A stretch of DNA of 64,000 nucleotides, from contig CAXXXS010000001.1 of assembly GCA_963665085.2 (NCBI GenBank), positions 609,155-673,154 of the forward strand, given 5' to 3'. The notes beneath the pieces are model-generated. The model ran no database searches, was not told the origin of the DNA, and saw only the letters and a program-made list of their open reading frames with translations. Positions 1-64,000 of this stretch are shown here, in pieces. Position 1 is the stretch's first letter; the number at the start of each line of letters is the position of its first letter. This DNA is from Bacteroidales bacterium (lineage in GTDB: Bacteria; Bacteroidota; Bacteroidia; Bacteroidales; JAAAOM01). The position numbers were made by a program, and so were the translations under genes.

Positions 1-2
1 TT

Positions 3-1280
3 AAGTTTGAAGGTAAAGAATCAAAAAATCCTTTGGCTTTTAAATTTTATGATGAGAACAAAATCATCGGTGGTAAAACAATGAAGGAATACTTTCGGTT
101 TGCAATTGCTTACTGGCATTCTTTCTGTGGAGATGGTGGCGATCCTTTTGGTGCAGCAACAATTAAACATCCATGGAGCACAAAAGCTGATGCTACAGAA
201 AGAGCAAAAGACAAGATGGATGCAGCTTTCGAATTTATCACAAAAATTGGAGCCCCATATTACTGTTTTCATGATGTTGATATTATTGATGAAGGAAGCT
301 CTATCTCAGAGTATGAAAGTCGTATGCAAACAATTGTTGATTACGCAAAAGAAAAACAAAAAGCATCGGGCGTAAAACTTCTTTGGGGAACTGCTAATGT
401 ATTTTCTAACCCAAGATATATGAATGGCGCTTCTACAAACCCGGATTTTAATGTTATCACCTATGCAGCTACACAGGTAAAAAATGCATTGGACGCAACC
501 ATAGCCCTTGGCGGTGAGAATTATGTTTTCTGGGGAGGTCGTGAAGGATACATGTCCTTATTAAACACAGATATGGGACGTGAACTTGACCATCTAGCAA
601 AATTCCTTCATATGGCTAAAGATTATGCCAGGAAGCAAGGATTTACAGGACCATTTTTAATTGAGCCAAAACCTATGGAGCCAACAAAACATCAATATGA
701 TTTTGACACGGCAACAGTAATCGGATTCTTAAGAAAATATGGTTTAGAAAAAGATTTCAAAATGAATATTGAAGTAAACCATGCTACATTGGCTGGTCAT
801 ACTTTCCAACACGAGCTACAGGTAGCTGCAGACGAAGGTATGTTTGGTAGTATTGACGCAAACCGCGGAGATTACCAAAATGGATGGGACACAGACCAAT
901 TCCCGGTTAACATCTACGAATTGGTTGAAGCAATGCTTGTAATTAAAGAAGTAGGCGGATTTACAACCGGAGGTGTTAACTTCGATGCAAAAATCAGAAG
1001 AAACTCAACCGATCCTGAAGATCTGTTTATTGCTCATATTTCAGGTATGGATGCATTTGCAAGGGCATTACTTGTTACAAATGATATTCTGGAAAAATCT
1101 GATTATCTAAAAATGAGAAAAGAGCGTTATGCCTCTTTTGATAGTGGTGACGGAAAAGCTTTTGAAGAAGGTAAACTTACTTTGGAACAAATGCGTGAAT
1201 TGGCTATTAAAAATGGAGAGCCAAAACAAATAAGCGGAAAACAAGAATTATATGAGTCTATTATAATCCAGTATATTTAA
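3..1280 (+). CDS. xylA: Xylose isomerase, 5'-truncated by the window edge
   Basis: The frame is open from nt 3 ([20 protein letters not shown]...), so the ORF-track TTG at 33 is not the real start. XylA hallmarks are present: [51 protein letters not shown]. Confidence 0.95.
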
Positions 1281-1306
1281 TAGAAGAACTAATCAAATAT
1301 AACAAG

Positions 1307-1382
1307 GCTGTCCAAAAAGTCTTTTGATATATAACCTGACAGAGTCACTAGACCTGTCAGAGTTACTTTTTGGTCAGCTTTT
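1307..1382. terminator. Nested-hairpin bidirectional terminator between convergent xylA and the glycosyltransferase gene
   Basis: Outer arms are GCTGTCCAAAAAGT (1307-1320) and ACTTTTTGGTCAGC (1365-1378); 13 of 14 positions pair. Inner arms are CTGACAG (1336-1342) and CTGTCAG (1354-1360). A TTTT run follows. Confidence 0.6.
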
Positions 1383-1393
1383 ATTATTTCTGT

Positions 1394-2497
1394 CTATAAT
1401 TTATTAAAAACAGAAATCAATTTTTCTTTCTCATTCTCCCAGGTTAATTCCTGCTTTGCCTTTTCCAGGTTCATTTTCCAGCCTTTAATTTGTTCTTCAT
1501 CACCGATCATTTCTATTAATACAGCAGCTAAATATTTAGGCGTTCTTTCCTTAAGAATCTTCCCAATACCATAGTCTTCTATGATTCTTCTCATCTCGGG
1601 GAAATCTGATACCAGAACAGGAATTTTTGCATTTATATAATCAAAAAGTTTATTGGGAAGCGCATAATAATAATTCAAGCCTAGGTTTTCTTCAATAGAA
1701 ATACCTACGTCAGCCATCTTCGTGTAATATCCAAGTTGTTCAAAAGGAACCCGACCTAAAAATATTATGTTATTTCTTGAGTTAACTTTTTTTGCTTGTT
1801 GTTCCAGTTTTTCTTTAACATCTCCTCCTCCAATTACTACCAAGTTTGCCTCAACGTCTTGCATGGCCTCTATTATTAATTCCAATCCTCTTCCTATATT
1901 TACAGTGCCCTGGTATAGAATAATTTTACCGTCGGGAAGAGCAACAGGTGTTTTTGGTGTTGAAATTTCCTGCTTAGCAAAAGGTATATTTCTTACAACT
2001 TCAAATTTTACATTATATTTTTTTTGATAAAAATCTGCTATTGACTGACAAACTGTATAACAATTTTCAAGTTTAGGAATAAAATAATCTTCTATTTTTT
2101 GCCATACAGCCTTTACTTTTTTTCTATTTGTGAGTTCAGGCACTTCACTAAACAATTCATGACTATCAAATACCAGAGGTTTCTTTCGAATCCTGGCCGC
2201 AAAGAAATTAGCTGGGAGTACATCAACATCATTTGCCAGAAAAATATCAGCCTTCACAAATAAAAAATAAAAGAAAAGACGAATATTGTAAAATGCATAA
2301 AAAAGAGCGGACCTGTTAAAAATCAATCTAAATCTTTTTGTTTTATAAATTCTATGATTAACCGGCAAACTGGATTTTAATTTTCTCCCAACTAACAATA
2401 CGTCATATCCTTCTTCTGTTAAAGTCCGGGCAACTTTATTAACTCGTTGGTCGGTAATTAAATCATTTATAACGGAAATAATTATTCGTTTATCCAT
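1394..2497 (-). CDS. Glycosyltransferase, GT-B fold (GT4/GT1-like)
   Basis: 367 aa. The C-terminal half has the typical GT4 layout (GRVPFEQLGYYTKMADVGISIEE ... LPNKLFDYINAKIPVLVSDFPEM). The substrate cannot be assigned. Confidence 0.8.
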   Translation of the reverse strand: MDKRIIISVINDLITDQRVNKVARTLTEEGYDVLLVGRKLKSSLPVNHRIYKTKRFRLIFNRSALFYAFYNIRLFFYFLFVKADIFLANDVDVLPANFFAARIRKKPLVFDSHELFSEVPELTNRKKVKAVWQKIEDYFIPKLENCYTVCQSIADFYQKKYNVKFEVVRNIPFAKQEISTPKTPVALPDGKIILYQGTVNIGRGLELIIEAMQDVEANLVVIGGGDVKEKLEQQAKKVNSRNNIIFLGRVPFEQLGYYTKMADVGISIEENLGLNYYYALPNKLFDYINAKIPVLVSDFPEMRRIIEDYGIGKILKERTPKYLAAVLIEMIGDEEQIKGWKMNLEKAKQELTWENEKEKLISVFNKL

Positions 2498-2552
2498 AAA
2501 TTATTTGCTACTTAACAAATATTTTTAGCTTTGTACACATTAACAAGAGCAA

Positions 2553-3572
2553 ATGTACCAAAGAAAAGAAAACTTATCCCTAAAGCTTTTAAATACCTTT
2601 CATATTGATGCTTCAGCAAAAGAAGCTTTAATAATAAATTCAATAGATGATGCAAAAGAAATTGTGGCATCAGGGATTTTAAAAAACAAAGAACATTTTG
2701 TACTCGCTGGAGGCAGCAATATTTTATTTACATCTGATTATGATGGTACTTTGTTATTACCCCAGATTAAGGGAATTGAAATAGAAGAAGAAGACAAGAG
2801 CTATTACTGGATCAAGGCATATGCCGGAGAAAATTGGGATGATTTTGTAAATACAACTGTTGAAAATGGTTGGGGAGGACTTGAAAATCTATCCTCAATT
2901 CCTGGTACCGTTGGTGCCAGTCCAATACAAAATATTGGGGCTTACGGCGTTGAGGTCAAAGACAGAATAAGCCAGGTTGAGTACCTTGATTTAGAAACAG
3001 GGGATATCTTCAAGCTAAGCAAACCCAGGTGTGATTTCGAATATCGCTCCAGCATCTTTAAAAAAGAACTCAAGGGAAAAATAATAATACTATCAGTTAT
3101 TTTCAGGCTAATGAAAAAACCAGTAGTCAACTACAAATACAAAAGTATCGCAGACAGATTTGATGGCAAATACTTAGATGATGTATCTATTAAGGACATA
3201 CGTGACGTTGTTATTGAAATAAGAAACAGCAAATTACCTGACCCCGACAAAATTGGAAATGGAGGAAGTTTCTTTAAAAATCCAATCGTGAAAAAAGAAA
3301 ATTTTAAAGAGATAAGTGCTGATACTCCAGATTTCCCTTTTTATGAAATAAATTCAGATTATGTAAAAATACCTGCCGCCTATCTAATTGAGAAATGTGG
3401 ATTGAAAGGTTACCGTGATAATGATGCCGGTGTTCATGAAAATCATCCTTTAGTACTGGTAAATTATGGTAATGCAACAGGCAAAGAAATTTTTGATTTA
3501 TCAGAAAAAATACGAAGGAAAGTTTTAGAGAGATATAACATTGAGCTGGAAAGAGAAATTAATGTTGTTTAG
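2553..3572 (+). CDS. murB: UDP-N-acetylenolpyruvoylglucosamine reductase
   Basis: 339 aa. It has the FAD-binding PCMH-type N-terminus (LNTFHIDASAKE ... LAGGSNILF) and MurB C-terminal motifs (GSFFKNP, AAYLIEKCGLKGYR). Confidence 0.93.
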   Translation: MYQRKENLSLKLLNTFHIDASAKEALIINSIDDAKEIVASGILKNKEHFVLAGGSNILFTSDYDGTLLLPQIKGIEIEEEDKSYYWIKAYAGENWDDFVNTTVENGWGGLENLSSIPGTVGASPIQNIGAYGVEVKDRISQVEYLDLETGDIFKLSKPRCDFEYRSSIFKKELKGKIIILSVIFRLMKKPVVNYKYKSIADRFDGKYLDDVSIKDIRDVVIEIRNSKLPDPDKIGNGGSFFKNPIVKKENFKEISADTPDFPFYEINSDYVKIPAAYLIEKCGLKGYRDNDAGVHENHPLVLVNYGNATGKEIFDLSEKIRRKVLERYNIELEREINVV

Positions 3573-3578
3573 TTTATC

Positions 3579-5423
3579 TCATTTTTTATAGAAATCTATT
3601 ATCGAGTTAAGTTCTTTCTCTATCTCAGCAGCCCCTTCTCCAAGGATAAAACCAATTTTCTGGACCAATTCGAGGTTCTTATCAATAACATCTGAAACCC
3701 TATTCATTACTTCTGCTTTTTGTACCTCCGGAGAACTCATATCCCTGAGGATTGCAGCTACAACCTCACCTTTTTTTATTGAAAACAAAGAAATATTAAT
3801 AATCTTATCTTCAATATTCATATCGCGGTTATCAATATCCTCTCCGTTATTCAGAACAAATGAGAAAAGGTTGTGAATATCATACGGCAATAATTTAGTA
3901 AGATCTGCCCCCTGTAAACCAGGTATTACTTCATTTATCTCTTCAGCATCTTCTCCAACAATTCTAATAAATGTTTGATTTGTAAGTAATACTTTTAAGT
4001 CCTTATCGACGATTATAATCCCTGCCCTCAGTTTTTGCAAAACAGATTTCATCAACCCGGAAGTTGATTCATATGTGTTTTTTTCTTTAACAAAGGTATT
4101 TTCTGTTTCGTTAATAACACTCTTTAACTTTTTAATTTCATTTTCAGATTGCTCCTGTTGTTGTTCCAGGTTCTTAAGATTCTTATATATGTAAGAAATA
4201 CATAAAATAGGTTTTGTCAATCCCTGGGCTACTGCTATTGCAAACTCCCTACATGATTTATATCCGCAAGAGGAACACCCGTTTCTATTACCACACTTAC
4301 CAAGTATTTCTAATTGTTTACTAATTTCTTCTTCAGAAGGCAATTCAATTCTTTGATCATCGGGTTGGAATGTTGTAGAAAGATCAAACAGCAGATATTT
4401 TTGCAACTGTTGATTCCATTCAAACCGGAAGAAATTTTTCAACCTCTTGTTTGCATATTGAATAACCAGTGTTTCACGAAGTGTTTTTGTGGCATTTTTG
4501 GTCATCCCCGGGCCTGATAAAGAACTTCCGTAGGTTATATTAAAATGCTTTTTAATATCTTCAATTCGGGACTCAAATTCATTAATTGCATCAATCATTG
4601 CCTGTTTTCCTTCAATTGAAAACACTTCTTTATTAAGAAGGTTCTCACTCATCTCTGCCGCTTGCAATAAACCATTATTGATTGGAAATAACGAACCTTT
4701 GTATCCCAAAGGAGGATCAAATTCTGAATATTCAAGTGTCCCCTCAGAAATATTAAACTTTTTAAATAACTCTCTTAGTTCAGTAAATGTAATTGCAGCA
4801 TCAATTCTAACTCTTTCTTTATACCTGAGAGCTTCATTCTTTCTTGCAATCTCGGGACCTATATAAACAAGATTTGCCTTGTCCCCATAAATTTCCCGAA
4901 CCATTATTGATGTTGCAACCATTGGAGACACAAAAGGGGCAAGATTATTTGCCAGGTTCGGCTTATATTTCTCAATATAATTTACAACCACCGGATCTGT
5001 TGATGTTATGTAGTACCGACCTTTAAAATTATTGAGCAAATCCAGATATTTGTAGGCTATTAAATCTACACCAAATGATACTTCATGAACATGATCAAAC
5101 CCAAGCTCTTTTATCATTTGAACAAATTTCCGGTAATCTGTAATATCGCTAAACTCTGCAGAGATACTTGGCGAAACAACTGCAACATTTTTCTTATCTG
5201 ATGCCAAAAGAGTTTCAACCTCATTAATAGAGCTTCGATAATAAATAACATTCTCAGGACATTGTGTCACACAATTTCCACAACCAATACATCTACTGTC
5301 ATTAACTTCGGGAAGATCATTATCATCCAGAAGAATTGCATTGACAGGGCAAGACCTTACACACGCAAAACAAGCACTACATTTTTCTTTTTCTATAGAA
5401 ACGAGCGGTTCTATATTATTCAT
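3579..5423 (-). CDS. [FeFe]-hydrogenase-like sensory protein: 2x[4Fe-4S] ferredoxin domain, degenerate H-domain without H-cluster cysteines, Fe-S motif, PAS-like domain
   Basis: Two CxxCxxCxxxCP motifs are present (CSACFACVRSCP, CIGCGNCVTQCP). The central region is collinear with the HydA H-domain, but the signature positions read ITSTDPVVV (for TSCCPxW) and YIGPEIARKNE (for MPCxxKxxE). Next comes CSSCGYKSCREFA (RnfB/CdhD-type putative Fe-S motif), then a coiled segment and a PAS-like C-terminus (GIIIVDKDLKVLLTNQTFIRIVG...). Confidence 0.8.
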   Translation of the reverse strand: MNNIEPLVSIEKEKCSACFACVRSCPVNAILLDDNDLPEVNDSRCIGCGNCVTQCPENVIYYRSSINEVETLLASDKKNVAVVSPSISAEFSDITDYRKFVQMIKELGFDHVHEVSFGVDLIAYKYLDLLNNFKGRYYITSTDPVVVNYIEKYKPNLANNLAPFVSPMVATSIMVREIYGDKANLVYIGPEIARKNEALRYKERVRIDAAITFTELRELFKKFNISEGTLEYSEFDPPLGYKGSLFPINNGLLQAAEMSENLLNKEVFSIEGKQAMIDAINEFESRIEDIKKHFNITYGSSLSGPGMTKNATKTLRETLVIQYANKRLKNFFRFEWNQQLQKYLLFDLSTTFQPDDQRIELPSEEEISKQLEILGKCGNRNGCSSCGYKSCREFAIAVAQGLTKPILCISYIYKNLKNLEQQQEQSENEIKKLKSVINETENTFVKEKNTYESTSGLMKSVLQKLRAGIIIVDKDLKVLLTNQTFIRIVGEDAEEINEVIPGLQGADLTKLLPYDIHNLFSFVLNNGEDIDNRDMNIEDKIINISLFSIKKGEVVAAILRDMSSPEVQKAEVMNRVSDVIDKNLELVQKIGFILGEGAAEIEKELNSIIDFYKK

Positions 5424-5432
5424 CCCAACGTT

Positions 5433-5687
5433 TTAGTTTGTTTTCTTTAATCCCTTATCCAGTATTTCAACTATATTTTCCTGAGAAATATTTTCAAATA
5501 TTACATCGTTGATTTTTAGGTTTGGCCCATTACTGCAATTACCTAAACAATGATTTCCTAAAAATTCAACTTTTTCTTTTAACTTATTTTTAATAAGATA
5601 TTCATTAATTAAAGCATACATCTTTTTATTTCCTCGTGCAAAACAGGAACTACCCATACATAACATTATTTCATCTTTTCCTTGCAT
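5433..5687 (-). CDS. Thioredoxin-like [2Fe-2S] ferredoxin (NuoE/HydC-like)
   Basis: 84 aa with a Cx4C ... Cx3C pattern (CMGSSC ... CLGNC). It lies 9 nt upstream of the hydrogenase-like gene on the same strand. Confidence 0.8.
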   Translation of the reverse strand: MQGKDEIMLCMGSSCFARGNKKMYALINEYLIKNKLKEKVEFLGNHCLGNCSNGPNLKINDVIFENISQENIVEILDKGLKKTN

Positions 5688-5834
5688 GATGTCCCAATAT
5701 CAAAGCATAAGTAAAATTAAGTATTTTTATTTTTGATGTTTATTAAAACACCTGCTCACTGAAAAACAAATCTGACAGTGATTTTTCTTTTTAGAATTTT
5801 AGTTATCGATAAAAATACAACATAAAAAGTTTTT

Positions 5835-5852
5835 TTGTTATTTTAATAACAA
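5835..5852. promoter_or_regulatory. Candidate Rex operator in the divergent ferredoxin/rex promoter region
   Basis: The site is TTGTTAT-TTTA-ATAACAA, a perfect 7-bp inverted repeat with a 4-nt spacer. This is the same 18-bp geometry as the canonical Rex box TTGTGAA-N4-TTCACAA. It lies 78 nt upstream of the rex ATG and 148 nt from the ferredoxin start. A TAttTTTG -7-like box is at 5879-5886. Confidence 0.55.
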
Positions 5853-5929
5853 TATTTTTATGAATTCCTTGTAATACTTATTTTTGTATAGTAGAAATTA
5901 CATCCTACTTTTTAAGGATAGCCAAAAAG

Positions 5930-6565
5930 ATGCAGAAAAGAACATTACCTGAAAAAACTGTTGAGCGGTTAAGCGAATATAGAAGGACTTTATTAGATTG
6001 CATGACTCGGGGAAAAACACACATCTATTCTCATGAGCTCGCCTCTCTGCACCACATTACCGCTGTACAGGTTCGAAGAGACATCATGTTTTTAGGCTAT
6101 ACTAGTTCTGGTCGAAAAGGTTATTCAATCAAAGATCTGATTAAATTTATTGGTAAAAAAATTGACTCAAAGATCACTTTGAATGTAGGTGTAATTGGTA
6201 TGGGTAACTACGGGAAAGCAATCTCAACTTATTTTAAAGGAAAAAGACCTACATTAGAAATTGTTGCTGCGTTTGATATTGATCCTAAAAAATCAGGCAA
6301 AAACATTGCTGGAGTAGATTGTTACTCGATGGATGATTTACAAAAAATTATCGTTGACAAAGACATTTCTATTGCAATCTTAACAGTTCCACCTAAATCT
6401 GCTGAAGAAATCAGTCTTAAACTTGTTAATAGTGGAATCAAAGGAATTTTAAATTTTACTTCTGTTCTTCTAAATGTCCCTAACAATATCTATCTGGAAG
6501 AATACGATATGATTACTTCGATTGAAAAAGTTGCCTACTATGTAAAAAATCAAAATATAGAGTAA
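5930..6565 (+). CDS. rex: Redox-sensing transcriptional repressor Rex
   Basis: 211 aa. It has an N-terminal winged helix (SHELASLHHITAVQVRRDIMFLGY) and a Rossmann GxGxxG motif (VIGMGNYG). Length and layout are typical of Rex. Confidence 0.9.
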   Translation: MQKRTLPEKTVERLSEYRRTLLDCMTRGKTHIYSHELASLHHITAVQVRRDIMFLGYTSSGRKGYSIKDLIKFIGKKIDSKITLNVGVIGMGNYGKAISTYFKGKRPTLEIVAAFDIDPKKSGKNIAGVDCYSMDDLQKIIVDKDISIAILTVPPKSAEEISLKLVNSGIKGILNFTSVLLNVPNNIYLEEYDMITSIEKVAYYVKNQNIE

Positions 6566-6611
6566 CTCTTTTTCTTTTTCAACCTTTTAGGTTTTATCCT
6601 GTTAAAGGGCT

Positions 6612-7277
6612 ATGATTACACAAAAGAAATATGAATTACATAAAGCCTATATTTTAAAGAATAAAGAAATTACACCCGGTACTTTCCTCCTATCCTTTAA
6701 AAGAACATTTAATTTCTCACCCGGGCAAGTGATGGCATTAACTACAAAGGAGAACATACCTGCCCGACTTTATAGCATCGCAAGTGGAAATTCTGATGAA
6801 ACGATTGACATTCTTTACGATGTGAAAAACGAAGGAGAACTAACGCCCAGATTATCCATCCTTGAAAAAGATGACATGATCTTGTTTTCCTCTCCCTTTG
6901 GAAAATTTATTGATAACAACGAACCTTCATACTGGATTTCAACAGGTACAGGAATCGCTCCTTTTATCTCAATGATTAAATCAGGATTAATAAAAAATAA
7001 AAAACTTATCCATGGGGCAAGAAATCAATATTTTTTCTATTTCGAAGATTTTTTAAAATCCAAACTAGGTTCAAATTACATTCCGTGTTGCTCGCAGTGT
7101 GAGGATAACCGGTTTTTCAAGGGTCGGTTAACCGAGTATCTAAAACAAAAAGAAAATTTAAGCATCAACGAAAAATTCTATCTTTGCGGAAGTGCCGAAA
7201 TGATCGTTGATGTGAGAGATATTTTAATTGACAAGGGAGTTCCTTTCAATAACATTATCTCAGAAATATATTTTTAA
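6612..7277 (+). CDS. Ferredoxin-NADP reductase-like FAD/NAD(P)-binding oxidoreductase
   Basis: 221 aa. It has the FNR-family FAD motif RLYSIAS, the NAD(P)H motif GTGIAPF and the late LCGS motif. It lies directly downstream of rex. Confidence 0.75.
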   Translation: MITQKKYELHKAYILKNKEITPGTFLLSFKRTFNFSPGQVMALTTKENIPARLYSIASGNSDETIDILYDVKNEGELTPRLSILEKDDMILFSSPFGKFIDNNEPSYWISTGTGIAPFISMIKSGLIKNKKLIHGARNQYFFYFEDFLKSKLGSNYIPCCSQCEDNRFFKGRLTEYLKQKENLSINEKFYLCGSAEMIVDVRDILIDKGVPFNNIISEIYF

Positions 7278-7284
7278 AAAGTTA

Positions 7285-8322
7285 ATGGAAAAAGAAAATT
7301 TATTTGGCAAGTCATTAAGTGAAATTAAAGTAATTACCGATAATTATAATCTCCCAGGCTTTACTGCAAAACAAATTGCTTCCTGGATGTACCAGAAAAA
7401 TGTTTCGTCGATTGATGAGATGACTAACTTATCAAAGAAAGCAAGAGAAAGTCTTTCCAATGATTTTTTTCTAAAAAAGGATAACCATACAAAATGCGAA
7501 TCGTCGAGTGATGGGACAAAAAAATATCTTTTCCCCATTAAAGACAAATTTGTAGAAGCAGCTTATATTCCCGAAGAAGACAGAAGTACTTTATGTGTTT
7601 CTTCCCAGGTTGGATGTAAAATGGGATGCTTATTTTGTTTGACAGGCAAACAGGGGTACCAGGGCAATCTCTCTTCCGGTGAAATATTGAACCAAATTTA
7701 CTCGTTACCAGAAAAAGAAAATCTTACCAATATTGTTTATATGGGAATGGGAGAACCCATGGATAATATAGATAACGTTCTCACATCGCTTGAAACCTTA
7801 ACTTCTGAATACGGACAAGCCTGGAGCCCCAAAAGAATAACCGTTTCTACAATTGGGATTATCCCTTCCATGGAAAAATTTCTAACCCAGAGCAAATGCC
7901 ATCTGGCTATAAGTTTGCATAATCCTTTTCATGAAGAAAGATTAAAAATAATGCCTATTGAAAATGTATATCCAATAAATGACATTATAACACTTCTAAA
8001 AAATCATGATTTTGGTAGACAAAGACGTGTCTCATTTGAATACATTATGTTCAAAGGATTTAATGACTCACAAAATCATATAAAAGGATTAACCCAATTA
8101 TTAAACGGATTACGTTGCCGTGTAAACCTAATCCGTTTCCATTCCATCCCAGGAACACCTTTAGAAGGATCGGATGAAAAAACAATTCAAGAATTTAAAA
8201 CGGCTCTTAACAATAAAGGTATAACTACGACAATAAGAGCTTCAAGGGGACAGGATATATCTGCAGCTTGCGGAATGTTGTCTACTAAATCGTTACTTAA
8301 AAATCAAGAAAAAAACTATTAG
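7285..8322 (+). CDS. rlmN: 23S rRNA/tRNA adenine-C2 methyltransferase, radical SAM
   Basis: The radical-SAM motif CKMGCLFC, GMGEPMDN and the C-terminal ACGML cysteine are present. I moved the start to ATG 7285 (MEKENLFGKSL...), because the ORF-track start at 7228 overlaps the previous gene. Confidence 0.92.
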   Translation: MEKENLFGKSLSEIKVITDNYNLPGFTAKQIASWMYQKNVSSIDEMTNLSKKARESLSNDFFLKKDNHTKCESSSDGTKKYLFPIKDKFVEAAYIPEEDRSTLCVSSQVGCKMGCLFCLTGKQGYQGNLSSGEILNQIYSLPEKENLTNIVYMGMGEPMDNIDNVLTSLETLTSEYGQAWSPKRITVSTIGIIPSMEKFLTQSKCHLAISLHNPFHEERLKIMPIENVYPINDIITLLKNHDFGRQRRVSFEYIMFKGFNDSQNHIKGLTQLLNGLRCRVNLIRFHSIPGTPLEGSDEKTIQEFKTALNNKGITTTIRASRGQDISAACGMLSTKSLLKNQEKNY

Positions 8323-8349
8323 TTATATTTTTCCAACTTAGTTCATTTT

Positions 8350-10857
8350 ATGTCCCAAAAAAATATAATTTTATCAATTAATTTAAAAATAATTATGCTA
8401 CTTGGGGGTAGAAGCATTTCTTTTCTTACTGTATTTTTTTTATTGTTTTCTTTTGAATTATTTGCATTTCAGACTGATTCTTTAGAGGTTAATTATGCAA
8501 CTAATGCTGATAGCGCCATTTTGCTGGTTAAACAGGCAAAAGAAAATTTCGAAAATAATCCTGATACCGCCATATACTTTGCAACACAAGCAATTTTAAA
8601 AGCAAAAAACACTGGGGATATCAATAACCTGGCTGATGCCCAGTATTATTTGGCTGAATCATATTATAACAAGAATGAATTCAAAAATGCAATTACCGAA
8701 TTTAAAGCCTCACAAAAAAATTACCTCGAATTAAATAAATTATATGACGCCAATATCATCAACAAAAGGCTTGGTCTAACATATTATTATTTAGGAAATT
8801 ACGAGCTTTCTATTAAAGCCTATCAAAATGCTATTGAATATTTTGCTGAAAACAACGATAACTTAAACCTGGCGATGTCATACCATAACCTGGGAATGGT
8901 GTATGGTGATTTAAAAGATCCCAATGGGGCGATTTCTTATTACAAAAAAGCTCAAGCAATCTATATAGTTCTGGGAGACACAGAAATGCTTGCTGCATTA
9001 TACCAAAACATTGGTGTTGCATACGCTCAATTAGAAAACGATACAAGGGCATTAGAGAATTATCAGCGTTCCAGGATCCTTTACGAACAACTAGAGAATG
9101 AAATGGGAATAGCCATTACAAAAGTTAATATTGGTAATATCTATAAAAGGAAACACGAATATCAAAATGCCATAGATAATTATTATGACGCACTGGCTTA
9201 CTTCAAAAAAGAGAATGCCAAATGGGAAATCATACAAACCTTACTTGATATCGGGGAAACATTCTATGAAACAAGTTATTTCCCCGGAGCCTTAGAAAAT
9301 TTAAAAGAAGGCCTTGAAATGGCTTCAGAATATAATTTCATGGCAAATGAGTTAGAATTTTATGAAGCTTTAGCATCAACCTACGAAAAAATGGGTGATT
9401 ATAAGAATGCCCTTATCTATTACAAAGAATCTGCCGACCTCGATGAAAAAATCTTTAGAGGCGAGAGCATGAATAAAATCAGAGAATTACAAACAAAATA
9501 TAACGTTGAAGTTAAAGAAAGGGAATTAGCAGAAAAAATAGCTGAATTAAGACAAAATGAATTACAAAAGTTAATCTATTCCATTGGTTTTGGGTTAGCG
9601 CTTCTCATTGTATTATTTCTAATCTACAACAATTACAGAAAAGAAAAAGAAAAAAAAGCCCTTGAACTTTTGATTGACCTGCGAACCAAAGAACTTAAAA
9701 CAGAAATTACTGAAAGAAAAATAGCTGAAGAATCAGATAAATTAAAATCTGCTTTCTTATCAAATATGAGTCATGAGATCAGGACTCCCATGAATGCTAT
9801 TATCTCATTCTCAAATTTCCTGAAAAATCCCGATCTGGATGAAGAGCAAAAAGATGAATACATTAACTATATTGTCTCATCAGGAAATACATTGCTCAGA
9901 CTAATTGATGATATAATCGATTCAGCAAAAATAGAATCGAACCAATTAAAAATTCAAAAATCCGTTTGCAACATTAATGCTCTTATGCGGGAATTATACT
10001 CTGTTTTCCATGAATCCAGGATTCAGTCTGAAAAACCAGAGATAAGCCTGGAATTAGAATCGCAGGTAATGTATAAAAACTATATCATACACACTGATAA
10101 AGTAAGGCTACGACAGGTATTAACAAATCTTTTAGAAAATGCCTATAAATACACGGTACAAGGAAAAATTGAATTTGGATTTTCTATATCGAAAGCTAAC
10201 TATTTAATATTCCACGTAAGAGACACGGGCATAGGAATTTCTAAAGACAAAGAAGATAAAATTTTTGAACGATTCTCAAGAATCGAGCACAATGATCATA
10301 AAATGCAAAGCGGTACAGGTTTGGGATTATCTATATCTAAAGACCTGGTTACCTTATTAGGAGGGAAATTATGGTTCTCTTCTGAAGAAGATAAAGGTTC
10401 GACGTTCTTTTTCACAATCCCATTTAATGATATTCATGAAATTGAAGACGATGGTGATTTTAATGAACCAATCACCTCAACAGGTCAATTTAACTGGTCA
10501 GAAAAACTAATATTGGTAGCTGAAGATGATGATTTGAATTACAAAATTCTTGAAACCATAATAAAAAGAAATAATGGCGAAATAATCAGGGCAGAAGATG
10601 GGAAAAGAGCTGTTGAATATACCAAAGAACACGCTTTTGATCTTGTCTTGATGGATATTCAGATGCCTGAAATGAACGGGTACGAGGCAACCCGTGAAAT
10701 AAAAAAAATGAATGTACGCTTGCCAATTATTGCCCAAACTGCTTTTGCAATGATGGATGAACGCACAAAATGTATCGATGCAGGTTGTGACGACTATATA
10801 GTTAAACCACTGAATATCGAAGAACTACAAGGAAAAATCAGTAAATTCCTGTTGTAA
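8350..10857 (+). CDS. Hybrid sensor histidine kinase with periplasmic/extracytoplasmic TPR repeats and a C-terminal receiver domain
   Basis: 835 aa. It has a signal/TM segment, many TPR-like repeats (YYNKNEFKNAI..., YHNLGMVYGDL...) and a TM helix (IYSIGFGLALLIVLFLIY). It also has HisKA (SHEIRTPMNAI), HATPase (GTGLGLSISK) and REC (LVAEDDDLN ... MDIQMPEMNG) domains. An alternative start at 8395 is possible. Confidence 0.9.
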   Translation: MSQKNIILSINLKIIMLLGGRSISFLTVFFLLFSFELFAFQTDSLEVNYATNADSAILLVKQAKENFENNPDTAIYFATQAILKAKNTGDINNLADAQYYLAESYYNKNEFKNAITEFKASQKNYLELNKLYDANIINKRLGLTYYYLGNYELSIKAYQNAIEYFAENNDNLNLAMSYHNLGMVYGDLKDPNGAISYYKKAQAIYIVLGDTEMLAALYQNIGVAYAQLENDTRALENYQRSRILYEQLENEMGIAITKVNIGNIYKRKHEYQNAIDNYYDALAYFKKENAKWEIIQTLLDIGETFYETSYFPGALENLKEGLEMASEYNFMANELEFYEALASTYEKMGDYKNALIYYKESADLDEKIFRGESMNKIRELQTKYNVEVKERELAEKIAELRQNELQKLIYSIGFGLALLIVLFLIYNNYRKEKEKKALELLIDLRTKELKTEITERKIAEESDKLKSAFLSNMSHEIRTPMNAIISFSNFLKNPDLDEEQKDEYINYIVSSGNTLLRLIDDIIDSAKIESNQLKIQKSVCNINALMRELYSVFHESRIQSEKPEISLELESQVMYKNYIIHTDKVRLRQVLTNLLENAYKYTVQGKIEFGFSISKANYLIFHVRDTGIGISKDKEDKIFERFSRIEHNDHKMQSGTGLGLSISKDLVTLLGGKLWFSSEEDKGSTFFFTIPFNDIHEIEDDGDFNEPITSTGQFNWSEKLILVAEDDDLNYKILETIIKRNNGEIIRAEDGKRAVEYTKEHAFDLVLMDIQMPEMNGYEATREIKKMNVRLPIIAQTAFAMMDERTKCIDAGCDDYIVKPLNIEELQGKISKFLL

Positions 10858-10902
10858 ATTTCCATAACATTCGTTTTGTCAGCTTATTAATTATATATAT
10901 TT

Positions 10903-10920
10903 TTGTTATCAAAATAACAG
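10903..10920. promoter_or_regulatory. Candidate Rex operator overlapping the -7 box of the TM1266-hydG promoter
   Basis: The site is TTGTTAT-CAAA-ATAACAG. It matches the half-sites at 5835-5852 at 13 of 14 positions. It overlaps a TAttTTTG Bacteroidota-type -7 box at 10898-10905, 77-94 nt upstream of the ATG at 10997. Confidence 0.55.
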
Positions 10921-10996
10921 AAACTTTTCATCTACTGCGAAATAGGTATTTCCGGTTTCAAAGTTCAAGAAACGTTCTTACCCTAAAGTAATTCTG

Positions 10997-11242
10997 ATGG
11001 AGAAGAGACTAGGTTCAACATTAATACTTATACAGGAAAAAGAAAGTATTCAAAGACTGAATACAATTCTTTCTGATTTTTCGGATATAATTCTTGGGAG
11101 ACAAGGATTGCCCTTGAAGGATCGAGGAATAAGTATAATTTCTATTTTGTTTGATGGGACACAAGACGAAATTAGTTCTCTTACCGGTCAGATAGGTAGA
11201 TTGAAAGGAGTTTCGGTAAAAACAGTTTTTGCCAAACAATAA
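10997..11242 (+). CDS. TM1266-family putative iron-only hydrogenase system regulator (small ACT-like protein)
   Basis: 81 aa. The sequence pattern MEKRLG..ILI.EKESI..LN.ILSDF.D.I.GR.GLP....GISIISI..DG..DEIS.L.G.IG.L.GVSVKT matches my recollection of this family. It sits immediately upstream of hydG, as is typical. Confidence 0.8.
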   Translation: MEKRLGSTLILIQEKESIQRLNTILSDFSDIILGRQGLPLKDRGISIISILFDGTQDEISSLTGQIGRLKGVSVKTVFAKQ

Positions 11243-11258
11243 AAAAGGTTAGAGACAA

Positions 11259-12685
11259 ATGAAATTTACGCCAGAGAAATACGCCATCGCAGATGAGCGT
11301 ATGAAACCATTTATTGATGTTGAAGAAATAGAAAATTTCTTAAAAAATTCAAATCAGACAAAACCCACGTCCGGGATATAATTCAAAAATCACTCGATAA
11401 AAACAGGCTTAACCTGGCTGATGTAGCAACGCTAATAAATGCAGATACCCCTGAACTAATTGAAGAAATAAAAGAAGGAGCAAGACAGTTAAAAGAAAAA
11501 GTCTATGGCAACCGCATTGTCCTTTTCGCCCCTCTTTATGTAGGAAACAATTGCACAAATAACTGTGCTTATTGCGGGTTTCGTGTTTCAAATGATGAAT
11601 CCGTTCGCAAAACACTAAATAATCAGGAATTAATTCATGAAGTTGAAGCACTGGAAGATAACGGACAAAAAAGATTAATCCTTGTTTATGGAGAACACCC
11701 TAATTATTCTCCGGAATTTATCGCAGATTCAGTAAAAACTGTATACCAGGTAAAAAAAGGAAATGGTGAAATACGACGTGTAAATATTAATGCAGCCCCA
11801 CTTGATATTGAAGGATTTCGTACTGTAAAAGAAGCAGGTATCGGAACTTACCAAATTTTTCAGGAAACATACCATCCCGAAGCTTATAAAAAATATCACC
11901 TGGGAGGTAAAAAAAGAAATTATGAATATCGTTTAACAGCCCTGGATAGGGCACAGGAAGCCGGTCTTGATGACATCGGATTAGGTGCATTATTTGGTTT
12001 ATACGATTGGAAGTTTGAAGTGATGTCGTTAGTAAGGCACACAAATCACCTGGAGGCTTGTTATAATGTTGGCCCACATACAATTTCTTTCCCCAGGATA
12101 CAGGAATATGCATCCTATCTGCTTGATGACTCTTTTCTTGTTAACGATAATGATCTTGCCCGGATTATTGCTATTCTTCGATTAGCAGTACCCTATACCG
12201 GACTTATCCTCACTGCCCGGGAAAATGCAGCCCTTAGAAAAGAAGTTATGCGTTTTGGTGTTTCCCAGATTGATGGCGGTACAAAACTGGAACTTGGCTC
12301 CTACTCAAAAAAAGAGGAAGAAGAACAAGACCTCAACAAAGAACAATTCCGGATAAATGACTCCCGCTCTTTAAATGATATTATTGAAGAATTACTAAAC
12401 GAAGAATATCTACCTTCGTTTTGTACTGCCTGTTACCGACTTGGAAGAACCGGTGAACACTTTATGGAATTTTCTGTCCCTGGTTTTATTAAAAGATTCT
12501 GTACTCCCAATGCTATTCTCACATTAGCAGAATACCTTGTTGATTATGCTCCTGAACAAACTGCAAAACGGGGATGGGAAATGATAGATAAAAACATCGG
12601 GATGCTGGAAGGACAGCATAATGTACAGGAATTAAAAAACCGTATTGAAAAAATTAAGGAAGGAAAAAGGGATTTATACTTCTAG
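11259..12685 (+). pseudogene. hydG: [FeFe]-hydrogenase maturase HydG (radical SAM tyrosine lyase), interrupted by a frameshift near codon 36-40
   Basis: ATG 11259 opens a 40-codon frame (MKFTPEKYAIADERMKPFIDVEEIENFLKNSNQTKPTSGI*) that stops at 11379. The -1 frame is open from 11324 to 12685 and encodes the rest of HydG. That part includes CTNNCAYC (CX3CX2C, 11552-11575), GIGTYQIFQETYH, HTISFPR, LPSFCTACYRLGRTGEHFMEF and the C-terminal RDLYF. The combined length is 1427 nt, one base short of a 476-codon (475 aa plus stop) gene. Identity confidence is high. I cannot tell whether the frameshift is biological or a sequencing error. Confidence 0.85.
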
Positions 12686-12820
12686 GGATACCGAAAGACG
12701 GAGAGGGGAAACCGAAAAGAGCAAAGTGTAGGAAGTTTGGAATAGAATCAATTTAAATTGTCTTCTCCCTTAATTTTTTTTAAATTTTATGGCTTAATTA
12801 GGGCTAAAAATAAAATTTCA

Positions 12821-13657
12821 ATGGATAGAAGACAAATACTAAAATTAAGTGCAGGAGTTGCCGTAGGAGGTGGAGCTTGCGGAGTAGCGCTTGCCAATGT
12901 TTTTAAAACAGAACCTCAACCAAAGCCAGAACCTAAAAAATTAGAATATACAGAAACAGAAAGTAGTTGGAAATACCATCAGTTGGATCCTGAAAAAACT
13001 GCTGAATTAGCCTACATTAATTATAGTAATGGGGGTTGTATGTACGCAACTTTTACAAGTATTTTATCCCAATTGGCAGATGAATACGGTGCCCCTTATG
13101 ATTCATTTCCAATACATATGATGGGATATGGCCATGGTGGAGTTGGTGGATTCGGATCCATCTGCGGAACACTCAATGGCGCAGCGTCGATAATTGGATT
13201 GTTTGTAGCTGATAAAAATACACGGGACACCTTGGTTACCGGTTTGTTTCGATGGTATGAGAAGAACCAACTTCCTGAATACAAACCTCAAACTGCATCT
13301 CTTGATTTTACCCCACCCACATCAACAGCAGAATCTATCCTTTGCCATGCATCTATTACAAAATGGGGATTAGAATCAGGCTACAAAGCACAAAGCAGTG
13401 AACGAAAAGAAAGATGCCGTCGCCTTACAGCTGATGTTGCAGCCAGGATTACAGTTGTTTTAAATGATTATATCAATAATAATTATATGACTGTCGGTCA
13501 TGATGACGAAACCGTAAGAACTTGTATGACATGCCACGGCGGTGAAGGAAAACTTGACAATACTGCCGGTCAAATGACTTGCACTACCTGCCACGACAAA
13601 TCACTTGCTCATAAAGTTTTTGCTGATGGCCATTACAAATTATTAAAAGAACAGTAA
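12821..13657 (+). CDS. Tat-signal C_GCAxxG_C_C family protein with two C-terminal CxxCH haem motifs (split-Soret cytochrome c-like)
   Basis: I placed the start at ATG 12821, which gives a twin-arginine signal (MDRRQILKLSAGVAVGGGACGVALA). Family cysteines are present (NGGCMYATF, GSICGTLNGAA, ILCHASI, ERCRRL). Two haem c motifs, CMTCH and CTTCH, lie near the C-terminus. Confidence 0.7.
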   Translation: MDRRQILKLSAGVAVGGGACGVALANVFKTEPQPKPEPKKLEYTETESSWKYHQLDPEKTAELAYINYSNGGCMYATFTSILSQLADEYGAPYDSFPIHMMGYGHGGVGGFGSICGTLNGAASIIGLFVADKNTRDTLVTGLFRWYEKNQLPEYKPQTASLDFTPPTSTAESILCHASITKWGLESGYKAQSSERKERCRRLTADVAARITVVLNDYINNNYMTVGHDDETVRTCMTCHGGEGKLDNTAGQMTCTTCHDKSLAHKVFADGHYKLLKEQ

Positions 13658-13746
13658 ACGAAGGTTATAAGATTATTAGCTAATTTTTATAAATTGAACT
13701 TCTTTTTTTGAACTAACATACTCAATATTAACTAAAAATTAAGATC

Positions 13747-14697
13747 ATGACAAACAGAAGGCAATTCTTAAAAACTTCCGGGGCTGTGGCTCTTGGTGGC
13801 TTGGTATTACCCAACATTTTACAAAGCTGCGCATCAGGTCAAAGTAAAACTTTTGCAGGCATCGGTATTCAAACTTATACTTTAAATTCTTTTATGGATG
13901 AAGATCCTAAAATAACATTTAAAAAGCTTGCTGATATCGGATATAAAAACATTGAAACTGCAACTTATGCAGATGAAACATTCTATGGCCTTAGCGCAAA
14001 AGAATTAAAAAAAGTTATTGAAGATTTAGGTATGAAATGGATTGGCCATCATGTGATGGGTGTTCCAATTACTGCGATGTATAGCCTTCCTGAAAATCCT
14101 ACTCCCGACCAAATAGAAAGGGCAGAAATGATTAAACAAATGGCAGAATCTATGAAAGCCCCTAACCTTAGGGATAACCTGCAGCAATTGGTAGATACTG
14201 TCGCTGAAGGAGGACTTAAGTATCTGATTTGCGCAGGAACTTCTATTGAAACCATGGATAATATCAAAAAAGCCGTTGATGACTTTAGTAAGGCTGGTGA
14301 GGCTTGTAAAAAAGCCGGACTTCAGTTTGCATACCATAACCATGCAACTGAGTGGGATCCAATTGAAGGTACTACTGCTTATGATGTAATTATGTCTGAA
14401 ACAGATAAAGACCTTGTAAAACTCGAACTTGACCTTGGCTGGGTAGCTACCGCTAAAAAAGATGCTGTAGAACTGTTCAAAAAACAACCAGGTCGTTTCC
14501 CTCTTTTCCATCTAAAAGATTTTAACCTGGAAACTAATACCATTGTTCCGGTTGGTGAAGGAAATGTTGATTTTAAACCAGCTTTTGATAATGCAGAACT
14601 GGCTGGAATGAAATATTTCTTCTATGAGCAGGATACTGCAAAATCCATGGAAGAAGTTACTCTCAGCTATAATAATATTAAAAAAATTATCGCATAG
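13747..14697 (+). CDS. Tat-signal sugar phosphate isomerase/epimerase (xylose isomerase-like TIM barrel)
   Basis: 316 aa with an N-terminal NRRQFLKTSGAVALGG twin-arginine signal. Motifs typical of the AP-endonuclease-2/xylose isomerase-like TIM family are present (FAYHNHATEW, LELDLGW, FHLKDF). Confidence 0.8.
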   Translation: MTNRRQFLKTSGAVALGGLVLPNILQSCASGQSKTFAGIGIQTYTLNSFMDEDPKITFKKLADIGYKNIETATYADETFYGLSAKELKKVIEDLGMKWIGHHVMGVPITAMYSLPENPTPDQIERAEMIKQMAESMKAPNLRDNLQQLVDTVAEGGLKYLICAGTSIETMDNIKKAVDDFSKAGEACKKAGLQFAYHNHATEWDPIEGTTAYDVIMSETDKDLVKLELDLGWVATAKKDAVELFKKQPGRFPLFHLKDFNLETNTIVPVGEGNVDFKPAFDNAELAGMKYFFYEQDTAKSMEEVTLSYNNIKKIIA

Positions 14698-14710
14698 TTA
14701 TCTTTAAAAT

Positions 14711-14746
14711 TAGTAGCAGGAAAAACCAATCTTTTTCCTGCTACTA
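14711..14746 (+). terminator. Stem-loop terminator after the isomerase gene
   Basis: A perfect 15-bp stem joins TAGTAGCAGGAAAAA (14711-14725) and TTTTTCCTGCTACTA (14732-14746) with the loop CCAATC. It begins 14 nt after the stop codon. There is no 3' T-run, since the stem itself supplies the T5. Confidence 0.6.
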
Positions 14747-14989
14747 AAAATTAATTCACCTTCTATACCCCTTTAAAAAAACGAACTTATTATCCATCCC
14801 AGAGACCCATATTTCTCTATATATTCGCATAAAAATTAAACTTCATTATGCTAAAAGACAGGTTAAAAGCCGCATTTGAATAACTTTAAATTTTCTTTAG
14901 AATCTATAACGTACTTTGGACAGTGGAGTTATGTGTTTTTTTTAAATGCATATACTATTTTTACAATTAAATCAAACCCCCCTTAAATA

Positions 14990-17407
14990 ATGTACAAATT
15001 ATTTATTCTTCTATGTTGCTTTTTCCCACTCATTACTACCACAGCTCAAGAAACCGCATCTATTTCAGGTAGAATCTTCGACAGTAAAACTGGAGAAGTA
15101 TTACCTTACACATCAGTAGCGATTAAAGCAAAACCTACGGGGGAACTTCTCTCAGGGGCAGTAACTAATAACGAAGGAAGATTTGAAATACTTGGGTTAT
15201 CGCCGGGAGAATATATAATTCAAATTTCATTTGTGGGCTACGAGACCTACCAGGAAGAAATTCTTGTAGGAGAGTTAAATACCATTTTCGATTTAGGCAA
15301 AATTGAAATTAACCCGGAAATCGAACAACTTGATGAAGCTACGGTAACGGCACAAAAATCAGAAATAAGTGCTGATATGGAAATGAAAACATACGATTTA
15401 AGCGACAATATTGCTCAATCTGGTGGTTCTGTAATGGATGCTATGAAAACAATGCCTGGTGTAACAGTTAGCCAGGAAGGAAAAATAATACTTCGGGGAA
15501 GTGATAAAGTTATTGTATTAATTGATGGCAAACAATCCAGCCTAACAGGATTTGGTAACCAAAAAGGGCTTGACAATATCCCAGCAGCAAATATTGATAA
15601 AATTGAAATCATCAATAATCCTTCAGCAAAATATGATGCCGCCGGGATGGCGGGGATCATCAATATTGTATATAAAAAGGAAAAAGAGACCGGATTAAAT
15701 GGAGAAATTGGATTTACCTATGGATTAGGTGCAATTGGTAAAGCAAAAAAAGATGTTCCTTCAGAACTGGGGAGTTATACTTCAAATCCCAAATATATTC
15801 CTAACCTAAATTTAAATTATAAAACTAAAAAATTAAATTTCTTTTTATTATCTGAGGCAATGTACCTAAATGGGCTACCAAATAATGAATTTACAACCCG
15901 CTATTATGATGATGGAAGGATAACAGCCTCACAAGTACCGGAGAACAGGACTCAACAACATTATATTCTAAACGGAGGAATAGATTATTCTATTGATGAT
16001 AATAATATACTTACCTTATCGGGTATTTTCGATTGGGAAAAACATAACGACACGGCACAGGTTCCATATATCAATGAGCTTACTTCGTCACGTTACAGGT
16101 ATATCAACTGGCACGAAGAAGAAATTACAGGATATATGAATTATGCTTTAAACTATGAACATAAATTTCCTCAACCCGGTCATGTTCTGGAAGCAAGTGC
16201 ACAATATACAAAAGGCTGGGAAGACGAAACCTATCATATAAACGACAGTTCCAGTCTTCGGCAGGGAAGAGATGTAACCAGTATCCTGGCAACAGAACAT
16301 ACAACCAGTTTACAGGTTGACTATACAAAACCAATGGCCAGCGGAAGAATTGAAGCGGGCTCAAAATTACAGGTACGCCGGTTACCTGTTGACTTTACTG
16401 TTCAACGTGGTGAAAATTCGGTTATTTATCCCGGACTTGGTGATTGGTCAAAATGGGGAGAAAACATTTATGCCGGTTATATCAATTATGTTTACGAAAA
16501 ACCATTATACGACATTGAAGCTGGACTTAGGGCAGAACAAACTGAAGTATTTTATGACATTGACCCGGATAACATCTATTATGATAAAAATGATGCTTAC
16601 AATTATTTTGAATTATTTCCGAATGTGAGATTAAGCTTTAAATTCAACTCAAATAATAAAATCTCTGTATTTTATAACAGAAGAGTTGACAGGCCGGGAG
16701 AACCTGAATTACGTATTTTCACAAAATCGGATGATCAGGAATTATTAAAATCTGGCAATCCCTATTTAAGGCCACAGTTTACACAGTCTGTTGAAGCTGC
16801 ATATAGATTAAAATGGCATTTGGGTTCATTTTTCCTTGCTGGCTACCATCGAATAATTAACGATCCGTTTATGCGTGTCTATACTATAGATTCAACCAAT
16901 CCTCTTTATGAGGTTATCACAAAAACTTATGCAAATACAGGAAGTGCAACAAACACTGGTATTGAAATCGTTTTCAGTCAACAGATTACTAAATTTTGGA
17001 AACTTTCGGTAAATACCAACATTTACAAAAACAATATTGATGCATTCCAGGGTAGTTTACTATTTCCTTTTGAACACACATTCCAGTTTGAAGAATCATC
17101 CGATAATACATGGGATCTAAAGGTAAACAATCAATTTAAGCTTAATAATAATACAAGCATTCAGCTTACGGGAATCTACCTGGCGCCCAAAAATATACCC
17201 CAAGGGAACCAGAAAGCACGATCATCTGTTGACTTCGGGATAAAAAAAGTAATTATGAAAGGCAAGGGAGAAGTTAATCTCTCAGCAACAGATATTTTTA
17301 ATAAGTATGGAATAAAACAAGAAATTATCGGCGACGGATTTAAAGCCATTTACGAAAATTACTACGAGACCCAGGTATTCCGTATGGGATTAAAGTATAA
17401 ATTTTAA
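14990..17407 (+). CDS. TonB-dependent receptor-like outer membrane beta-barrel protein with an N-terminal carboxypeptidase-regulatory-like domain
   Basis: 805 aa. It has a signal peptide, a CarboxypepD_reg-like segment (SISGRIFDSKTGEVLPYTSVAI...), a plug-like region (SGGSVMDAMKTMPGVTVSQEGKIILRGS) and the aromatic C-terminal strand (FRMGLKYKF). Confidence 0.85.
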   Translation: MYKLFILLCCFFPLITTTAQETASISGRIFDSKTGEVLPYTSVAIKAKPTGELLSGAVTNNEGRFEILGLSPGEYIIQISFVGYETYQEEILVGELNTIFDLGKIEINPEIEQLDEATVTAQKSEISADMEMKTYDLSDNIAQSGGSVMDAMKTMPGVTVSQEGKIILRGSDKVIVLIDGKQSSLTGFGNQKGLDNIPAANIDKIEIINNPSAKYDAAGMAGIINIVYKKEKETGLNGEIGFTYGLGAIGKAKKDVPSELGSYTSNPKYIPNLNLNYKTKKLNFFLLSEAMYLNGLPNNEFTTRYYDDGRITASQVPENRTQQHYILNGGIDYSIDDNNILTLSGIFDWEKHNDTAQVPYINELTSSRYRYINWHEEEITGYMNYALNYEHKFPQPGHVLEASAQYTKGWEDETYHINDSSSLRQGRDVTSILATEHTTSLQVDYTKPMASGRIEAGSKLQVRRLPVDFTVQRGENSVIYPGLGDWSKWGENIYAGYINYVYEKPLYDIEAGLRAEQTEVFYDIDPDNIYYDKNDAYNYFELFPNVRLSFKFNSNNKISVFYNRRVDRPGEPELRIFTKSDDQELLKSGNPYLRPQFTQSVEAAYRLKWHLGSFFLAGYHRIINDPFMRVYTIDSTNPLYEVITKTYANTGSATNTGIEIVFSQQITKFWKLSVNTNIYKNNIDAFQGSLLFPFEHTFQFEESSDNTWDLKVNNQFKLNNNTSIQLTGIYLAPKNIPQGNQKARSSVDFGIKKVIMKGKGEVNLSATDIFNKYGIKQEIIGDGFKAIYENYYETQVFRMGLKYKF

Positions 17408-17637
17408 GTCTTTTAATCCCCTAAAAAAAGTTAATAACGATTTCTTCTTTATCATATAAAAGATTACACATCCCAATTGAATAGATGAATACTTTATTTT
17501 ATCTAAGTAAAACTTATTGATACTCTATTTCAACAAATAGAAATAACTTTAATTTAAAACCAACATCAAAAATTATCCCTAATTTTGCACAATAAAAATT
17601 ACTCGGATAAATATCAAAATATTTTTTGTTCAGAAAT

Positions 17638-18756
17638 ATGGATTTTAACCTTTACAATAGCATTATTTTAGCCGGTGTCGTTCAAGGATTTATTTTTGCC
17701 ATAATTGTTCTGTCAACAAAAAAATACAAAAGCATAAGCAATTATTATCTGGTTGCATTTATCCTAAGCTTTTCCTTTTGCAACCTAATGTATTATTTAC
17801 CCATAACTGGCTTAATGGATTATCCATTGCTATTCAAAACCTTCTATTTCCCTTGGGTAGTATTAGTCCCCGTTTTCTTTTATCGTTATGTAAAAACCTT
17901 ACTATACCCAGAAGATAAGTTTTCGAAAAAACAAAATCTCCAATATTTACCATTTGTTGTTTTTTTGGTTCCAATGCTCATTTATAAGTTCATTGCATTT
18001 ACAATTGGGGTTAATAAAGAGGTTGAAGTATTATTTGAAAAATTCATTTTATTTTTTGAAGTATTCTCTTCACTATTTCCATTTTACTTTATCGTAGCAA
18101 TTTTCACGTTAATAATTAAATACAAAAAAGAACATAAGCAATTTAATATTACTGAAATAAATGAACGCCACATGTGGTTACAAATAACTATGTGGCTATT
18201 GACCCTTTTAAACATAGTATGGTTAGTTGTAATTATGCTTCAAGTTTTTTCTGATCATGAAGAATGTTATCCTGTTTGGATATCGGTTTCAGCAATTATT
18301 TACTGGATTGGCCATGCAGGAATTTACAAGTATGGGATAATACAAGAAAGAAAAAAAATACGCAGACAAACCCTTAACCAGGTTATAAATACCAGTGATA
18401 TTTCACAAGAAGAAAACCAGCATGTAAAAGCTTTTAAGAACCAAATAATTAAAGAGAAATTATTTTTGGACTCTAGTATCACGCTAGAAAGTATTGCTGC
18501 TAAAATAGATATAAGCGTAAGTCTATTATCGCGAATTATCAATGAAGAATTACAGAGCAACTTTAATGATTATGTAAATAAATTAAGAGTAGAGGAAGTT
18601 AAACGTTATTTAAACAACCCAAGTTTCTCAAATTATACGATTACTTCCATAGGACTTGAAGCCGGTTTTAATTCTAAAACAACATTTTTTACTGCCTTTA
18701 AAAAATTTACCGGAACTACTCCCGCTAACTACAAAAAAAACTTAAGTAAGGTATAA
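17638..18756 (+). CDS. AraC-family transcriptional regulator with a multi-pass membrane N-terminal domain
   Basis: The N-terminal ~220 aa form about six hydrophobic helices. The C-terminus is an AraC HTH (LLSRIINEELQSNFNDYVNKLRVEEVKRYL ... GFNSKTTFFTAFKKFTGTTPANYKK). I moved the start to ATG 17638. Confidence 0.85.
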   Translation: MDFNLYNSIILAGVVQGFIFAIIVLSTKKYKSISNYYLVAFILSFSFCNLMYYLPITGLMDYPLLFKTFYFPWVVLVPVFFYRYVKTLLYPEDKFSKKQNLQYLPFVVFLVPMLIYKFIAFTIGVNKEVEVLFEKFILFFEVFSSLFPFYFIVAIFTLIIKYKKEHKQFNITEINERHMWLQITMWLLTLLNIVWLVVIMLQVFSDHEECYPVWISVSAIIYWIGHAGIYKYGIIQERKKIRRQTLNQVINTSDISQEENQHVKAFKNQIIKEKLFLDSSITLESIAAKIDISVSLLSRIINEELQSNFNDYVNKLRVEEVKRYLNNPSFSNYTITSIGLEAGFNSKTTFFTAFKKFTGTTPANYKKNLSKV

Positions 18757-19036
18757 TTTTTTGTCCTCCATTTTTTCAGGAATAAGAAAAAACATGTATC
18801 TCTTTGGTGCTTTTCGCAAAACCCCATTAAAATGTAATTACTTTAGCACACCTTCCTTACAAGAAAAAACACAAACATCTAATTTACATTATTTTAACAC
18901 GTATTCTTTTTTAGGTTCTCAACAAAAGAAACAAGTCCTATTATTTCCAGAATGGAAAATTTGGAACTTTTAAGCATAAAAATCCCTATAGATTTGCCCG
19001 ATATTTTATATCCATGAAAAACTAAAAACATTTTTT

Positions 19037-19513
19037 ATGAAACCATCAAAAAATTTATACTTATTTATAACATTTGCTCTTGTTATGTGTTTTGCTATAA
19101 GTTGCAAAAAAGAGAAAAGTTTATCAAATGAATCAATGCTTACAGGTAAAAATTGGAAGGTAGTCGGCTATACGGTAGATCCCGGCCTAAGTATTAATGG
19201 AACAATAGTTACCAATTTATACGAACAATTCGATCCTTGTGTGAAAGATGATATCTTTAATTGTAAAACAGATAGGACTTATACCATGGAAGAAGGACTG
19301 ATAAAATGCAGTGTTGACGATCCTCAAGTATACGAATCTGGAACATGGACTTTTAATTCCGATGAAACTGTTTTAATTCTTACTACTTCAGGGGGCATAA
19401 TGACTAATTATAATTTGGAAAACCTGAGCTCAACAGAAATTGTCTTAAAAACCGAAGTATTTATTGATAATTTAAAATACATAACAACTACTACTTATAA
19501 CTTAGAAAAGTAA
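19037..19513 (+). CDS. Lipocalin-like small lipoprotein (possible cognate inhibitor of the downstream C10 protease)
   Basis: 158 aa. It has a lipoprotein signal (FAISCKKE) and the motif LTGKNWKVVGYTVDP, typical of lipocalin-like domains. It lies 19 nt upstream of the C10 protease gene. Confidence 0.55.
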   Translation: MKPSKNLYLFITFALVMCFAISCKKEKSLSNESMLTGKNWKVVGYTVDPGLSINGTIVTNLYEQFDPCVKDDIFNCKTDRTYTMEEGLIKCSVDDPQVYESGTWTFNSDETVLILTTSGGIMTNYNLENLSSTEIVLKTEVFIDNLKYITTTTYNLEK

Positions 19514-19532
19514 TCATTCATGCCTAAAAATT

Positions 19533-22166
19533 ATGAAACATCTATACCTTACTGCTATCATAATACTCCTTTCTTTTAACATTGTACTAAATGCAAAAGA
19601 AGTTCCTCTTTCTGTAGCAAAAAGTACAGCTGAGCAATATATTTCTTTGCAATTAGGCACTTATTTAAAAAGCACAAACATTGAGCTTAACTATTGTGGA
19701 AATATTTTCTCAGCAAGATTGTCTAAAAACAATTTAAAATCAGCTTCAGACACTATTGAACCCCTTTATATTTTTAATATAGAAAACGACAAAGGATATA
19801 TTATTATAGCAGGAGACGATGCTTCTATTCCGGTTTTAGGGTATTCAACCAAAGGTAGTATTAACAGTGAAACAACACCGAATAATGTTATGAAATGGCT
19901 GGAAGGATACCGTAAACAAATTCAGTACATCCAGGAAAACAACATTGAACAGACAGAAGAAATTAAAGACTTATGGAGAAACAGTTATAGTAATTTAAAG
20001 TCGGCTAACGATGTTAGTCCCTTAATCCAGACACAATGGAACCAAGCACCTTATGTAAACGCGATGTGCCCATATGATTATGATTATAACGAAAATACCG
20101 TAACGGGATGCCCTGCAACAGCTATGTCCCAAATTATGCGGTTCTGGGAATATCCATCAAGTGGAACCGGATTTCATTCCTACTCACACAGCAAATACGG
20201 AACACTGTCTGCCAATTTTGGAACAACCACATATGACTGGGCTTCAATGCCAAACACAATTAACTCTACGAACAATTCAGTGGCTACATTAATGTATCAT
20301 TGTGGGGTTGCAGTGGAGATGGAATATAATGTTTCAGCAGAAGGAGGAAGTGGTAGCTATGTAATAATTGATGCATACAACCGATATCCCGAGACACAAA
20401 CCGTAGAATACGCTTTACCCACTTATTTTGGTTATGACAATACAATTCAAGGATTAGAAAGAGCTAATTACAGTGATGATGAATGGATAAGTATAATAAA
20501 AGCTGAACTCGATGCCGGTCGGCCAGTACAATATGCTGGTTACGGACAGGGTGGACATACATGGGTTTGTGATGGCTATCAAAATGGAACGTATTTTCAT
20601 ATGAATTGGGGATGGGGAGGATATTACGACGGATATTTTTTATTGGATGCCCTTAACCCGGGAAGCGGAGGTATTGGCTCTGGAGCAGGAACCTACAACA
20701 GTGGACAACAAGCTCTTATAGGCATTCAACCTAGAGATGGTTCCGGAGGAGGGGGCGGAGGATCGTCAACAGACGAAGATATTATTTTATATTCAGATAT
20801 AACCCTTTCTGCAAATCCTGTACAATATGGTAGTGAGTTTAGTGCAAACGTCGATATTTTAAACAATACCAGTACTGACTTTAGTGGTGAATTTTGCTCC
20901 GCTATTTTTGATTATGACAATGTATTTATCGATTTTGTTGAGGTAATAACAGGAATTGATTTACCTGCTGGCTATCATTATACAAATGGAATAACTTTTA
21001 CAAAAGAATCCAGTTTAAGCTTACTTCCTGGTAATTATTATGTCTGCTTTTTTATGAGAACTAGTACTTCTAATGAATGGACACTTATTACAACACAATC
21101 TGGGGACTTTTATTCGGATCTTCAGGTTACTTATGAAAATGACATAAGCCTTTACTCCGACATATCTGTTAACACAGAAGATATTATCTCTGGTGGCTCA
21201 TTATCTGTAGATGTAAGTATTGGAAATTATTCATATTCTGATAATTTTTCTGGTCTATTTAATTTATCCATTTACGAAATGGACGGTGAAGGTAATTTTG
21301 TCGCTGAGGTAGAAGAATTGGATAATGTTTCATTAGATTCTCGTACTTATAATACATATACATTTACAACGAATGCACTTGATGCTGAACCCGGCACCTA
21401 TTTACTTGCACTTACCCATCAACCAGATGGAGGAAGCTACCAACTCTCCGGTTCAACAACAGATTACTTTAATCCCATTAAAATTATTGTTCAGCAGGCC
21501 CCACTAACAGGTGATATCTATGAAAATAACAATGATATTAATAATGCCTATCAATTAAACACCTTCTATTCTAATAATACTTCTAACCAAGATACAGAAG
21601 GGGCTAATTTCCATGTAGGTAACGATTGGGATTATTATTCAATACAACTGGAAACTGGCTATAATTATGAAATATCTGCCCGCCTACATGATGCCTATAA
21701 TAACGGCACCAGCAATAATTATACGGTAGATGCCATGTTCCTGTATTCTTTTGATGGTAATAAATGGTCTGACTCATATGATGATATTCTACCTGGAAAC
21801 ATAACTACTCAAGGGGGAAAAACTTTATATTTTGTGGTATCTCCGTTCTTCTTAGGGGAAACCGGCAATTATTTATTAGAAACAACTGTTACGAGAACAT
21901 CAAACTCAAGTACAGATATTCAAATTACAACCGAGAATAATATTAAAATCTACCCTAATCCAGCAGAAGATTTTATTAACATAACATCTGATAATCAAAC
22001 AATAACATCTGTTGCATTATATAATATTGATGGTAGGCTATTAGAAAGAAATAAACCCAATTCTAATAAAATACTTCTTAATATTGGGGAATATCCGGGA
22101 GGTGTTTACTTTATCGAAATAAAAAGTGACGAGAACGTAATAAAAAAGAAAATCATAAAAAAATGA
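19533..22166 (+). CDS. C10-family (streptopain-like) cysteine peptidase with Spi pro-domain, pre-peptidase C-terminal-like domain and T9SS C-terminal sorting domain
   Basis: 877 aa. It has a signal peptide and an N-terminal inhibitor-like pro-region (PLYIFNIENDKGYIIIAGDDASIPVLGYS). The catalytic Cys context is QTQWNQAPYVNAMCP ... TGCPATAMSQIMRFWEYP and the His context is GGHTWVCDGY. A Gly-rich linker, a PPC-like domain (GDIYENNNDINNAYQL) and a T9SS CTD (KIYPNPAEDFINI ... GVYFIEIKSD) follow. Confidence 0.88.
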   Translation: MKHLYLTAIIILLSFNIVLNAKEVPLSVAKSTAEQYISLQLGTYLKSTNIELNYCGNIFSARLSKNNLKSASDTIEPLYIFNIENDKGYIIIAGDDASIPVLGYSTKGSINSETTPNNVMKWLEGYRKQIQYIQENNIEQTEEIKDLWRNSYSNLKSANDVSPLIQTQWNQAPYVNAMCPYDYDYNENTVTGCPATAMSQIMRFWEYPSSGTGFHSYSHSKYGTLSANFGTTTYDWASMPNTINSTNNSVATLMYHCGVAVEMEYNVSAEGGSGSYVIIDAYNRYPETQTVEYALPTYFGYDNTIQGLERANYSDDEWISIIKAELDAGRPVQYAGYGQGGHTWVCDGYQNGTYFHMNWGWGGYYDGYFLLDALNPGSGGIGSGAGTYNSGQQALIGIQPRDGSGGGGGGSSTDEDIILYSDITLSANPVQYGSEFSANVDILNNTSTDFSGEFCSAIFDYDNVFIDFVEVITGIDLPAGYHYTNGITFTKESSLSLLPGNYYVCFFMRTSTSNEWTLITTQSGDFYSDLQVTYENDISLYSDISVNTEDIISGGSLSVDVSIGNYSYSDNFSGLFNLSIYEMDGEGNFVAEVEELDNVSLDSRTYNTYTFTTNALDAEPGTYLLALTHQPDGGSYQLSGSTTDYFNPIKIIVQQAPLTGDIYENNNDINNAYQLNTFYSNNTSNQDTEGANFHVGNDWDYYSIQLETGYNYEISARLHDAYNNGTSNNYTVDAMFLYSFDGNKWSDSYDDILPGNITTQGGKTLYFVVSPFFLGETGNYLLETTVTRTSNSSTDIQITTENNIKIYPNPAEDFINITSDNQTITSVALYNIDGRLLERNKPNSNKILLNIGEYPGGVYFIEIKSDENVIKKKIIKK

Positions 22167-22642
22167 GAGTCAATCTTTTAATACTTATTACATTACTGGT
22201 AACTATGTGTACCTCTAAAGTAGTTGTTCCGGAAATTGCTTATGCTAATGCCCCATTGATTTTATATAAAACAAAAGCTGATTACAGTCAATATATTCCT
22301 ATAACCCTCAATAATGAGAGGAACAAGATAATAGCATATCCCGGAATCAAGGACATATATAATAATAAGGAATTTGCAGTTCCAACCAAATTAAAAAATG
22401 GATATCTTCTGGATAATTTAGGAATTTCTCCTCTTTCAGCATATACATCAATTACTTTCCAAGAATATGCCAGCTTCAAAACGCCTCCCAGTGTTGACTA
22501 TCTAATGGAACATATTATTGACAAGAATCCTTTTTTAGAAGTATACAACTGTGGTGTGAGGAATTCCAACCTGGAGATAAAGACACTTAACAATATAATT
22601 GCAAAAAAATTTGAAAACTGTGAATTATTAAATAATAAATAA
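22163..22642 (+). CDS. Hypothetical lipoprotein, translationally coupled to the C10 protease gene
   Basis: 159 aa with a lipoprotein-type signal (LLVTMCTSK). Its ATG overlaps the protease stop (ATGA, 22163-22166). I recognise no domain. Confidence 0.55.
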   Translation: MRVNLLILITLLVTMCTSKVVVPEIAYANAPLILYKTKADYSQYIPITLNNERNKIIAYPGIKDIYNNKEFAVPTKLKNGYLLDNLGISPLSAYTSITFQEYASFKTPPSVDYLMEHIIDKNPFLEVYNCGVRNSNLEIKTLNNIIAKKFENCELLNNK

Positions 22643-22732
22643 TTAGACAACCCATATAGCTAATAATTACGTATAGAATTATTGTTATAAAGTATGAATT
22701 TTCAAAATTTAACCTCACAATTCAACAGGAAC

Positions 22733-23215
22733 ATGAATATAAAAATAATATTCACCTCCTTTTTTGCCCTATTTACAATTTCACTTTTTAGCCAGGAATT
22801 TGATTACTCCACAGAAAAACCTAAAATAAATGAATCATCATTATATGGTGGAATAGGCATTACTCCTCTTTATGGAAATTTCACCGTAAACTACGAAATT
22901 TTGCTTGTAGAACGGCCAAATTCTCTATTCAAAAAAAGAGGATTACGAGTTGGGACTGGAATTTATCAATATTATGATGATGGTAGTTTAAATCTTATTA
23001 TAAATTATTCAAGCCTTACCGGTACAAAGAATAATCATTTCGAATTAGGTCTTGGTGCTGCCTACTTACATTTTCTTACCTCAACAAATAAATATTTCTC
23101 GCCAGCCGTAAACATTGGCTACCGCTTCAAAAAGACAGAAAGAAAGTTTATATTTCGGACAGGTATAGGATTTCCAGAGTTATTATACATTGGTTTTGGG
23201 TATGCATTCAATTGA
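22733..23215 (+). CDS. Hypothetical small outer-membrane beta-barrel-like protein
   Basis: The ORF track gives 22694-23215. The likely start is ATG 22733 (MNIKIIFTSFFALFTISLFSQ signal). The protein has an alternating hydrophobic pattern and an aromatic C-terminus (IGFGYAFN). Confidence 0.5.
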   Translation: MNIKIIFTSFFALFTISLFSQEFDYSTEKPKINESSLYGGIGITPLYGNFTVNYEILLVERPNSLFKKRGLRVGTGIYQYYDDGSLNLIINYSSLTGTKNNHFELGLGAAYLHFLTSTNKYFSPAVNIGYRFKKTERKFIFRTGIGFPELLYIGFGYAFN

Positions 23216-23258
23216 ATATCTCCGGAAAACATTTAAGAACAATACAATTGATTTTTTT

Positions 23259-24779
23259 CTAAACTCCACTCCCCTTCTTTATAAATCGTTTAACTATCAT
23301 CACAATAAGAAATACCATACATACATATATCAGGATGTCACCAACTCTCGTATAAAACGTTTGCCTTGATTGAATAGGTACTTCACCGTACATAATCTTG
23401 TCATCAGAGGTAAATGTATTTAAAGACGAAAGGTTATTGCCCCTATCATCGTAAATTGCGGATAATCCCATTCCATTTGATCTAACTAACAAAAAGCCAA
23501 ATTGAATAGCCTGGAGACTGGCCATCTGTGAATGAAGTGGTGTAATTCCTGCCCAGTCGAAAGCTGGCACCAACAAGATATCTACTGATTTTTTACCAGC
23601 TTGTTTTATATAATTCTGGATATCCAAATCAGAACAAATCACACTTCCCACTATTCCATATTGAGTTTGTGCAACAGGTAATTCAAAATCTCCTTTATTT
23701 ACCATTGGAGCTTCTGCTGTTGGATGCAAAAATGATTTCTTATACTCAAATAATATTTCCTTTTCAGGAGAAACGAGAATACTTATATTATTAAATGGCT
23801 TCTTGTTTTGTTCTTCACTCTCTTCAAGAAAAGAAAGTAAAACATATACTTTTTGTTTTGCACAAATAGATTGTATTTCTGATATAAGTTCCTTTTTTTT
23901 ATCCTTATTTAATATCAAAGCTGTCTCATTCCACACTATAATTTTTGCGTTTTGCTGTGAAGCATTATAGATCCTTTTTACAAGATTATTAATTGATAGG
24001 GAGTCGGAAAATATCCTTGCTGGTACTTCGATAGTATTATCTTCAGCCAGCTTAGCAAAAGCTTCTGCTTCTTCATGCATAATCTGGTGTATATTTGTTT
24101 CACTTAAAACAGTAGCTACTTTTACTGTCTTCTCAGCAGATCCTAAAGTTTTGATTTGTAATACACCAAATAAAAGAATAAATAAAAAGATACTGCTATA
24201 AATAATTGTTCCTTTAAAAATAATACGACGTTCAGCATTATTCTCTATAATCCAGTTAACAACAGAGGCAAACCATGATACGATAAACCAAATCCCATAG
24301 ATTCCGGTTAATGATACTAATTGTATCAACACATTAAATTTATATTGTGTATGAGCAATACTTCCCCAGGTTCCTATTGCTTTACTGGCAACAAACTCTA
24401 TTAATGCAATGGATACAGGAAAAATAAGACTATAATAGAACTTGTCTTTCTTTTTGTACAAAAGTCTGTCAATGATATAAGGGATGACAGTTAATATTCC
24501 ATAACTTATTCCATTGGAGATATTAACAGCCGGCATATTCATTAAATTATTGCAAGTCTGTGAAATACCTCCAGAAATAGATATTAAAATAAAAAAAATA
24601 AACATTTCATACCATTTCGCCTTTCGTGTATACAATAGCAAAAACACAGGAGCAATCCATGCTGCAATACCGATATACCAGTTTATACCAGAAAATGTAA
24701 TTGCAACAAGTCCTATAAGTAATGAAACTATCTTTAATATTTCCTTTTTAGTCTTCATATCTTTATTTTTGAAAATCAA
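23259..24779 (-). CDS. Apolipoprotein N-acyltransferase-like protein (multi-TM N-terminus plus carbon-nitrogen hydrolase domain)
   Basis: 506 aa with about 7 N-terminal TM helices. The CN-hydrolase E-K-C triad contexts are VWNETAL, YKKSFLHP and GSVICSDL. A final C-terminal TM helix is present. This layout is typical of Lnt. Confidence 0.7.
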   Translation of the reverse strand: MIFKNKDMKTKKEILKIVSLLIGLVAITFSGINWYIGIAAWIAPVFLLLYTRKAKWYEMFIFFILISISGGISQTCNNLMNMPAVNISNGISYGILTVIPYIIDRLLYKKKDKFYYSLIFPVSIALIEFVASKAIGTWGSIAHTQYKFNVLIQLVSLTGIYGIWFIVSWFASVVNWIIENNAERRIIFKGTIIYSSIFLFILLFGVLQIKTLGSAEKTVKVATVLSETNIHQIMHEEAEAFAKLAEDNTIEVPARIFSDSLSINNLVKRIYNASQQNAKIIVWNETALILNKDKKKELISEIQSICAKQKVYVLLSFLEESEEQNKKPFNNISILVSPEKEILFEYKKSFLHPTAEAPMVNKGDFELPVAQTQYGIVGSVICSDLDIQNYIKQAGKKSVDILLVPAFDWAGITPLHSQMASLQAIQFGFLLVRSNGMGLSAIYDDRGNNLSSLNTFTSDDKIMYGEVPIQSRQTFYTRVGDILIYVCMVFLIVMIVKRFIKKGSGV

Positions 24780-24828
24780 AGGTAAAGTAGCTTAAGTATA
24801 AAAGAAATAGTGAATTATCATCAATTTT

Positions 24829-25611
24829 ATGGCAGTAAAGCTTAATCAATTAAACGAAAAGAGACTTAAAAACAAACGCTCTCACCATTGCAACGTTACC
24901 GAAGAGGATTATAAAAAAATCATGCCTAAGATAGATATTCTCAAACGTCTATCCGAAGTTGAAAGCACTACTTATGCCGTGTATGATATGCATAAAAACA
25001 ATTACCTCCTACAGAGTAATGAGCAAAAAAGACTATTTGGATTCACTGATGAGAGTAAGGATCAGGATATCGATTCAGAAATTCATTACCAAAACATACA
25101 TCCTGATGATTTATCCTTTGTGTTGGAAACTGACAATTTCGTTTATGATTTTTTCTCAAATCTGCCTGCCTGCGAGAAAAAAAATTATAAGCTTGTGTAT
25201 GATTTCAGGACCAGAAACACAGAGGGTAATTACATGAGGTACCTTCATCAAATGATTATTCTTGAACAGGATAGAGATGGGAAATCCTGGCTTACACTTA
25301 TAATTTCAAATTTACTCTCAGAAAGAGCAGGCAAAGAACAATCCCATCGTAGGATGATTAATATGAAAACAGGAAAATTACACCTGTTTAACACAATAGA
25401 TGATGTTTCAAATTCAGAAATAATACTTACTAAAAGGGAAACCGAAGTTTTAAGTATGATTGGCAGAGGTTACGACAGTATTAATATCTCAGACAAACTT
25501 CATATCAGTGTAAATACAGTAAATAATCATCGCCAGAACATTCTCAGAAAAACCTTTACTGAGAATACAACACAGGCTTTGTTGTATGCAAAAAGTTTAG
25601 GATTAGTCTAG
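24829..25611 (+). CDS. LuxR-family transcriptional regulator with a PAS-like N-terminal domain
   Basis: 260 aa. The C-terminus is a LuxR HTH (LTKRETEVLSMIGRGYDSINISDKLHISVNTVNNHRQNILRKT). The N-terminal region is PAS-like (IHPDDLSFV ... YDFRTRNTEGNYMRYLHQ). Confidence 0.85.
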   Translation: MAVKLNQLNEKRLKNKRSHHCNVTEEDYKKIMPKIDILKRLSEVESTTYAVYDMHKNNYLLQSNEQKRLFGFTDESKDQDIDSEIHYQNIHPDDLSFVLETDNFVYDFFSNLPACEKKNYKLVYDFRTRNTEGNYMRYLHQMIILEQDRDGKSWLTLIISNLLSERAGKEQSHRRMINMKTGKLHLFNTIDDVSNSEIILTKRETEVLSMIGRGYDSINISDKLHISVNTVNNHRQNILRKTFTENTTQALLYAKSLGLV

Positions 25612-25677
25612 AATGATGATAAATATAAAAAAACGGAAATATATTACTTATCACAAAGTAATAGTAATTTTTGTATG

Positions 25678-25702
25678 GATAATCGATATAATATCGATTA
25701 TC
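25678..25702. promoter_or_regulatory. Perfect 25-bp palindrome, candidate AbiEi autoregulatory operator
   Basis: The palindrome is GATAATCGATAT-A-ATATCGATTATC (12-bp arms). It ends 34 nt upstream of the abiEi ATG (25737). A second inverted repeat, TATTACTT-N6-AAGTAATA, lies at 25642-25663. Confidence 0.55.
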
Positions 25703-25736
25703 TGTGTAATATTTACTATTTTTATAAAAAAATAAA

Positions 25737-26363
25737 ATGATTCCGATTGAATATTTTGGGATAATTCCTGTAGAATTTGGAGCTATCGCAGAAATTATAG
25801 GAGATTATAAGGCTCCCAGGGATAAAATTAGTAAACTAGAAAAGACAGGCTCAGTGATCCGTTTAAAAAAAGGTTTGTTTGTTATTTCACCAGACCTTTC
25901 AAAAGAAAAACTTTCCACTGAATTAATAGCCAACCATTTGTTAGGTCCATCATATATTTCCATGGAAAGTGCACTTTCTTATTATGGACTAATCCCAGAA
26001 CGGGTTTACACAATCCGATCAGCAACTATTAAAAGGTCGAAATCGTTTACAACTCCTATTAGCACTTTTGAATACTTGACAGTACCTGAATGTTATTTTC
26101 CAATTGGAATTAAAAACGAAATCATTGACAATTCCTTTGCATTCTTGATAGGATCACCGGAAAAAGCCCTATGTGATCTGATCCTAACAACTGCTAATCT
26201 TAGGATACAATCAAAAAAAGCAATGGAGACATATCTTCATAAGGATTTAAGGATCGATTTTTCTCAGGAACCAACATGGGATCTAGAAATTATTGAAAAA
26301 TGTATTGAAAGGGGAAGAAAAAAAAATGAACTTAAAATATTATATGAAACCTTAAAATCATGA
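25737..26363 (+). CDS. abiEi: Type IV toxin-antitoxin system AbiEi-family antitoxin/transcriptional regulator
   Basis: 208 aa. Family-typical segments are present (GSVIRLKKGLFVISPD ... LIANHLLGPSYISMESALSYYGLIPE). It overlaps the downstream toxin gene by 4 nt (ATGA). Confidence 0.85.
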   Translation: MIPIEYFGIIPVEFGAIAEIIGDYKAPRDKISKLEKTGSVIRLKKGLFVISPDLSKEKLSTELIANHLLGPSYISMESALSYYGLIPERVYTIRSATIKRSKSFTTPISTFEYLTVPECYFPIGIKNEIIDNSFAFLIGSPEKALCDLILTTANLRIQSKKAMETYLHKDLRIDFSQEPTWDLEIIEKCIERGRKKNELKILYETLKS

Positions 26364-27193
26364 ATGATATATTTGAACAAATGCTAGCGCGTTATAAAAT
26401 AATCACTAAAAATGATGAACGTAATGCGATACATGAGATAATGCAACAAACTACACTTGCAGGCCTATACCGTGCAGGTTTTTTTGAGAAAGCTTCTTTT
26501 TATGGCGGGACATGCTTAAGAATTTTCCATAATTTGAATCGTTTTTCTGAAGACATGGACTTTTCTCTTCTCAAAAAAGATGAAAATTTTTTAATCGATA
26601 AATATTTTGATTCTATCCTAAATGAATTTAAAGCTATAGGGAGAACAGTTAAAATTTATAAAAAAGAAAAGTCTACAAAATCACAAGTCGAATCTGCATT
26701 CCTAAAAGATAATACTGATGTTTATAACATTCAATTTCAGAATGAGCCAACTATTAAAATAAAACTAGAGGTCGATACTGATCCTCCATTAAAATTTCAA
26801 ACAGAGCATAAACTACTCCTGCTCCCATTTTCGTTTATGACCCGCTGTTTTACACTCCCAGGACTTTTTGCAGGAAAAATGCATGCCTTTCTTTTTAGAA
26901 GATGGAGAAACAGAGTTAAAGGACGTGACTGGTATGATTTTGAGTGGTATATCCGAAATCAAATACCCTTAGATTACAATCATTTTCTCGAAAGAACATA
27001 TCAAAGTGAAGAAATAGACAAGAGCAATTTAAGCAAGGAAAAATTTAATGAATTGTTGAGAGAAAAAATTGAAAATACAAAAATGGACTTCGTAATATCT
27101 GATGTCAAACCTTTCCTAAAAAAACAAAAAGACTTGGAGATCTGGTCTACAGAATACTTTCTTCAATTAGCTGAAATGATAAAATTTACATGA
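26360..27193 (+). CDS. abiEii: AbiEii/AbiGii-family nucleotidyltransferase toxin
   Basis: 277 aa with the Pol-beta-type NTase motif context FYGGTCLRIFHNLNRFSEDMDFSL, and RDWYDFEW later in the protein. Confidence 0.85.
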   Translation: MNDIFEQMLARYKIITKNDERNAIHEIMQQTTLAGLYRAGFFEKASFYGGTCLRIFHNLNRFSEDMDFSLLKKDENFLIDKYFDSILNEFKAIGRTVKIYKKEKSTKSQVESAFLKDNTDVYNIQFQNEPTIKIKLEVDTDPPLKFQTEHKLLLLPFSFMTRCFTLPGLFAGKMHAFLFRRWRNRVKGRDWYDFEWYIRNQIPLDYNHFLERTYQSEEIDKSNLSKEKFNELLREKIENTKMDFVISDVKPFLKKQKDLEIWSTEYFLQLAEMIKFT

Positions 27194-27419
27194 CTCCTTT
27201 CAATTTTCCATAAAAAAGTAACCTCTTACTCTATAAAATTAGATAGATTTTGAAGAAACACATTCACATAGTTTAGTTGAGAATTCTGTTTATCCTAAGA
27301 TTAGGAAAATTTCGAACTTACCAGTTTTAAAGAAGGCTTTTTCTTAACAAATCACTATACATTGTATTCTCAATATTATTCATAGTATATTTACCTAAAC
27401 TAACTTTTTTAACTGAAAA

Positions 27420-28268
27420 ATGAAAACAAAATTTTTACTCTTATTTGGAGCAATTCTGATAACTACCAATAGTTTCTCTCAAGACCCGAATTTTTATATC
27501 TATATATGTTTCGGACAATCAAATATGGAAGGACAGGGAGCTATCGAATCCCAGGATCAAACAGTAGATAATCGGTTCCAAGTTTTCCAGTCGCTTGACT
27601 GCCCAAACCTTGAAAGAGAAAAAAATAACTGGTACACAGCTGTGCCACCCGTATGTCAATGTTGGTCTGGTCTTTCACCCGCTGACTATTTTGGCAGGAC
27701 AATGGTTGATGTACTTCCAGACAGCATAAAAATAGGTGTTATTAGCGTTGCAGTTGGTGGATGCGACATTCGTTTATTTGACAAAGATATTTACGAAGAA
27801 TATGATTCAACTTATGAAGAAAGTTGGTTTGCAGATAAAGTTAAGGCTTATGGAGGAAATCCTTACCAACATCTTTTGAATTTGGCAAAATTAGCTCAAC
27901 AGGATGGCGTAATAAAGGGTGTCCTTCTTCACCAGGGTGAAACAAATACTGGTGACGAAAACTGGCCAACTTATGTCAAGAAAATCTATAATGACTTGCT
28001 AAATGATCTCTCTTTGGATAAAAATTCCATTCCTCTTTTGGCAGGAGAGACTGTTTCTGTTGGAGAAAATTGTTGTTCAAGCATGAATGAAATAATTAAC
28101 CTATTACCTGATACGATTCCCAGTGCTCATGTTATATCATCAAGTGGTTGTCCTTCGAAAGACGAGGCACATTTTAATTCAGAAGGATACAGAATATTAG
28201 GTAAACGATATGCAAAAACAATGCTTTCAATAATGGGTTATGATATTTCTTCTATCAAAGAAGAATAA
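27420..28268 (+). CDS. Secreted SGNH-type carbohydrate esterase (sialate O-acetylesterase/acetylxylan esterase-like)
   Basis: 282 aa. It has a signal peptide, the catalytic-Ser motif FGQSNMEGQG, and HQGETN and DEAHF motifs characteristic of the DUF303/sialate O-acetylesterase family. Confidence 0.75.
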   Translation: MKTKFLLLFGAILITTNSFSQDPNFYIYICFGQSNMEGQGAIESQDQTVDNRFQVFQSLDCPNLEREKNNWYTAVPPVCQCWSGLSPADYFGRTMVDVLPDSIKIGVISVAVGGCDIRLFDKDIYEEYDSTYEESWFADKVKAYGGNPYQHLLNLAKLAQQDGVIKGVLLHQGETNTGDENWPTYVKKIYNDLLNDLSLDKNSIPLLAGETVSVGENCCSSMNEIINLLPDTIPSAHVISSSGCPSKDEAHFNSEGYRILGKRYAKTMLSIMGYDISSIKEE

Positions 28269-28283
28269 AACGTTGATAGACTG

Positions 28284-29366
28284 TTAATCTTTCTTCCTGC
28301 TGTAGAAATGTTTTGAATCGCCCCACTCCCCATATCCAATCTCATGATCGGTAATGGCAATACGCGCTTCCAAACAATTTTTACAGTCTTCTGCACTATC
28401 ATCAGTACAAGGTTTATTATCGTAAAGAAAATAATCATCCCTATATTGACCAGGAGTAATATTTGGCATCACAACGTTTGCGCCAACCTTTATGGCTTTC
28501 TCACGTCCCAGCTTATCGATCGACTGCATAGCTGTTGTTGCAGCCATATTAATATCAGGCATCATCAGACGGAGAATAGCAATCATTTTAAGCGTACGAT
28601 CAAAACGTTCTTCTTTAGGTAATAATTCATCTCTAAATTCATACAATGGAGTATCCTTATGTTCAATATAGGGTCCCATACCAACCATATCTATATCGAA
28701 TGATTGCATGAACAACAAATCTTCTGCTAAAATCTCAGTCGTTTGAAATGGCAAACCAACCATAACCCCGGTACCTGTCTGATATCCAACTTCCTTTAAA
28801 TCTTTAAGCGCTTGCAGACGTTTATCGAAATCATGGAGCTCATTGTTTGGATGAATTTTCGAATATAATTCCCGATTGCTGGATTCAATCCTAAGCAGGT
28901 ATCGATGAGCACCGCTCTCAAACCATCTCTGGTAAGTCTCCTTGCTTTGTTCTCCCAGAGAAAGAGTCACTCCAACTTCATTATTTGAGATACGTTTTAT
29001 TTCTCTTAACAGGTTATCTATCCGATCAACAAAAGCAATATCATCTCTTTCTCCTGATTGTAAAACTACTGAGCCATATTTATTTTGATAGGCAAATTCA
29101 ACTGCTTTTAGTATCTCTTCATCATCAATATTATAACGATTTAGATCACTTCTTCCACTACGAATTCCACAATACAAACAATTCTTTTTGCAAATATTTG
29201 AGAACTCTATCAATCCCCGGAAATAAACTTTATCTGAAATAGTATTTTTTTTTACCCTGGCTGATGATTCAAAAAGAAATTGACGATCTTCTCCTTTGCT
29301 TTCCAAAAGAAAAACCAGATTCTCCTTTGTAAAAATTCTTTCTGCAATAATTTCTTTAATGTTCAT
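28284..29366 (-). CDS. hydE: [FeFe]-hydrogenase maturase HydE (radical SAM)
   Basis: 360 aa. Motifs present are LIEFSNICKKNCLYCGIR (CX3CX2C), VVLQSGERDD and the C-terminal accessory-cluster motif CTDDSAEDCKNC (CX7CX2C). It is longer than BioB and its motifs differ from BioB. Confidence 0.85.
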   Translation of the reverse strand: MNIKEIIAERIFTKENLVFLLESKGEDRQFLFESSARVKKNTISDKVYFRGLIEFSNICKKNCLYCGIRSGRSDLNRYNIDDEEILKAVEFAYQNKYGSVVLQSGERDDIAFVDRIDNLLREIKRISNNEVGVTLSLGEQSKETYQRWFESGAHRYLLRIESSNRELYSKIHPNNELHDFDKRLQALKDLKEVGYQTGTGVMVGLPFQTTEILAEDLLFMQSFDIDMVGMGPYIEHKDTPLYEFRDELLPKEERFDRTLKMIAILRLMMPDINMAATTAMQSIDKLGREKAIKVGANVVMPNITPGQYRDDYFLYDNKPCTDDSAEDCKNCLEARIAITDHEIGYGEWGDSKHFYSRKKD

Positions 29367-29536
29367 CCTTTTAATTCCTCAAGCTCGAAATAATATTTTT
29401 TTCTCCTACTTCTTCAAGTCCTCCTCTAAGGAGGATTTAGGAGGTCATTCTTAATAAAAACAGGTTCTATTAACTAATGGCAATTACATCAATCTAAGAT
29501 CTACTGATTCTTTTTTATCTGGTCAGATATTCTCTA

Positions 29537-29860
29537 CTATAAAAGTCCAAGCTCTAATTTTGCTTCTTCACTAAGCATATCCTGATCCCATGGAGGATCA
29601 AAAACCAATTTTACTTCTGAAGAATTCACTCCGCTCACCATATCAACTGCATTTTGTACATCCATTAATACCTGATCGGCCATTGGACAGTTTGGAGCAG
29701 TAAGAGTCATGGTTACAGCAACATCGTAATTATCATTCACATCAATTTCGTAAATTAATCCAAGATCATAAACATTTACAGGAATTTCAGGATCGTAAAC
29801 ATGTTTTAATCCCATCACGATATCAGCCTCAATTTGTAATTTCTTATTTGGATCTGCCAT
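29537..29860 (-). CDS. SUF-associated DUF59/MIP18-family Fe-S assembly protein (SufT-like)
   Basis: 107 aa with DPEIPVNVYDLGLIY and the TLTAPNCPMA conserved cysteine. It is the last gene of the suf cluster. Confidence 0.85.
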   Translation of the reverse strand: MADPNKKLQIEADIVMGLKHVYDPEIPVNVYDLGLIYEIDVNDNYDVAVTMTLTAPNCPMADQVLMDVQNAVDMVSGVNSSEVKLVFDPPWDQDMLSEEAKLELGLL

Positions 29861-30035
29861 GACAGTAATTTTTTTTTGTTAAATAATCTTGCAATTACCT
29901 AGCATGAGCTCATACTTCGTCACCGGTTTATTGCAGATACTTTTGTTACAATAGAATTTAAATAATTCAGATTTTCGATATTTGATTTCTGATTTCTGAA
30001 ATCGAAAATCAACATACTAAAATCTCCAAAACAAT

Positions 30036-30458
30036 TTATTTATTTTTTGCCTGGTATGCCAGTGCATATAATTTCATTTGTTTTATCATTGACACCAACC
30101 CATTTGAACGTGTTGGCGACAAATTTTCTTTTAATCCGATTTTATCAATAAAGTACAATTCGTTATTTAGAATTTCTTCAGGACTACGGTTTGAAAGAAC
30201 CCGGATTAACAATGCAACCAAACCTTTTGTAATAATAGCATCGCTATCTGCAGTAAAAACAATTTTATCCCCATCTAGTTCAGCGTTAAGCCAAACTCTT
30301 GATTGACATCCCTGGATAAGATTCTGTGTTACTTTATATTTAGCATCAATCATGGGTACATCTTTGCTAATATCAATGAGGTAATTGTATTTTTCCATCC
30401 AATCCTCAAAAACAGAAAACTCTTCGATTATTTCGTCCTGTACTTCGTTAATTCCCAT
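30036..30458 (-). CDS. sufE: Cysteine desulfuration protein SufE
   Basis: 140 aa with the active-site context IQGCQSRVWL, downstream of sufS. Confidence 0.87.
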   Translation of the reverse strand: MGINEVQDEIIEEFSVFEDWMEKYNYLIDISKDVPMIDAKYKVTQNLIQGCQSRVWLNAELDGDKIVFTADSDAIITKGLVALLIRVLSNRSPEEILNNELYFIDKIGLKENLSPTRSNGLVSMIKQMKLYALAYQAKNK

Positions 30459-30505
30459 TTAACCAGATTTAAAAATAAAAATGCAAAGTTAATGAAAAGA
30501 GCAGG

Positions 30506-31726
30506 CTACCCAAACATTTCCTTCACTGTTATCAACCCATTAAACAGGATATCAATTTCTTCTTTTGTGTTATAAAATGATAATGATGCGCGGATTGTTC
30601 CCTCAATCCCAAAACGCTGCATGACAGGCTGTGTACAATGAGTTCCTGTACGAACTGCGATCCCAAGTTTATCGAGTACCATGCCCGTATCATATTGATG
30701 AATATTATCGATTAAAAAAGAAAGGATCGCAACCTTATGCTTTGCTGTTCCATATATTTTTAATCCTTCAATAGAAGTAAGTTTTTCTGTACCATATGCT
30801 AATAGTTCTGCTTCATAATCCCTGATATTTTCAAGACCTATTGTCTGAACATATTTTATTGCTTCTGCCAAACCAATAGCTCCAATATAATTCGTTGTTC
30901 CTGCTTCAAATTTAAAAGGTAACTCATTAAAAGTGGTTTCTTCAAGGGTAACAATATCAACCATATCTCCTCCTCCCTGGTAAGGAGGTATTTCATCAAG
31001 CCATTTTTCTTTCCCATACAACACACCAATGCCTGTTGGTCCATAAATTTTGTGACCTGCAAATACCAGAAAATCACAATCCAGATCCTGTACATTTATA
31101 GGCTCATGCTGAATTGCCTGGGCAGCATCCAACAATACAGGAACATTTTTCTGATGACAAATATCGATGATTTCCTTTGCAGGATTTACTGTCCCCAGCG
31201 AATTGGAAACATAAACCATTGACATTATTCGGGTCTTCTCTGTAATGAGTTGTTCTATCTTATCAAGCTCCAGCTCTCCCCTATCATTTATTGGAATGTA
31301 CTTTAAAGTTGCTCCCTTTCTTTTACACAAAAGCTGCCAGGGAACAATATTAGCATGGTGTTCCATCTGGGTGATCAAAACCTCATCACCTTCTTTTATA
31401 AATCTTTCACCAAACGAATAAGCAACGGTATTAATTGAACCGGTAGCACCACTGGTAAAAATAATCTCATGTTGATGTTTAGCATTTATAAACTCCTGGA
31501 TAGTTTTACGTGCATCTTCATAGTGCTGCGTCATTTTACCACTTAAACTATGCACACCACGATGTATACTACTATTCTCTTCAACATGAAGCTTGTTGAT
31601 TGTATCAATTACAACCTGAGGTTTCTGAGTTGTTGCCCCATTATCAAAGTATACCAATGGTTTATTGTAGACAGTCTTTTTTAGAATTGGAAAGTCTTCC
31701 CGTATCTTGTTTACATCAAAACTCAT
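30506..31726 (-). CDS. sufS: Cysteine desulfurase SufS (class V aminotransferase, group II)
   Basis: 406 aa. The PLP-lysine context is FAGHKIYGPTGIGVLYG and the catalytic-Cys loop is RTGTHCTQP. Confidence 0.93.
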   Translation of the reverse strand: MSFDVNKIREDFPILKKTVYNKPLVYFDNGATTQKPQVVIDTINKLHVEENSSIHRGVHSLSGKMTQHYEDARKTIQEFINAKHQHEIIFTSGATGSINTVAYSFGERFIKEGDEVLITQMEHHANIVPWQLLCKRKGATLKYIPINDRGELELDKIEQLITEKTRIMSMVYVSNSLGTVNPAKEIIDICHQKNVPVLLDAAQAIQHEPINVQDLDCDFLVFAGHKIYGPTGIGVLYGKEKWLDEIPPYQGGGDMVDIVTLEETTFNELPFKFEAGTTNYIGAIGLAEAIKYVQTIGLENIRDYEAELLAYGTEKLTSIEGLKIYGTAKHKVAILSFLIDNIHQYDTGMVLDKLGIAVRTGTHCTQPVMQRFGIEGTIRASLSFYNTKEEIDILFNGLITVKEMFG

Positions 31727-31736
31727 TGTTAAATTT

Positions 31737-33104
31737 TTATCCTGCGCAATGAACGAAACAATTATTACATCTGCTTAATTCACCTCGCAAACGTTTATCC
31801 ACCAGTTCATCAATCCTGTCTCTCAATGCTTCTGTTTTAATATTGCGAATAATCTCATTCGCAAAAGCAAATAACATTAAAAAGCGGGCTTCTTTTTCCC
31901 CAATTCCTCTTGAACGCAAATAAAACATCGCTTCTTTATCAATCTGACCAACAGTAGCGCCGTGGCTACATTTCACATCGTCGGCATAAATCTCTAACTG
32001 AGGTTTTGTATTCATCTTTGCTTCATCGGTAAGCAAAATGTTATTATTTCGCTGAAATGCCGAGGTCTTTTGAGCATCTTTTGCTACATAAATCTTTCCA
32101 TTAAATGCACCAGTTGCCTTATTGTCAAGAATTCCTTTAAAAAGCTGATTACTTGTGCAATTCGGCACAGTATGTTCTATCAATGTATAGCTATCAACAT
32201 GCTGATTGCTATCAGAAAGATATAGTCCGTTTGTATCATTATGAGCTCCTTCACCATTCAACTTTACATACACATTGTTACGAACCAATCCTCCATGCAG
32301 GGTTATTGTATTTTCCTCAACGGTACTGTTTGCTTCCTGATGAATAAATTGATTTGAGATCTGTACCGAACCATTGTGTTCATTTTGTACCCGGGTAATT
32401 GTAAGGTTAGCATTCTCTGCGATATAAATCTCCGAAACAGAATTTGTAAGAAATTTCTGTGGAGATAAAGTATGATCACAAATTATTAGTTCCAATTGTG
32501 AATTCTCATCAACAACGAATAAATTGCGGTGTTGAACCATTAATTCCTGTTCTGACAACAATAAATTCACAATCTGAATCGGTTTATCTACAACAACACC
32601 TTTAGGAACATATAGAAACAAACCATCTTGTGTGAATAGCGTATTTAAAGAAACTAATCCATCAGTTTCTGTTTTTGCATATTTACCATAATGTTTCTGA
32701 TAAATATCTGAATGTTCCTCAGCCATTTTCTGAAAACTTCCGAAAATAATCCCCTCTATATTCACAGTTGAATTGAACTTCTCGTAATAAAATCCATTTA
32801 AAAGTATGATGTTGTGTGTATCCAACGATGGCACATCACACCTGAAAATATCATTTAAGTTAAATGGTATATTCTGTGGTTCAAATATAGTGTTGTAGCC
32901 ATTTTTAAGATGAGGCTCTAAAAATGTATATTTATATTTTTCATCTTTTCGTGCAGGTAACCCTTTGGAGTTTAAATAATCCAAAGCTGCTTCTCGTCTG
33001 TTATTAACTATTGGCGAGGAGTTACCTATAATCTGCCCGCTAAAATCATTATAAAGCTGATTAAAATATGCTGTTAAATTCTCTTTACTAATTTCTGACG
33101 CCAT
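31737..33104 (-). CDS. sufD: Fe-S cluster assembly protein SufD
   Basis: 455 aa with SufB/D-family beta-helix C-terminal motifs (KPQLEIYADDVKCSHGATVGQID, ALFYLRSRGI-like). It sits between sufC and sufS. Confidence 0.9.
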   Translation of the reverse strand: MASEISKENLTAYFNQLYNDFSGQIIGNSSPIVNNRREAALDYLNSKGLPARKDEKYKYTFLEPHLKNGYNTIFEPQNIPFNLNDIFRCDVPSLDTHNIILLNGFYYEKFNSTVNIEGIIFGSFQKMAEEHSDIYQKHYGKYAKTETDGLVSLNTLFTQDGLFLYVPKGVVVDKPIQIVNLLLSEQELMVQHRNLFVVDENSQLELIICDHTLSPQKFLTNSVSEIYIAENANLTITRVQNEHNGSVQISNQFIHQEANSTVEENTITLHGGLVRNNVYVKLNGEGAHNDTNGLYLSDSNQHVDSYTLIEHTVPNCTSNQLFKGILDNKATGAFNGKIYVAKDAQKTSAFQRNNNILLTDEAKMNTKPQLEIYADDVKCSHGATVGQIDKEAMFYLRSRGIGEKEARFLMLFAFANEIIRNIKTEALRDRIDELVDKRLRGELSRCNNCFVHCAG

Positions 33105-33115
33105 AATACTAATCT

Positions 33116-33871
33116 TTATTCCTCAACCAATTCCTTTTTAATCCAATCATAACCTTTTTCTTCTAATTCTAAGGCTAGATCTTTATTTCCTGATTTAACA
33201 ATTTTCCCTTTATAAAGAACATGAACAAAATCAGGGACAATATAATCCAGTAATCTTTGATAGTGAGTTATAACAATTGTAGCGGTATCACTAGATTTCA
33301 ATTTAACAACACCATTTGCTACAATTCTTAAGGCATCAATATCAAGACCGGAATCTGTCTCGTCAAGAATTGACAGTTTAGGTTCAAGCATAGCCATTTG
33401 GAAAATCTCATTCTTTTTCTTTTCTCCTCCAGAGAATCCTTCATTTACCGAGCGATTGGTAAGCTGAGAATCAATTTCAACCAAAGCTTTTTTCTCTCGC
33501 ATCAATTTCAAAAATTCAGCAGCACTAAGCGGAGCTAAGTTTTTATATTTTCTATGTTCATTAACAGCAGTCTTTAGGAAATTAACCATGCTGACACCCG
33601 GAATTTCAACCGGATATTGAAATCCTAAAAATATACCTTCTCTGGAACGATCTTCGGGAGATAACTCTAACAAATCCTTGCCCATAAAAGTTACTTCGCC
33701 ATCGGTTACTACTGCATATTCCCTTCCTGAAAGTGCTGATGCCAATGTACTTTTCCCAGAACCATTAGGTCCCATTATAGCATGAACTTCTCCTGGTTTT
33801 ACTTCGAGATTAATTCCTTTTAATATTTCTTTCCCCTCTATTGATGCATGTAAGTTCTTTATTGTAAGCAT
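33116..33871 (-). CDS. sufC: Fe-S cluster assembly ATPase SufC
   Basis: 251 aa with Walker A GPNGSGKST, ABC signature FSGGEKKK and Walker B LSILDETDSGLD. Confidence 0.95.
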   Translation of the reverse strand: MLTIKNLHASIEGKEILKGINLEVKPGEVHAIMGPNGSGKSTLASALSGREYAVVTDGEVTFMGKDLLELSPEDRSREGIFLGFQYPVEIPGVSMVNFLKTAVNEHRKYKNLAPLSAAEFLKLMREKKALVEIDSQLTNRSVNEGFSGGEKKKNEIFQMAMLEPKLSILDETDSGLDIDALRIVANGVVKLKSSDTATIVITHYQRLLDYIVPDFVHVLYKGKIVKSGNKDLALELEEKGYDWIKKELVEE

Positions 33872-33923
33872 ATATTAAATCTTTATTGTTCTATATTAAA
33901 ATCATCCTCTGAGAGCTGGCCTG

Positions 33924-35378
33924 TTATCCAACACTTCCTTCCAGACTTATCTGTAATAATTTTTGAGCTTCAACAGCAAATTCCATGGGCAATTTGTTAA
34001 GCACTTCTTTTGCATATCCGTTAACAATTAAGCCAACTGCTGTCTCTGTATCAATCCCTCTTTGATTACAGTAAAAAATCTGGTCTTCGCCAATCTTTGA
34101 AGTAGTAGCCTCGTGTTCAACAACAGCTGTGCTGTTATCCGTTTCAATATAAGGGAATGTATGAGCTCCGCAAGTATCACCTAAGAGCAAAGAGTCGCAT
34201 TGCGTAAAGTTTCTTGCATTTTCCGCATTTTTGGTAACCTTAACCAATCCCCGATAACTATTCTCGCTTTTCCCTGCTGAGATACCTTTTGAGATAATTG
34301 TACTTCTGGTATTTTTCCCTACATGAAGCATTTTTGTTCCAGTATCTGCCTGCTGATAATTATTTGTTACAGCTACTGAATAAAATTCCCCGATAGAATT
34401 ATTTCCTCTAAGGATACAACTAGGGTATTTCCACGTAATGGCAGATCCTGTCTCAACCTGGGTCCAGGATATTTTGGAATTATCCCCTTTACAGATTCCT
34501 CGTTTCGTTACAAAATTATATACTCCACCCTTACCGTTTTTATCACCCGGATACCAGTTTTGTACGGTAGAGTACTTAACTTCTGCATTCTCCATTGCTA
34601 CAATTTCTACTATTGCAGCATGAAGTTGGTTTTCATCACGCATTGGAGCTGTACATCCTTCCAGATAACTAACGTAACTATCGTCATCAGCAACAATCAG
34701 TGTTCTTTCAAACTGCCCCGTGTTTGCTGCATTGATTCGAAAGTAAGTTGATAATTCCATCGGACATCTAACTCCTTTCGGAATATAACAGAAAGAACCA
34801 TCACTAAACACAGCTGAATTTAATGATGCAAAAAAATTATCTGTAAACGGTACTACCGATCCCATATATTTTTTTACCAAGTCAGGATGCTTCTGAACAG
34901 CTTCACTAAAGGAACAGAATATTATGCCCAGTTCAGCTAATGTATCCTGGAAAGTAGTTTTAACAGAAATGGAGTCCATTACAGCATCAACCGCAACGCC
35001 TGTTAAACGTTTTTGTTCGTCTAAAGGAATACCCAGCCTGCTAAAAGTATCTAATAACTCTGGATCTACTTCATCCAATGAGCTTAATTCTTTTTTCTTT
35101 TTAGGAGCTGCATAATATATAACATCCTGGTAATCGATTTCCGGAATATTTAAATGAGGCCAATCAGGCATTTTAAGAGTTTCCCAATGTTTGTAAGCTT
35201 TTAATCTAAATTCCAGCATCCATTCAGGCTCATTTTTTTTTGATGAAATCATGCGCACAACATCTTCACTTAATCCTTTGGGGATTGCATCTATCTCAAC
35301 GTCTGTAGTAAAGCCGTACTTATATTCTCCCTGCGTTACTTCTCCTAATATCTTATCTTGTTCTTTCTCCATATCCAA
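33924..35378 (-). CDS. sufB: Fe-S cluster assembly scaffold SufB
   Basis: 484 aa with highly conserved SufB segments ([50 protein letters not shown]). Confidence 0.95.
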
Positions 35379-35488
35379 TCAGGTTTCAATACATTATTTA
35401 GATTTAATCTAAATAACAACAAAGATACAAAATCTATCGCAAACTTATGAATCTTTGTAACAATTGAAGACGAGTAAAAGTTTATAAA

Positions 35489-36532
35489 ATGACAGATAAA
35501 AAGCAGGAGATACATAGTATTTCAGAGATTGGTGAATTTAAATTAATTGATGAATTAACAAAAGACATCAAGCTAAAAAATGAAAGTTCAGAAACTGGAA
35601 TTGGTGATGATGCAGCGATTCTTAATTACGAAGATAAAAAAGTTGTTATAACAACAGATTTACTTACTGAAGGAATTCATTTCAACCTGATTTATACTCC
35701 CATAAAGCATCTTGGGTATAAAGCTGCAGTCATTAATTTCTCTGATATTTATGCGATGAATGCAATACCTAAACAAATTGTTGTTTCATTAGCAATTTCC
35801 AACAAATTCTCCAAAGAAGCTGTAGAAGCCCTGTATGATGGAATAAAATTAGCCTGCGAAAAATATAATGTTGATTTAGTTGGAGGCGACACATCAAGTT
35901 CATTAACGGGTCTTACTATCTCAATAACAGCTATTGGAGAAGGAGACGAAGACAAATTAGTTTATCGTAGCGGAGCACAAAAAAATGATTTAATATGTGT
36001 GTCAGGAAATCTGGGTGCAGCCTATATGGGAATCCAGATACTTGAAAGAGAACGATATGTTTTTGAGAATAACCCTGAACAACAACCGGACTTGAGTAAC
36101 TACTCATACATCCTGGAAAGACAACTTAAACCGGAAGCAAGAAAGGATATCATAGAATTCCTTGACGAAAAAAATATTATCCCAACTTCAATGATCGATC
36201 TCTCTGATGGATTATCATCAGATATTCTACAGATTTGTAAAAGTAGCCAGTGCGGTTGCAGAATTTACCAGGAAAAAATACCTGTTGACACAGAAACTGC
36301 TGATACAGCGAAAGAGATGAATATTGAGCCACTGGTAGCAGCCCTAAACGGAGGAGAAGATTATGAAATGCTCTTTACTGTTCCGGTAACGTCTTATGAA
36401 CGTATAAATAGTGTCCCCGGAATTTCTGTAATCGGACATATTACAAGCGAAAAAGAAGGCTGTTATTTAATTACTGAAGCTGAACAAGCTGTAGAGATAA
36501 AAGCCCAGGGGTGGGATACCAGCGAACAATAA
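35489..36532 (+). CDS. thiL: Thiamine-monophosphate kinase
   Basis: 347 aa. AIR-synthase-related fold motifs are present: GIGDDAAIL, VGGDTS, DLSDGL. Confidence 0.9.
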   Translation: MTDKKQEIHSISEIGEFKLIDELTKDIKLKNESSETGIGDDAAILNYEDKKVVITTDLLTEGIHFNLIYTPIKHLGYKAAVINFSDIYAMNAIPKQIVVSLAISNKFSKEAVEALYDGIKLACEKYNVDLVGGDTSSSLTGLTISITAIGEGDEDKLVYRSGAQKNDLICVSGNLGAAYMGIQILERERYVFENNPEQQPDLSNYSYILERQLKPEARKDIIEFLDEKNIIPTSMIDLSDGLSSDILQICKSSQCGCRIYQEKIPVDTETADTAKEMNIEPLVAALNGGEDYEMLFTVPVTSYERINSVPGISVIGHITSEKEGCYLITEAEQAVEIKAQGWDTSEQ

Positions 36533-36592
36533 AAAAATCCTCAGGTTTTACCTGAGGATTTTATTCTATATTTTCTTTGTAAATAATAATTA

Positions 36593-37888
36593 TTATCCTA
36601 CAAAATGATAATGCGAACCATAACGCTCAAAAGCAGACTTATCAAGAGATTCCCTGTGATCAGGGTGAGCAATGGAAATTAATAATTTTGCACGATCTTG
36701 CAATGTTTTCCCATAAAGGTTAACAGCTCCATACTCTGTAACTACCCAATGCATATTTGCACGTGTTGTTACTACACCAGAACCTTCAAGTAAAGTAGGA
36801 GATATTTTTGACACACCTTTCCCGGTAACAGAAGGAAGAGCAATAATAGGCTTACCCCCTTTTGAATAACCAGCCCCACGAATAAAATCGATCTGTCCAC
36901 CAACTCCTGAATAATGTTTTGTTCCGATAGAATCAGCACAAACCTGACCAGTAATATCAACTGCCAAAGCTGAGTTAATTGCAGTCATTTTATCAAATTT
37001 ACGAATGATGCTAACACTATTTGTGTGCCTTACATCCATCATTGCTACACGAGGGTTGTCATCAACAAAATCATATAAAGCCTGGGATCCCATCAAGAAA
37101 GAAGCAACCATCTTTCCACGATCAAGAGCTTTATGTTTTCCGGTAACAATACCTTTTTCAACTAATGGAAGAATACCATCAGCAAACATTTCTGTATGAA
37201 CACCTAAATCTTTATGGTTTCCTAACTGAGCTAAAACTGCATTAGGGATACCACCAATCCCCATTTGTAAACAAGCACCGTCTTCAATTAGCTCTGCAAC
37301 ATTTTTACCAATTGCTTTATCCATTTCAGTTAATGGAGCAGGATCATGTACATACAGTGGAGAATCATCTTCAACAAACATGTCTATTTCGCTTACATGA
37401 ATCATTGCGTCTCCCCAAGCACGCGGCACATTTGGATTTATAGCTGCGATAACAGTATCAGCATTTTGAATTGCCGCTAAAGTAGCATCAACAGAAGTAC
37501 CAAGTGAAACGTAGCCATGCTTGTCTGGTTTTGATACCAAAACCATAACAACATTTACTTTTAGATAACCCTCACGGATAAGTTTTTGCGTCTCACTTAA
37601 AAAAACAGGAATATAATCTGCATAACCTGCTTGTGTTTGCTTACGTAAGTTTGCACCAACAAAAAATTGTTCAGAAACAAATATTCCTTCAAACTCAGGA
37701 TCTGCAAAATCCACTTTGTTCTCAATATGAATGTGTTGAACTTTTACATTTGAAAATTCTTTATTTCGTCCTCTCTCAACCATAGGTTTGATAAGGCAAT
37801 GAGGAGTAACTGCAACACTACTTAAATGTACCCTGTCTCCGGTCTTAATTACTTTTACGGCCTCTTCGGCTGATATTGTTTTATACAT
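36593..37888 (-). CDS. Acetyl-CoA hydrolase/transferase-family CoA-transferase (4-hydroxybutyrate/butyrate CoA-transferase-like)
   Basis: 431 aa with family motifs (LQMGIGGIPNAV, GVHTEMF, SGVGGQIDFIRGA). Substrate specificity cannot be assigned from the sequence alone. Confidence 0.85.
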   Translation of the reverse strand: MYKTISAEEAVKVIKTGDRVHLSSVAVTPHCLIKPMVERGRNKEFSNVKVQHIHIENKVDFADPEFEGIFVSEQFFVGANLRKQTQAGYADYIPVFLSETQKLIREGYLKVNVVMVLVSKPDKHGYVSLGTSVDATLAAIQNADTVIAAINPNVPRAWGDAMIHVSEIDMFVEDDSPLYVHDPAPLTEMDKAIGKNVAELIEDGACLQMGIGGIPNAVLAQLGNHKDLGVHTEMFADGILPLVEKGIVTGKHKALDRGKMVASFLMGSQALYDFVDDNPRVAMMDVRHTNSVSIIRKFDKMTAINSALAVDITGQVCADSIGTKHYSGVGGQIDFIRGAGYSKGGKPIIALPSVTGKGVSKISPTLLEGSGVVTTRANMHWVVTEYGAVNLYGKTLQDRAKLLISIAHPDHRESLDKSAFERYGSHYHFVG

Positions 37889-38101
37889 TTATCTTAATTA
37901 TTTTGATTAATACTCAATATTTCCTTCAAACAACTACCCCTTACCACATCCCAGAACTAACAAGGCTTGTGGCTTATCATTCAAAAAAGAACTAAAAGGG
38001 TTTTCGGGAAGAGTAGGTTTTACTAATACTTTTTCCCCGTAAAAAAGTTTCAGCTAAGATGCGCAAGATTTTCAAAATCTGCAAATTAATTTTGAGTATT
38101 A

Positions 38102-39202
38102 TCAAGCTTGAGGCTTTTTCTTTCCTTTAAAATTTTTTCTTTTATTTCTTGGTTTCCTTTTCTTATTCAATGTTTTATTGTCAAACCGGTTTATATCATC
38201 GACCTGACCAATAGTCATGCTATCTATTGCTTTTGTAGTTTCTATCTTTGCATCCACTAATTCTTCAACAACTTCCCCTTTTTTGTTTTTCATAATAATT
38301 TCTTTCACTCTATCCAGGGGAACCGGAGTTAAGTCAATTGGACCTTCTTTACTATACGAATACCAAAGAATTCTCTTAAAAATGTCTGTTTTGAAGTGAT
38401 GTGCTATACCTTTTCTTGTTTCCAATTCCAGTAATTCTTTCGGAAATTCTGCACGTGCATCCAGGTAAGTATCGAGTTCGTACATAAGACAACATTTTAA
38501 TTTACCACATTGTCCTGCCAATTTTTGTGCATTTACAGGTAATTCCTGGTATCGAGCAGCATTTGTACTAACCGAAGTGAAATTTGTCCGCCATGAAGAA
38601 CAACATAATTCCCTGCCACAAGAACCTATTCCGCCGATCATTCCAGCTTCTTGCCGGGCACCAATTTGTTTCATCTCAACACGAATGCTGAATTCTCTCG
38701 CATAATGTTTAATTAATTCGCGAAAGTCAACCCTGTCTTCTGCTATGTAGTAAAAAATTGCTTTTGTACCGTCTCCTTGATATTCAACATCTCCTACTTT
38801 CATCTCAAGGCCAAGATTTTTTGCTATCTGCCTCGCCCGGATCATTGTCTGCGTTTCTTTACTTCTTGAATTCTCCAATTTCTCGATATCGCTTTCCCTT
38901 GCCTTTCGATATACTTTAGGAAACTCAATATTCTTTTTATCCAACCCCTTTTTCTTTAACTGGAGTAAGGCAAGCCTTCCTGTTAAAGTAACTGTTCCTA
39001 TATCGTGTCCCGGAGATGATTCTACAGCAATAATATCACCACGTTTTAAATATATCCCAGCTTCATTTCTAAAAAATTCTTTCCTGGTATTTTTAAATTG
39101 TACCTCTATAAGATCTATCTCTTCTGAAGTATCTGGTAAATTTTCTAACCAATCGTATGATGATAATTTTGTATTATTAAATGTGCATCCTGCGCAACCC
39201 AT
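38102..39202 (-). CDS. PSP1 domain protein (RicT/YaaT-like)
   Basis: 366 aa with a PSP1 C-terminal-type region containing Cys clusters (GSCGRELCCSSW ... GQCGKLKCCLMYE). It sits immediately downstream of holB, a common arrangement. Confidence 0.85.
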   Translation of the reverse strand: MGCAGCTFNNTKLSSYDWLENLPDTSEEIDLIEVQFKNTRKEFFRNEAGIYLKRGDIIAVESSPGHDIGTVTLTGRLALLQLKKKGLDKKNIEFPKVYRKARESDIEKLENSRSKETQTMIRARQIAKNLGLEMKVGDVEYQGDGTKAIFYYIAEDRVDFRELIKHYAREFSIRVEMKQIGARQEAGMIGGIGSCGRELCCSSWRTNFTSVSTNAARYQELPVNAQKLAGQCGKLKCCLMYELDTYLDARAEFPKELLELETRKGIAHHFKTDIFKRILWYSYSKEGPIDLTPVPLDRVKEIIMKNKKGEVVEELVDAKIETTKAIDSMTIGQVDDINRFDNKTLNKKRKPRNKRKNFKGKKKPQA

Positions 39203-39332
39203 ATTCTATTCAAATTGTTAATTTCCAAAAAACTTAAATAAGATAAATAAAAATATCTTTATTATTCACCTTGTAATTATAAAATTCGCGTACGTTATTT
39301 TTATTTGATTTAAATAAGTAAAGATATGAATT

Positions 39333-40451
39333 CTATCTAATAAGCTTTACAATCTTTAAAGCCATATCGAGCAATGTAATTTTTCCGTATGCATTTCTCT
39401 CAATATCTGCCTGAGCTTGTGTTATTTCAGATGCAATCTGAAAGGCATTATTTTGATTTATGAATGGACAAAATTTCTCTGCCCAGCCATATTCAATATC
39501 GGATAGTCTAACAATATCATTCACTTTTAAATTTAACATAAAATTTTCCCTTATCATTCGCAATGCGTAAGCAAAAAAACTTTTCTGCTTCTCTCTACCA
39601 AGACCTGACAACTCATCAACCCAGGAAAAAATTTCTATTAGCTTTCGACTATAACATAGCCTCATTATTTCAACAAACTTATTAAAATTATACTCTCTGC
39701 TTTTAGAATGATTTAAAAGATTCTGAGCTTCGAGATAATTTCCATTTGCTACACGTATTATACTATCAATTTCATTTTCAGAAATATCAAGTGTATTATG
39801 CAAATACATTTTTAGATCCTCATTTTCTATTTTTGGTATTTTTATTATCTGAGTCCTAGAAAGAATTGTTTGCAAAATATTTCCAGTATCTTCAGTAACA
39901 AGTAAAAATAATGTCTTTTCAGGAGGCTCTTCGATAAGTTTAAGCAACTTGTTTGATGCTGTCAAATTCATTTTTTCCGGCATCCATATAATCATTATTT
40001 TATACTCCGACTCATAGCTCTTAAGACTAAGTTTTCTAATAATCTCATGAGACTCCCTCTCTCCTATCTGCCCTTGTTTGTTCTCAATATTAATTGATTC
40101 ATACCACTGATTGGCATTTAAGTAAGAATTTTCAATTATCGTCCCTCTCCACTCTTTTATAAAATCATCACTCACAGGTTTTGTAATGGAACTACTCGCT
40201 ACTGGATAAACAAAATGAAGATCCGGATGTTCTAATTTTGCAATTTTAGTACACGAAGGGCATTTCCCACATGAATCTTCACCTGATTTATTAACACATA
40301 AAACATACTGGGCAAAAGCAATTGCCAATGCAAGATTACCAGAACCTTCTTGTCCGACAAACAATTGTGCATGACTAATCCTGTTCTCTGAAACCATTTG
40401 AACAAGTTTCTTTTTTATTTCATTCTGTCCGATTACTTCTGCAAAGCGCAT
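39333..40451 (-). CDS. holB: DNA polymerase III subunit delta'
   Basis: 372 aa. It has an AAA+-like N-terminus (HAQLFVGQEGSGNLALA), a Zn module (CGKCPSC), Walker-B-like IIWMPEKMN and sensor motif ILSRTQ. Confidence 0.85.
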   Translation of the reverse strand: MRFAEVIGQNEIKKKLVQMVSENRISHAQLFVGQEGSGNLALAIAFAQYVLCVNKSGEDSCGKCPSCTKIAKLEHPDLHFVYPVASSSITKPVSDDFIKEWRGTIIENSYLNANQWYESINIENKQGQIGERESHEIIRKLSLKSYESEYKIMIIWMPEKMNLTASNKLLKLIEEPPEKTLFLLVTEDTGNILQTILSRTQIIKIPKIENEDLKMYLHNTLDISENEIDSIIRVANGNYLEAQNLLNHSKSREYNFNKFVEIMRLCYSRKLIEIFSWVDELSGLGREKQKSFFAYALRMIRENFMLNLKVNDIVRLSDIEYGWAEKFCPFINQNNAFQIASEITQAQADIERNAYGKITLLDMALKIVKLIR

Positions 40452-40556
40452 GAAAAAAAATATAATATTTCTTATTTATCAATATAAAGCTACAAATGTA
40501 TATAAAATACTTTTTTTACCTTTGAGGCTTAAGTTAAACAATCAAATAAATTAACA

Positions 40557-41744
40557 ATGCAAACAATTGAGAATTATAATTTTTCAGGTAAAAAAGCAAT
40601 CGTTAGAGTAGATTTTAACGTGCCTTTGGACAAAGAAACGTTAGAAGTAACAGATGACACAAGAATTCGTGGTGCTTTGCCAACTATCAAAAAGATTTTA
40701 GATGATGGTGGTTCAGCAGTATTAATGTCTCACCTTGGCCGTCCGAAAGAAGGACCAGAAGAAAAATTCTCATTAAAGCATGTAGTTTCTACACTTTCAA
40801 AATTATCTGGTGTTGATGTAAAATTTGTTGATGATTGTATCGGCGAGAAAGTTTTAGAAGCAAAAGCTGCTCTTAAACCTGGTGAAATCCTACTTTTAGA
40901 AAACCTTCGTTTCTACAAACAAGAAAATAAAGATAAAGAAGGAATGCCAGAATTTGCTAAGAAATTAGCTGAAGGTTGCGACGTTTATGTAAATGATGCA
41001 TTTGGTACAGCTCACCGTTCGCATGCATCAACTGCTGTAATAGCTCAATTTGTTGAAGACAAAATGGCTGGATTTCTACTTGAAAAAGAAATTAAATTCT
41101 TAGGAGATACTGTAGCTAATCCTGAAAAACCTTTTGTTGCGATCGTTGGTGGCGCTAAAGTTTCAGGCAAACTTGAAGTTTTAAAAACTTTTATTGAAAA
41201 AGTTGACACTATCTTAATTGGCGGTGGAATGGCTTATACATTCTACAAAGCTCAAGGTCATTCAATTGGCAACTCTTTATTAGAAGAAGAATTAATTGAC
41301 ACTGCAAAACAAATTTTAGCGGATGCTAAAGCAAAAGGTGTTAAATTCATGCTTCCTATTGATAACTTGGCTGCTGATAAATTCGATAACGATGCTACTA
41401 TTGAGACTGTAGGTGTAGATATTCCTGAAGGAAAACTAGCATTAGATATAGGACCTGAAACAGTAAAAGCTTATGCTGCTGAAATAGCAAGTGCAAAAAC
41501 AGTTGTATGGAATGGTCCAATGGGATGTTTTGAAATGCCAAATTTTGCAAAAGGAACATTTGGTGTATGCCAAGCTGTTGCTGATTCTTCTGCCGTTTCT
41601 ATTATTGGAGGCGGAGATTCTGTAGCTGCCGTTAATCAAAGTGGATTAGCAGATAAAATGAGCCACATTTCAACAGGAGGTGGAGCTTCTTTAGAATTCC
41701 TTGAAGGTAAAGAATTACCAGGAATTAAAGCTGTAAGAGGATAA
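40557..41744 (+). CDS. pgk: Phosphoglycerate kinase
   Basis: 395 aa with classic motifs RVDFNVP, MSHLGRP, NDAFGTAHR, WNGPMG and STGGGASLEFLEG. Confidence 0.97.
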   Translation: MQTIENYNFSGKKAIVRVDFNVPLDKETLEVTDDTRIRGALPTIKKILDDGGSAVLMSHLGRPKEGPEEKFSLKHVVSTLSKLSGVDVKFVDDCIGEKVLEAKAALKPGEILLLENLRFYKQENKDKEGMPEFAKKLAEGCDVYVNDAFGTAHRSHASTAVIAQFVEDKMAGFLLEKEIKFLGDTVANPEKPFVAIVGGAKVSGKLEVLKTFIEKVDTILIGGGMAYTFYKAQGHSIGNSLLEEELIDTAKQILADAKAKGVKFMLPIDNLAADKFDNDATIETVGVDIPEGKLALDIGPETVKAYAAEIASAKTVVWNGPMGCFEMPNFAKGTFGVCQAVADSSAVSIIGGGDSVAAVNQSGLADKMSHISTGGGASLEFLEGKELPGIKAVRG

Positions 41745-41765
41745 AACCTAAATAAATAAACTTTC

Positions 41766-41795
41766 AGCCGGAGTTATTTTTCTCCGGCTTTTTTA
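41766..41795 (+). terminator. Rho-independent terminator after pgk
   Basis: The stem joins AGCCGGAG (41766-41773) and CTCCGGCT (41782-41789) with an 8-nt loop. A T-run (41790-41794) follows, 22 nt after the pgk stop. Confidence 0.8.
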
Positions 41796-41846
41796 TGATT
41801 AATGGATAATCCCTATCTTTGAAAACCATGACAAAAATCATATTAA

Positions 41847-42668
41847 ATGAACAATAATAAAATAGCTATTTTAGGCGGAGGAAACCTTGGATCCGCAATT
41901 GCAGAAGGACTAATTAGTTCTGATTACACTGAAGGTAAGAACATAACTGTAACAAGAAGAAAAATACATTTAATTGAATATCTTACAAAAAAAGGGGCAC
42001 ATGTTACAAATGATAATATAGCTGCCGTTAAATCCTCTAATATCATTATTCTTGCAGTAAAACCATACCAGGTACTTAACCTTGTATCTGAAATATCATC
42101 TGCATTATCTGATAAAAAACATATATTAGTATCTGTTGTTACAGGGATTTCTATCAGGGAAATAAACAAAATAGTACCTAATATTCCTGTATACAGAGCA
42201 ATGCCAAACACCGCAATTGCAATAAGAGAATCCATGACCTGTATTGCTTCAGGAAACGGACATGATAAAAAATTAGACATTGTTTGCAACATATTTGACC
42301 ATCTCGGAAAAACGGTAATAATTAATGAAGAACTTATGGGTGCTGCTACAGTAATAGGTGCTTGTGGAGTTGCCTTTGCATTACGTTTTATGAGAGCAAT
42401 GTCTCAGGGTGGTATTGAAATCGGTTTTAATTCAGAATTGTCACAATTTATTACAGCTCAGACCATTAAAGGTGCTACGCAACTAATCCTGGAAAGTGAA
42501 AATCATCCGGAAAAAGAAATTGATAAAGTTACTACCCCCCAGGGAATAACTATCTCAGGCCTGAATGAAATGGAACATCAAGGATTCAGTTCTGCAGTAA
42601 TAAAAGGACTTCTTCAATCATTCAAAAAATTAGAAGCAATTGAAGAGAAAAAGAATAATAAAAATTAA
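41847..42668 (+). CDS. proC: Pyrroline-5-carboxylate reductase
   Basis: 273 aa with an N-terminal Rossmann motif (IAILGGGNLGSAI), AVKP, RAMPNTA, and the C-terminal dimerisation-domain motif VTTPQGITI. Confidence 0.92.
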   Translation: MNNNKIAILGGGNLGSAIAEGLISSDYTEGKNITVTRRKIHLIEYLTKKGAHVTNDNIAAVKSSNIIILAVKPYQVLNLVSEISSALSDKKHILVSVVTGISIREINKIVPNIPVYRAMPNTAIAIRESMTCIASGNGHDKKLDIVCNIFDHLGKTVIINEELMGAATVIGACGVAFALRFMRAMSQGGIEIGFNSELSQFITAQTIKGATQLILESENHPEKEIDKVTTPQGITISGLNEMEHQGFSSAVIKGLLQSFKKLEAIEEKKNNKN

Positions 42669-45600
42669 TATTTAATTAATCTTATTGATTCTGAGTAACC
42701 AGTTTCTAATTCTGTAACCCTCAAAAAATATAATCCAGAAGGAATTTCATAACCAAACTGTAGCGTTGATTCAGTTTCTTCTAGGATAGAGGAATGAAGT
42801 ACATTACCAGAGATAGATATTAATTCCATCTTTAATTCACCACTTATTCCATTTCTAGCTATTAGAAGACTATTTTTAAACGGATTTGGATAGGCACTAA
42901 CTTTGTTTAGTTTAGCACTCTTATGGTTCCCAATTCCTACTGTTGGCTCTAATTTTTTATTAATCACTGCCTGTAAAACACTATTATCATCTTCATCCTG
43001 CAAGAACAAAGCAACTTTCATATTGTCTACATTCTCAACATTGTCAACATCCCAGGTATAGCTATCTGAATATTCTTCATCTTCATCCCAGTCAGATTGT
43101 AATAAAATACCTCCTGCATCTGGCAAAAACTTCCTGAATGTATTCATAAAAATGATATTCTCCCCATCTACTTCCAGTTCAACAGAATCTTCAAGAATTA
43201 CAATGTATAGATATAAATCCCTGTCATTTGTTGATTCTAACGATTTTACCGAATAATCAACGCCAAGGGTATTATCCTCAACAACTGTATTTAATTCTAA
43301 TTCAAAGTTTGATTCTTCAAGTGATTTTACAATAATATCATTGCTTGAGATATCACTTGTCCCGTATTCATAAATATCAGTCCCATCCAACAAAGACAAT
43401 GGCACTGTTGAAGAGCCATAATATAGAAGACGGGCATTTACTTCAAGTGGGTTTATTAAATTAAAAGGATCGCTCCCCGGAAAATCTGTGTGATATTGAA
43501 TATCTATCAGATCGTTAATATTCTCTAATCTAAGTGTATTTATGAGATTGTCTTCTGTTAAACTAAGATCATCATTTGTGTTGGTAAAATGCTCTAAAAG
43601 AACCACATGATTTCGTTCCTGAAACCAAATATTATCAAAGCTTACACCACCATTCTCGTTATTAGTACCATCAGAACCATATACAATTCTAAACTGAATA
43701 TTGGTTTTTCCAGCTAATTCGTCCAATCGATGTCTTACTTCTACCCACTTAGTATCCTTAATATTAGTCCAGCCTTCATCATGTCCGCCAGGGTTACCGT
43801 TTATCTGATATGAATTGTACCAATTAAGACCATCATCGACAGTACCAACTAGATTCCATGTTTTTCCATTATCCGTTGTATATTGCAGGTTTGCGCCGTC
43901 ACGAACTTCCTCAAAATCCCTCCAAATATCAAACTTAACAAAAGGTTTCTCTATATCTTCAAAATTAAAACATGGACTTTTTATCCAAGAGGATTCTTCT
44001 CCCGTATATTCAAGTTGTGTGTACCATGCTTTATTGTTTGTTGTCTTACTAAGGCTTTCTTCTGTTGAGCCAAATAACCAACTGTTATTATTTAAAGCTT
44101 TGCTAAATTCATTTTCCCAATATGTATTAGTCACTTCAAAGTCCTGGAAATAAGGGCCATCAGCAATTTTAAAAGTAGGTTTGAGCTGAATATTATCCTC
44201 AACAGTATCTACACATCCTTGCGTAGTTTTTGCTATCAATTTCACCAGGTATTCATCAAGAAGACTGAATTTATAGTATATACTATCTCCATAAAAATAT
44301 TCTGTCCCTACATCATCAGAAAAAATCCACTCATATTCAACTATATCGTAATTACTGGTAACTGTTTGCACAAAAAGAATTGAAGTATCTGGATCTAAAC
44401 ACTCAGAGGAAAAAGTAAAACTTGAAAGAGGGCTTTTCCCAAATTCAATATCTTTTGTAGCAGTAGCCACACAATTTTCACTAGTAGTTGCAGTAAGAGA
44501 TACAGTATAATCATCTGCTGTTTCGTACGTATGAGAAGGATTTTCTATAGTACTGGTATTCTGAGAACTTCCAAAATCATTAAAATTCCATAACCAAGCA
44601 GTTATTTCATCTTCCGACTCGGTTTGGTTAATAAACCTAATTGCTAATGGGGAATTTTCATTTACACATGTATCCTGTGTTGTGAAATAAATATGCGGTA
44701 TATCATTAACAACAACCGTTTCTATGGCTTTACTAATACATCCACTTGGCGCTTCATAACTAAATGTAAGATCATTAGTCCCAACACTAGCTTTTTTGGG
44801 ATTAAAATAGAAATTAATTGCGTCTGTAGTATCTGATTCGACACCTGTACCAGAAAACACACCGTCCAGTTCACTTCCATTTAATACAATTCGTGAATCA
44901 TTTCCACAAAATTCTGTTGTATTAAGTATAAAAAAGACCTCATCCACATATTCTATACTTATAATTCTTTCCAAAGCGTCATAAGAACTTCCGCTCCAAT
45001 AGGTATACGTAATTGTATAATCGCCAACTCCAAGGACCTGGGGATTGATAGTAGCACTGTTGTCTCCATGGTTTGTTAACCCAACACCTCCTGATATTGA
45101 AAAAGTACCTACCTGCTCATAAATATTAGCCCCTGTTATAATAAAAGGATCTTCATTCGAACAAAACACATCCCTATCATCAGGAAAAAATATATTCGCA
45201 ATCGAATCAATTATTGTAACCTCAGCTGTATCTGAATAAAAACAACCCGTAGTAGGATTTTCATAGCTGTAAATTATTTCGTATGGCGTTTCGCCATATT
45301 CAACTGCCAATTCAGGATAAAATATTGAAGTACTCGTTACAACACCATCTCCTTTAAATTCTCCTCCTGAAGGACTTGCCACTAGTTGAACAGGATTAGA
45401 GTTTATTGCATATGTTGAGCTCAGCCCAACAAACTGAATTTCAACATCAGGATAATTCGATACTGTTGCTGAACCGCTGGACGTTCCAATACAACCATTA
45501 TTATCTGTAAATTCTAATATTTCATATTCTCCAGGCTCTGTAACATGGAAAGAAAAAGGTGTTGTATTAATTCCTTCTATCGTCCCAGCAGATTCATCAT

Positions 45601-46360
45601 CAATCATATATTCCATATCATAAGGAGCAGAACCAGTAAATATTACACTCAACGGCGTTGATTCTTCTGCACATTTCTCATCTCCTCCCACTAAGTATGC
45701 AGTTGATTTATCATAATGCGATAATGTAAATGTTCCAACAGCTGTACCCGTACAGTTTTGATCACTAACAGTAAGAAGTGAATATGTTCCTTCCTGAGAA
45801 ATATTTAAATAATAGGGTGAAGATTGAATCTTAGAAACTGTTACGGCAGTTCCTCCATTATAACTGTATGTTATCTTCCATGGGGCGTTACCGTTAAGAT
45901 CTATCCTTGCATTGTACGAACTTTCTTCACAAATTGATCTATTGCCAGATATTATTGCTTCCGTTAATGGTGCAATGAGACTCGTTTTTATAGTATCTGT
46001 AGAATACGTTATTGGCCCATCATTATCAGAAGCCGCAATCAAATAGAACTCTCCTGTTTTGTCGAATTCTAAAATTGTATCTTGCTCATAAATATTATTA
46101 TAGATATTTGTAAAATCACCTTCTGAATTATTAACCTGGATTGTTACACTCCATGGAGCGGTCCCCGCCAGGGATAAATTAATTTCCACAACCTCTCCAT
46201 AACAAATAGCAGTCTCTCCAGTGATAACTGCTTGTTGAGCAAACACTGAATTAGAAGTCAATAAAAGGACTATAGTGACTCCAAGATATAATATCTTATT
46301 TGCTAACCCTCGTAAATATGCAAATGGCCAGAAATTATTATTTTTGTATTTATTATTCAC
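42665..46360 (-). CDS. Large T9SS-secreted surface protein: Ig-like repeats, two PKD domains, a MAM/LamG-like jelly-roll, an Omp28/thioredoxin-like region and a T9SS C-terminal domain
   Basis: 1231 aa with a signal/TM segment (ILYLGVTIVLLLTSNSVFAQQ). PKD-like segments are present (WLWNFNDFGSSQNTSTIENPSHTYETADDYTVSLTAT; YEWIFSDDVGTE...YLVKLIAKT). There is a jelly-roll-like region (WIKSPCFNF ... GANLQYTTDNGKTWNLVG ... IQFRIVYGSDG). The T9SS CTD reads AYPNPFKNSLLI ... GLYFLRVTE. It is the last gene of the six-gene operon. Confidence 0.8.
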   Translation of the reverse strand: MNNKYKNNNFWPFAYLRGLANKILYLGVTIVLLLTSNSVFAQQAVITGETAICYGEVVEINLSLAGTAPWSVTIQVNNSEGDFTNIYNNIYEQDTILEFDKTGEFYLIAASDNDGPITYSTDTIKTSLIAPLTEAIISGNRSICEESSYNARIDLNGNAPWKITYSYNGGTAVTVSKIQSSPYYLNISQEGTYSLLTVSDQNCTGTAVGTFTLSHYDKSTAYLVGGDEKCAEESTPLSVIFTGSAPYDMEYMIDDESAGTIEGINTTPFSFHVTEPGEYEILEFTDNNGCIGTSSGSATVSNYPDVEIQFVGLSSTYAINSNPVQLVASPSGGEFKGDGVVTSTSIFYPELAVEYGETPYEIIYSYENPTTGCFYSDTAEVTIIDSIANIFFPDDRDVFCSNEDPFIITGANIYEQVGTFSISGGVGLTNHGDNSATINPQVLGVGDYTITYTYWSGSSYDALERIISIEYVDEVFFILNTTEFCGNDSRIVLNGSELDGVFSGTGVESDTTDAINFYFNPKKASVGTNDLTFSYEAPSGCISKAIETVVVNDIPHIYFTTQDTCVNENSPLAIRFINQTESEDEITAWLWNFNDFGSSQNTSTIENPSHTYETADDYTVSLTATTSENCVATATKDIEFGKSPLSSFTFSSECLDPDTSILFVQTVTSNYDIVEYEWIFSDDVGTEYFYGDSIYYKFSLLDEYLVKLIAKTTQGCVDTVEDNIQLKPTFKIADGPYFQDFEVTNTYWENEFSKALNNNSWLFGSTEESLSKTTNNKAWYTQLEYTGEESSWIKSPCFNFEDIEKPFVKFDIWRDFEEVRDGANLQYTTDNGKTWNLVGTVDDGLNWYNSYQINGNPGGHDEGWTNIKDTKWVEVRHRLDELAGKTNIQFRIVYGSDGTNNENGGVSFDNIWFQERNHVVLLEHFTNTNDDLSLTEDNLINTLRLENINDLIDIQYHTDFPGSDPFNLINPLEVNARLLYYGSSTVPLSLLDGTDIYEYGTSDISSNDIIVKSLEESNFELELNTVVEDNTLGVDYSVKSLESTNDRDLYLYIVILEDSVELEVDGENIIFMNTFRKFLPDAGGILLQSDWDEDEEYSDSYTWDVDNVENVDNMKVALFLQDEDDNSVLQAVINKKLEPTVGIGNHKSAKLNKVSAYPNPFKNSLLIARNGISGELKMELISISGNVLHSSILEETESTLQFGYEIPSGLYFLRVTELETGYSESIRLIKY

Positions 46361-47534
46361 TTGAATTCAATTTTAATAGTGCGACATCGCTACTCTCATT
46401 TTCATTATAGCCTACAAGATATAGTTCTCCATCAATTACTAATGAATTATTTACTTGTAATAGAGATGCATTTGAACTGTTATTTGCACCCAATTCTTTT
46501 TTTGCTAAAAAGTCACCATCAAAATCATAATATAATATACAAATATTACCATTTTTCTGGCCTTTAGGAAACCTGTTTGATATTACTGCAAATCCTTTAT
46601 TCTGAAAAACAATATCAACAGGTACAATGTTTCTTGTATCTACAAAATCGGTTTCCCATTCAACACTCAAAAAATTATCCAGATCAACTCCATAAATCTT
46701 CAAACCGCTAACTTCATCATCTGAATTTTTTTCGTTTGCTGCAAAGATTATCGTATTATCATACTTTTTCAGACATAATCCTTCATTAATTTTCTCAGAA
46801 CCATACGATTTATAACCTGTCTGTTTACCTGTACCCTTGAGATTAACAAGCCATATAGATCGTTCTCTACTGGATGTAACATTATAACTCTCTGAATAAC
46901 CAATAAAATAGTATGAATCGTCTACTTCAATAATATTAGAAGCTATATCATCTGCATAACTTCCTCCATTAACGTATTGAGAAACAAGTTCCCCATCCAA
47001 ATTAATTTTCAAAAAATAGGTGTCTGTTAAATCTCCAGTGCTTGTAGTATTTCCCAGTACAACAATCTCATTCCCTAAAATAATAGCATCAGAAGCACTA
47101 ACGCTATTAAGATATTCTCCGTAATAATTGCTCCACTCGATTGAATTATTTTTTAACTTTCTAATAAGTATCCTTTCATTATACCCATCATCCATTACAC
47201 TTGAAACTATGTATAAATTATTCGCTTCATCACAAAGAAGTTTTTGCCCGTACTCATCTTCATCCAAATCATCGAGGATAAAAGGTTTATTAATAAACTC
47301 TCCTTGCTTGTTTAAAAAATATAAACAAGTACTTGCCCTGCTTGTATCTGTAACCTGAAAATTCGATAAGACACAAATATTATTATTATACTCACAAATA
47401 TCTACTCCAATATCGTTTTTACCTTCTCCAAAATATTTAACAAATGCAATATCTGATTGTGTTCCTTCATCAACACATCCCGTTATAAAACTAATAACAA
47501 CAAAAACCGCAAATATGATATTTCTATAATTCAT
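46353..47534 (-). CDS. Lipoprotein with repeated beta-propeller-like units
   Basis: 393 aa with the lipobox SFITGC. Repeated units are present (LYIVSSV..., YFIGYSE..., LYLVGYNENESSDVALLKLN). It overlaps the downstream gene by 8 nt and abuts the upstream gene with 0 nt between them. Confidence 0.6.
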   Translation of the reverse strand: MNYRNIIFAVFVVISFITGCVDEGTQSDIAFVKYFGEGKNDIGVDICEYNNNICVLSNFQVTDTSRASTCLYFLNKQGEFINKPFILDDLDEDEYGQKLLCDEANNLYIVSSVMDDGYNERILIRKLKNNSIEWSNYYGEYLNSVSASDAIILGNEIVVLGNTTSTGDLTDTYFLKINLDGELVSQYVNGGSYADDIASNIIEVDDSYYFIGYSESYNVTSSRERSIWLVNLKGTGKQTGYKSYGSEKINEGLCLKKYDNTIIFAANEKNSDDEVSGLKIYGVDLDNFLSVEWETDFVDTRNIVPVDIVFQNKGFAVISNRFPKGQKNGNICILYYDFDGDFLAKKELGANNSSNASLLQVNNSLVIDGELYLVGYNENESSDVALLKLNSSE

Positions 47535-48566
47535 CTATCTGATTTTTGCTGGTTTATAAAATGTGTATCTGTATCCGATATTAATGAATACATTGTGTAA
47601 AAGAAAGTTATCATCAATATAATAGTTATCTGACCATAAAAAGTCATTATACGTTAACCTATTCTTACTCTGATAAGCAAATCCAATTTTCGAATGAACA
47701 TCTAAAAAAACAGTCCCTTTAGAAATTGGATATGAATAATTAACTCCAACAAGAAGACTCGGTTCAAAAGATCTTCTATGAGATAATATTGATTCCTCTG
47801 AACCAGTATAAGATGTACCTGAGTAGTCACTCTTGGTTGGAGTTCCTTTTGCAGATGTAATAAATTCGAAATTTGCCCCCAGATAGAACTCGGGTGAAAC
47901 AGATAATTCTGGAACAAGGTCACTTAAATCGTAACTTGCAAAAAGGGGTATATTTATTCTTGTCTGTTTTTCTGCAAAATTTATCAAAGCAGTATTCTCA
48001 ATAGATTCTTCGAATTCAAAATTGCTTTGAGATAGTTCAAAACGAATATTTGCGTTCAAATTTTTAACATACTTACTTAAACTATAGGAGGCACCCGCCA
48101 TAAAAGAAAAGCCTGTCTTCCCAAGTTTAATCCCTGTTGAACCGGGTGTTGGTGAAGCTGAATATACTTTTCTAATGTGAATTACTGACTGATTCGCCCC
48201 TAATCCACCATAAAATGAATATATTGGTACTGCTTTGTAAGACTCAAATAGATAGATAAATTCGGCAGGATCATCAGTCCTGACCTCGTAATTAGGAAAT
48301 TCTTTGAAAAAATTTAAAATTGCTATTTCAGCATCTGCCTGGTTATCATCAAATAGATATGTTAATATCAATATTTTATACGCACTAATTTTTTCTTCCC
48401 TGGAAAATCCTTCATTAAGACAAGGGACAAGTAAACTGGGGATATCTTCAATAATTCCATCCTCAAAATTTTGTCTTGCCCTTCTTAGATTATCGGAGCA
48501 ATCATTTTGTGCAAAGTTCTCAACACAAAAAAAAACTAATATTATTGTAAATAATACCCTAATCAT
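47535..48566 (-). CDS. Outer-membrane beta-barrel protein with an N-terminal helical (TPR-like) domain
   Basis: 343 aa. It has a signal peptide (FFCVENFAQ) and a ~100-aa helical region. The C-terminal ~230 aa show an alternating beta-strand pattern and an aromatic terminal strand (FINIGYRYTFY), resembling the OMP_b-brl_2/PorT-like families. Confidence 0.65.
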   Translation of the reverse strand: MIRVLFTIILVFFCVENFAQNDCSDNLRRARQNFEDGIIEDIPSLLVPCLNEGFSREEKISAYKILILTYLFDDNQADAEIAILNFFKEFPNYEVRTDDPAEFIYLFESYKAVPIYSFYGGLGANQSVIHIRKVYSASPTPGSTGIKLGKTGFSFMAGASYSLSKYVKNLNANIRFELSQSNFEFEESIENTALINFAEKQTRINIPLFASYDLSDLVPELSVSPEFYLGANFEFITSAKGTPTKSDYSGTSYTGSEESILSHRRSFEPSLLVGVNYSYPISKGTVFLDVHSKIGFAYQSKNRLTYNDFLWSDNYYIDDNFLLHNVFINIGYRYTFYKPAKIR

Positions 48567-48576
48567 TAAAGCTTAA

Positions 48577-51500
48577 TTAATTACATGTTTTTTCATACGG
48601 AATATCATCACCAACATACGTATTCCATTCATTTTGAGAAAAGTTTCTCTCAATGTGTTTACACATTTTCTCTGCCATTACAGAGATAGAAGTTGGCCAA
48701 ACATATACGTTGTTACCATCACGGCTTGATGACACTAAATATTTACTATTCGGGCTAAATTCAACCGAAAACACCCATGAATCGTGACCTGTTAGGACTA
48801 TAGCTGGATCATTATCATCGGAAAGATTCCATAAAAGAATTGTTCCATCGCGACTTGATGACGCTAAAAATTGTCCATTCGGAGAAAAATCTACATCTTC
48901 AACCCTTGATTTATGTCCTTTTAAAGTTCTTATCACATTTCCCGAGAACGGATTAATAAGTTTTACATCTCCTGTTTTGTCGCCAAACGCCAAATACCTA
49001 CCACTTTTATTGAATTTCAAAGTATATATAGAATTACCTGGCTGTTCATAAAGTGTACTTGGAGCGCCATCGGACAGACTCCACAGGACAATTTTACCAT
49101 CCTCCGTACTTCCAACAACATATGAACTACTTGTTGGCCTGGTACAGATTGACAATATCCTAAGATCATTTTCTACGATGATCTTGCCTTTTAATGTTGA
49201 TAGGTCCCAACTAATAATCGATTTATCAGCTCCGGTACTAAATAATAATTGATTATTTGGAGCAAATGCCAGCGACCAAACCTGGCCTGTATGTCCAGAA
49301 AGTTCTTTTGGAGATGCGTTGATGTTAGTTAAATCAAACAGGTATATTTTTGTCCCAGCACTTACACCTAACCATTTCCCATCATTACTAACTACTGCGC
49401 TTCTATACAACTGATTGTCATCTACAATAATAGATTTTGATTTGGGATTTGAAATATTCCAACTAATTATTTTTCCATCATTCCCGGTTGAATAGAAAAC
49501 ATCTGATGAATTAGGGCTGAAAGTGATGGCCCTAACTGCACCTACATGTTCTTTAAAGCTCATAAAAGACTCTTCTTCTGAGGCTTTTAATGCACTCATC
49601 ATCCCATAATAAATATCTGTATTAAATTCTTTGCCATCAAATTTTTTATTTATTTTATATGCCTGGTATGCAAGAAGTGCTTTTAAATTTAAATTTTGAT
49701 TGATTTGCCTGGACTGAATTGCCATTGTATTTGCAATTCCAACCATCCTTTGGTTATATTCACGTTCTTTCTCCCGTTCCGCCTCTGAAACTTGATCTTT
49801 TGTTTTTTCCAATGTTTGCTCAACTTGCTCAACCTGTTTTGCAGCTTGATCAATAGCTTGTTCAGATTCCTGTTTTGCAATATTTGCACCTTGTATAGCA
49901 AGTTCCTTTTCAACAACAGATTTTTCTGAAATAGCATCTGCTATCTTTCGTTTCTCTGATTCTTCTTCTGCAAATGATTCTGCTATTAATTGAAGTTCTT
50001 GTGCCCTAAGTGCATTCTGTTGCGCAATTTCTCTTTGCTTATCAGCCTCTTGTCTTGCTTCTTCTGCAATCTCTCTTTGTTTTGTTGCATCTAAACGTTG
50101 AAAATTTGCATAAAATACAAGTCCAAGAAAAATAAATGATGCTACCCCAAGTACTGCGGCGAATCTCCGGGTCCTAATAAGGGTCCGCTTTTGTAAGCGG
50201 ATTTTTGTCCTTTCCTCAGATTCATATTTTTTCTCGCTGGTCTCAAGAAAAACCATAGTTCTTTCAAAGGCAGGATTGTAGCGTTTTGCCCAGGCAAGAT
50301 TTGGTTTATATTTCTGTCTCCAATTCTGGGCAAGCAATAGATCCGGAGGCCTCCATAAGCCAGACTTTCCTAATTGATATAACTCAGCTGCTTCCGATAA
50401 ACGAAGATACATCCTAACAGATTCTTGTTCCTCGTTAATCCATAATTTGAGTTTATCCCAATTTCGCATGATGCTTTCATGGGAAATATCAATAACCGTA
50501 TTTGGAGTAAGTTCTACTTCTATTGCAGGAGTTAAAAATGCCCTACCCTCCATTCTAAACTTATCAATTACTTCTATTGTATCTCTAACAGAAGCTTGTG
50601 CTACTTCTGCTATTAAAGATACTTTTGCGGGATGCCTGATTCCCCGGTTATCTTCTCCCCTCTCTGTAAGGGTAGTAAACATACTCCTACATATTCTTTT
50701 CCCATCGTCTGTTAACTCATTGTATGCTTCATCAGCATGAATCGATATCGCCCTATCAATTCTTCCAACAGTTTCATAATCAACATAGGATATTGCAGCA
50801 TCTTTATTGCCATATTTAGTCCAATGTTGATAGGTTCTCATTAATGCATGCTGAATTACTGATAACGAATCTATTTCATCCGTCACGTTATTCAACAATT
50901 CATATATTAACTGCTCTTCTATTTTATATCCCGCTACAGAAACAGGACCTGTTATTACTTTTCGATAATCTTCCCTAGACATCCTTGGGATCAAATAATT
51001 ACTTTGATTAATCCTTCTTGCAAGATCCGGGAATTGAGAACATTCGCCCAAAAAATCCGAGCGCATTGTTACAATAACATAGATGGGAAGTTCGGTTTGA
51101 GAGACAGCCTCGGTCAACAACTTGATAAATGTCTCGGTCTCATTAATCACATCGAAGTTACGCGTAACCTCCCTGAACCTGAATAATTCCTCAAATTGAT
51201 CGACAATCAATAATAAATTTTGTCCCTCCCTGAGTTTTAATTGTTTTACTACTTCAATTAAACCAAGTGTACTCCGTTTAAGCAATGATAAAATAACAGG
51301 TTTTGCTGCACTCCTATAGTCATTATCGTCCTTCCTGTTAAATGCCTTATAAATGGACTCAGCCATGTTTGAAATAGGGCTACTGCCAGGCCTAAAATGT
51401 ACTATTTTCCAATTAGCACCGGCCTCTTTAATAAATCCTCCATGCAACCCAGATATTACGCCACAATACACAAGGGAAGATTTACCTTCGCCTGAAGCAC

Positions 51501-51681
51501 CAGTTACTGCAGCAAATCTATATCTTGTCAGATTCCTGATAACTTCAGCACTCTGTCCTTCCCTGCCAAAAAACAAGTAATTATCCCCAATCGAAAAAGG
51601 CCTTAATCCAGGAAATGGATTATAGACACCTTTCACAGAGGTTTCTTGTTCTGTTTTTATGTCAATCTGAGCTTGACTCAT
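48577..51681 (-). CDS. STAND-type P-loop NTPase with a predicted TM helix, a long coiled coil and a C-terminal WD40 beta-propeller
   Basis: 1034 aa. The N-terminal motif is FPGLRPFSIGDNYLFFGRE. Walker A is GASGEGKSS (aa 61-69) and Walker B is LLLIVDQFEELF. The helical module contains DISHESIMRNWDKLKLWI. A basic stretch (KIRLQKRTLIRTRR) precedes the TM helix FAAVLGVASFIFLGLVFYANF (aa ~507-527, nt ~50101-50163). A ~115-aa charged coiled coil follows, then at least 6 WD40 repeats (e.g. GHTGQVWSLAFAPNN...SWDL; GHKSRVEDVDFSPNGQFLASSSRDGTILLWNL). Confidence 0.85.
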   Translation of the reverse strand: MSQAQIDIKTEQETSVKGVYNPFPGLRPFSIGDNYLFFGREGQSAEVIRNLTRYRFAAVTGASGEGKSSLVYCGVISGLHGGFIKEAGANWKIVHFRPGSSPISNMAESIYKAFNRKDDNDYRSAAKPVILSLLKRSTLGLIEVVKQLKLREGQNLLLIVDQFEELFRFREVTRNFDVINETETFIKLLTEAVSQTELPIYVIVTMRSDFLGECSQFPDLARRINQSNYLIPRMSREDYRKVITGPVSVAGYKIEEQLIYELLNNVTDEIDSLSVIQHALMRTYQHWTKYGNKDAAISYVDYETVGRIDRAISIHADEAYNELTDDGKRICRSMFTTLTERGEDNRGIRHPAKVSLIAEVAQASVRDTIEVIDKFRMEGRAFLTPAIEVELTPNTVIDISHESIMRNWDKLKLWINEEQESVRMYLRLSEAAELYQLGKSGLWRPPDLLLAQNWRQKYKPNLAWAKRYNPAFERTMVFLETSEKKYESEERTKIRLQKRTLIRTRRFAAVLGVASFIFLGLVFYANFQRLDATKQREIAEEARQEADKQREIAQQNALRAQELQLIAESFAEEESEKRKIADAISEKSVVEKELAIQGANIAKQESEQAIDQAAKQVEQVEQTLEKTKDQVSEAEREKEREYNQRMVGIANTMAIQSRQINQNLNLKALLAYQAYKINKKFDGKEFNTDIYYGMMSALKASEEESFMSFKEHVGAVRAITFSPNSSDVFYSTGNDGKIISWNISNPKSKSIIVDDNQLYRSAVVSNDGKWLGVSAGTKIYLFDLTNINASPKELSGHTGQVWSLAFAPNNQLLFSTGADKSIISWDLSTLKGKIIVENDLRILSICTRPTSSSYVVGSTEDGKIVLWSLSDGAPSTLYEQPGNSIYTLKFNKSGRYLAFGDKTGDVKLINPFSGNVIRTLKGHKSRVEDVDFSPNGQFLASSSRDGTILLWNLSDDNDPAIVLTGHDSWVFSVEFSPNSKYLVSSSRDGNNVYVWPTSISVMAEKMCKHIERNFSQNEWNTYVGDDIPYEKTCN

Positions 51682-53086
51682 TGGTATTTAATTCATTAAA
51701 AATAGGACTCAAAGATTTATCTAAAAGTTTGTCCTGATATATAATTTTTATAACGTCGCCAATATCTCTTTTAAATATCTTACTATAATCATCTTCTTCT
51801 AGCATTACTGCTTTAACCTTAAATTGTTTCTCCCGGCCATATCCCCAGACTTTCCTCAAATCATTTAATTTTGCGTCAAGCCATCCTTCAACACCATTAT
51901 AGATTATTATAACCCCATCACAATTACTCAAATTCTCGTAGTGTTCGTTGAGTACATTTTGAGCCTCATAATTCAGCTCTAATGTTTTTATTTTATTTTC
52001 TGATAACAAAGATTTTATTCTATCTGCCTTTTCTTCAGCAGTTTTATCATATACAAGATATATTGATTTTTCATCCACTACTTTAGTGTTAGACAATTTA
52101 ACACGGGCTGCAATCTTTTGAAAAATCATTTTTTTTAAGTCCTCAAGAGGAGCTTGAATTATCTCTGTTGATTCGTCTGTCTCTTCTCTTCGTATCCTTC
52201 GAAGATATAATTCCTGTCTTTGATCTGGAATTTTAAGATATGGTGGGATCCAAATTATACGTTGAAAACTTGCTTTTCCCCTGTTTGCTGCTATGAATTC
52301 TTTTACTTGCCTATTCTGAAAATCATTAAGAGAATATGCTGTACCTTTTATATAATCTCCATAAATTCCACCCATAATGTGAATACTGAGCTGAGATTTT
52401 TGACATATATCCAGGATCTCGTTCTTTAATTCATCTGATTGTCTTGGTAGAGAGGATTTCGGAAGCACATCAAATCCTCTTTGTCTTAACTCTCTAATAA
52501 TTTTGTCTCTATATATTTCCTGATCCGGACTGGTCTCTGCAACAAAAACCTTGATAAAGTTATTCTGAGCCTGTTCTGAGTCTTTGTCGACAAATTGATG
52601 AATATCATATACAAGGTCAATTAAGTTGTCCCAGATTACAGAGTTATCCGGGATTTTTTTTGAAAAATCAATAGCCTTAAAACTTTTAATGCCAATATTC
52701 CTTTCAAAGATATTGTACGATGAAAAAGTATTTAGCCACTCTAATTTTGAATCATAAAGGGGTTTTTGGACAATTAACCGAAGTTTTTCTTCGTGTTTCC
52801 CATCCTCAAGCATTTTTTTTAATAATTCCTCATAGGATTTATTTTTAATATATTCAGGAGATATTATTGCAAATAAGATATCAAATTCATCTTTAAAACT
52901 TAAAAAAGTCTCTTCTTTCTCTATCGGGCGAAAATCTTTTATAACTATTTCGATTTTATCTTCGAAGAGCTGACTATATATTTCCTGTGTTAGATTAACA
53001 AATTCAGAAATCCATATAATAGATTTATCTGGTATATCTTTTTTAGATACAGGATAAAATGTTAATATTTTTAATGTTTTTGGCAT
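51662..53086 (-). CDS. Protein of three tandem alpha/beta modules resembling TIR-like/DUF4062 domains
   Basis: 474 aa with no TM or signal sequence. Module 2 (KVFVAETSPDQEIYRDKIIRELRQRGFDVLP ... QLSIHIMGGIYGDYI) resembles the DUF4062 pattern. Modules 1 (ILTFYPVSKKD ... FDILFAIISPEYIKN) and 3 (IYLVYDKTAEEKADRIKSLL ... CDGVIIIYNGVEGW) resemble TIR-like folds. The assignment rests on motif resemblance only. It overlaps the NTPase gene by 20 nt. Confidence 0.5.
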   Translation of the reverse strand: MPKTLKILTFYPVSKKDIPDKSIIWISEFVNLTQEIYSQLFEDKIEIVIKDFRPIEKEETFLSFKDEFDILFAIISPEYIKNKSYEELLKKMLEDGKHEEKLRLIVQKPLYDSKLEWLNTFSSYNIFERNIGIKSFKAIDFSKKIPDNSVIWDNLIDLVYDIHQFVDKDSEQAQNNFIKVFVAETSPDQEIYRDKIIRELRQRGFDVLPKSSLPRQSDELKNEILDICQKSQLSIHIMGGIYGDYIKGTAYSLNDFQNRQVKEFIAANRGKASFQRIIWIPPYLKIPDQRQELYLRRIRREETDESTEIIQAPLEDLKKMIFQKIAARVKLSNTKVVDEKSIYLVYDKTAEEKADRIKSLLSENKIKTLELNYEAQNVLNEHYENLSNCDGVIIIYNGVEGWLDAKLNDLRKVWGYGREKQFKVKAVMLEEDDYSKIFKRDIGDVIKIIYQDKLLDKSLSPIFNELNTNESSSD

Positions 53087-53092
53087 AAGTTC

Positions 53093-56000
53093 TTAACTAG
53101 CTCTTCTTTTTTTTGATGCGTAAAAATCGTTCATTATTTTTTGAAAAACAATTTCTAACTCAGGAAAATCAAATATTTGCATATTGAGATCCTCTCTTGT
53201 GATAGTAATAATTGATGTCATCATTAACGTCTTTACATCAATTTCATCTATTTCCTTATCATGTAACAGTCCAAAATCAATCACACTGTTTTTATTTAAC
53301 CTTAGAATTTTTTTTCCTTTATGTTGTATTTCTACTTCGCCTTCAGCTACAAAAAGAATTGGATAAGTCCATGGGTTTCCTTTATATGTAATTATCCTGT
53401 TTGCTTCCATTGTATCTTCCGTAAGGTAGATTGAAAGTTCTGTAAGTATTGCAGGCCTTAAACTACCGATATGTTTCAATTTTTTAAGAAAATTAACTTT
53501 ATTAATGAGTAATCTTCTCTTAAAAGTTTTATAAAATTCTACTGAATTGTCAAGGAAGAGCCTTGTTTGCTGATCTAACCGTTCGAGCGTTTCGTAATAA
53601 AGATCCGGATCTTTATTAAAAACCAGGCATGCTGCTGTTTCTTGTAAAATTCTGGATTTATGAAACAAAAATGAAATAATTACATCATTTAATTGAAAAT
53701 CATCATTATCAATTAAACTATATAAAACTTCGGCCTTTGTCCAAATACTAATTTGGCCTAGCTCAGAAGTCAGAATCTGGTTAATTATTTCATCTTTTTC
53801 TACTTTTTCAAAAGGAAAAAATTGACTTAATGACTTCATCTTTTGAAGCATTGAAGAACTTTGGAAAGCAGGTATTAAAATTGATTTTATGTTGCTATCA
53901 ATTATATTATCAACTAATTCCAAGGCAAGATGGTTCGATGTTAAGTCTTCTTTTTCAATATAATCCCTCAATTTTGCAATAATGCTCCTGTTATGAATTA
54001 GGGAGAGCATCATGTATATCCTGTCAAAACTATTTTCTATATCATTTTTAAGTGATTCCTGTACTGTTTCAGAATATTCTGTTTTTGCTAATGATACCTG
54101 CAGGGTAAGATTTTGAGTGATTGAACTAACAATTTTAATAATAATATTAAGTATCTTATACTGTGATTTTTCGTTAGGCCTATATCCTGAATCTACTAAA
54201 CTGGATGTTGCTTGTCTTGATACTTCAGGAGAAGAAAAATCAATTTTAGAAATAAGCAACATTTTAGCCTTTTCACTATTAAAATCTCCAACTAACTTAA
54301 CTACTCGTTTAAGTAATTTATCGTCTATTTTAGGTTCAAAAAATAATTTTTCTAAATACTCAATGCATTTATCACCCACTCTAATTAAAACATCATAGGC
54401 ATAAGCATAATTCTCTGCTGATGCCAGCTGATCAATCATAATGGGAGTAAGCTCATTGGCATTAAAATTTGTTGATGCAATAAATGCTGCATTTCTAACA
54501 TTTGGATCATAATCTTTTAACAACAAGATAATCTGAGACATTAGTTTTTTATCCTGAATAGCTCCTATCATATTCGCTGCTAAAATCCGGTTATCAGAAT
54601 CTCTTGAATCGACTAGTTTATAAATATTTGTATAGTCGTTCGTAGTTTTTAATTGAGTAGCAAAAATATCGGAAAGCTTTTTAAATCTTGTTTTTAAATA
54701 CGCATCTTTCAGATTCTTTGTCTGTTTTTCTATCTGGTTCTGATATTGCAACATACTTAGTTTTTCTATCCTTTCTATTGCAAACTCTTTTATTACTTCT
54801 GGGCTATTTCCTAACAAGTAATATAAATTATTTCTAAAATCCGCAGGATAATTACTTTCAGCTAATTTTAATGTATAAAGCATTTTATCAGGATCGTCAA
54901 GCATATTAAGCTTATATAAACGCTGTTTTAATCCTATTACCTGATTTAAAAAATACTTTTTAGATTTTGCTAATTCATTTAAATGGGCCCTCAATAAAAT
55001 CTGAAATTTCTTTAGTAAAAGAAATAACGATACAATTGCAGCGATACATAGGAAGAAAATGACTATTGCCACTACTACTTCCCGGTTTGATGATAGTTTT
55101 GTTATGATGTATATGATTCCTCCAGATATTGCAAGAGAAACAAAATAAAAAGTCCCCCTAAAAAGTCTTCTTAACAAATCATAAGTAGGAATCTTATTAA
55201 TTCTTAATAAGATATTTAACGAAGGAGAGTAAACACTGTCGCGAAGAACATCATTCATTATTTTTAACAGAACAAAAAACAAAAACATGAGAGAATATTT
55301 ACTAATAAAAACATTCTCTTTTATTAAAAAATTTATCGCCAGTAATAATCCAACCAGGATTAAGATAACAACTGGAATCACAAAAATATTAAATGGAGAG
55401 TCGTAACTATTTAAAATTCTTTTAATAAGGATATACTTAAAAAATAATGAGAACATGGACAAAGTCCCCAAGAATAAACCTAAAAACTTAGCATATCCGA
55501 TACCTGATTCATAATTACCCTGAAGTAACGTATAAAACGAAAAATTTATATGAACAGTGATAAAAACAAGAAGCATACAGCTAATGATCATATAAATAAA
55601 ATATGGATATTTAAAAATCATTCTAAGACTTACACTTTCATATTTTCCAGCTATTAATCTTTGTTTTGCGCCATAGTTTGCCTTAGTTGTACTTCCAATA
55701 TTCATTTGTACAAACAAGATCACCAGCACTCCACCAAAAGCAAACAAAAGGAGCTCCCCAGAGTGGGGCCGTATTAATAAATAAACAATTATTAAAAATC
55801 CAACGGCTGCTACACCCAAATAGTAAAATGTATCAAGAAAAAACTTGTACCTCTTTGACTGGTCATTCGTAAAATACAGTCCTTGAATTCCTTGAGTTAA
55901 GTAAAAACTTAAATTATTAATCGGGATTGCAAAAATAACCCCAACATAAAAAATAACCGGAGTAAAGTAAAACAAAGATAATAAGCCTACTATTAGTAAA

Positions 56001-56305
56001 ACTATTAGAAGCAATAAATAGTAATAGAAACTATAAAACCTAACTTTGGTTTGTATTTTCAATCCTGCAAAAACAGGGAATAGAATAACCCCTGCTATAC
56101 CAGAAAAAACAAAAACTAATGGAAGCTCCCTTGCAGAATAATAATGTAAAAAATTTGAGAAGATATAAATATCAAACGCTCCAATAAAAACTCCTAAAAA
56201 AAAAGCTTGCAAAATAAACTTGGAAAGGAAAGACAGTTCATTAAAGTCAATGTTAAAATGACTAAAAAGGTAGTTCTTTATTTGGTTTCCCTTGAGCGAT
56301 TTCAA
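53093..56305 (-). CDS. Polytopic membrane protein (MFS/TLC nucleotide-transporter-like, ~12 TM) fused to HEAT repeats and a C-terminal degenerate cyclic-nucleotide-binding-like domain
   Basis: 1070 aa. About 12 hydrophobic helices occupy aa ~25-430. HEAT/PBS-lyase-like repeats are present (NRILAANMIGAIQDKKLMSQIILLLKDYDPNVRNAAFIAS). The last ~138 aa (nt ~53096-53510) have a CNB beta-roll pattern (RIITYKGNPWTYPILFVAEGEVEIQHKGKKILRLNKNSVIDFGLL). They lack the canonical FGE...R[ST]A phosphate-binding cassette. Confidence 0.7.
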   Translation of the reverse strand: MKSLKGNQIKNYLFSHFNIDFNELSFLSKFILQAFFLGVFIGAFDIYIFSNFLHYYSARELPLVFVFSGIAGVILFPVFAGLKIQTKVRFYSFYYYLLLLIVLLIVGLLSLFYFTPVIFYVGVIFAIPINNLSFYLTQGIQGLYFTNDQSKRYKFFLDTFYYLGVAAVGFLIIVYLLIRPHSGELLLFAFGGVLVILFVQMNIGSTTKANYGAKQRLIAGKYESVSLRMIFKYPYFIYMIISCMLLVFITVHINFSFYTLLQGNYESGIGYAKFLGLFLGTLSMFSLFFKYILIKRILNSYDSPFNIFVIPVVILILVGLLLAINFLIKENVFISKYSLMFLFFVLLKIMNDVLRDSVYSPSLNILLRINKIPTYDLLRRLFRGTFYFVSLAISGGIIYIITKLSSNREVVVAIVIFFLCIAAIVSLFLLLKKFQILLRAHLNELAKSKKYFLNQVIGLKQRLYKLNMLDDPDKMLYTLKLAESNYPADFRNNLYYLLGNSPEVIKEFAIERIEKLSMLQYQNQIEKQTKNLKDAYLKTRFKKLSDIFATQLKTTNDYTNIYKLVDSRDSDNRILAANMIGAIQDKKLMSQIILLLKDYDPNVRNAAFIASTNFNANELTPIMIDQLASAENYAYAYDVLIRVGDKCIEYLEKLFFEPKIDDKLLKRVVKLVGDFNSEKAKMLLISKIDFSSPEVSRQATSSLVDSGYRPNEKSQYKILNIIIKIVSSITQNLTLQVSLAKTEYSETVQESLKNDIENSFDRIYMMLSLIHNRSIIAKLRDYIEKEDLTSNHLALELVDNIIDSNIKSILIPAFQSSSMLQKMKSLSQFFPFEKVEKDEIINQILTSELGQISIWTKAEVLYSLIDNDDFQLNDVIISFLFHKSRILQETAACLVFNKDPDLYYETLERLDQQTRLFLDNSVEFYKTFKRRLLINKVNFLKKLKHIGSLRPAILTELSIYLTEDTMEANRIITYKGNPWTYPILFVAEGEVEIQHKGKKILRLNKNSVIDFGLLHDKEIDEIDVKTLMMTSIITITREDLNMQIFDFPELEIVFQKIMNDFYASKKRRAS

Positions 56306-56437
56306 TTTCGGTATAATTTATTTTATGACAAATATAAAAATTGTAAATACAAATTGAACTTTATCTTTTGATTTGCAAAAGTAGTTAATCGCAATTTAAA
56401 CAATTGTTTTTTTTTGATGTTACTGTCAAAAAAATAG

Positions 56438-57208
56438 ATGTTCGACCCTTTTAGAAAAGAATTTGGAAAATTTGAGGCACGCAGAGAGTTAGTTTTTCTA
56501 ATTCTATCTGGTTTATTTGTTGGCACACTCGCCATGCTCAATATTTTAGGAATAACACGGTTACTCGACCTATCGTTTACAATATTTAACAGAGAAATCC
56601 CTTTTAGGGTCTTTGTTGGAGTCCTGCCTTATCCGATTACATTTTTATGTACTGACCTAATTAGTGAATTCTATGGTAGAAAAAGAGCCTCTATTGTAGT
56701 TTGGGTTGGGCTTATACTTAATTTATGGGTAATTTTTATTTTATGGATTGGTGGAATACTACCACCAGTCCCAGAATTTAATCCTGAAAACGGATTACCC
56801 TACCCAGGTGATCCTAATCTATTATTTTTCGAGATAAGAAGATATACATTTAGTGCAACCTTTGCATCAATGATAGCATATCTAACAGCCCAGTTTGTTG
56901 ACGTACATATTTTTCATTTCTTAAAAAACCTGTCTAAAGGAAAAATGTTATGGTTACGAAATAATGGATCAACAATAACCAGTCAATTAATAGATTCTTT
57001 AGCTGTTGTTTTAATAACCTATTTTTTTACTCACGCAATAGTAATAAACGAGGGAGAAAGTGTTTCAAAAGTTTTATTCGTATTAATTATATCTAACTAC
57101 CTTTTTAAAATGTTTGCAGCCTTAATTGATACAATCCCATTCTATTTAGGAGTTAATTTTCTATCAAAATTTCTTGACATAGATCCTACAGAAGAATTCA
57201 AAAAATAA
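56438..57208 (+). CDS. yhhQ: Queuosine-precursor transporter family protein (YhhQ/DUF165, VUT family)
   Basis: 256 aa with ~6 TM helices and family-typical segments (YPITFLCTDLISEFYG, NNGSTITSQLIDS). Confidence 0.8.
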   Translation: MFDPFRKEFGKFEARRELVFLILSGLFVGTLAMLNILGITRLLDLSFTIFNREIPFRVFVGVLPYPITFLCTDLISEFYGRKRASIVVWVGLILNLWVIFILWIGGILPPVPEFNPENGLPYPGDPNLLFFEIRRYTFSATFASMIAYLTAQFVDVHIFHFLKNLSKGKMLWLRNNGSTITSQLIDSLAVVLITYFFTHAIVINEGESVSKVLFVLIISNYLFKMFAALIDTIPFYLGVNFLSKFLDIDPTEEFKK

Positions 57209-57210
57209 TT

Positions 57211-57729
57211 TTAACAATCCTTCTTACTTTTCTCCTTTAACAACATCAATAAATCATCTGCATTAAGATTAAACCCAGATATAATATGCTTTGATTGTTC
57301 GTAATAATTTTCTCTTTCCTTCAATTTAGATTTTATAAAATCTATAAGTTCCTCCGGGCTTTTTCCCTTTATAAGGGGCCTGTCTGTTTTTGAAGAATTA
57401 AGACGACTTGAAAGAACTTCTGGAGATATTTTAAGATAAATAGAATCTGAGAATTCATTAATAAGTTTCATATTGTCCCCGAAACAAGGTGCGCCGCCTC
57501 CTGTTGCTAAAACAAATTCTTTTCTTTTAAGTACATTCATTAATGTAGTTCGCTCGATCTCCCTGAATTGTGGTTCACCGTCTTCAGCAAAAATATCCGG
57601 AATTGATTTCCCTGTAGTATCTTCGATTTCAGCATCTAAATCAACAAAGGGATGTTCTAGCCTTGAAGCTAAACGCTTCCCCAGTGTTGTTTTACCTGAC
57701 CCCATAAATCCTACAAGAACTATCTTCAT
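57211..57729 (-). CDS. aroK: Shikimate kinase
   Basis: 172 aa with Walker A GFMGSGKTTLGK, FVDLD and LATGGGAP motifs. Confidence 0.92.
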   Translation of the reverse strand: MKIVLVGFMGSGKTTLGKRLASRLEHPFVDLDAEIEDTTGKSIPDIFAEDGEPQFREIERTTLMNVLKRKEFVLATGGGAPCFGDNMKLINEFSDSIYLKISPEVLSSRLNSSKTDRPLIKGKSPEELIDFIKSKLKERENYYEQSKHIISGFNLNADDLLMLLKEKSKKDC

Positions 57730-57739
57730 AGAATTATTT

Positions 57740-60334
57740 TTAAAAATTTAATTCCATTTGGTTAGAGTCTTCCGGATCTTGATCTTCATTGCTATCATCA
57801 AATTCTGGCTCTTCCTCTTCTACTATTTTGGGGTCAATCTCTTGAATTTCTTTAACCGTAAATGTTGTCAACCTTTTTCCTTTTGCTTTGTAACCTTTTA
57901 CTGCTATAAATTCCTCTGCATCTACTATTTCCGAAGGCCTATCACTGTGTTTCCCTTTGAATGTTATTTCAAATTGAGGATATTTTTCTGATGTAATCAA
58001 GACCAACTTAGATTTAGGATGATCCCCGATAATGCTTTGTTTCTCATTGGTAGGTTCAAAGACAAAACGTTTCAAATAGAAGAACTCTACATCTGCATCG
58101 TAATAAACTACAGAATAAACTTTTGATTCATTAAATTTTTCAACCTGGGTAACATCATCCTCAAAGTGATTTGTAAGATCATAATCCATTGTTCTGTATG
58201 TACCTCTCTCGTTGATGGCGAGAATCTTATCATCTGCTTTGAATTCACCTAAATATTCCCCATTCCCATCATCTTTCAAACGATTAACCTCAGCATCGTA
58301 CCAACGTTTAAGTCCGCCTAATGTAGATATACCTTTTTCTGAAAGTTTAATTTTATGGATCGCATGTTTTGTAAGAATATTACCCATGGATCCTCTTCCT
58401 TTTATTGCCAGCTCACTAAAATCTGTTTCAAAAACAAGCTTCTTCAAACGGGATTTTGGTTTTAAATAGACTTTTACAACTTCTGCCTCTCCGTTAGGAT
58501 TGACTGTCATATAAAGAATTTTTGAACCTTTTTCACCTTTTGTAAAGTGATATTCTTTATCGCGCGTTATACCATAAATAGCGCAACGTTTCATATAAAT
58601 TGCGCCATTAAGCCCATCTCTATAAATTACATTATAAATTGTACGCTTATCATTTTTCTTAAAAACGTCAACATGAACAATATCTTTTCCTACAAAAACC
58701 TTATCGTTAACTTTTGTAATTACATATGTCCCATCTGATTTTATTGCAATAATATCATCAATATCAGAACAATCACAAATAAATTCATCTTTCTTTAAAC
58801 CTGTTCCTATAAAACCCTCTTCCCTGTTGGCATAAAGCTTTTCATTTGCAACTACAACATTTGTAGCCTCAATATTTTCAAAGTTCCTTATTTCTGTTTT
58901 TCTGTCCCTACCCTTGCCATACTTTCGTTTTATTTCTTTGAAATAATCGATGGTTACGTCTATTATGTTGGCAAGCTTATTTTTGACCTCATCCATTTGA
59001 TCTTCCAAACCTTTGATATATTCATCGGCTTTGAAAGAACTAAATTTTGAAATCCTTTTAATTGGAATATTTGAAAGTCTTACACAATCTTCTTGTGTAA
59101 CTTCACGCATTAAATTTTTTACGTAAGGTTGCAACCCATCATAAATTGCTTTGAGAATCTCCTCTTCTGTTTTACAAGTCTTGATATCTTCGTAAATCTC
59201 ATTTAAGATAAAGATCTTTTCCAACGAAGACATATGCCATGTCTCTTGTAATTCAGCAAGTTTTATCTCAAGCTCTCTTTTTAACAGGTTTAATGTCTGA
59301 TCCGTTGAGATTTTAAGCATCTCGCTTACCCCAAGAAACTTTGGTTTATCATCCTCTATAACACAACTATTAGGAGAAATAGAAATCTCACAATCGGTAA
59401 ATGCATATAAAGCATCAATAGTTTGATCAGCATACACTCCTGGCCCTAGGTGAATTAAAATCTCAACCTCACCAGCAGTATTATCATCTACCTTTTTAAT
59501 CTTTATCTTTCCCTTTTCGTTTGCTTTTAAAATAGACTCGATAAGACTGGATGTTGTTCTTCCGAAAGGAATGTCGCGAATGGCAAGTGTAGTTTTATTC
59601 TCTATATCAATTTTCGCCCTGATTTTTATACTGCCTCCCCGAATGCCATCATTGTATTTTGAAACATCAATATAACCGCCAGTCAAAAAATCAGGAAAAA
59701 GTTCGAATTCTTGATTTTTCAAATATTTAATCGATGCGTCTATTAATTCATTGAAGTTATGAGGTAATATTTTTGACGCCAAACCAACAGCAATACCTTC
59801 TACTCCCTGGGCCAAAAGCAACGGGAATTTAACAGGTAAGGTTACAGGTTCTTTATTTCTTCCATCATAGGATGATTTCCATTCCGTGGTTTTAGGATTG
59901 AAAACCACATCGAGCGCAAATTTTGACAATCTTGCTTCAATGTACCTGGGAGCAGCTGCGCTATCACCGGTAAAAACATTTCCCCAGTTACCCTGCGTGT
60001 CTACAAGAAGATCTTTCTGACCAAGTTGTACCAGTGCATCACCAATTGAAGCATCACCATGAGGGTGAAATTGCATGGTATGGCCAATAACATTTGCTAC
60101 TTTGTTGTACCTACCATCATCAAGGCGTTGCATTGAATGCAGGATACGCCTTTGAACAGGTTTTAACCCATCATACAAATGAGGAACAGCTCTTTCAAGT
60201 ATAACGTACGAAGCATAATCTAAAAACCAGGTTTCATACATCCCGGTTATTTTCATAATGTTCGCTGCTGAGGCCTCTGGATTCAGTCCGTTCTCGTCCT
60301 CTGTGTTATTTATATTTTGATTCTCGTCTGCCAT
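57740..60334 (-). CDS. parC: DNA topoisomerase IV subunit A (type IIA topoisomerase A subunit)
   Basis: 864 aa. The GyrA/ParC N-terminal motifs are present (RAVPHLYDGLKPVQRRIL, HPHGD, AAPRYIEARL with the catalytic Tyr). It lacks the length and GyrA box expected of gyrase A and is paired with the short B subunit upstream. It has an acidic C-terminal tail. Confidence 0.85.
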   Translation of the reverse strand: MADENQNINNTEDENGLNPEASAANIMKITGMYETWFLDYASYVILERAVPHLYDGLKPVQRRILHSMQRLDDGRYNKVANVIGHTMQFHPHGDASIGDALVQLGQKDLLVDTQGNWGNVFTGDSAAAPRYIEARLSKFALDVVFNPKTTEWKSSYDGRNKEPVTLPVKFPLLLAQGVEGIAVGLASKILPHNFNELIDASIKYLKNQEFELFPDFLTGGYIDVSKYNDGIRGGSIKIRAKIDIENKTTLAIRDIPFGRTTSSLIESILKANEKGKIKIKKVDDNTAGEVEILIHLGPGVYADQTIDALYAFTDCEISISPNSCVIEDDKPKFLGVSEMLKISTDQTLNLLKRELEIKLAELQETWHMSSLEKIFILNEIYEDIKTCKTEEEILKAIYDGLQPYVKNLMREVTQEDCVRLSNIPIKRISKFSSFKADEYIKGLEDQMDEVKNKLANIIDVTIDYFKEIKRKYGKGRDRKTEIRNFENIEATNVVVANEKLYANREEGFIGTGLKKDEFICDCSDIDDIIAIKSDGTYVITKVNDKVFVGKDIVHVDVFKKNDKRTIYNVIYRDGLNGAIYMKRCAIYGITRDKEYHFTKGEKGSKILYMTVNPNGEAEVVKVYLKPKSRLKKLVFETDFSELAIKGRGSMGNILTKHAIHKIKLSEKGISTLGGLKRWYDAEVNRLKDDGNGEYLGEFKADDKILAINERGTYRTMDYDLTNHFEDDVTQVEKFNESKVYSVVYYDADVEFFYLKRFVFEPTNEKQSIIGDHPKSKLVLITSEKYPQFEITFKGKHSDRPSEIVDAEEFIAVKGYKAKGKRLTTFTVKEIQEIDPKIVEEEEPEFDDSNEDQDPEDSNQMELNF

Positions 60335-60387
60335 ATTAATTCTGTAACTTTCCCAGGTTTGTTATATATCAATTAACACATCTTGCA

Positions 60388-62232
60388 CTACGCTTCAACA
60401 AGATCCTCTTCAACTCTTAAGTTATCAATTATAAAATTTTGCCTTTCTGGTGTATTTTTACCCATATAAAATTCCAACATTTCAGGAATTATATCATCCT
60501 TCTTAATTCTAACCGGATCGAGACGCATCTCTTTTCCAATAAAAAATTTAAATTCATCTGGAGAAATTTCACCCAATCCTTTAAACCTTGTTATTTCAGG
60601 ATTTACTCCTAATGATTTTATAGCTTGTTCTTTTTCCTCATCAGAATAGCAGTAGATAGTTTTCTTTTTATTTCTCACCCTGAAAATTGGTGTTTGTAAA
60701 ATATAAAGATGCCCCTCACGAATAAGATTTGGAAAAAACTGCAAAAAGAATGTTATGAGCAACAACCGAATATGCATCCCGTCAACATCAGCATCTGTAG
60801 CAATTACTACATTGTTGTAGCGTAGATCATCTAAACCTTCTTCAATATTTAATGCTGCTTGCAGAAGATTAAATTCTTCATTTTCATACACAATTTTTTT
60901 TGTCAACCCGTATGTATTTAATGGTTTACCTTTTAAACTGAATACGGCCTGGGTTGCAACACTTCTTGATTTTGTAATGGAACCACTAGCGGAATCACCC
61001 TCTGTAATAAAAATTGTACTATCAAGCTTTTGCTCATCCTTACTGTTCAAATGAACTTTACAATCCCTCAATTTTTTATTATGTAGATTGGCCTTTTTCG
61101 CCCTTTCCCGGGCAAGTTTTTTTATTCCACTGATAGCTTTACGCTCTTTCTCCGATTCCTGGATTCGTTTAAGTAAAATCTCAGCAGTATCTGAATGTTT
61201 GTGAAGGTAATTATCAAGATGAGTTTTTACGAAATCATTTATACAATTTCGTATTGATGGGGCATTGGGGCCCATATCTTTTGATCCAAGTTTTGTTTTT
61301 GTTTGCGATTCAAAAACGGGTTCTTCAACTTTTACACTTAAGGCAGCATTAATAGAAGACCTGATATCTGATGGGTCGAAATCTTTCTTATAAAATTCAC
61401 GAACGGTTTTTACAATTGCTTCTTTGAATGCAATTAAATGAGTCCCCCCCTGAATGGTATTTTGTCCGTTAACAAAAGAATGGTACTCTTCGTCGTAATG
61501 GCTGCCATGAGTCATTGCTATTTCAATATCCTCTCCCTTAAAATGCATGGGAGGATATAGAGGCTCAGAACTCATTGATTCCTCAAGTAAATCCAGTAGT
61601 CCATTCTTTGAATAAAAACTTTGTCCGTTTAAATTTATGGTTAACCCTGAATTCAAAAACACATAATTTTTAACCATGGTTTCAACATAGTCATTTATGT
61701 ATTTGAAATTACCGAATAATTCAGCATCTGGAGTAAACATTACCATTGTACCATTTGGTAACTCGGATGCTTCTTCAGGATTATCCTGTATTTTGTTTCC
61801 TTCAGAAAATTCGGCTGATTTTACTTTTCCATCACGGAATGCTTTTATCTTAAAATTTGTTGAAAGCGCATTTACAGCCTTGATACCAACGCCATTTAGA
61901 CCTACCGACTTCTTAAAAACTTTAGAATCATATTTTGCACCGGTATTCATCTTTGAAACTACATCAACCAGTTTACCTAGAGGTATACCACGGCCATAAT
62001 CCCTGATCTTTACAGTTTGTTCTGTTATTGTAATATCTATTTTTTTACCGAAACCCATCATAAATTCATCGATGGAGTTATCAAGCACTTCTTTAATAAG
62101 AATATAAATACCATCGTCTGAAGAAGAGCCATCGCCCAGTTTACCAATATACATACCAGGGCGCTTTCTAATGTGTTCCTTCCAATCGAGCGTTTTTATA
62201 CTATCCTCTGAATAATTTGCTGCTGCTGACAT
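60388..62232 (-). CDS. parE: DNA topoisomerase IV subunit B
   Basis: 614 aa with a GHKL ATPase ([17 protein letters not shown]), a TOPRIM domain ([23 protein letters not shown]) and PLKGK-like SLKGKPLN. Its short length is typical of ParE-type B subunits in Bacteroidota. Confidence 0.88.
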
Positions 62233-62410
62233 TTTCCCTAATTTTATCCAAATATAATTAAAAGAAAAGCCTATATAAGGCTTAATTTGTTAACAAGGAA
62301 ATTAACAATCATCAATATTTCTATTGAAAACGAAATTTTTAAGAAACTGTCTTTAATCTTATTAGTAGGCTCAAAAGAAGTAGATGTTAAAGTAGTATAA
62401 TGTTAATAAC

Positions 62411-64000
62411 TTACTCGATTATACCCATCTGCTTCATTAATAATGTTGCATTCATTTTTTGAGTAATGCCTTCTTTGAGTTTATAATCAAATCTTATTTC
62501 GGAATCGTCTATTTCGATCTCAAAACACATGTTTTTAACATATTCAGGAAATGCTTCTTCAATTTTACCTAACTCCAGATCATGAGTTGCAATAATTCCT
62601 GTAGCGCCCAATTTTATTAACCGTTCAAGAATAATTCGAGAACCATTTTGTTTATCGGTAGAGTTTGTCCCTTTTAAAATCTCATCGAGCAAGAAAAAAA
62701 CATGATTATCAACCTTAATCTCATCCAACAATTGTTTTAGCCGTTTTAATTCAGCATAAAAATAGGATTCATTTTTACTTAACGAATCATTGGTTCTCAT
62801 ACTTGTAAACAGTTGAAACGATGTAAACTTCATATTTTTTGCCGGAACAGGCGCCCCGATATATGCCAATAGCATGTTTATTCCCAGACAACGCAGAAAA
62901 GTACTTTTACCGGCCATATTAGCCCCTGTAATAATTACAACTTCACCTTTTTTTTGCATTCTGTAAGAATTACTAACTGCAACTTTTGGGTCTATCAAAG
63001 GATGGGCTAATTCATCCACATCTATTACTACAGAATCATCAATATCAGGGTATATATTATCCTGATTGTTATATGCGTAATTGGCAATACTATTATATGC
63101 ATCCACTTCACCAATTGCCTTAAACCATTTCTCTACATTATGTCCATGTTGAGACTTCCATTTATCGAGTTTTGCCAAACAATGATAATCCCATAAAAAA
63201 ACACCATTTAATAATATTGCCACATATATATTCAGACGTGTATCAAAAGCCTCAACCAATTTCACAAGATTTTTTAGTTCTTTGCTCGCCTTTTTATCAT
63301 CGGTAAACTTAAACACATCCAAAATTCCATTTAGATATTTACCGTCAAATGATTGTTTTTCAATTTGTAAAATTAAATTTTGATACATCTCAATGTATTC
63401 GGCAGATTTACTTATTTGTGAATGAACTGTGTTAACTTTTTTCATCGTAGAACTTATAATTCCCAGGCAGATGAGAAAGATAAGAATAGGAACATTCCAC
63501 ATAACCAGTCCGAAGCTTGCTAAAAATATCAAAACTATATTTAAAGCAGGAAGTATAAAACGAAGGTATTTTTTATAAATACTCAAACTACCAGAATCGT
63601 CATTGCCAATCCAGTTTAAAATCTTTTTTTTCTCATCCTGATTTTCTTCAAACATCTTAGCATTAGCTGAAAAATTCTGTCTGAATTCAACTTTCGACGA
63701 TAGTTCTTTTATCACTTCCTGTCGCTTTTTAAGCTGAGATGACAATAAAAAAGAATCATTCAACCAGGATGCGAGAGTTTTTTTCCCATCGAAAGTATTT
63801 GTCCTGTTCAAAAATTGGAAAAGAGAACCCTCACCAAAAACATCAAGATCTCCAGAGTAATTATGCTGTGGTTTTATAAACTCCTTTCCGGTTTCAAACG
63901 AAAACCATTTCCAGTTGCATGCATCAATCTCTTGTTGGTTAATGTTGACAAGATTTTCGTAAAACTTTTTTTGTTCCTGAAGTGCGGCATATCGTTTTAC
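62411..64000 (-). CDS. MutS-related ATPase (domain V only, membrane-anchored paralog), 5'-truncated by the window edge
   Basis: The frame stays open to nt 64000 (...DLDVFGEGSLFQFLNRTNTFDGKK...), so the TTG at 63811 is not the start. Two TM helices are present (ILPALNIVLIFLASFGLVMW, ILIFLICLGIISS). The MutS ATPase motifs are ITGANMAGKSTFLR (Walker A), FFLLDEILKGTN (Walker B) and ATHD. Confidence 0.8.
   Translation of the reverse strand, partial: VKRYAALQEQKKFYENLVNINQQEIDACNWKWFSFETGKEFIKPQHNYSGDLDVFGEGSLFQFLNRTNTFDGKKTLASWLNDSFLLSSQLKKRQEVIKELSSKVEFRQNFSANAKMFEENQDEKKKILNWIGNDDSGSLSIYKKYLRFILPALNIVLIFLASFGLVMWNVPILIFLICLGIISSTMKKVNTVHSQISKSAEYIEMYQNLILQIEKQSFDGKYLNGILDVFKFTDDKKASKELKNLVKLVEAFDTRLNIYVAILLNGVFLWDYHCLAKLDKWKSQHGHNVEKWFKAIGEVDAYNSIANYAYNNQDNIYPDIDDSVVIDVDELAHPLIDPKVAVSNSYRMQKKGEVVIITGANMAGKSTFLRCLGINMLLAYIGAPVPAKNMKFTSFQLFTSMRTNDSLSKNESYFYAELKRLKQLLDEIKVDNHVFFLLDEILKGTNSTDKQNGSRIILERLIKLGATGIIATHDLELGKIEEAFPEYVKNMCFEIEIDDSEIRFDYKLKEGITQKMNATLLMKQMGIIE

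Follow-up and report, generated by a model that had tools for sequence, protein, structure and literature searches.

What might a bacterium gain from joining, in one tight run of genes, a STAND NTPase, a transporter-like membrane protein and a TIR-like protein to a set of outer-membrane (OM) and surface proteins? The question arises from a 64,000-nucleotide stretch of Bacteroidales DNA (the window; GCA_963665085.2 CAXXXS010000001.1:609155-673154), for which an earlier note had proposed a conflict system and had held a signalling role outside defence to be equally possible. The second half of that proposal is the better supported: the operon looks as though it encodes an undescribed envelope-spanning signalling apparatus, not a mobile anti-phage island. 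Its six minus-strand reading frames, here called A to F, lie exactly, to the base, where they had been placed, and the ORF listing of the window gives the following layout:

41847-42668, plus strand: proC (TIGR00112, 212 bits), convergent with F
42665-46360, minus strand: F, 1231 aa, GTG start, T9SS cargo (signal peptide, Ig-like repeats, PKD, Omp28-like, type-A CTD)
42704-42892, minus strand: type-A CTD of F, residues 1157-1219
46353-47534, minus strand: E, 393 aa, lipoprotein beta-propeller (lipobox ...ITGC, Cys20)
47535-48566, minus strand: D, 343 aa, OM beta-barrel (signal peptide, ~100-aa helical domain, then barrel)
48577-51681, minus strand: C, 1034 aa, membrane-spanning STAND NTPase (Pfam, hydropathy, 80-homologue comparison)
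51662-53086, minus strand: B, 474 aa, soluble protein of three alpha/beta modules (secondary-structure prediction, Pfam, family alignment)
53093-56305, minus strand: A, 1070 aa, TTG start, inner-membrane protein of the NTT-HEAT-cNBD type (hydropathy, Pfam, AF2, Foldseek)
56306-56437, minus strand: intergenic region 5' of A, common to A and the divergent yhhQ
56438-57208, plus strand: yhhQ, queuosine-precursor transporter, divergent from A

The junctions that follow from these coordinates are those described before, namely a 6-nt gap (A/B), a 20-nt overlap (B/C), a 10-nt gap (C/D), a 0-nt gap (D/E) and an 8-nt overlap (E/F), and a hairpin check found no terminator-like hairpin at any of them. 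The flanks likewise agree with the earlier description, with a housekeeping gene on each side: proC is convergent and overlaps F by 4 nt, and yhhQ is divergent from A. The sole spacer long enough for a promoter is 56306-56437, where the Bacteroidetes-type -7 motif TAnnTTTG has two minus-strand matches (56329-56336 and 56376-56383); because this motif is not enriched across the window (85 found versus 97 expected), these matches are weak evidence. Within the operon itself the minus strand has 10 matches, approximately the chance expectation, and the operon may contain internal promoters.

That the six genes form one unit is apparent from their relatives. The same gene order occurs at no fewer than 140 other Bacteroidota loci in genomes and metagenomes, and because these loci are independent, the arrangement is far beyond chance; written as A-[HAMP-PP2C]-[B]-C-D-E-[large T9SS protein], the order is found in ~80 species-level Bacteroidota genomes. 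Among the 52 genome loci with enough flanking sequence for a count of gene content, 45 carry at least A-C-D-E in order and about one quarter have an inserted HAMP-PP2C gene, while a reciprocal search seeded with D found C directly upstream in all 59 metagenome loci with any upstream room. Hence A-B-C are linked with D-E-F in nearly every relative found, and the recurrent order and tight junctions uphold the treatment of the genes as a single unit. Median gaps among genomes are 25 nt (A>B), 3 nt (B>C), 5.5 nt (C>D) and 1.5 nt (D>E), the last two medians covering ~70 genomes from several orders; the E>F spacer has a median of 60 nt and reaches several kb. Where 7 kb or more of downstream sequence was available (39 loci), E is followed in 36 by a same-strand ORF of at least 600 aa that starts within ~2.5 kb. 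Full-length C is present at genome loci L016-L095 with 36–48% identity, and orthologues of all six proteins (22–80% identity) are present at L001, L004 and L005. At the same divergence C is the best conserved of the set, with 57% identity versus 35–40% for A, B, D and F.

The block varies by modular gain and loss and is not island-like. B is absent in some lineages, F is absent at L009, and D-E-F are absent at L012, L091 and L094, where A and C alone occupy the same parE-parC-aroK site; it is largely established that A and C are the minimal pair and invariant core. L011 has a HAMP histidine kinase in addition to the HAMP-PP2C, and one metagenome-assembled genome (MAG) has two paralogous copies. 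The parE-parC-aroK-yhhQ site of the block is conserved in lineages in which ParC is ~65% identical to that of the window, and this conservation of site spans order-level divergence. Vertical inheritance of the operon, and its presence across the Bacteroidota, are largely demonstrated.

The architecture of C is that of a STAND NTPase with a TM helix, a coiled-coil or helical stalk and a WD40 propeller, as had been proposed:

50374-51618, minus strand: residues 22-436, cytoplasmic nSTAND1 NTPase (PF20703, 301 bits)
50107-50163, minus strand: residues 507-525, single TM helix, N-in/C-out (hydropathy 2.32)
49732-50103, minus strand: residues 527-650, helical periplasmic stalk (E/A/Q/K-rich, proline-free)
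48577-49614, minus strand: residues ~690-1034, periplasmic WD40 propeller (WD40 family matches)

The residues of Walker A (GASGEGKS) and Walker B (DQFEE) are invariant in 80/80 sequences, and the TM helix is kept in all 80 homologues, in which it lies 139–174 aa from the propeller; estimates of the stalk's length are 140–175 aa and ~120–160 aa. Net charge falls from +5.4 ahead of the helix to +0.1 beyond it, and two cysteines near the C-terminus, Cys1007 and Cys1033, co-vary (n=80; both in 72, neither in 7, one in 1). The charge bias and the cysteine pair place the WD40 domain in the periplasm, and this predicted topology, with the NTPase in the cytoplasm, is largely settled at the level of sequence. 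No N-terminal effector domain is found in C by Pfam, as nSTAND1 already starts at residue 22. The closest known counterparts of C are the WD40 STAND NTPases of the nSTAND1 clade (Kaur, Iyer, Burroughs & Aravind 2021, PMC8195603) and, in a wider sense, receptors of the Apaf-1/NLR-like and Avs types; in common are the full PF20703 module, the Walker motifs, the C-terminal WD40 propeller and a TIR-type gene next door. Unlike these proteins, C has a TM helix and stalk with the presumed sensor in the periplasm, lacks an N-terminal effector or adaptor domain, and lies outside a defence neighbourhood; its fixed operon partners are genes for an NTT-like membrane protein, an OM barrel, a lipoprotein and a T9SS cargo.

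For A, the description as a 12-TM transporter-like protein with HEAT repeats and a degenerate cyclic-nucleotide-binding domain also held, and it can be refined to an NTT/TLC fold and a C-terminal roll that is CNB-like by fold:

54971-56305, minus strand: residues 1-445, 12 TM, NTT/TLC (ATP/ADP translocator) fold (hydropathy, AF2)
53471-54898, minus strand: residues ~470-945, cytoplasmic HEAT-repeat solenoid (HEAT_2, AF2)
53108-53458, minus strand: residues ~950-1066, cNMP-binding-like beta-roll (AF2, Foldseek)

Hydropathy gives 12 hydrophobic segments, and the TM domain (mean pLDDT 80 in the AF2 model) has as its best Foldseek matches AtNTT1 and Chlamydia NTT1 (CpNTT1), with target-normalised TM-scores of 0.70–0.74. 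A HEAT_2 match (Pfam, 40 bits, residues 564-631) lies in the region of ~470-945 that is all-helical in the model, and the roll matches the CNBDs of SLC9C1, CNG and HCN channels. A profile search found no PF00027 match in the window's own A protein; distant homologues carry PF03219 or PF07690 plus HEAT (PF13646) and PF00027. The same three-part architecture is known from NTT-HEAT-cNBD fusions (Major, Embley & Williams 2017, PMC5381601), from which the system-linked A proteins differ in that their TM domain is highly divergent and the cNMP phosphate-binding cassette G[ED]..L....R[ST]A is found in 0/65; the roll may be solely a structural or protein-binding module. Furthermore, a STAND gene comes after the system-linked A gene in every case, but neither of the stand-alone relatives examined (L014, L015) has a linked STAND gene, which indicates that the A-C pairing is specific to the system-linked subfamily. 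Several positions that the family conserves in the TM domain carry another residue in the window's A (T137 in place of F, Q138 in place of W, L143 in place of R, N364 in place of K), such that transport activity is uncertain.

B had been described as three TIR-like modules, of which the following can be said:

residues 1-168, minus strand: module 1, TIR-like, non-catalytic
residues 176-335, minus strand: module 2, DUF4062/TIR-like
residues 338-470, minus strand: module 3, alpha/beta, without a family match

Three beta/alpha modules are indeed predicted and module 2 passes the DUF4062 cut-off (residues 179-247, 27.5 bits versus 24.7), but the TIR likeness of module 1 is weak and that of module 3 finds no family match behind it. 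Module 1 resembles TLR TIR domains weakly (E = 0.0016–0.0028) and its catalytic Glu position is not conserved; TIR_2 is below cut-off in the window's protein. Within the family (n=56), DUF4062 is matched in 47 and TIR_2 in 30. Elsewhere, DUF4062 domains act as TIR-like NADases (bioRxiv 10.64898/2026.05.01.722283), and module 2 has S-x-x-[D/E] at the site of the catalytic S-Y-T-E motif of two such systems, Swarozyc (same preprint) and Evangelion (bioRxiv 10.64898/2026.06.25.731849). These are single-gene systems on mobile elements, whereas B is a three-module protein without an AUX sensor domain, with an acidic residue that is mostly Asp, and its gene is one of a conserved operon and has no PADLOC match. 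The residue in question, position 255, is acidic in 55/56 (Asp in 38, Glu in 17), and the neighbouring Q257 is kept in 51/56; the alignment is ambiguous in that either could correspond to the catalytic Glu, and if Q257 is the true equivalent, B would be inactive.

The three remaining products are also of the kinds first suggested. D of the window has no Pfam match of its own, yet 5/5 orthologues tested match OMP_b-brl_2 (PF13568), as expected of an OM beta-barrel, and its helical domain has a conserved Cys23/Cys49 pair. E is a propeller-like lipoprotein, with a lipobox Cys20 that is invariant in the family and a family profile that matches the CylK beta-propeller (8e-41). In profile searches F matches PKD, Ig-like, Omp28-like and Por_Secre_tail families, in keeping with a T9SS-exported PKD protein; a jelly-roll-like region is a label from the earlier note. 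From ~300-530 to 1220 its residues are orthologous to the tails of 1400–2600-aa proteins that follow E elsewhere, such that F-like proteins combine a conserved tail with variable N-terminal repeat arrays (Big_13, Big_6, Laminin_G_3, Filamin). The compartments predicted for all products are upheld, with positive evidence for the periplasmic WD40 domain. The sequences largely support an outer half made of a barrel with a periplasmic helical head (D), an OM-tethered propeller (E) and a T9SS surface protein (F), and an inner half made of A, of B (an adaptor or enzyme with TIR and DUF4062-like parts) and, in many genomes, of a HAMP-PP2C phosphatase.

It is worth considering whether these parts might serve conflict, as conflict systems, predicted and proven alike, are typically marked by nSTAND1 and TIR/DUF4062 domains (PMC8195603; bioRxiv 10.64898/2026.05.01.722283, 10.64898/2026.06.25.731849). 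In anti-phage abortive infection, or in contact-dependent or kin-recognition cell death, D-E-F would detect an adsorbing phage, a breached envelope or a foreign cell, after which C would oligomerise, the DUF4062/TIR part of B would deplete NAD or make a signal, and A would dissipate nucleotides or membrane integrity. The acidic residue kept at position 255 of B, the variable arrays of F-like proteins and the MAG with paralogous copies fit this scheme. Nonetheless we consider it unlikely: PADLOC models match none of A, B, D, E and F, and C solely via its WD40 repeats; the chromosomal position is kept at ~65% ParC identity between housekeeping genes; C is the best conserved protein, the opposite of a fast-evolving sensor; and module 1 of B does not keep the catalytic Glu position. 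The conserved site, the housekeeping flanks and the modular gain and loss of genes led us to reject a mobile anti-phage island, and with it the reading of the block as a conflict or defence island. The analogies drawn to Pycsar and Thoeris do not hold either: a cNMP-binding-like fold on TM helices (A) and a TIR-type fold (B) are in common, but the operon has no cyclase, ThsA-type effector, PADLOC match or cNMP cassette, and A has a 12-TM NTT fold where those systems would have a small effector that forms pores. In line with the earlier note, which recognised no named system, PADLOC, NCBIfam and literature searches gave no matching one, and with no paper on this gene cluster found, it appears to be undescribed.

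Two other explanations take the surface half as the starting point. The genes could be two separate units on one transcript or in one neighbourhood, an A-(B)-C signalling pair and a D-E-F cassette of cargo plus its OM partner and lipoprotein, as the loci with A and C alone, the locus without F and the longer E>F spacers would suggest; this is very improbable given that D is never without C directly upstream in the 59 D-seeded loci, that the C>D and D>E medians are so short in ~70 genomes of several orders, and that the WD40 domain shares a compartment with the head domain of D and with E. The WD40 domain is the only part of C able to justify such a linkage. Alternatively, signals could run from the inside out to control a surface adhesin. 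In Pseudomonas, the LapD-LapG-LapA-LapE system controls a giant adhesin through c-di-GMP, with T1SS export. By a similar logic, the beta-roll/HEAT part of A together with B would read the cytoplasmic nucleotide or metabolic state and set the NTP state of C, and the stalk and WD40 domain of C would hold or release D/E, leading to retention, display or shedding of F. Both Lap and the operon have an OM barrel, a giant surface protein rich in repeats, and a protein of the inner membrane that combines a periplasmic domain with a degenerate module of the nucleotide-binding kind; this is analogy without homology, as the operon has no LapD, LapG or LapE homologues or c-di-GMP domains, exports by T9SS rather than T1SS, and would use a STAND NTPase as its switch. 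The giant, variable, adhesin-like protein with a conserved tail after E, the output-capable periplasmic domain of C on its long stalk, the nucleotide-binding-type folds of A and B on the cytoplasmic side and the housekeeping-like chromosomal context make this scheme a possibility, albeit a doubtful one. Against it, characterised STAND proteins use the repeat domain as sensor and the NTPase side as output, there would be no adhesin for the system to control at loci with A and C alone, and the operon encodes neither a protease nor any other evident effector for the periplasm.

We therefore lean, tentatively and at somewhat less than even confidence, towards a vertically inherited envelope-spanning signalling operon that works from the outside in through an NLR-like STAND switch. 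The HAMP-PP2C insertions and the HAMP histidine kinase at L011 lend it a signalling flavour. Counted against it are the TM-domain departures of the window's A, the loss of the cassette, the ambiguous catalytic residue of B, the dispensability of B in places, the A-C-only loci and the possible internal promoters. The most likely function, we infer, is that of a STAND switch that senses the periplasm and acts on an NTT-like membrane protein. Changes at the surface or OM, for example when F or the D/E complex is engaged, lost or damaged, would be sensed by the periplasmic WD40 domain of C, and the cytoplasmic NTPase would oligomerise in a nucleotide-dependent manner, as other STAND proteins do. 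Because C lacks an effector domain, the oligomer would act in trans, on A via the HEAT/beta-roll region, with the TIR-like modules of B either serving as an adaptor driven by oligomerisation or processing NAD or another nucleotide. The output would be altered transport or gating by the NTT-like domain of A and hence a change in the flux of a nucleotide such as ATP or NAD, which the PP2C phosphatase, where present, may tune or reset.

The six genes A to F lie on the minus strand of the window and are transcribed in that order; an ORF listing reproduced exactly the coordinates that the earlier note had read for them.

Genes of the A-F operon, in order of transcription
53093-56305, minus strand: A, NTT-like membrane protein with HEAT repeats and a beta-roll, 1070 aa, TTG start
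51662-53086, minus strand: B, TIR/DUF4062-like soluble protein, 474 aa
48577-51681, minus strand: C, STAND NTPase with a TM helix, stalk and WD40 propeller, 1034 aa
47535-48566, minus strand: D, predicted outer-membrane beta-barrel, 343 aa
46353-47534, minus strand: E, predicted lipoprotein beta-propeller, 393 aa
42665-46360, minus strand: F, predicted T9SS cargo protein, 1231 aa, GTG start

From A to F, the junctions that follow from these coordinates are gaps of 6 nt (A/B), 10 nt (C/D) and 0 nt (D/E) and overlaps of 20 nt (B/C) and 8 nt (E/F), just as first read, and no terminator-like hairpin was found at any of them, in agreement with the earlier note. The flanks named there also proved correct: proC (TIGR00112, 212 bits) is convergent with F, with a 4-nt overlap, and yhhQ (Vut_1), a queuosine-precursor transporter gene, is divergent from A. 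The only spacer of the operon with room for a promoter is 56306-56437, which carries two matches to the Bacteroidetes-type motif TAnnTTTG on the correct strand. A motif scan found TAnnTTTG in the window at a frequency not above that of shuffled sequence, and about ten further copies lie inside the operon, so the motif speaks neither for nor against internal promoters; a sigma-70 scan likewise gave no more sites than shuffled sequence, and that consensus is irrelevant to Bacteroidota. Two ORFs of more than 100 aa, one antisense within proC (41924-42292, minus strand) and one antisense within F (43815-44153, plus strand), are probably spurious.

The earlier note had proposed that A-B-C are linked to D-E-F, and gene neighbourhoods elsewhere bear this out. 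Contigs reached through homologues of B or A carry A-B-C-D-E-F in four loci (L001-L004) and B-C-D-E-F in a fifth (L005) whose contig begins just upstream of B; identity to the B of the window is 35% in L001 and L004 and 74% in L005. Among the other loci, L009 has A-B-C-D-E with F missing, L011 has A, genes for a histidine kinase and a HAMP-SpoIIE (PP2C) phosphatase, then B-C-D, and L012 has A-C alone. C as a single sequence found no relative in a genome scan; an alignment of C, run against one genome for each GTDB species, gave at least 569 relatives of C confirmed by tblastn. The best 80 of these are full-length, 36-48% identical, and nearly all from genomes labelled Bacteroidota. The taxa that carry C include Bacteroidales, Cytophagales, Flavobacteriales, Vicingaceae and Tenuifilaceae, with examples among the Cytophagales in Cyclobacteriaceae, Fulvivirga, Ekhidna, Ohtaekwangia, Chryseolinea, Chryseosolibacter, Chryseotalea and Sporocytophaga. 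Loci were annotated with HMMs from the first sets, and arrangements were counted where the flank was sufficient.

Gene arrangements in 52 loci with sufficient flank
A-B-C-D-E: 23/52
A-B-C-D-E-F: 9/52
A-PP2C-B-C-D-E-F: 7/52
A-C-D-E: 4/52
A-PP2C-B-C-D-E: 3/52
A-PP2C-C-D-E-F: 2/52
A-C: 2/52
Oddities: 2/52

A and C are the invariant core. In the reciprocal direction, a metagenome scan seeded with a 10-sequence alignment of D (one of 59 sequences was too divergent to seed) gave 61 loci; the end of C lies directly upstream of D in all 59 that have upstream sequence, and E follows D in nearly all that have downstream room. Across genomes the median gaps are 25 nt between A and B, 3 between B and C, 5.5 between C and D, 1.5 between D and E, and 60 between E and F. 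As judged from these neighbourhoods, comparative genomics could hardly give stronger evidence that the predicted cytoplasmic and inner-membrane genes are linked with those predicted for the outer membrane and surface.

Several variations on the cluster are worth recording. A HAMP-SpoIIE (PP2C) gene separates A from B, or A from C, in 18 loci among L016-L089, and at L011:13129-17696 it is accompanied by the gene for a HAMP-HisKA-HATPase histidine kinase; the operon in the window has neither. One MAG (JAGQYI01, Cyclobacteriaceae HKST-UBA61) holds two paralogous clusters (L074 and L079), one reading A-B-C-D-E followed by a giant ORF and the other A-C-D-E without B. Three MAGs labelled Thiohalospira, Roseobacteraceae and Chloroflexota (L044, L055, L089) carry a typical Bacteroidota cluster with C at 36-44% identity, which reflects either binning contamination or horizontal transfer.

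It is protein C that gives the cluster its most distinctive feature. Residues 22-436 match nSTAND1 (PF20703) at 301 bits against a cut-off of 27.1, and the Walker A and B residues (G61, S63, G64, G66, K67, S68, D161, Q162, E164 and E165) are invariant in 80/80 homologues, so that C has both the profile match and the intact motifs of the nSTAND1 family. A single TM helix (507-525 by hydropathy), also present in 80/80, is followed by a proline-free stalk with a high content of E, A, Q and K, and then by WD40 repeats recognized by Pfam; the distance from TM helix to propeller is 139-174 residues. Over the same 80 homologues the net charge is +5.4 in the 15 residues before the helix and +0.1 after it, and two cysteines at the extreme C-terminus (Cys1007 and Cys1033) occur together in 72, are both absent in 7 and are reduced to one in a single case. 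An ATPase domain is necessarily cytoplasmic, the charge bias is positive-inside, and the cysteine pair co-varies; together these points place the stalk and WD40 domain in the periplasm, and C is strongly predicted to be a cytoplasmic NTPase with a periplasmic stalk and propeller. Some orthologues (WP_254163350.1 and WP_127120546.1, in L053 and L081) carry the names 'High-affinity carbon uptake protein Hat/HatR' or 'EcfA2', which appear to have been propagated from WD40 or P-loop similarity; elsewhere, orthologues of the cluster's proteins appear in databases as 'hypothetical', 'DUF4062 domain-containing' or 'porin family'.

The other invariant member, A, has 12 hydrophobic segments, all within residues 26-428, and a HEAT_2 match of 40 bits. 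Besides HEAT_2, the A of the window has no Pfam match even at E = 10, hence neither PF03219 nor PF00027; its homologues at 21-36% identity contain cNMP_binding (PF00027), HEAT_2 and MFS_1 domains, and more distant ones contain TLC (PF03219). An AF2 model (mean pLDDT 80) runs from 12 TM helices through a long solenoid of helices to a beta-roll at the C-terminus. Foldseek places the ATP/ADP translocators AtNTT1 and Chlamydia NTT1 (CpNTT1) as its best PDB matches (TM-score 0.70-0.74 on target), followed by the cyclic-nucleotide-binding domains of SLC9C1, CNG and HCN channels. The 12-TM NTT/TLC N-terminal domain of the NTT-HEAT-cNBD family is thus found in A, whose predicted three-part layout resembles the architecture catalogued in 2017 with function unknown (PMC5381601); the operon-linked subfamily differs in the absence of the canonical cNMP phosphate-binding cassette. 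The earlier note had called the CNB domain of A degenerate, and this holds for the entire operon-linked subfamily, the cassette being present in 0/65 of its proteins. Two stand-alone NTT-HEAT-cNBD relatives (L014 and L015) have no STAND gene adjoining. One of them (L014:5464-11219) has a detectable PF00027 domain, and a Guanylate_cyc gene lies two genes upstream of it, an arrangement consistent with true regulation by cNMP among the stand-alone relatives. At the A-C-only locus (L012:10001-13045) the alignment shows a shortened C-terminal beta-roll, and it is possible that this element of A is required only where B, D, E and F exist.

Protein B has no TM segment by hydropathy. It matches DUF4062 at 179-247 (27.5 bits against a cut-off of 24.7) and scores slightly below threshold for TIR_2; within the family (n=56), DUF4062 is matched in 47 proteins and TIR_2 in 30. 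The earlier note had described three TIR-like modules, and an AF2 model (mean pLDDT 79) does contain three beta/alpha modules; the idea of a triplicated TIR domain finds no support from hhalign, which detected no significant similarity among them (best E = 0.0068, module 2 against module 3). By family profiles, module 1 weakly resembles TLR TIR domains (E about 0.002), and the usual catalytic-Glu position is not conserved in it. Module 2 has S252-x-x-[D/E]255-x-Q257-N258 at the presumed place of the catalytic S-Y-T-E motif of characterized DUF4062 NADases; position 255 (D in 38/56, E in 17/56, S in 1/56) is the best-fitting equivalent of the catalytic Glu, with Q257 as the alternative. Module 3 has an invariant W402 and K412 and no family match. 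Whole-chain Foldseek (top match the Tm-1 N-terminal domain, TM-score about 0.2, with only a local alignment to a TIR-STING chain) is uninformative because B has three domains. An exhaustive search of 1.84 billion representatives put the family at 1044 clusters at 50% identity (E <= 1e-30); word-indexed protein searches under-reported these families, with 14 matches for B and 11 for A. One locus (L038:4150-5049) has an extra 299-aa B-like ORF upstream of A besides the usual B between A and C.

The outer half of the cluster consists of D, E and F. In D a signal peptide precedes a helical domain of about 100 aa, in which a Cys23/Cys49 pair is conserved, and the barrel follows; 5/5 tested orthologues match OMP_b-brl_2. 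An assignment of D to PorP/SprF or PorV was rejected, as D and its orthologues match only the generic OMP_b-brl_2 and OMP_b-brl and no PorP_SprF/FadL-like profile. In E the lipobox cysteine is invariant across the family, whose profile matches the CylK beta-propeller at 8e-41. F has a signal peptide (its hydrophobic N-terminus ends ...VFA-QQ), Ig-like, PKD and Omp28-like domains, and a type-A T9SS sorting domain (TIGR04183 at residues 1157-1218, 26.7 bits against a cut-off of 23), and so combines the C-terminal sorting domain (TIGR04183/PF18962) and signal peptide of type-A cargo. Where at least 7 kb of downstream sequence is available (39 loci), E is followed in 36 by an ORF of at least 600 aa on the same strand that begins no more than about 2.5 kb away; for most of these ORFs the distance is at most 250 nt and the length 1400 to more than 2500 aa. 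The complete ones align over their C-terminal 600-900 residues to the F of the window, where the matched stretch begins at about 300-530 and ends at 1220 (identity 24-33%, best E 1e-137), and their N-terminal repeat arrays vary (Big_13, Big_6, Laminin_G_3, Filamin). E and the head domain of D are strongly predicted to share a compartment with the propeller of C, with F at the surface; the HEAT and beta-roll parts of A, together with B and the PP2C domain where present, are predicted with similar strength to face the cytoplasm.

It is informative to consider where the cluster sits. Immediately upstream of A, the window (56438-62232) holds yhhQ, then aroK, parC and parE, and the run parE-parC-aroK-(yhhQ) also precedes A in five other loci (L071, L030, L012, L091 and L094), with parts of it in about ten more. 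This run is shared with several Bacteroidales-type MAGs, the site being that of L012/L013 in one case. In these genomes identity to the window is 64-66% for ParC, 36-42% for C and 21-29% for A; conservation of the site at that divergence indicates vertical inheritance and an ancient, stable position. In other genomes the cluster is flanked by genes for ribosomal proteins, gyrase/topoisomerase, transporters and metabolism. Given the housekeeping flanks and the conserved locus, a mobile defence island was rejected. Of the six proteins C evolves most slowly, which is unlike an arms-race sensor. The locus that lacks F has a HepT/MNT nucleotidyltransferase toxin-antitoxin pair on the opposite strand (L009:20792-21418), downstream of E past one PBP-family gene.

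Known families account for the parts (nSTAND1, DUF4062/TIR, NTT-HEAT-cNBD, OMP_b-brl_2 and T9SS type-A cargo). The earlier note recognized no named system in the set, and neither PADLOC, NCBIfam nor the literature searched gives a system-level match. PADLOC on the six proteins returned only a WD40-driven match of C to a candidate model, NCBIfam made no system-level assignment, and in the papers searched we found no description of the A-F cluster or of a periplasm-facing STAND protein. The STAND/NLR conflict receptors (Avs, bNACHT, nSTAND) have an N-terminal effector or effector-associated domain, whereas C has only 21 residues before nSTAND1 and no such domain; their ligand-binding repeats are cytoplasmic, whereas the WD40 domain of C is predicted to lie outside the cytoplasm; and they are recognized by a match to defence models, a defence-island context or a patchy distribution, whereas here the PADLOC match is WD40-driven, the flanks are housekeeping genes and the locus is conserved. 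B shares the DUF4062 domain of the TIR-like NADases (Swarozyc, Evangelion, TEP1), but those are single-gene systems with a C-terminal AUX sensor in mobile elements or defence islands, whereas B is a three-module protein in a conserved chromosomal operon. Thoeris, which pairs a ThsB TIR protein with a ThsA (SIR2 or TM-SLOG/Macro) effector, was rejected, as the six proteins have no ThsA- or ThsB-type PADLOC or Pfam match. A Pycsar-like effector was also rejected: Pycsar joins a cNMP cyclase to an effector with a functional cNMP-binding domain, and here there is no cyclase in the operon, no PADLOC match and no cNMP cassette. The signalling logic of STAND and TIR proteins is already known; here it is set in a trans-envelope architecture with a new set of partners.

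In characterized STAND proteins sensing is done by the repeat domain, and oligomerization of the NTPase brings N-terminal effectors together. C lacks an effector of its own and A is its sole universal partner, and on this basis we propose outside-in signalling through C to A. A signal would pass from the D/E/F module to C and on to A; B would serve as an adaptor driven by oligomerization, or would process NAD or another nucleotide; and the output would be an altered state of the NTT-like domain of A. We offer this scheme as a whole tentatively, at a little under an even chance. The same elements could also work in reverse, with control from inside of the surface protein by a Lap-like logic, which we regard as rather unlikely.

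The earlier note proposed a conflict or surveillance system spanning the envelope, and the two halves of that proposal have fared differently. That the genes form one machine across the envelope is strengthened by their linkage and conserved site, and we consider it very unlikely that two cassettes are merely co-located. A conflict or defence island is weakened on the note's own terms, by the conserved site, the housekeeping neighbours and the lack of a PADLOC system; with the slow evolution of C, the same observations make a conflict or abortive-infection role improbable. What probability remains goes to something else. The interpretation is therefore partly supported: the data support a single undescribed envelope-spanning system and not a conflict or defence island, a caution that a STAND gene neighbouring TIR/DUF4062 is not always anti-phage defence.

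Returning to the outside-in scheme, C may represent the first recognized class of STAND (NLR-like) proteins with a non-cytoplasmic propeller, conveying the state of a complex of outer-membrane barrel, lipoprotein and giant T9SS surface protein to NTT-type and TIR/DUF4062 proteins; we hold this to be possible, somewhat short of probable. STAND/NLR proteins are understood as cytosolic receptors; should this widespread family prove to have its sensor in the periplasm, the picture would widen to include surveillance of the envelope or surface of the cell. The cluster is common, and every component is annotated as hypothetical or misnamed. It connects an NTPase switch of the inner membrane with a giant surface protein of the T9SS, has cultured carriers in Fulvivirga kasyanovii, Chryseosolibacter histidini and Chryseotalea sanaruensis, and provides a genetic handle on the NTT-HEAT-cNBD proteins, enigmatic since 2017. 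If true, the scheme would describe a Bacteroidota-wide trans-envelope signalling pathway and give a first functional context to NTT-HEAT-cNBD proteins, which are found also in cyanobacteria, chlamydiae and oomycetes.

Follow-up and report, generated by a model that had tools for sequence, protein, structure and literature searches.

A STAND NTPase predicted to hold its WD40 propeller across the inner membrane, encoded between a TIR/DUF4062 gene and envelope genes in a Bacteroidales bacterium

WD40 and TPR arrays are the usual cytoplasmic sensors of STAND NTPases, and a periplasmic location is unusual for canonical WD40 propellers. The gene studied here (gene C) lies in a 64,000-nt stretch of Bacteroidales DNA (the window; GenBank assembly GCA_963665085.2, contig CAXXXS010000001.1) and encodes a STAND NTPase and a WD40 array that are separated by a hydrophobic helix. 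This raises the question of whether the WD40 arm lies on the other side of the membrane from the NTPase, and with which proteins each side might communicate. An earlier note on this DNA had proposed a cytoplasmic NTPase with a periplasmic coiled coil and WD40 propeller.

Gene C is an open reading frame of 1034 aa on the minus strand with an ATG start (the earlier note gave no strand), and its features are collected in Table 1. All of the motifs quoted in that note, from the NTPase motifs through the heptad-like region, were located in it. The nSTAND1 domain (PF20703 in Pfam, E 2.4e-89) harbors FPGLRPF (aa 23-29) and FFGRE (aa 37-41). Its Walker A motif is GASGEGKSS (aa 61-69, nt 51475-51501), its Walker B motif is LLLIVDQFEELF (aa 156-167, nt 51181-51216), and both are intact. 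Across 69 homologues, G61, G64, G66, K67, S68, S69, D161-R168 and T205-D209 were invariant, as were W443, P445, P446, D447, L448, W454, W464 and E473, among others, in the juxtamembrane region. This region ends in the basic stretch KIRLQKRTLIRTRR (aa 493-506, nt 50164-50205), and the hydrophobic helix FAAVLGVASFIFLGLVFYANF (aa 507-527) follows at exactly the position previously reported for it (nt 50101-50163). The stalk contains QREIAEEARQEADKQREIAQQ (aa 535-555), within which QREIA is present twice. A fused effector domain was not found among the Pfam domains of gene C.

Table 1. Positions of gene C, its segments and the neighbouring genes in the window.
Feature	Position (nt)	Strand	Basis
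Gene C (nSTAND1 NTPase, TM helix, coiled-coil stalk, WD40 propeller)	48577..51681	-	ORF, Pfam, AlphaFold2 model
nSTAND1 NTPase module, predicted cytoplasmic, aa 22-436	50374..51618	-	Pfam match, motifs, invariant residues, Foldseek
Juxtamembrane helices, highly conserved, aa 438-506, basic stretch at end	50164..50370	-	Conservation, model, flank charge
Single TM helix, aa 507-527	50101..50163	-	Hydrophobicity, conservation in homologues
Alpha-helical stalk, predicted periplasmic, aa 528-659, conserved Ala every 7 residues	49705..50100	-	Model, heptad pattern
Helical cap before propeller, aa 664-701	49579..49692	-	Model helices, conserved motifs
WD40 propeller, seven-bladed, predicted periplasmic, aa 716-996	48694..49536	-	PF00400, model, superposition
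C-terminal tail, conserved, aa 997-1034, Cys pair (candidate disulfide)	48580..48693	-	Cys covariation
Gene D: 343-aa OM beta-barrel protein, signal peptide, N-terminal helical domain of ~100 aa (predicted periplasmic), two conserved Cys	47535..48566	-	Family profile, synteny
Gene E: 393-aa lipoprotein, lipobox ...ITGC, weak beta-propeller repeats	46353..47534	-	N-terminus, repeat matches, position
Gene F: 1231-aa secreted protein; Ig-like, PKD and Omp28-like domains, T9SS C-terminal sorting domain	42665..46360	-	Pfam and TIGR04183
Gene B: 474-aa cytoplasmic protein; three alpha/beta domains (degenerate TIR, DUF4062, third TIR-like domain)	51662..53086	-	Pfam, family profile, AlphaFold2 model
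Gene A: 1070-aa inner-membrane protein; 12-TM NTT/TLC-like nucleotide-transporter domain, HEAT repeats, C-terminal cyclic-nucleotide-binding domain	53093..56305	-	Profiles, hydrophobic segments

The AlphaFold2 model of gene C (mean pLDDT 82.7) aligned over its full length with Apaf-1 in Foldseek and showed a long stalk with a separate propeller. Two long helices were predicted (aa 472-559 and 563-659; pLDDT is low at 540-600), the first of which continues unbroken into and through the membrane segment. Ala is conserved at 7-residue intervals from aa 532 to 634, the top periodicity peak of the stalk is at 3.5 residues, and its hydrophobic 3.5-residue power was equalled in 13 of 2000 shuffles. 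The charged heptad-like region described earlier is therefore present with its internal repeats, but it is longer than the ~115 aa given for it; similar stalks in relatives had a median length of about 124 aa. The cap helices (664-680 and 688-701) were modelled with pLDDT above 90 and carry the conserved motifs LLAYQAY and NPDIY. The WD40 repeats (PF00400, E 3.3e-40), earlier counted as at least six, form seven blades with 27 strands in the model, which superposed on the WD40 domain of PkwA (5yzv) with a TM-score of 0.92; the blades are divergent (self-identity 15%). The tail (pLDDT 85-93) has the pattern C1007...RNFSxxEWxxYVGxDIxYxxTC1033.

The helix at aa 507-527 is the sole hydrophobic segment of the protein, with a Kyte-Doolittle 19-mer mean of 2.32 (1.08 for the runner-up) and a simple Hessa-scale sum of -1.0 kcal/mol (+8.3 for the runner-up). 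Within 15 residues on each side, the N-terminal flank has 7 K/R and no D/E, and the C-terminal flank has 3 K/R and 4 D/E. A survey of homologues showed that the helix is kept rather than lost: it was present in 120 of 120 close homologues, at 78 of 80 genome loci from six phyla, and, among the 150 most similar representatives of 50%-identity clusters, in 146, with three of the remaining four also having it on inspection. Distant nSTAND1 proteins of Streptomyces and Microchaete have a TM helix as well. In more than 340 homologues, a hydrophobic segment with a basic N-flank occupies the equivalent position, and, judged from these sequences, this recurrence exceeds chance. Flank charges averaged 6.0 K/R and 1.5 D/E N-terminal to the segment, against 2.7 K/R and 2.7 D/E C-terminal to it. 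The segment is rich in the small residues G/A/S (consensus VLGxAAIxxLG). Because its hydrophobicity and basic N-flank are kept while the sequence itself is free to vary, the segment behaves as a membrane span, as the earlier note had claimed. The TM helix is a hallmark of the clade of gene C.

These results strongly suggest that the helix of gene C is a genuine TM segment with an N-in/C-out topology. No N-terminal signal peptide was found in gene C. Given an ATP-dependent N-terminal module, the lack of a signal peptide, a single span and the charge bias, a cytoplasmic NTPase with a periplasmic stalk and propeller is the sole compatible layout. Several further lines support the proposed topology. 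In one relative (P0235), the order NTPase-TM-dCache_1-TM is that of a classic extracytoplasmic sensor. Other relatives carry PDZ or F5/8-type-C (discoidin) domains after the TM, and one (L060) has a PPC-like insert there with a sub-threshold match; these too are consistent with an outside location. The two tail Cys residues co-vary: among 204 sequences, both were present in 164, neither in 39, and 1 was mixed, and on a neighbour-joining tree the pair changed state at least 15 times with the intermediate state in one sequence only. The pair is thus a candidate disulfide within the tail that closes the propeller, which supports a periplasmic propeller in a comparison that lacks a TM-less control. 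In addition, OM beta-barrel genes lie immediately downstream of C in three lineages, with three different barrel families, which likewise argues for the predicted layout.

Gene C belongs to a cluster of six genes, A-F, which in the window are spaced by -20 to +10 nt. The order of nucleotide-transporter/HEAT/cNMP protein, TIR-DUF4062 protein, STAND protein, OM barrel, lipoprotein and large secreted protein is conserved in Cytophagia and Bacteroidia. Gene B, which the earlier note had missed, lies upstream, and its 3' end shares 20 nt with the start of C. Its DUF4062 match (PF13271) scored 27.5 bits against a cut-off of 24.7; within its family, DUF4062 was matched in 36 of 42 members and TIR_2 in 34 of 42, and the family profile matched plant TIR NADases and, weakly, the DUF4062 domain of KpSwz (PDB 10wc, E 0.038). 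The B-C pair, with overlapping or abutting reading frames, was found at almost all of the 80 loci across phyla, B being absent at L042-L045 and on a Persicobacter plasmid. Gene B is thus the most widely conserved putative partner of gene C, and it is probably a functional one. In the window, the TIR motif SxWCxxE is degenerate (NKSYEELLK), whereas it is intact in relatives outside Cytophagia and Bacteroidia. In the DUF4062-like domain, a nearly invariant Q257 occupies the place assigned by eye on the alignment to the putative catalytic E-Y motif. An enzymatic output of the window's gene B is therefore doubtful.

Gene A has 12 hydrophobic segments and a HEAT_2 match; its family profile matched an ADP,ATP carrier (9j3n, E 1e-20) and PKG cNMP-binding domains (E 6e-25), and PF00027 was matched in 11 of 21 family members. 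It is syntenic with the cluster in Cytophagia and Bacteroidia, and on this basis it is only tentatively regarded as a target of the system.

On the envelope side, gene D directly follows C in Cytophagia and Bacteroidia. Its family matched PF13568 (OMP_b-brl_2) in 31 of 36 members (best E 1.7e-20), and the family profile matched OpcA (1k24). In Chitinophagia, the gene downstream of C encodes a TonB-dependent-receptor-like barrel, one of which (L047) has an N-terminal extension homologous to the N-domain of D (E 2e-15). Gene E showed weak DUF5122 and delta-60 repeat matches, and nearly all A-D syntenic loci have at its position a signal-peptide protein of 405-490 aa, mostly with a lipobox-like Cys. 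The F position at other loci holds signal-peptide proteins, usually of 1800-2200+ aa, and a T9SS C-terminal domain was found there in the window and at L029. The earlier note had named D, E and F as candidate partners; conserved synteny speaks for D, and position for E and F. We regard D as a plausible, though uncertain, periplasmic partner of gene C.

Taken together, gene C is probably a STAND protein that spans the membrane and passes an input from outside the cytoplasm to a TIR/DUF4062 partner inside it. It would be a bitopic inner-membrane protein, its N-terminus cytoplasmic and its C-terminus outside. The nSTAND1 NTPase (aa 20-470) would lie in the cytoplasm, and a continuous helix (aa 472-559) would lead through the basic stretch and the span into a coiled-coil stalk of ~100-130 residues, which would hold the seven-bladed propeller, closed by the tail with its probable disulfide, in the periplasm. 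With a membrane between NTPase and propeller, the Apaf-1-like fold-back autoinhibition would be physically impossible, so that the signal would have to travel through the helix. A ligand or partner may alter the packing or clustering of stalk and TM helices, leading to NTP-dependent oligomerization of the cytoplasmic modules. The translationally coupled protein B would then provide the output, in the role that a fused N-terminal effector has in other nSTAND1 proteins, as the conserved pairing suggests. The N-terminal domain of D would be the likely periplasmic partner in Cytophagia and Bacteroidia, possibly joined by lipoprotein E and secreted protein F, and the D-C-B route would form a relay from surface to cytoplasm, comparable to FecA-FecR cell-surface signalling. 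Protein A might, speculatively, act downstream.

The same topology could serve immunity rather than housekeeping envelope signalling: the periplasmic repeat array would sense an invader at the envelope (a competitor toxin, or a phage during adsorption or injection), and the STAND oligomer would drive TIR/DUF4062 to deplete NAD+ or make a signal, causing dormancy or death. The nSTAND1 family was defined in conflict systems, TIR and DUF4062 act as NADase effectors against phage, and caspase- and kinase-fused versions appear in published tables. In several of the relatives with an intact TIR motif, the tandem WD40 repeats are nearly identical to one another (positional self-identity 33-51%), as is typical of receptors that diversify. 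In the window's lineage, however, the locus lies among gyrB, gyrA, aroK, proC, pgk and holB, the six-gene synteny is kept, gene C has ~45-50% identity and near-fixed length across orders, the blades are old and divergent, and the TIR motif is degenerate. PADLOC, whose library predates Swarozyc and Evangelion, matched no defence system, and 50,697 phage records gave only 3 remote matches. An abortive-infection role is thus possible but rather unlikely.

Three other readings change what the helix or stalk does, and each is improbable. A trans-envelope machine of the Tol-Pal/TonB type, in which the NTPase works through the stalk on an OM barrel, lipoprotein or T9SS cargo (for example in surface-protein handling), would suit a TolA-like stalk composition, ~105 heptad residues that would span roughly 15 nm, an operon that also encodes barrel, lipoprotein and T9SS cargo, and the TonB-dependent-receptor-like barrel of Chitinophagia; but STAND NTPases are slow nucleotide-gated switches rather than motors, the TIR/DUF4062 partner and cNMP-binding protein indicate signalling, and B-C pairs in other phyla occur without any envelope genes. 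It is very unlikely that the TM helices are themselves the effector, with an oligomer bundling 7-12 of them into a depolarizing pore and the periplasmic arm as mere trigger or anchor: although the small-residue-rich helix favours helix-helix packing, gene C carries no fused effector and B is absent at some loci, the TM sequence is poorly conserved, fully apolar and without a polar lining, B is nearly always there and translationally coupled, and published relatives have N-terminal effectors besides the TM. Just as unlikely is a tether, or a buried or re-entrant helix, that leaves the repeats cytoplasmic, as in an ordinary STAND protein at the membrane. WD40/TPR sensors are normally cytoplasmic, AlphaFold2 is unable to place a membrane, and the topology is an inferred one; but 21 apolar residues with charged flanks on both sides suffice to span the membrane and are too short for a hairpin, residues that vary while hydrophobicity stays are unlike a packed core helix, and the dCache domain between two TMs, the discoidin, PDZ and sub-threshold PPC-like regions, the Cys pair and the OM barrels all point outside.

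The relay that we favour, from envelope to cytoplasm, has precedents in parts. In FecA-FecR-FecI, an OM barrel with a periplasmic N-extension signals to a single-pass N-in/C-out transducer and on to a cytoplasmic output, which is the logic proposed for D-C-B, and the TonB-dependent-receptor-like barrel of Chitinophagia shares the N-domain of D. Here, in contrast, the transducer is an NTPase switch and the output a TIR/DUF4062 protein, and a Pfam search of the operon found no FecR, anti-sigma or ECF-sigma domains. PknD, a receptor Ser/Thr kinase of M. tuberculosis, joins a cytoplasmic catalytic domain through one TM to a beta-propeller sensor outside the cytoplasm, and ExeA of the ExeA/GspA ATPase is a cytoplasmic P-loop ATPase with one TM and a periplasmic domain; their catalytic domains are unrelated to gene C, and they are precedents for topology only. 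Apaf-1, like gene C, has a STAND NTPase followed by WD40 propeller(s), but its propeller folds back onto the NTPase, and that of gene C cannot. DUF4062, a TIR-like NADase domain, precedes NACHT-WD40 in the human proteins NWD1 and TEP1, whose parts list (DUF4062, STAND, WD40) equals B plus C. In NWD1, TEP1 and NPHP3, however, DUF4062-NACHT-WD40 form one chain, whereas DUF4062 and TIR here sit on the separate polypeptide B; the NTPases of these proteins and of Apaf-1 are NACHT or NB-ARC, and that of gene C is nSTAND1. The anti-phage NADases Swarozyc and Evangelion (10.64898/2026.05.01.722283; 10.64898/2026.06.25.731849) share DUF4062 with gene B, but each of them is a cytoplasmic sensor and effector in a single gene, often carried by mobile elements, whereas B has three domains, is STAND-coupled, and has the near-invariant Q where, as read from the alignment, the putative E-Y motif would lie.

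The earlier note's premise that STAND NTPase and sensor always share one compartment overlooked two published precedents, TM-bearing bacterial NACHT proteins and a listing of the exact architecture. The former, with C-terminal TM regions (Kibby et al., 10.1101/2022.07.19.500537), combine STAND and membrane segments as gene C does, but they belong to a different STAND clade, have multiple TM regions, some within the NACHT module, rather than a single span with a stalk and a large repeat domain, and no envelope partner genes were reported for them. The latter is a table (Kaur, Iyer, Burroughs and Aravind 2021, eLife 10:e70394, Figure 2-source data 1) with 278 architecture strings of the type nSTAND1+TM+BetaPropeller, alongside nSTAND1+TM proteins whose N-termini are HTH, kinase or caspase domains; the main text names nSTAND1 once, in a different context. 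These entries equal gene C in Pfam family (PF20703) and domain order, and the upstream genes listed for Cytophagales HCM75174.1 and a Bacteroides sp. are those of gene C. The architecture was thus already catalogued in 2021, uncharacterised. That table leaves topology, stalk and Cys pair undescribed and marks the genes that follow (OM barrel, lipoprotein and T9SS protein) as '?', and the link of nSTAND1+TM+propeller proteins to envelope partners and OM proteins appears to be novel.

The earlier note read a STAND NTPase at 48577-51681, and a single open reading frame of 1034 aa was found there on the minus strand (gene C); on re-reading of the sequence, every motif it had described lay where it had placed it. 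The Pfam nSTAND1 profile (PF20703) matched aa 22-436 of C over profile positions 1-372 of 379, with E 2.4e-89; the match scored 301.1 bits, where 27.1 is the cut-off. For the C-terminus, Pfam found WD40. The Walker A and Walker B residues are invariant in 69 homologues. In the AlphaFold2 model, built from an alignment of 69 homologues (mean pLDDT 82.7), an alpha/beta NTPase core and helical domains extend to about aa 470. An unbroken helix of aa 472-559 then takes in the basic and hydrophobic segments, followed by a second long helix of aa 563-659 (confidence is low at 540-600), a helical cap, a seven-bladed WD40 propeller of aa 716-996 and a structured tail. The stalk has conserved Ala residues at a 7-residue spacing from aa 532 to 634. 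The propeller superposed on the WD40 domain of PkwA with a TM-score of 0.92, and Foldseek aligned the full-length model to the Apaf-1 entries 3shf and 3sfz. Leipe and colleagues are said to have described the STAND class in 2004 as an NTPase, then helical and winged-helix modules, then a repeat sensor at the C-terminus, the whole reportedly working as a nucleotide-dependent oligomerisation switch. C shows the layout of this class in the model, with NTPase, helical modules and C-terminal repeat sensor.

Features of genes A, C and D, with positions in the window (nt) or in protein C (aa)
Feature	Position	Strand	Description
Gene A	53093-56305	minus	1070 aa; 12 TM related to NTT/TLC ADP,ATP carriers, HEAT repeats, C-terminal cNMP-binding domain
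D N-domain	48180-48506	minus	about 100 aa, predicted periplasmic
Walker A GASGEGKSS	C aa 61-69	minus	P-loop GxxGxGKS intact
Walker B LLLIVDQFEELF	C aa 156-167	minus	acidic residues intact
Basic stretch	C aa 493-506	minus	precedes TM helix
TM helix	C aa 507-527, nt 50101-50163	minus	hydrophobicity
QREIA-repeat region	C from aa 535	minus	sequence

The hydrophobic segment is the only one in C: its Kyte-Doolittle mean is 2.32, and the second-best stretch reaches 1.08. Its Hessa-scale values, simply summed, give -1.0 kcal/mol. The 15 residues on its N-terminal side contain seven K/R and no D/E, against three K/R and four D/E in the 15 on its C-terminal side, and the N-terminus of the protein is hydrophilic, without a signal peptide. 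A protein was called bitopic when it combined a single hydrophobic stretch of 19 or more residues, a positive-inside bias and no signal peptide; C has all three, and all three are kept in its homologues. A search with aa 1-700 of C returned at least 7989 matching clusters at the 90% identity level. The best 120 of these at least 7989 clusters are nearly all 1025-1054 aa long with about 50% identity across the whole query, and every one of the 120 has one strong hydrophobic segment, at aa 494-521 and preceded by 6-8 K/R, the residues of which vary widely among them. The transmembrane (TM) segment lies directly after the NTPase in 78 of 80 loci from species-representative genomes, which cover Bacteroidota, Cyanobacteria, Acidobacteriota, Planctomycetota, Proteobacteria and Desulfobacterota. 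When the NTPase module alone was scanned with HMMER, 39,124 clusters at 50% identity matched (8,199 with E < 1e-30); the clade is widespread. Among the 150 most similar of the 39,124 representatives, 146 have a TM helix at aa 440-600, and inspection found that of three of the remaining four just beyond this filter. The Streptomyces and Microchaete plasmid nSTAND1 proteins (28-29% identity) have it about 375-415 residues past Walker A. The earlier note had proposed that homologues lacking the helix would point to a helix buried in the fold; because the helix is kept almost throughout the homologue sets, this objection fails decisively. Both the buried-helix and the artefact readings were rejected on the pattern of conservation, in which the residues vary and the segment stays. 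The helix of C and its homologues often has small residues in the pattern VLGxAAIxxLG, which could serve helix-helix packing in an oligomer.

Since the N-terminal module requires NTP, a signal peptide is absent and the protein spans the membrane once, the C-terminus of C should be outside. Mean flank charges of the 146 representatives were 6.0 K/R and 1.5 D/E before the span and 2.7 of each after it. A metagenomic relative of 856 aa, P0235, has the order nSTAND1 NTPase-TM(483)-dCache_1-TM(820). Textbook periplasmic sensors have this layout, a dCache domain framed by two TM helices, and by its sequence P0235 would be in effect a STAND protein with a chemoreceptor-type periplasmic sensor. In other relatives, the region after the TM helix carries PDZ and F5/8-type-C (discoidin) domains as well as WD40 or TPR arrays: the relatives P0250 and P0230 have PDZ domains after the propeller, and P0250 also has F5/8-type-C. 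The 1582-aa homologue in L060, a locus of a cyanobacterial MAG, has 14 near-identical WD40 repeats broken by two inserts, and the one insert scanned was PPC-like (pre-peptidase C-terminal; E 9.7e-5, below the Pfam cut-off).

The conserved tail of C (C..RNxTxxEWxxYVGxDIxYxxTC) has both Cys in 164 proteins and neither in 39, with one exception, and the pair underwent at least 15 state changes on a neighbour-joining tree. A disulfide requires an oxidising compartment. Such joint gain and loss is the signature of a disulfide, so that C1007 and C1033 are a candidate disulfide and their tail would lie in an oxidising compartment. No TM-less nSTAND1-WD40 protein was found as a control for this tail: the candidate relatives P0255, P0267 and P0269, like the plasmid proteins of Streptomyces and Microchaete, were rejected because each has a TM helix. 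An outer-membrane (OM) barrel as the next gene after C in three lineages is independent support for a C-terminus outside. The topology favoured in the earlier note, a cytoplasmic NTPase with a periplasmic propeller, is thus supported by the flank charges and, indirectly, by the dCache-TM relative, the extracytoplasmic-type domains, the Cys pair and the OM barrels. We conclude that C very probably has its N-terminus in and its C-terminus out, with the NTPase in the cytoplasm and the propeller outside it.

Gene C belongs to a cluster of six minus-strand genes, A-F, with intergenic gaps of +6, -20, +10, 0 and -8 nt, flanked by gyrB-gyrA-aroK-Vut_1 and proC-pgk-holB. The A-B-C-D synteny is kept across Cytophagales, Bacteroidales and Flavobacteriales. 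The 343-aa product of gene D has a signal peptide; its N-domain is helical and contains two conserved Cys, and its barrel is of the OMP_b-brl_2 type. The barrel assignment comes from family members, as the window's own D had no Pfam match: PF13568 matched 31 of 36 aligned members (best E 1.7e-20), and the family profile matched OpcA (1k24). The gene that follows C in Chitinophagia and Sphingobacteriia encodes a TonB-dependent-receptor-like Plug and barrel protein with an N-terminal extension homologous to the D N-domain (34% identity over 85 aa, E 2e-15, for L047:13131-15710, in one of the 80 loci), and by this homology the D N-domain is an unnamed module common to different OM barrels. In Acidobacteriota, the gene after C encodes a Phenol_MetA_deg OM barrel. 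The position of three unrelated barrel families directly after C argues that its extracytoplasmic arm works with an OM partner. Gene E encodes a lipoprotein with weak propeller repeats, and its position in the syntenic loci is held by a signal-peptide protein of 405-490 aa, in most cases with a lipobox-like Cys. Gene F encodes an Ig/PKD protein with a T9SS sorting domain; the protein at its position usually has a signal peptide and at least 1800 aa, and a T9SS tail was confirmed in one further locus (L029). In gene A, the cNMP-binding domain was found at the family level, and the TM segments and HEAT repeats in the window's protein; to judge from these domains, A may be a ligand-gated nucleotide transporter, adjoining the TIR/DUF4062 gene B. 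NCBIfam gave no match on A-D, and a weak repeat match and a T9SS match alone on E and F. Within window positions 1-64000, ARAGORN found no tRNA or tmRNA genes, and no segment scored at or above the gathering threshold of an Rfam family; a sigma-70 and terminator scan, of a kind that does not cover Bacteroidota promoters, stayed at shuffle level.

Gene B, at 51662-53086 on the minus strand and coding for 474 aa, overlaps the start of C. In nearly all loci, across phyla, the reading frames of its relatives (470-530 aa) stop at the start of C or run over it. Foldseek matches of the whole three-domain AlphaFold2 model of B, built from the shallower alignment A5, were weak and mixed Rossmann-like (best E 1.7e-05, TM-score about 0.25), and sequence profiles were therefore used. 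The family consists of three alpha/beta domains: TIR, DUF4062 and a TIR-like third. Its profile matched the plant TIR NADases SNC1, RUN1 and L6; TIR_2 was found in 34 of 42 members and DUF4062 in 36 of 42. For the window's B, the TIR_2 match was weak and the DUF4062 match (PF13271, aa 179-247) was above the cut-off, at 27.5 bits versus 24.7. A phmmer search of B against the PDB matched a single designed protein, which was rejected as spurious; it took the profile search to reveal the TIR likeness.

The catalytic Glu of TIR NADases sits in an SxWCxxE motif. This motif is intact in all aligned loci without A-B-C-D synteny except L072 (SNGCHRIVE), and outside Cytophagia and Bacteroidia it is kept as S[ED]WCxxE. 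In every syntenic locus of Cytophagia and Bacteroidia, including the window, the Trp is lost, and the Glu is usually displaced; the window's B has NKSYEELLK, without the W and with the Glu displaced by one or two positions. The idea that motif loss goes with the presence of gene A was softened, because in Chitinophagia loci the TIR is intact and A-like and D-like genes occur farther off. The DUF4062-like domain of the family has a nearly invariant Gln (Q257) in a conserved SxxxxQN stretch, which falls at the position of the DUF4062 E-Y motif as matched by eye in the family alignment; an upstream D/E is variable. Two preprints report DUF4062 to be a TIR-like NADase with a catalytic Glu, E97 in KpSwz and E87 in Eva01 (bioRxiv 10.64898/2026.05.01.722283; 10.64898/2026.06.25.731849); the B family profile matched KpSwz in the PDB weakly (E 0.038). 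The 2026 preprint literature places DUF4062 ahead of NACHT-WD40, on its N-terminal side, in the human proteins NWD1 and TEP1; B and C together are a counterpart of this architecture, but split and membrane-interrupted. Just upstream of B, Chitinophagia and Sphingobacteriia have a protein of 590-665 aa; the only one scanned, L046:6692-8455, has TrkA_N (NAD-binding) and weak RyR domains, and on this domain match it is possibly another NAD-related component.

STAND and NLR proteins are understood to be cytoplasmic sensors with a repeat arm folding back on the NTPase. A clade split by the membrane cannot fold back, and is therefore a natural system for STAND switching across a membrane. Its architecture already has a place in the literature. 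Kaur et al. 2021 (eLife 10:e70394) named nSTAND1, with one mention in the main text, and passages of their Figure 2-source data give 'nSTAND1+TM' 412 times, 'nSTAND1+TM+BetaPropeller' 278 times and 'TIR+DrHyd' 92 times, as well as nSTAND1+TM proteins with HTH, kinase or caspase N-termini; these N-termini fit a general transmembrane transducer with cytoplasmic outputs. In the operon type seen in these passages, a TIR+DrHyd (DUF4062) gene lies upstream and a multi-TM+cNMP gene farther upstream, as B and A do, and C fits with a TM helix right after the NTPase and then the propeller. One label in these passages is suspected to be propagated from a cyanobacterial WD-repeat protein, unrelated to the architecture. 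Kibby et al. (10.1101/2022.07.19.500537) considered membrane or periplasmic signals to be the probable input of bacterial NACHT proteins that bear TM segments. The window's C thus belongs to a catalogued but uncharacterised kind; published tables already list its architecture and half of the operon, and the general idea has been voiced before. In the main text and these source-data passages of Kaur et al., in Kibby et al. and in targeted full-text searches, we did not find the topology argument for the clade, the stalk and Cys pair of C, the recurrent OM-barrel partner with its shared N-domain, the conserved six-gene cluster, or the division of lineages into those with an intact and those with a degenerate TIR. 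Mechanistically distinct systems can lie hidden in architectures that are tucked away in supplementary tables.

The membrane would exclude autoinhibition by fold-back, so that the helix of aa 472-559 and the heptad stalk are likely the transmission element. The cytoplasmic modules of C would assemble in an NTP-dependent way, controlled by whether the propeller is occupied or clustered; the platform so formed would recruit or activate B, and A might read a nucleotide product via its cNMP domain. For the cluster we observed anatomy, conservation and gene linkage, and on these A-F can tentatively be drawn as a previously unrecognised STAND-based cell-surface pathway of Cytophagia and Bacteroidia, although we regard this full relay as rather unlikely. 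F, with its T9SS tail, and E would report via the periplasmic N-domain of D to the C propeller; nucleotide-gated oligomerisation of C would engage a catalytically remodelled B, which would control A as a cyclic-nucleotide-gated nucleotide transporter. An immune-type TIR-STAND module would thereby have been domesticated into a housekeeping trans-envelope relay, with the STAND switch driven through the membrane and not by fold-back autoinhibition. The likeness to FecA/FecR cell-surface signalling is in logic only, as the Pfam domains of a FecR-like anti-sigma transducer and an ECF sigma factor are absent from A-F. A demonstrated trans-envelope relay would be of high interest. The cluster links cell surface, OM, periplasm, inner membrane and cytoplasm, and its pairing of STAND with TIR/DUF4062 offers concrete testable partners.

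The main rival for the window's cluster is an immune role, which is plausible for the wider clade. Outside Cytophagia and Bacteroidia, several relatives carry tandem WD40 repeats that are nearly identical, with a positional self-identity of 33-51%, like diversifying receptors. The blades of the six-gene-cluster lineage are old and divergent (self-identity 8-15%). PADLOC-DB v2, which includes Avs and bNACHT among others, found no defence system; its sole match was of the WD40 repeats to HEAT-ARM_XIII, with none for A, B, D, E and F. The phage collection held three remote matches to this lineage and no more, and close homologues of the window's C on plasmids were limited to Persicobacter megaplasmids. 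We favour a domesticated envelope-signalling role for the window's cluster, because the TIR is degenerate, the blades are divergent, PADLOC gave no defence match, and phage and plasmid matches are scarce. The Bacteroidota cluster is conserved yet unannotated, and PGAP gave 'hypothetical protein' for the Persicobacter plasmid homologue where inspected. This locus (L082, Persicobacter psychrovividus pPP2 8795-14994) has a C-like gene and an adjacent gene for a 1,048-aa protein, both 'hypothetical protein' in PGAP, without B, and the pair lies within a contractile-injection-system locus with sheath, tube, baseplate, PAAR and tape measure genes.

Follow-up and report, generated by a model that had tools for sequence, protein, structure and literature searches.

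We found that a 474-residue protein of a Bacteroidales bacterium, here called TRI, consists of three tandem TIR-superfamily modules (TIR-like, DUF4062 and TIR/DUF4062-like, in this order), all of them apparently without the catalytic glutamate, and that its gene overlaps that of a membrane-anchored nSTAND1 NTPase with a WD40 propeller. The pair suggests an immune-type signalling device whose role is scaffolding or sensing, not the enzymatic destruction of NAD. DUF4062 was recognised as a TIR-like NADase only in 2026, and the TRI family would be the first large, conserved DUF4062 lineage with systematic replacement of the catalytic glutamate. Here the domain lies between two TIR-like modules and is linked to a STAND NTPase with a predicted extracytoplasmic sensor. 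If TRI is an adaptor, bacteria too use non-catalytic TIR assemblies, as in the TLR/MyD88 pathways of animals, and NLR-like machines could sense across the inner membrane.

Table 1. Features of the TRI locus, in positions of the window (the whole stretch of 64,000 nucleotides that was analysed).
Feature	Position	Strand	Basis or remark
TRI gene	51662..53086	minus	474-aa soluble protein with three TIR-superfamily-like modules; ATG start; ORF/translation, hydropathy, AlphaFold2
Module 1 (aa 1-168), degenerate TIR-like domain	52583..53086	minus	TIR_2 matches of relatives, family profile, hhalign
Leu88 at the TIR catalytic-Glu column of module 1	52823..52825	minus	hhalign vs canonical TIR_2
Module 2 (aa 179-332), DUF4062 domain	52091..52552	minus	PF13271, 27.5 bits vs gathering score 24.7
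Gln257 in place of the catalytic Glu, followed by Asn258	52316..52318	minus	Alignments to Eva01
Module 3 (aa 341-467), flavodoxin-fold, TIR/DUF4062-like	51686..52066	minus	AlphaFold2, Foldseek, hhalign, relative P0016
Module-3 signature W402-x3-K406-x2-D409-x2-K412-x-(P)-G415-x-G417-R418	51833..51883	minus	Here WLDAKLNDLRKVWGYGR
20-nt overlap of TRI stop codon and nSTAND1 start codon	51662..51681	minus	TGA 51664..51662, ATG 51681..51679
nSTAND1 NTPase (aa 22-436), one transmembrane helix, coiled-coil stalk, WD40 propeller	48577..51681	minus	PF20703 at 301 bits and WD40 families
Single NTPase transmembrane helix (aa 504-522), predicted N-in/C-out	50116..50172	minus	Hydrophobic segment, Lys/Arg-rich N-terminal flank
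MFS-like protein (~12 transmembrane helices), HEAT repeats, C-terminal cyclic-nucleotide-binding-like domain (CNBD)	53093..56305	minus	Upstream of TRI; hydropathy, HEAT_2
Downstream operon genes, block	42665..48566	minus	Tightly packed; assigned by signal peptide, lipobox and Pfam domains
Outer-membrane beta-barrel-like protein	47535..48566	minus	Downstream operon gene
Lipoprotein with weak beta-propeller signal	46353..47534	minus	Downstream operon gene
T9SS-sorted Ig/PKD/Omp28 surface protein	42665..46360	minus	Downstream operon gene

The upstream ORF stops 6 nt ahead of the TRI start codon. At the other end, the stop codon of TRI lies 20 nt inside the nSTAND1 ORF, as an earlier note on this DNA had stated and as can be read directly from the sequence. 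The overlap was 8 nt in the three of three orthologous loci with called genes, and at every locus with gene calls the two either overlapped or abutted. Judging from the overlap, they may be translationally coupled. The earlier view of TRI as a soluble protein in three units also agrees with our results. The highest Kyte-Doolittle mean over 19 residues was 0.71 and no transmembrane segment was detected. The AlphaFold2 model (mean pLDDT 78.7) consists of three separate (beta-alpha)5 modules joined by low-confidence linkers. All the motifs quoted in that note are present in TRI and each sits on a predicted strand; the first strands of the modules are residues 5-12, 179-182 and 341-345 and the third strands are residues 70-75, 233-237 and 391-395.

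A TIR or DUF4062 identity had been proposed for the three units from pattern resemblance. For module 2 it was established by Pfam itself, whereas modules 1 and 3 could be assigned only transitively, through relatives, neither having a Pfam match of its own. The PF13271 match covers residues 179-247, equal to positions 1-68 of the 82 in the profile, and residues 179-332 form five beta-alpha units with pLDDT mostly of 82-92 (AlphaFold2), giving the five-stranded parallel sheet of a TIR-like fold. When residues 1-168 were searched alone against Pfam, there was no TIR match at E<=10 and the gathering score of TIR_2 (PF13676) was not reached. In many full-length relatives, module 1 exceeds the gathering score of TIR_2 (37.5 bits in P0018, 58.8 in P0022 and 46.9 in P0057, with a cut-off of 28), and the module-1 part of the family profile matches solved plant and animal TIR domains, including SNC1, TLR6 and TLR1. 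Module 3 of TRI alone gave only noise against Pfam; that of relative P0016 scored 33.4 bits with TIR_2, above the gathering score. Modelled alone with AlphaFold2, module 3 was a (beta-alpha)5 domain with pLDDT 88.5 and pTM 0.85. A Foldseek search of this model against the PDB returned the TIR domains of SARM1, RRS1, RPS4 and RUN1 together with TIR-STING, BcmB and DNPH1, at TM 0.55-0.64, and TRIF was also matched. Ras, flavodoxin and the LdcI wing domain ranked in between these TIR and NDT matches, and every match had an E-value of at least 2e-3.

The triple array was thought to be unusual, which is contradicted by the size of the family: 3,407 clusters at 50% identity match TRI, 1,044 of them at E<=1e-30. 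Among 100 relatives, 62 carried DUF4062 (E<=1e-3), 53 TIR_2 and three TIR, and no other Pfam family was found. The supposed internal repeat stood in part. It is not detectable in the single sequence, since BLASTP of the segments against one another gave nothing significant (E>0.2), but it appeared weakly with profiles of 120 sequences. By hhalign, module 2 aligned with module 3 at E=3.6e-4 and module 1 with module 3 at E=0.014, both in register; modules 1 and 2 showed no significant similarity at the profile level. Searches of PADLOC and NCBIfam with TRI gave no match.

The equivalent catalytic glutamate of DUF4062 domains is E87 in Eva01, E97 in KpSwz and E1008 in TEP1. It is needed for NADase activity and defence, KpSwz E97A and TEP1 E1008A being inactive (bioRxiv 10.64898/2026.05.01.722283), and E87-Y88 of Eva01 is the proposed catalytic motif (bioRxiv 10.64898/2026.06.25.731849). 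We found that E87-Y88 falls on Q257-N258 of TRI in a gapless alignment and in an independent hhalign run (E=5e-5). The column of residue 257 holds Gln in 112 of 120 relatives, Glu in seven and Leu in one. The Q/W/E motif (Q50-W51-E52 of Eva01) is absent as well; L220-K221-N222 was aligned there by both procedures, and the family consensus has no Q/W/E at this place. Module 2 is nonetheless the most conserved of the three, with 26 columns at 80% or more, and module 1, the least conserved, falls far behind modules 2 and 3. The pocket of module 2 (A183/E184/T185, D188, H236, G239, S252, Q257 and N258) is the most conserved part of TRI. Gln257, Asn258, Ser252 and His236, at canonical TIR pocket positions, are each kept in at least 86% of the relatives, and 85 of 120 have Glu at position 184, where beta-1 ends. 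In its conservation, this module follows the NTPase domain, which is highly conserved.

In module 1, the catalytic Glu of the W-C-x-x-E-L motif (alpha-C of TIR and TIR_2) is absent, its column being occupied by L88. This column is Glu in 56 of 120 relatives and is variable even among close ones, and the canonical TIR motif (SxWCxKEL) is kept in module 1 of about half of the family. The TIR catalytic column of module 3 is probably Lys406, on which it was placed when modules 1 and 3 were aligned globally with hhalign, at low confidence. Lys406 belongs to the module-3 signature, in which W402 and K412 are invariant in 120 relatives, K406 is kept in 117, D409 in 118, G415 in 117 and G417 in 115; position 414 is Trp in TRI and Pro in 102 of the 120. 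The conserved catalytic glutamate, which the earlier note had proposed to look for in each module, thus appears to be absent from TRI. Because it is missing from all three modules, the scaffold option of the earlier note fits better than the NAD-consuming one that had been offered beside it.

The neighbouring STAND NTPase of the earlier note proved to be an nSTAND1 protein (PF20703, E=2.4e-89) with WD40 repeats, and its Walker A motif is GASGEGKSS. Because the Pfam match begins at residue 22, there is no room for an N-terminal effector domain. The pairing with TRI is obligate, the nSTAND1-WD40 gene coming next after TRI in every locus with readable downstream sequence; three of the four phyla contribute one or two such loci each. 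Between orders, the NTPase part shares 50-78% identity. The hydrophobic segment of the transmembrane helix and its Lys/Arg-rich flank are kept in 44 orthologues and in the loci L054, L057 and L058. On the sole basis of the positive-inside rule, the WD40 propeller is predicted to be periplasmic.

In Bacteroidota, TRI and the NTPase are part of a syntenic, compositionally native six-gene envelope operon. Its gene order is kept in most of the Bacteroidota loci long enough to display it and is fixed in about 50 genomes of several orders. Horizontal transfer of the operon seems unlikely, because its G+C content (32.9%) is nearly equal to that of the rest of the window (33.9%), no paralogue occurs within the window, and a flanking Vut_1 gene is kept in 21 of 55 loci that span more than one order. 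A tblastn search of plasmid and phage collections gave no match. For the upstream gene, an orthologue had a weak MFS_1 match. PF00027 was matched by 14 of 19 orthologues, and the profile of the CNBD-like domain matches the PKG and HCN CNBDs in the PDB (3.6e-24); its phosphate-binding cassette looks degenerate. Membrane proteins of the CNBD type adjoin TRI in Bacteroidota loci and in one Acidobacteriota locus.

We tentatively suggest, with a confidence that falls slightly short of even, that TRI is a Glu-less TIR-superfamily adaptor or regulatory subunit in the cytoplasm, working with the membrane-anchored nSTAND1-WD40 NTPase. An envelope cue would be sensed by the periplasmic WD40 propeller, and the outer-membrane protein, the lipoprotein and the T9SS surface protein of the operon may take part in the sensing. 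The signal would pass through the single transmembrane helix and lead to NTP-dependent oligomerisation of the cytoplasmic NTPase, and the oligomer would recruit TRI into a higher-order TIR-like assembly. Because the Glu for NAD+ cleavage is absent, the output would be scaffolding, or ligand binding via the module-2 pocket and the W-K-D-K-PGFGR surface of module 3. A plausible target of this assembly is the upstream MFS-HEAT-CNBD membrane protein. In a wider proposal, which is possible but rather doubtful, TRI and the transmembrane NTPase would be the cytoplasmic core of an NLR-like machine of Bacteroidota that spans the envelope and is inherited vertically. Its TIR/DUF4062 modules would have lost catalysis through the change of Glu to Gln, Leu or Lys and now serve for assembly or ligand binding, and its role would be a conserved one in the envelope rather than phage defence. 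The outer-membrane protein, the lipoprotein, the T9SS surface protein and the MFS-HEAT-CNBD protein would be its other parts.

DUF4062 domains and many bacterial TIRs are NADases, and a STAND protein paired with a TIR is the classic design of abortive infection. TRI could thus be a true effector or signal generator that consumes NAD+, like Swarozyc or Thoeris, activated by the NTPase and using a non-canonical carboxylate such as E184 of module 2 or E86/E87 of module 1. The strong constraint on the module-2 pocket, in which E184 is widely kept, would agree with this, as would the seven relatives that retain the module-2 Glu and the half of the family with the catalytic Glu and SxWCxKEL in module 1. 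We consider it unlikely, however. None of the three modules of TRI has the canonical Glu, and its mutation (to Ala in the reported cases) abolished activity in every reported DUF4062/TIR enzyme mutant examined (e.g. bioRxiv 10.64898/2026.05.01.722283). Moreover, TRI has no PADLOC match and the locus is neither patchy nor mobile, given its synteny across orders, its native G+C content and the absence of plasmid or phage matches. Two observations count against the adaptor reading in their own right: catalysis by another mechanism is conceivable with the conserved E184, H236 and D188, and with the canonical module-1 motif in half of its members, the family overall may be enzymatic.

Replacement of Glu by Gln is a classic substitution that retains substrate binding while removing catalysis. 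The Gln-bearing DUF4062 pocket might therefore bind a nucleotide (NAD+, ADP-ribose or a related one) uncleaved, and TRI would then be a small-molecule receptor that informs the NTPase, or the transporter with the CNBD, of the state of metabolism or of a second messenger. The conserved Gln257, Asn258, Ser252 and His236 and the CNBD-type membrane proteins beside TRI point in this direction. But the operon has no evident signal-making enzyme and the phosphate-binding cassette of the CNBD is apparently degenerate, and we regard this explanation too as improbable; it also overlaps the adaptor reading and is inseparable from it by sequence alone. We give hardly any credence to the idea that the modules are generic flavodoxin- or Rossmann-like domains unrelated to TIR (receiver-, UPF0261/Tm-1- or periplasmic-binding-like) with a fortuitous DUF4062 match. 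The failure of modules 1 and 3 to match Pfam alone and the mixed Foldseek matches of module 3 would allow it, and a Foldseek search with the whole model ranked Tm-1/UPF0261 and glutamate-receptor N-terminal domains first. These matches, and that to MenD, had TM 0.13-0.25 and rmsd 13-23 A; we rejected them because three Rossmann-like modules were aligned at once, which produces multi-domain artefacts. Against a generic fold there are also the DUF4062 score above the curated cut-off, the hhalign result with Eva01, the restriction of the relatives to DUF4062, TIR_2 and TIR, and the TIR structures matched by the sequence profile. The top BFVD matches were deoxyribosyltransferases and a Cap12 TIR protein.

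TRI resembles several known systems in part. In common with Swarozyc (KpSwz) and Evangelion (Eva01), it has a domain that reaches the DUF4062 cut-off; between beta-1 and the beginning of alpha-C, module 2 aligns with Eva01 free of gaps, and the aromatic residue F11 of Eva01 is kept as F181. Those systems are, however, single mobile genes in defence islands, with a DUF4062 plus an auxiliary domain and a catalytic Glu. TRI has Gln for Glu, Q-N for E-Y and no Q/W/E motif, its DUF4062 is flanked by two more TIR-like modules, its partner is a separate STAND gene, and its locus is chromosomal and syntenic. The order of a TIR-like DUF4062, a STAND NTPase and a WD40 sensor is that of the TEP1/NWD1-type proteins (DUF4062-NACHT-WD40) of eukaryotes and bacteria, but here it is divided between two genes that overlap, nSTAND1 takes the place of NACHT, a transmembrane helix lies between NTPase and WD40, and the single TIR-like module is replaced by three. 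Of four human DUF4062 proteins assayed, only TEP1 was active, which is a precedent for a silent DUF4062 (bioRxiv 10.64898/2026.05.01.722283).

The nSTAND1 conflict systems share with the TRI partner the PF20703 domain and C-terminal repeats as a sensor. Described nSTAND1 proteins have N-terminal effector or effector-associated domains and lie in variable conflict loci (Kaur et al. 2021, eLife 10:e70394). In contrast, the TRI partner is without an N-terminal domain and has a transmembrane helix, and it is not patchy, its sequence and gene order being conserved across orders. A non-exhaustive literature search brought up no paper that had already described a TIR/DUF4062 protein with three modules, or a transmembrane nSTAND1 whose WD40 propeller is periplasmic. 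The TIR domains of MyD88, MAL, TRIF and the TLRs, non-catalytic adaptors of animals, also have a TIR fold without the catalytic Glu, and the TRI family profile matches those of TLR1, TLR2, TLR6 and SIGIRR. Such adaptors signal via templated higher-order assembly. They differ from TRI in that there is no detectable orthology, that a single TRI chain contains three modules in tandem, and that TRI would assemble with a STAND NTPase, not with the TIR of a receptor. Some relatives of TRI carry extra fused effector-type domains, either CHAT or an additional canonical TIR, as would be expected of an adaptor platform.

TRI, the 474-aa product of the ORF that overlaps the gene of an nSTAND1-WD40 protein (hereafter the NTPase), is a soluble protein of three modules, as the earlier note on this DNA had proposed. 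Translation confirmed the ORF, no hydrophobic segment was found (top Kyte-Doolittle 19-residue mean of 0.71), and the AlphaFold2 model, for which an alignment of 14 homologues was used, contained three separate (beta-alpha)5 modules with low-confidence linkers between them (mean pLDDT 78.7). In every module, the motifs quoted in that note coincide with strands one and three of the prediction. The upstream ORF stops 6 nt ahead of the TRI start codon, and the TRI stop codon (51664..51662) lies 20 nt within the NTPase ORF, whose ATG is at 51681, in agreement with the overlap previously reported.

Features of the TRI operon in the window
Feature	Position	Strand	Description
Upstream membrane protein	53093..56305	-	~12 TM helices (weakly MFS-like), HEAT repeats, C-terminal cyclic-nucleotide-binding-like domain
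TRI ORF	51662..53086	-	ATG start, 474 aa
TRI module 1	aa 1-168	-	AlphaFold2 (beta-alpha)5 unit
TRI module 2	aa 179-332	-	AlphaFold2 (beta-alpha)5 unit; Pfam DUF4062
TRI module 3	aa 341-467	-	AlphaFold2 (beta-alpha)5 unit
NTPase ORF	48577..51681	-	nSTAND1, transmembrane helix, stalk, WD40 propeller
NTPase transmembrane helix, aa 504-522	50116..50172	-	Lone hydrophobic helix between NTPase and WD40, Lys/Arg-rich N-terminal flank
Three downstream genes, tightly packed	42665..48566	-	OM-barrel-like, lipoprotein, T9SS surface protein

The modules had been assigned to TIR/DUF4062-like domains by resemblance, and this assignment holds because Pfam, the matches of relatives, and the profile and structure searches agree with it. 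The evidence is direct for module 2, which matches Pfam DUF4062 with 27.5 bits against a curated cut-off of 24.7. Searched alone, modules 1 and 3 of TRI had no Pfam match. For module 1 the assignment is transitive: this module exceeds the TIR_2 cut-off in the relatives P0018, P0022 and P0057 (37.5, 58.8 and 46.9 bits), and its part of the family profile matches the solved TIRs of SNC1, TLR6, TLR1, TLR2, SIGIRR and L6. For module 3 it is reasonable but not decisive. Module 3 of the relative P0016 exceeds the TIR_2 cut-off (33.4 bits), and the separately modelled module (pLDDT 88.5, pTM 0.85) matches, at TM 0.55-0.64, the TIRs of SARM1, RRS1/RPS4, RUN1 and TIR-STING as well as the NDT enzymes BcmB and DNPH1, these matches being interleaved with other flavodoxin-like folds and all having E>=2e-3. 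Among 100 relatives, Pfam detected DUF4062 in 62, TIR_2 in 53 and TIR in three, and no other family; in the viral library, the best matches were deoxyribosyltransferases and a Cap12 TIR protein. A fortuitous resemblance is thus effectively excluded as an account of the modules. The weak point is the similarity between repeats: it was absent at the single-sequence level, and profiles of 120 sequences gave only weak matches for modules 2 and 3 (E=3.6e-4) and modules 1 and 3 (E=0.014), both of them in register over strands one to three.

When the first 14 homologues were combined into a profile, representatives of 3,407 clusters (50% identity) matched it at E<=1e-3, and those of 1,044 clusters at E<=1e-30. 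Nearly all of the best 150 are 450-500 aa long and aligned over their entire length. Variants were also seen: P0108 has an N-terminal CHAT protease, P0159 a 320-aa N-terminal extension, and P0022, P0057, P0097, P0102 and P0112 a duplicated DUF4062 module, with an additional C-terminal canonical TIR_2 (110 bits) in P0112. Where the context was readable (loci L057 for P0022 and L058 for P0108), an nSTAND1-TM-WD40 gene still came next.

DUF4062 has been shown to be a TIR-like NADase (bioRxiv 10.64898/2026.05.01.722283, 10.64898/2026.06.25.731849). One glutamate is required for activity and defence, namely E97 in KpSwz (Swarozyc) and E1008 in TEP1 (bioRxiv 10.64898/2026.05.01.722283), and E87, within an E-Y pair, is its proposed equivalent in Eva01 (Evangelion; bioRxiv 10.64898/2026.06.25.731849). 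The Eva01 sequence, taken from plasmid pMW2, aligned without gaps from I10 to Y88 with V180 to N258 of TRI, and hhalign of the TRI family profile against Eva01 (E=5e-5) returned the identical register. This places E87-Y88 on Q257-N258; column 257 is Gln in 112 and Glu in 7 of 120 relatives, and the DUF4062 Q/W/E motif is missing from module 2. The TIR catalytic column of module 1 is Leu88 in TRI and Glu in 56/120 relatives, and it varies among the closest ones. Because some relatives keep a fully canonical SxWCxKEL motif there, active TIRs may occur in the family at large. In module 3, a global alignment of low confidence puts the nearly invariant Lys406 in this column, within the strongest motif of TRI, W402-x3-K406-x2-D409-x2-K412-x-P-G-F-G-R (position 414 is Pro in 102/120 relatives and Trp in TRI). 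The conserved catalytic Glu that the earlier note suggested looking for in each module is therefore absent from the window protein (L88, Q257 and probably K406). Conservation is highest in module 2, followed by module 3 and then module 1.

The product of the gene downstream combines an nSTAND1 NTPase domain (PF20703, 301 bits), its Walker A intact, with a C-terminal WD40 propeller. Wherever the downstream sequence was readable, in the 55 related loci examined and in two variant loci, such a gene directly follows TRI. Its transmembrane helix is kept in 44 orthologues, in loci of an Acidobacteriota MAG and in the two variant loci. Given the Lys/Arg-rich N-terminal flank of this helix, the NTPase domain is predicted to be cytoplasmic, and the stalk and the propeller, as a sensor, periplasmic. 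The stalk is a Glu/Lys/Gln-rich segment of ~170 aa between helix and propeller. In two MAGs (L053:10005-14059 and L055:10872-14362) the TRI and NTPase frames are split into several pieces, which may reflect pseudogenes or frameshift errors of the assemblies.

The best-supported reading, which we hold tentatively, is that TRI may be a Glu-less adaptor or regulatory subunit of the TIR superfamily. The oligomerising NTPase would gather TRI, and the output would be assembly or ligand binding rather than NAD+ destruction. This is suggested by the loss of the catalytic residue in all three modules (in module 3 by the low-confidence alignment), by the strong constraint on modules 2 and 3 alongside the NTPase, by the lack of an effector domain in the NTPase itself, and by the relatives that append CHAT or an additional TIR to the same chassis. 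TRI could instead be an enzyme using another carboxylate, for which E184 (Glu in 85/120 relatives) is a candidate; we consider this unlikely, and a role as a nucleotide receptor would be equally improbable.

As an adaptor, TRI can be likened to the non-catalytic TIR adaptors of animals. Its logic corresponds to the DUF4062-STAND-WD40 design of TEP1 and NWD1, here divided between two genes and with the TIR-like module in triplicate. By score TRI belongs to Pfam DUF4062, yet it lacks the catalytic Glu and the Q/W/E motif, and it is neither a Swarozyc nor an Evangelion system. The NTPase is an nSTAND1 protein like those of conflict systems, but without the N-terminal effector domains described there (Kaur et al. 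2021, eLife 10:e70394). No prior description of the TRI-nSTAND1 architecture was found in the literature that was searched.

In Bacteroidota the operon order is fixed: the ~12-TM/HEAT/CNBD-like gene (CNBD, cyclic-nucleotide-binding domain), HAMP-SpoIIE in some, TRI, NTPase, OM-barrel-like, lipoprotein and T9SS surface protein. In the upstream protein of the window, taken alone, the CNBD-like domain gave only E=0.044; PF00027 matched in 14/19 orthologues, and the profile matched the CNBDs of PKG, HCN and PycTIR in PDB, down to 3.6e-24. Its phosphate-binding-cassette residues appear degenerate. A gap of ~2 kb separates the HEAT-repeat gene from TRI in L034 (7980-9977) and about 14 other loci, for example L015, L020, L035, L036, L038, L039, L041, L043 and L044. 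The one gap checked, that of L034, holds a sensor-HAMP-SpoIIE (PP2C phosphatase) gene, which is absent from the window and may point to a branch of the pathway that works by phosphorylation. Almost every Bacteroidota locus of sufficient length has the OM gene after the NTPase, whereas fewer of them have the genes of the lipoprotein and the T9SS protein. In the window, the OM-barrel-like product has a signal peptide, the lipoprotein a weak DUF5122 beta-propeller signal, and the surface protein (1,231 aa) Ig-like/PKD/Omp28 regions and a T9SS C-terminal sorting domain.

The flank at 56438..60334 is housekeeping: the Vut_1 queuosine-precursor transporter, shikimate kinase and a topoisomerase IV/gyrase A subunit. 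The Vut_1 gene, divergent from the operon, adjoins it in 21/55 related loci, in more than one order. Judged from these sequences, the pattern of the locus is not that of a mobile defence island, because the operon and the remainder of the window differ little in GC (32.9% vs 33.9%), identity of the NTPase domain across orders (50-78%) is near that of Vut_1 (61-71%), and TRI had no match in plasmid and phage collections or in PADLOC. Identity across orders is 31-64% for module 2, and module 1 often escapes detection.

In an Acidobacteriota MAG of the Vicinamibacterales (L054:5894-7875), a MIP channel fused to a genuine cNMP_binding domain (E=3e-19) lies ahead of the TRI-nSTAND1 pair, so that TRI is associated a second time, independently, with a membrane protein that bears a CNBD. 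A metallo-beta-lactamase-fold gene also precedes the pair there.
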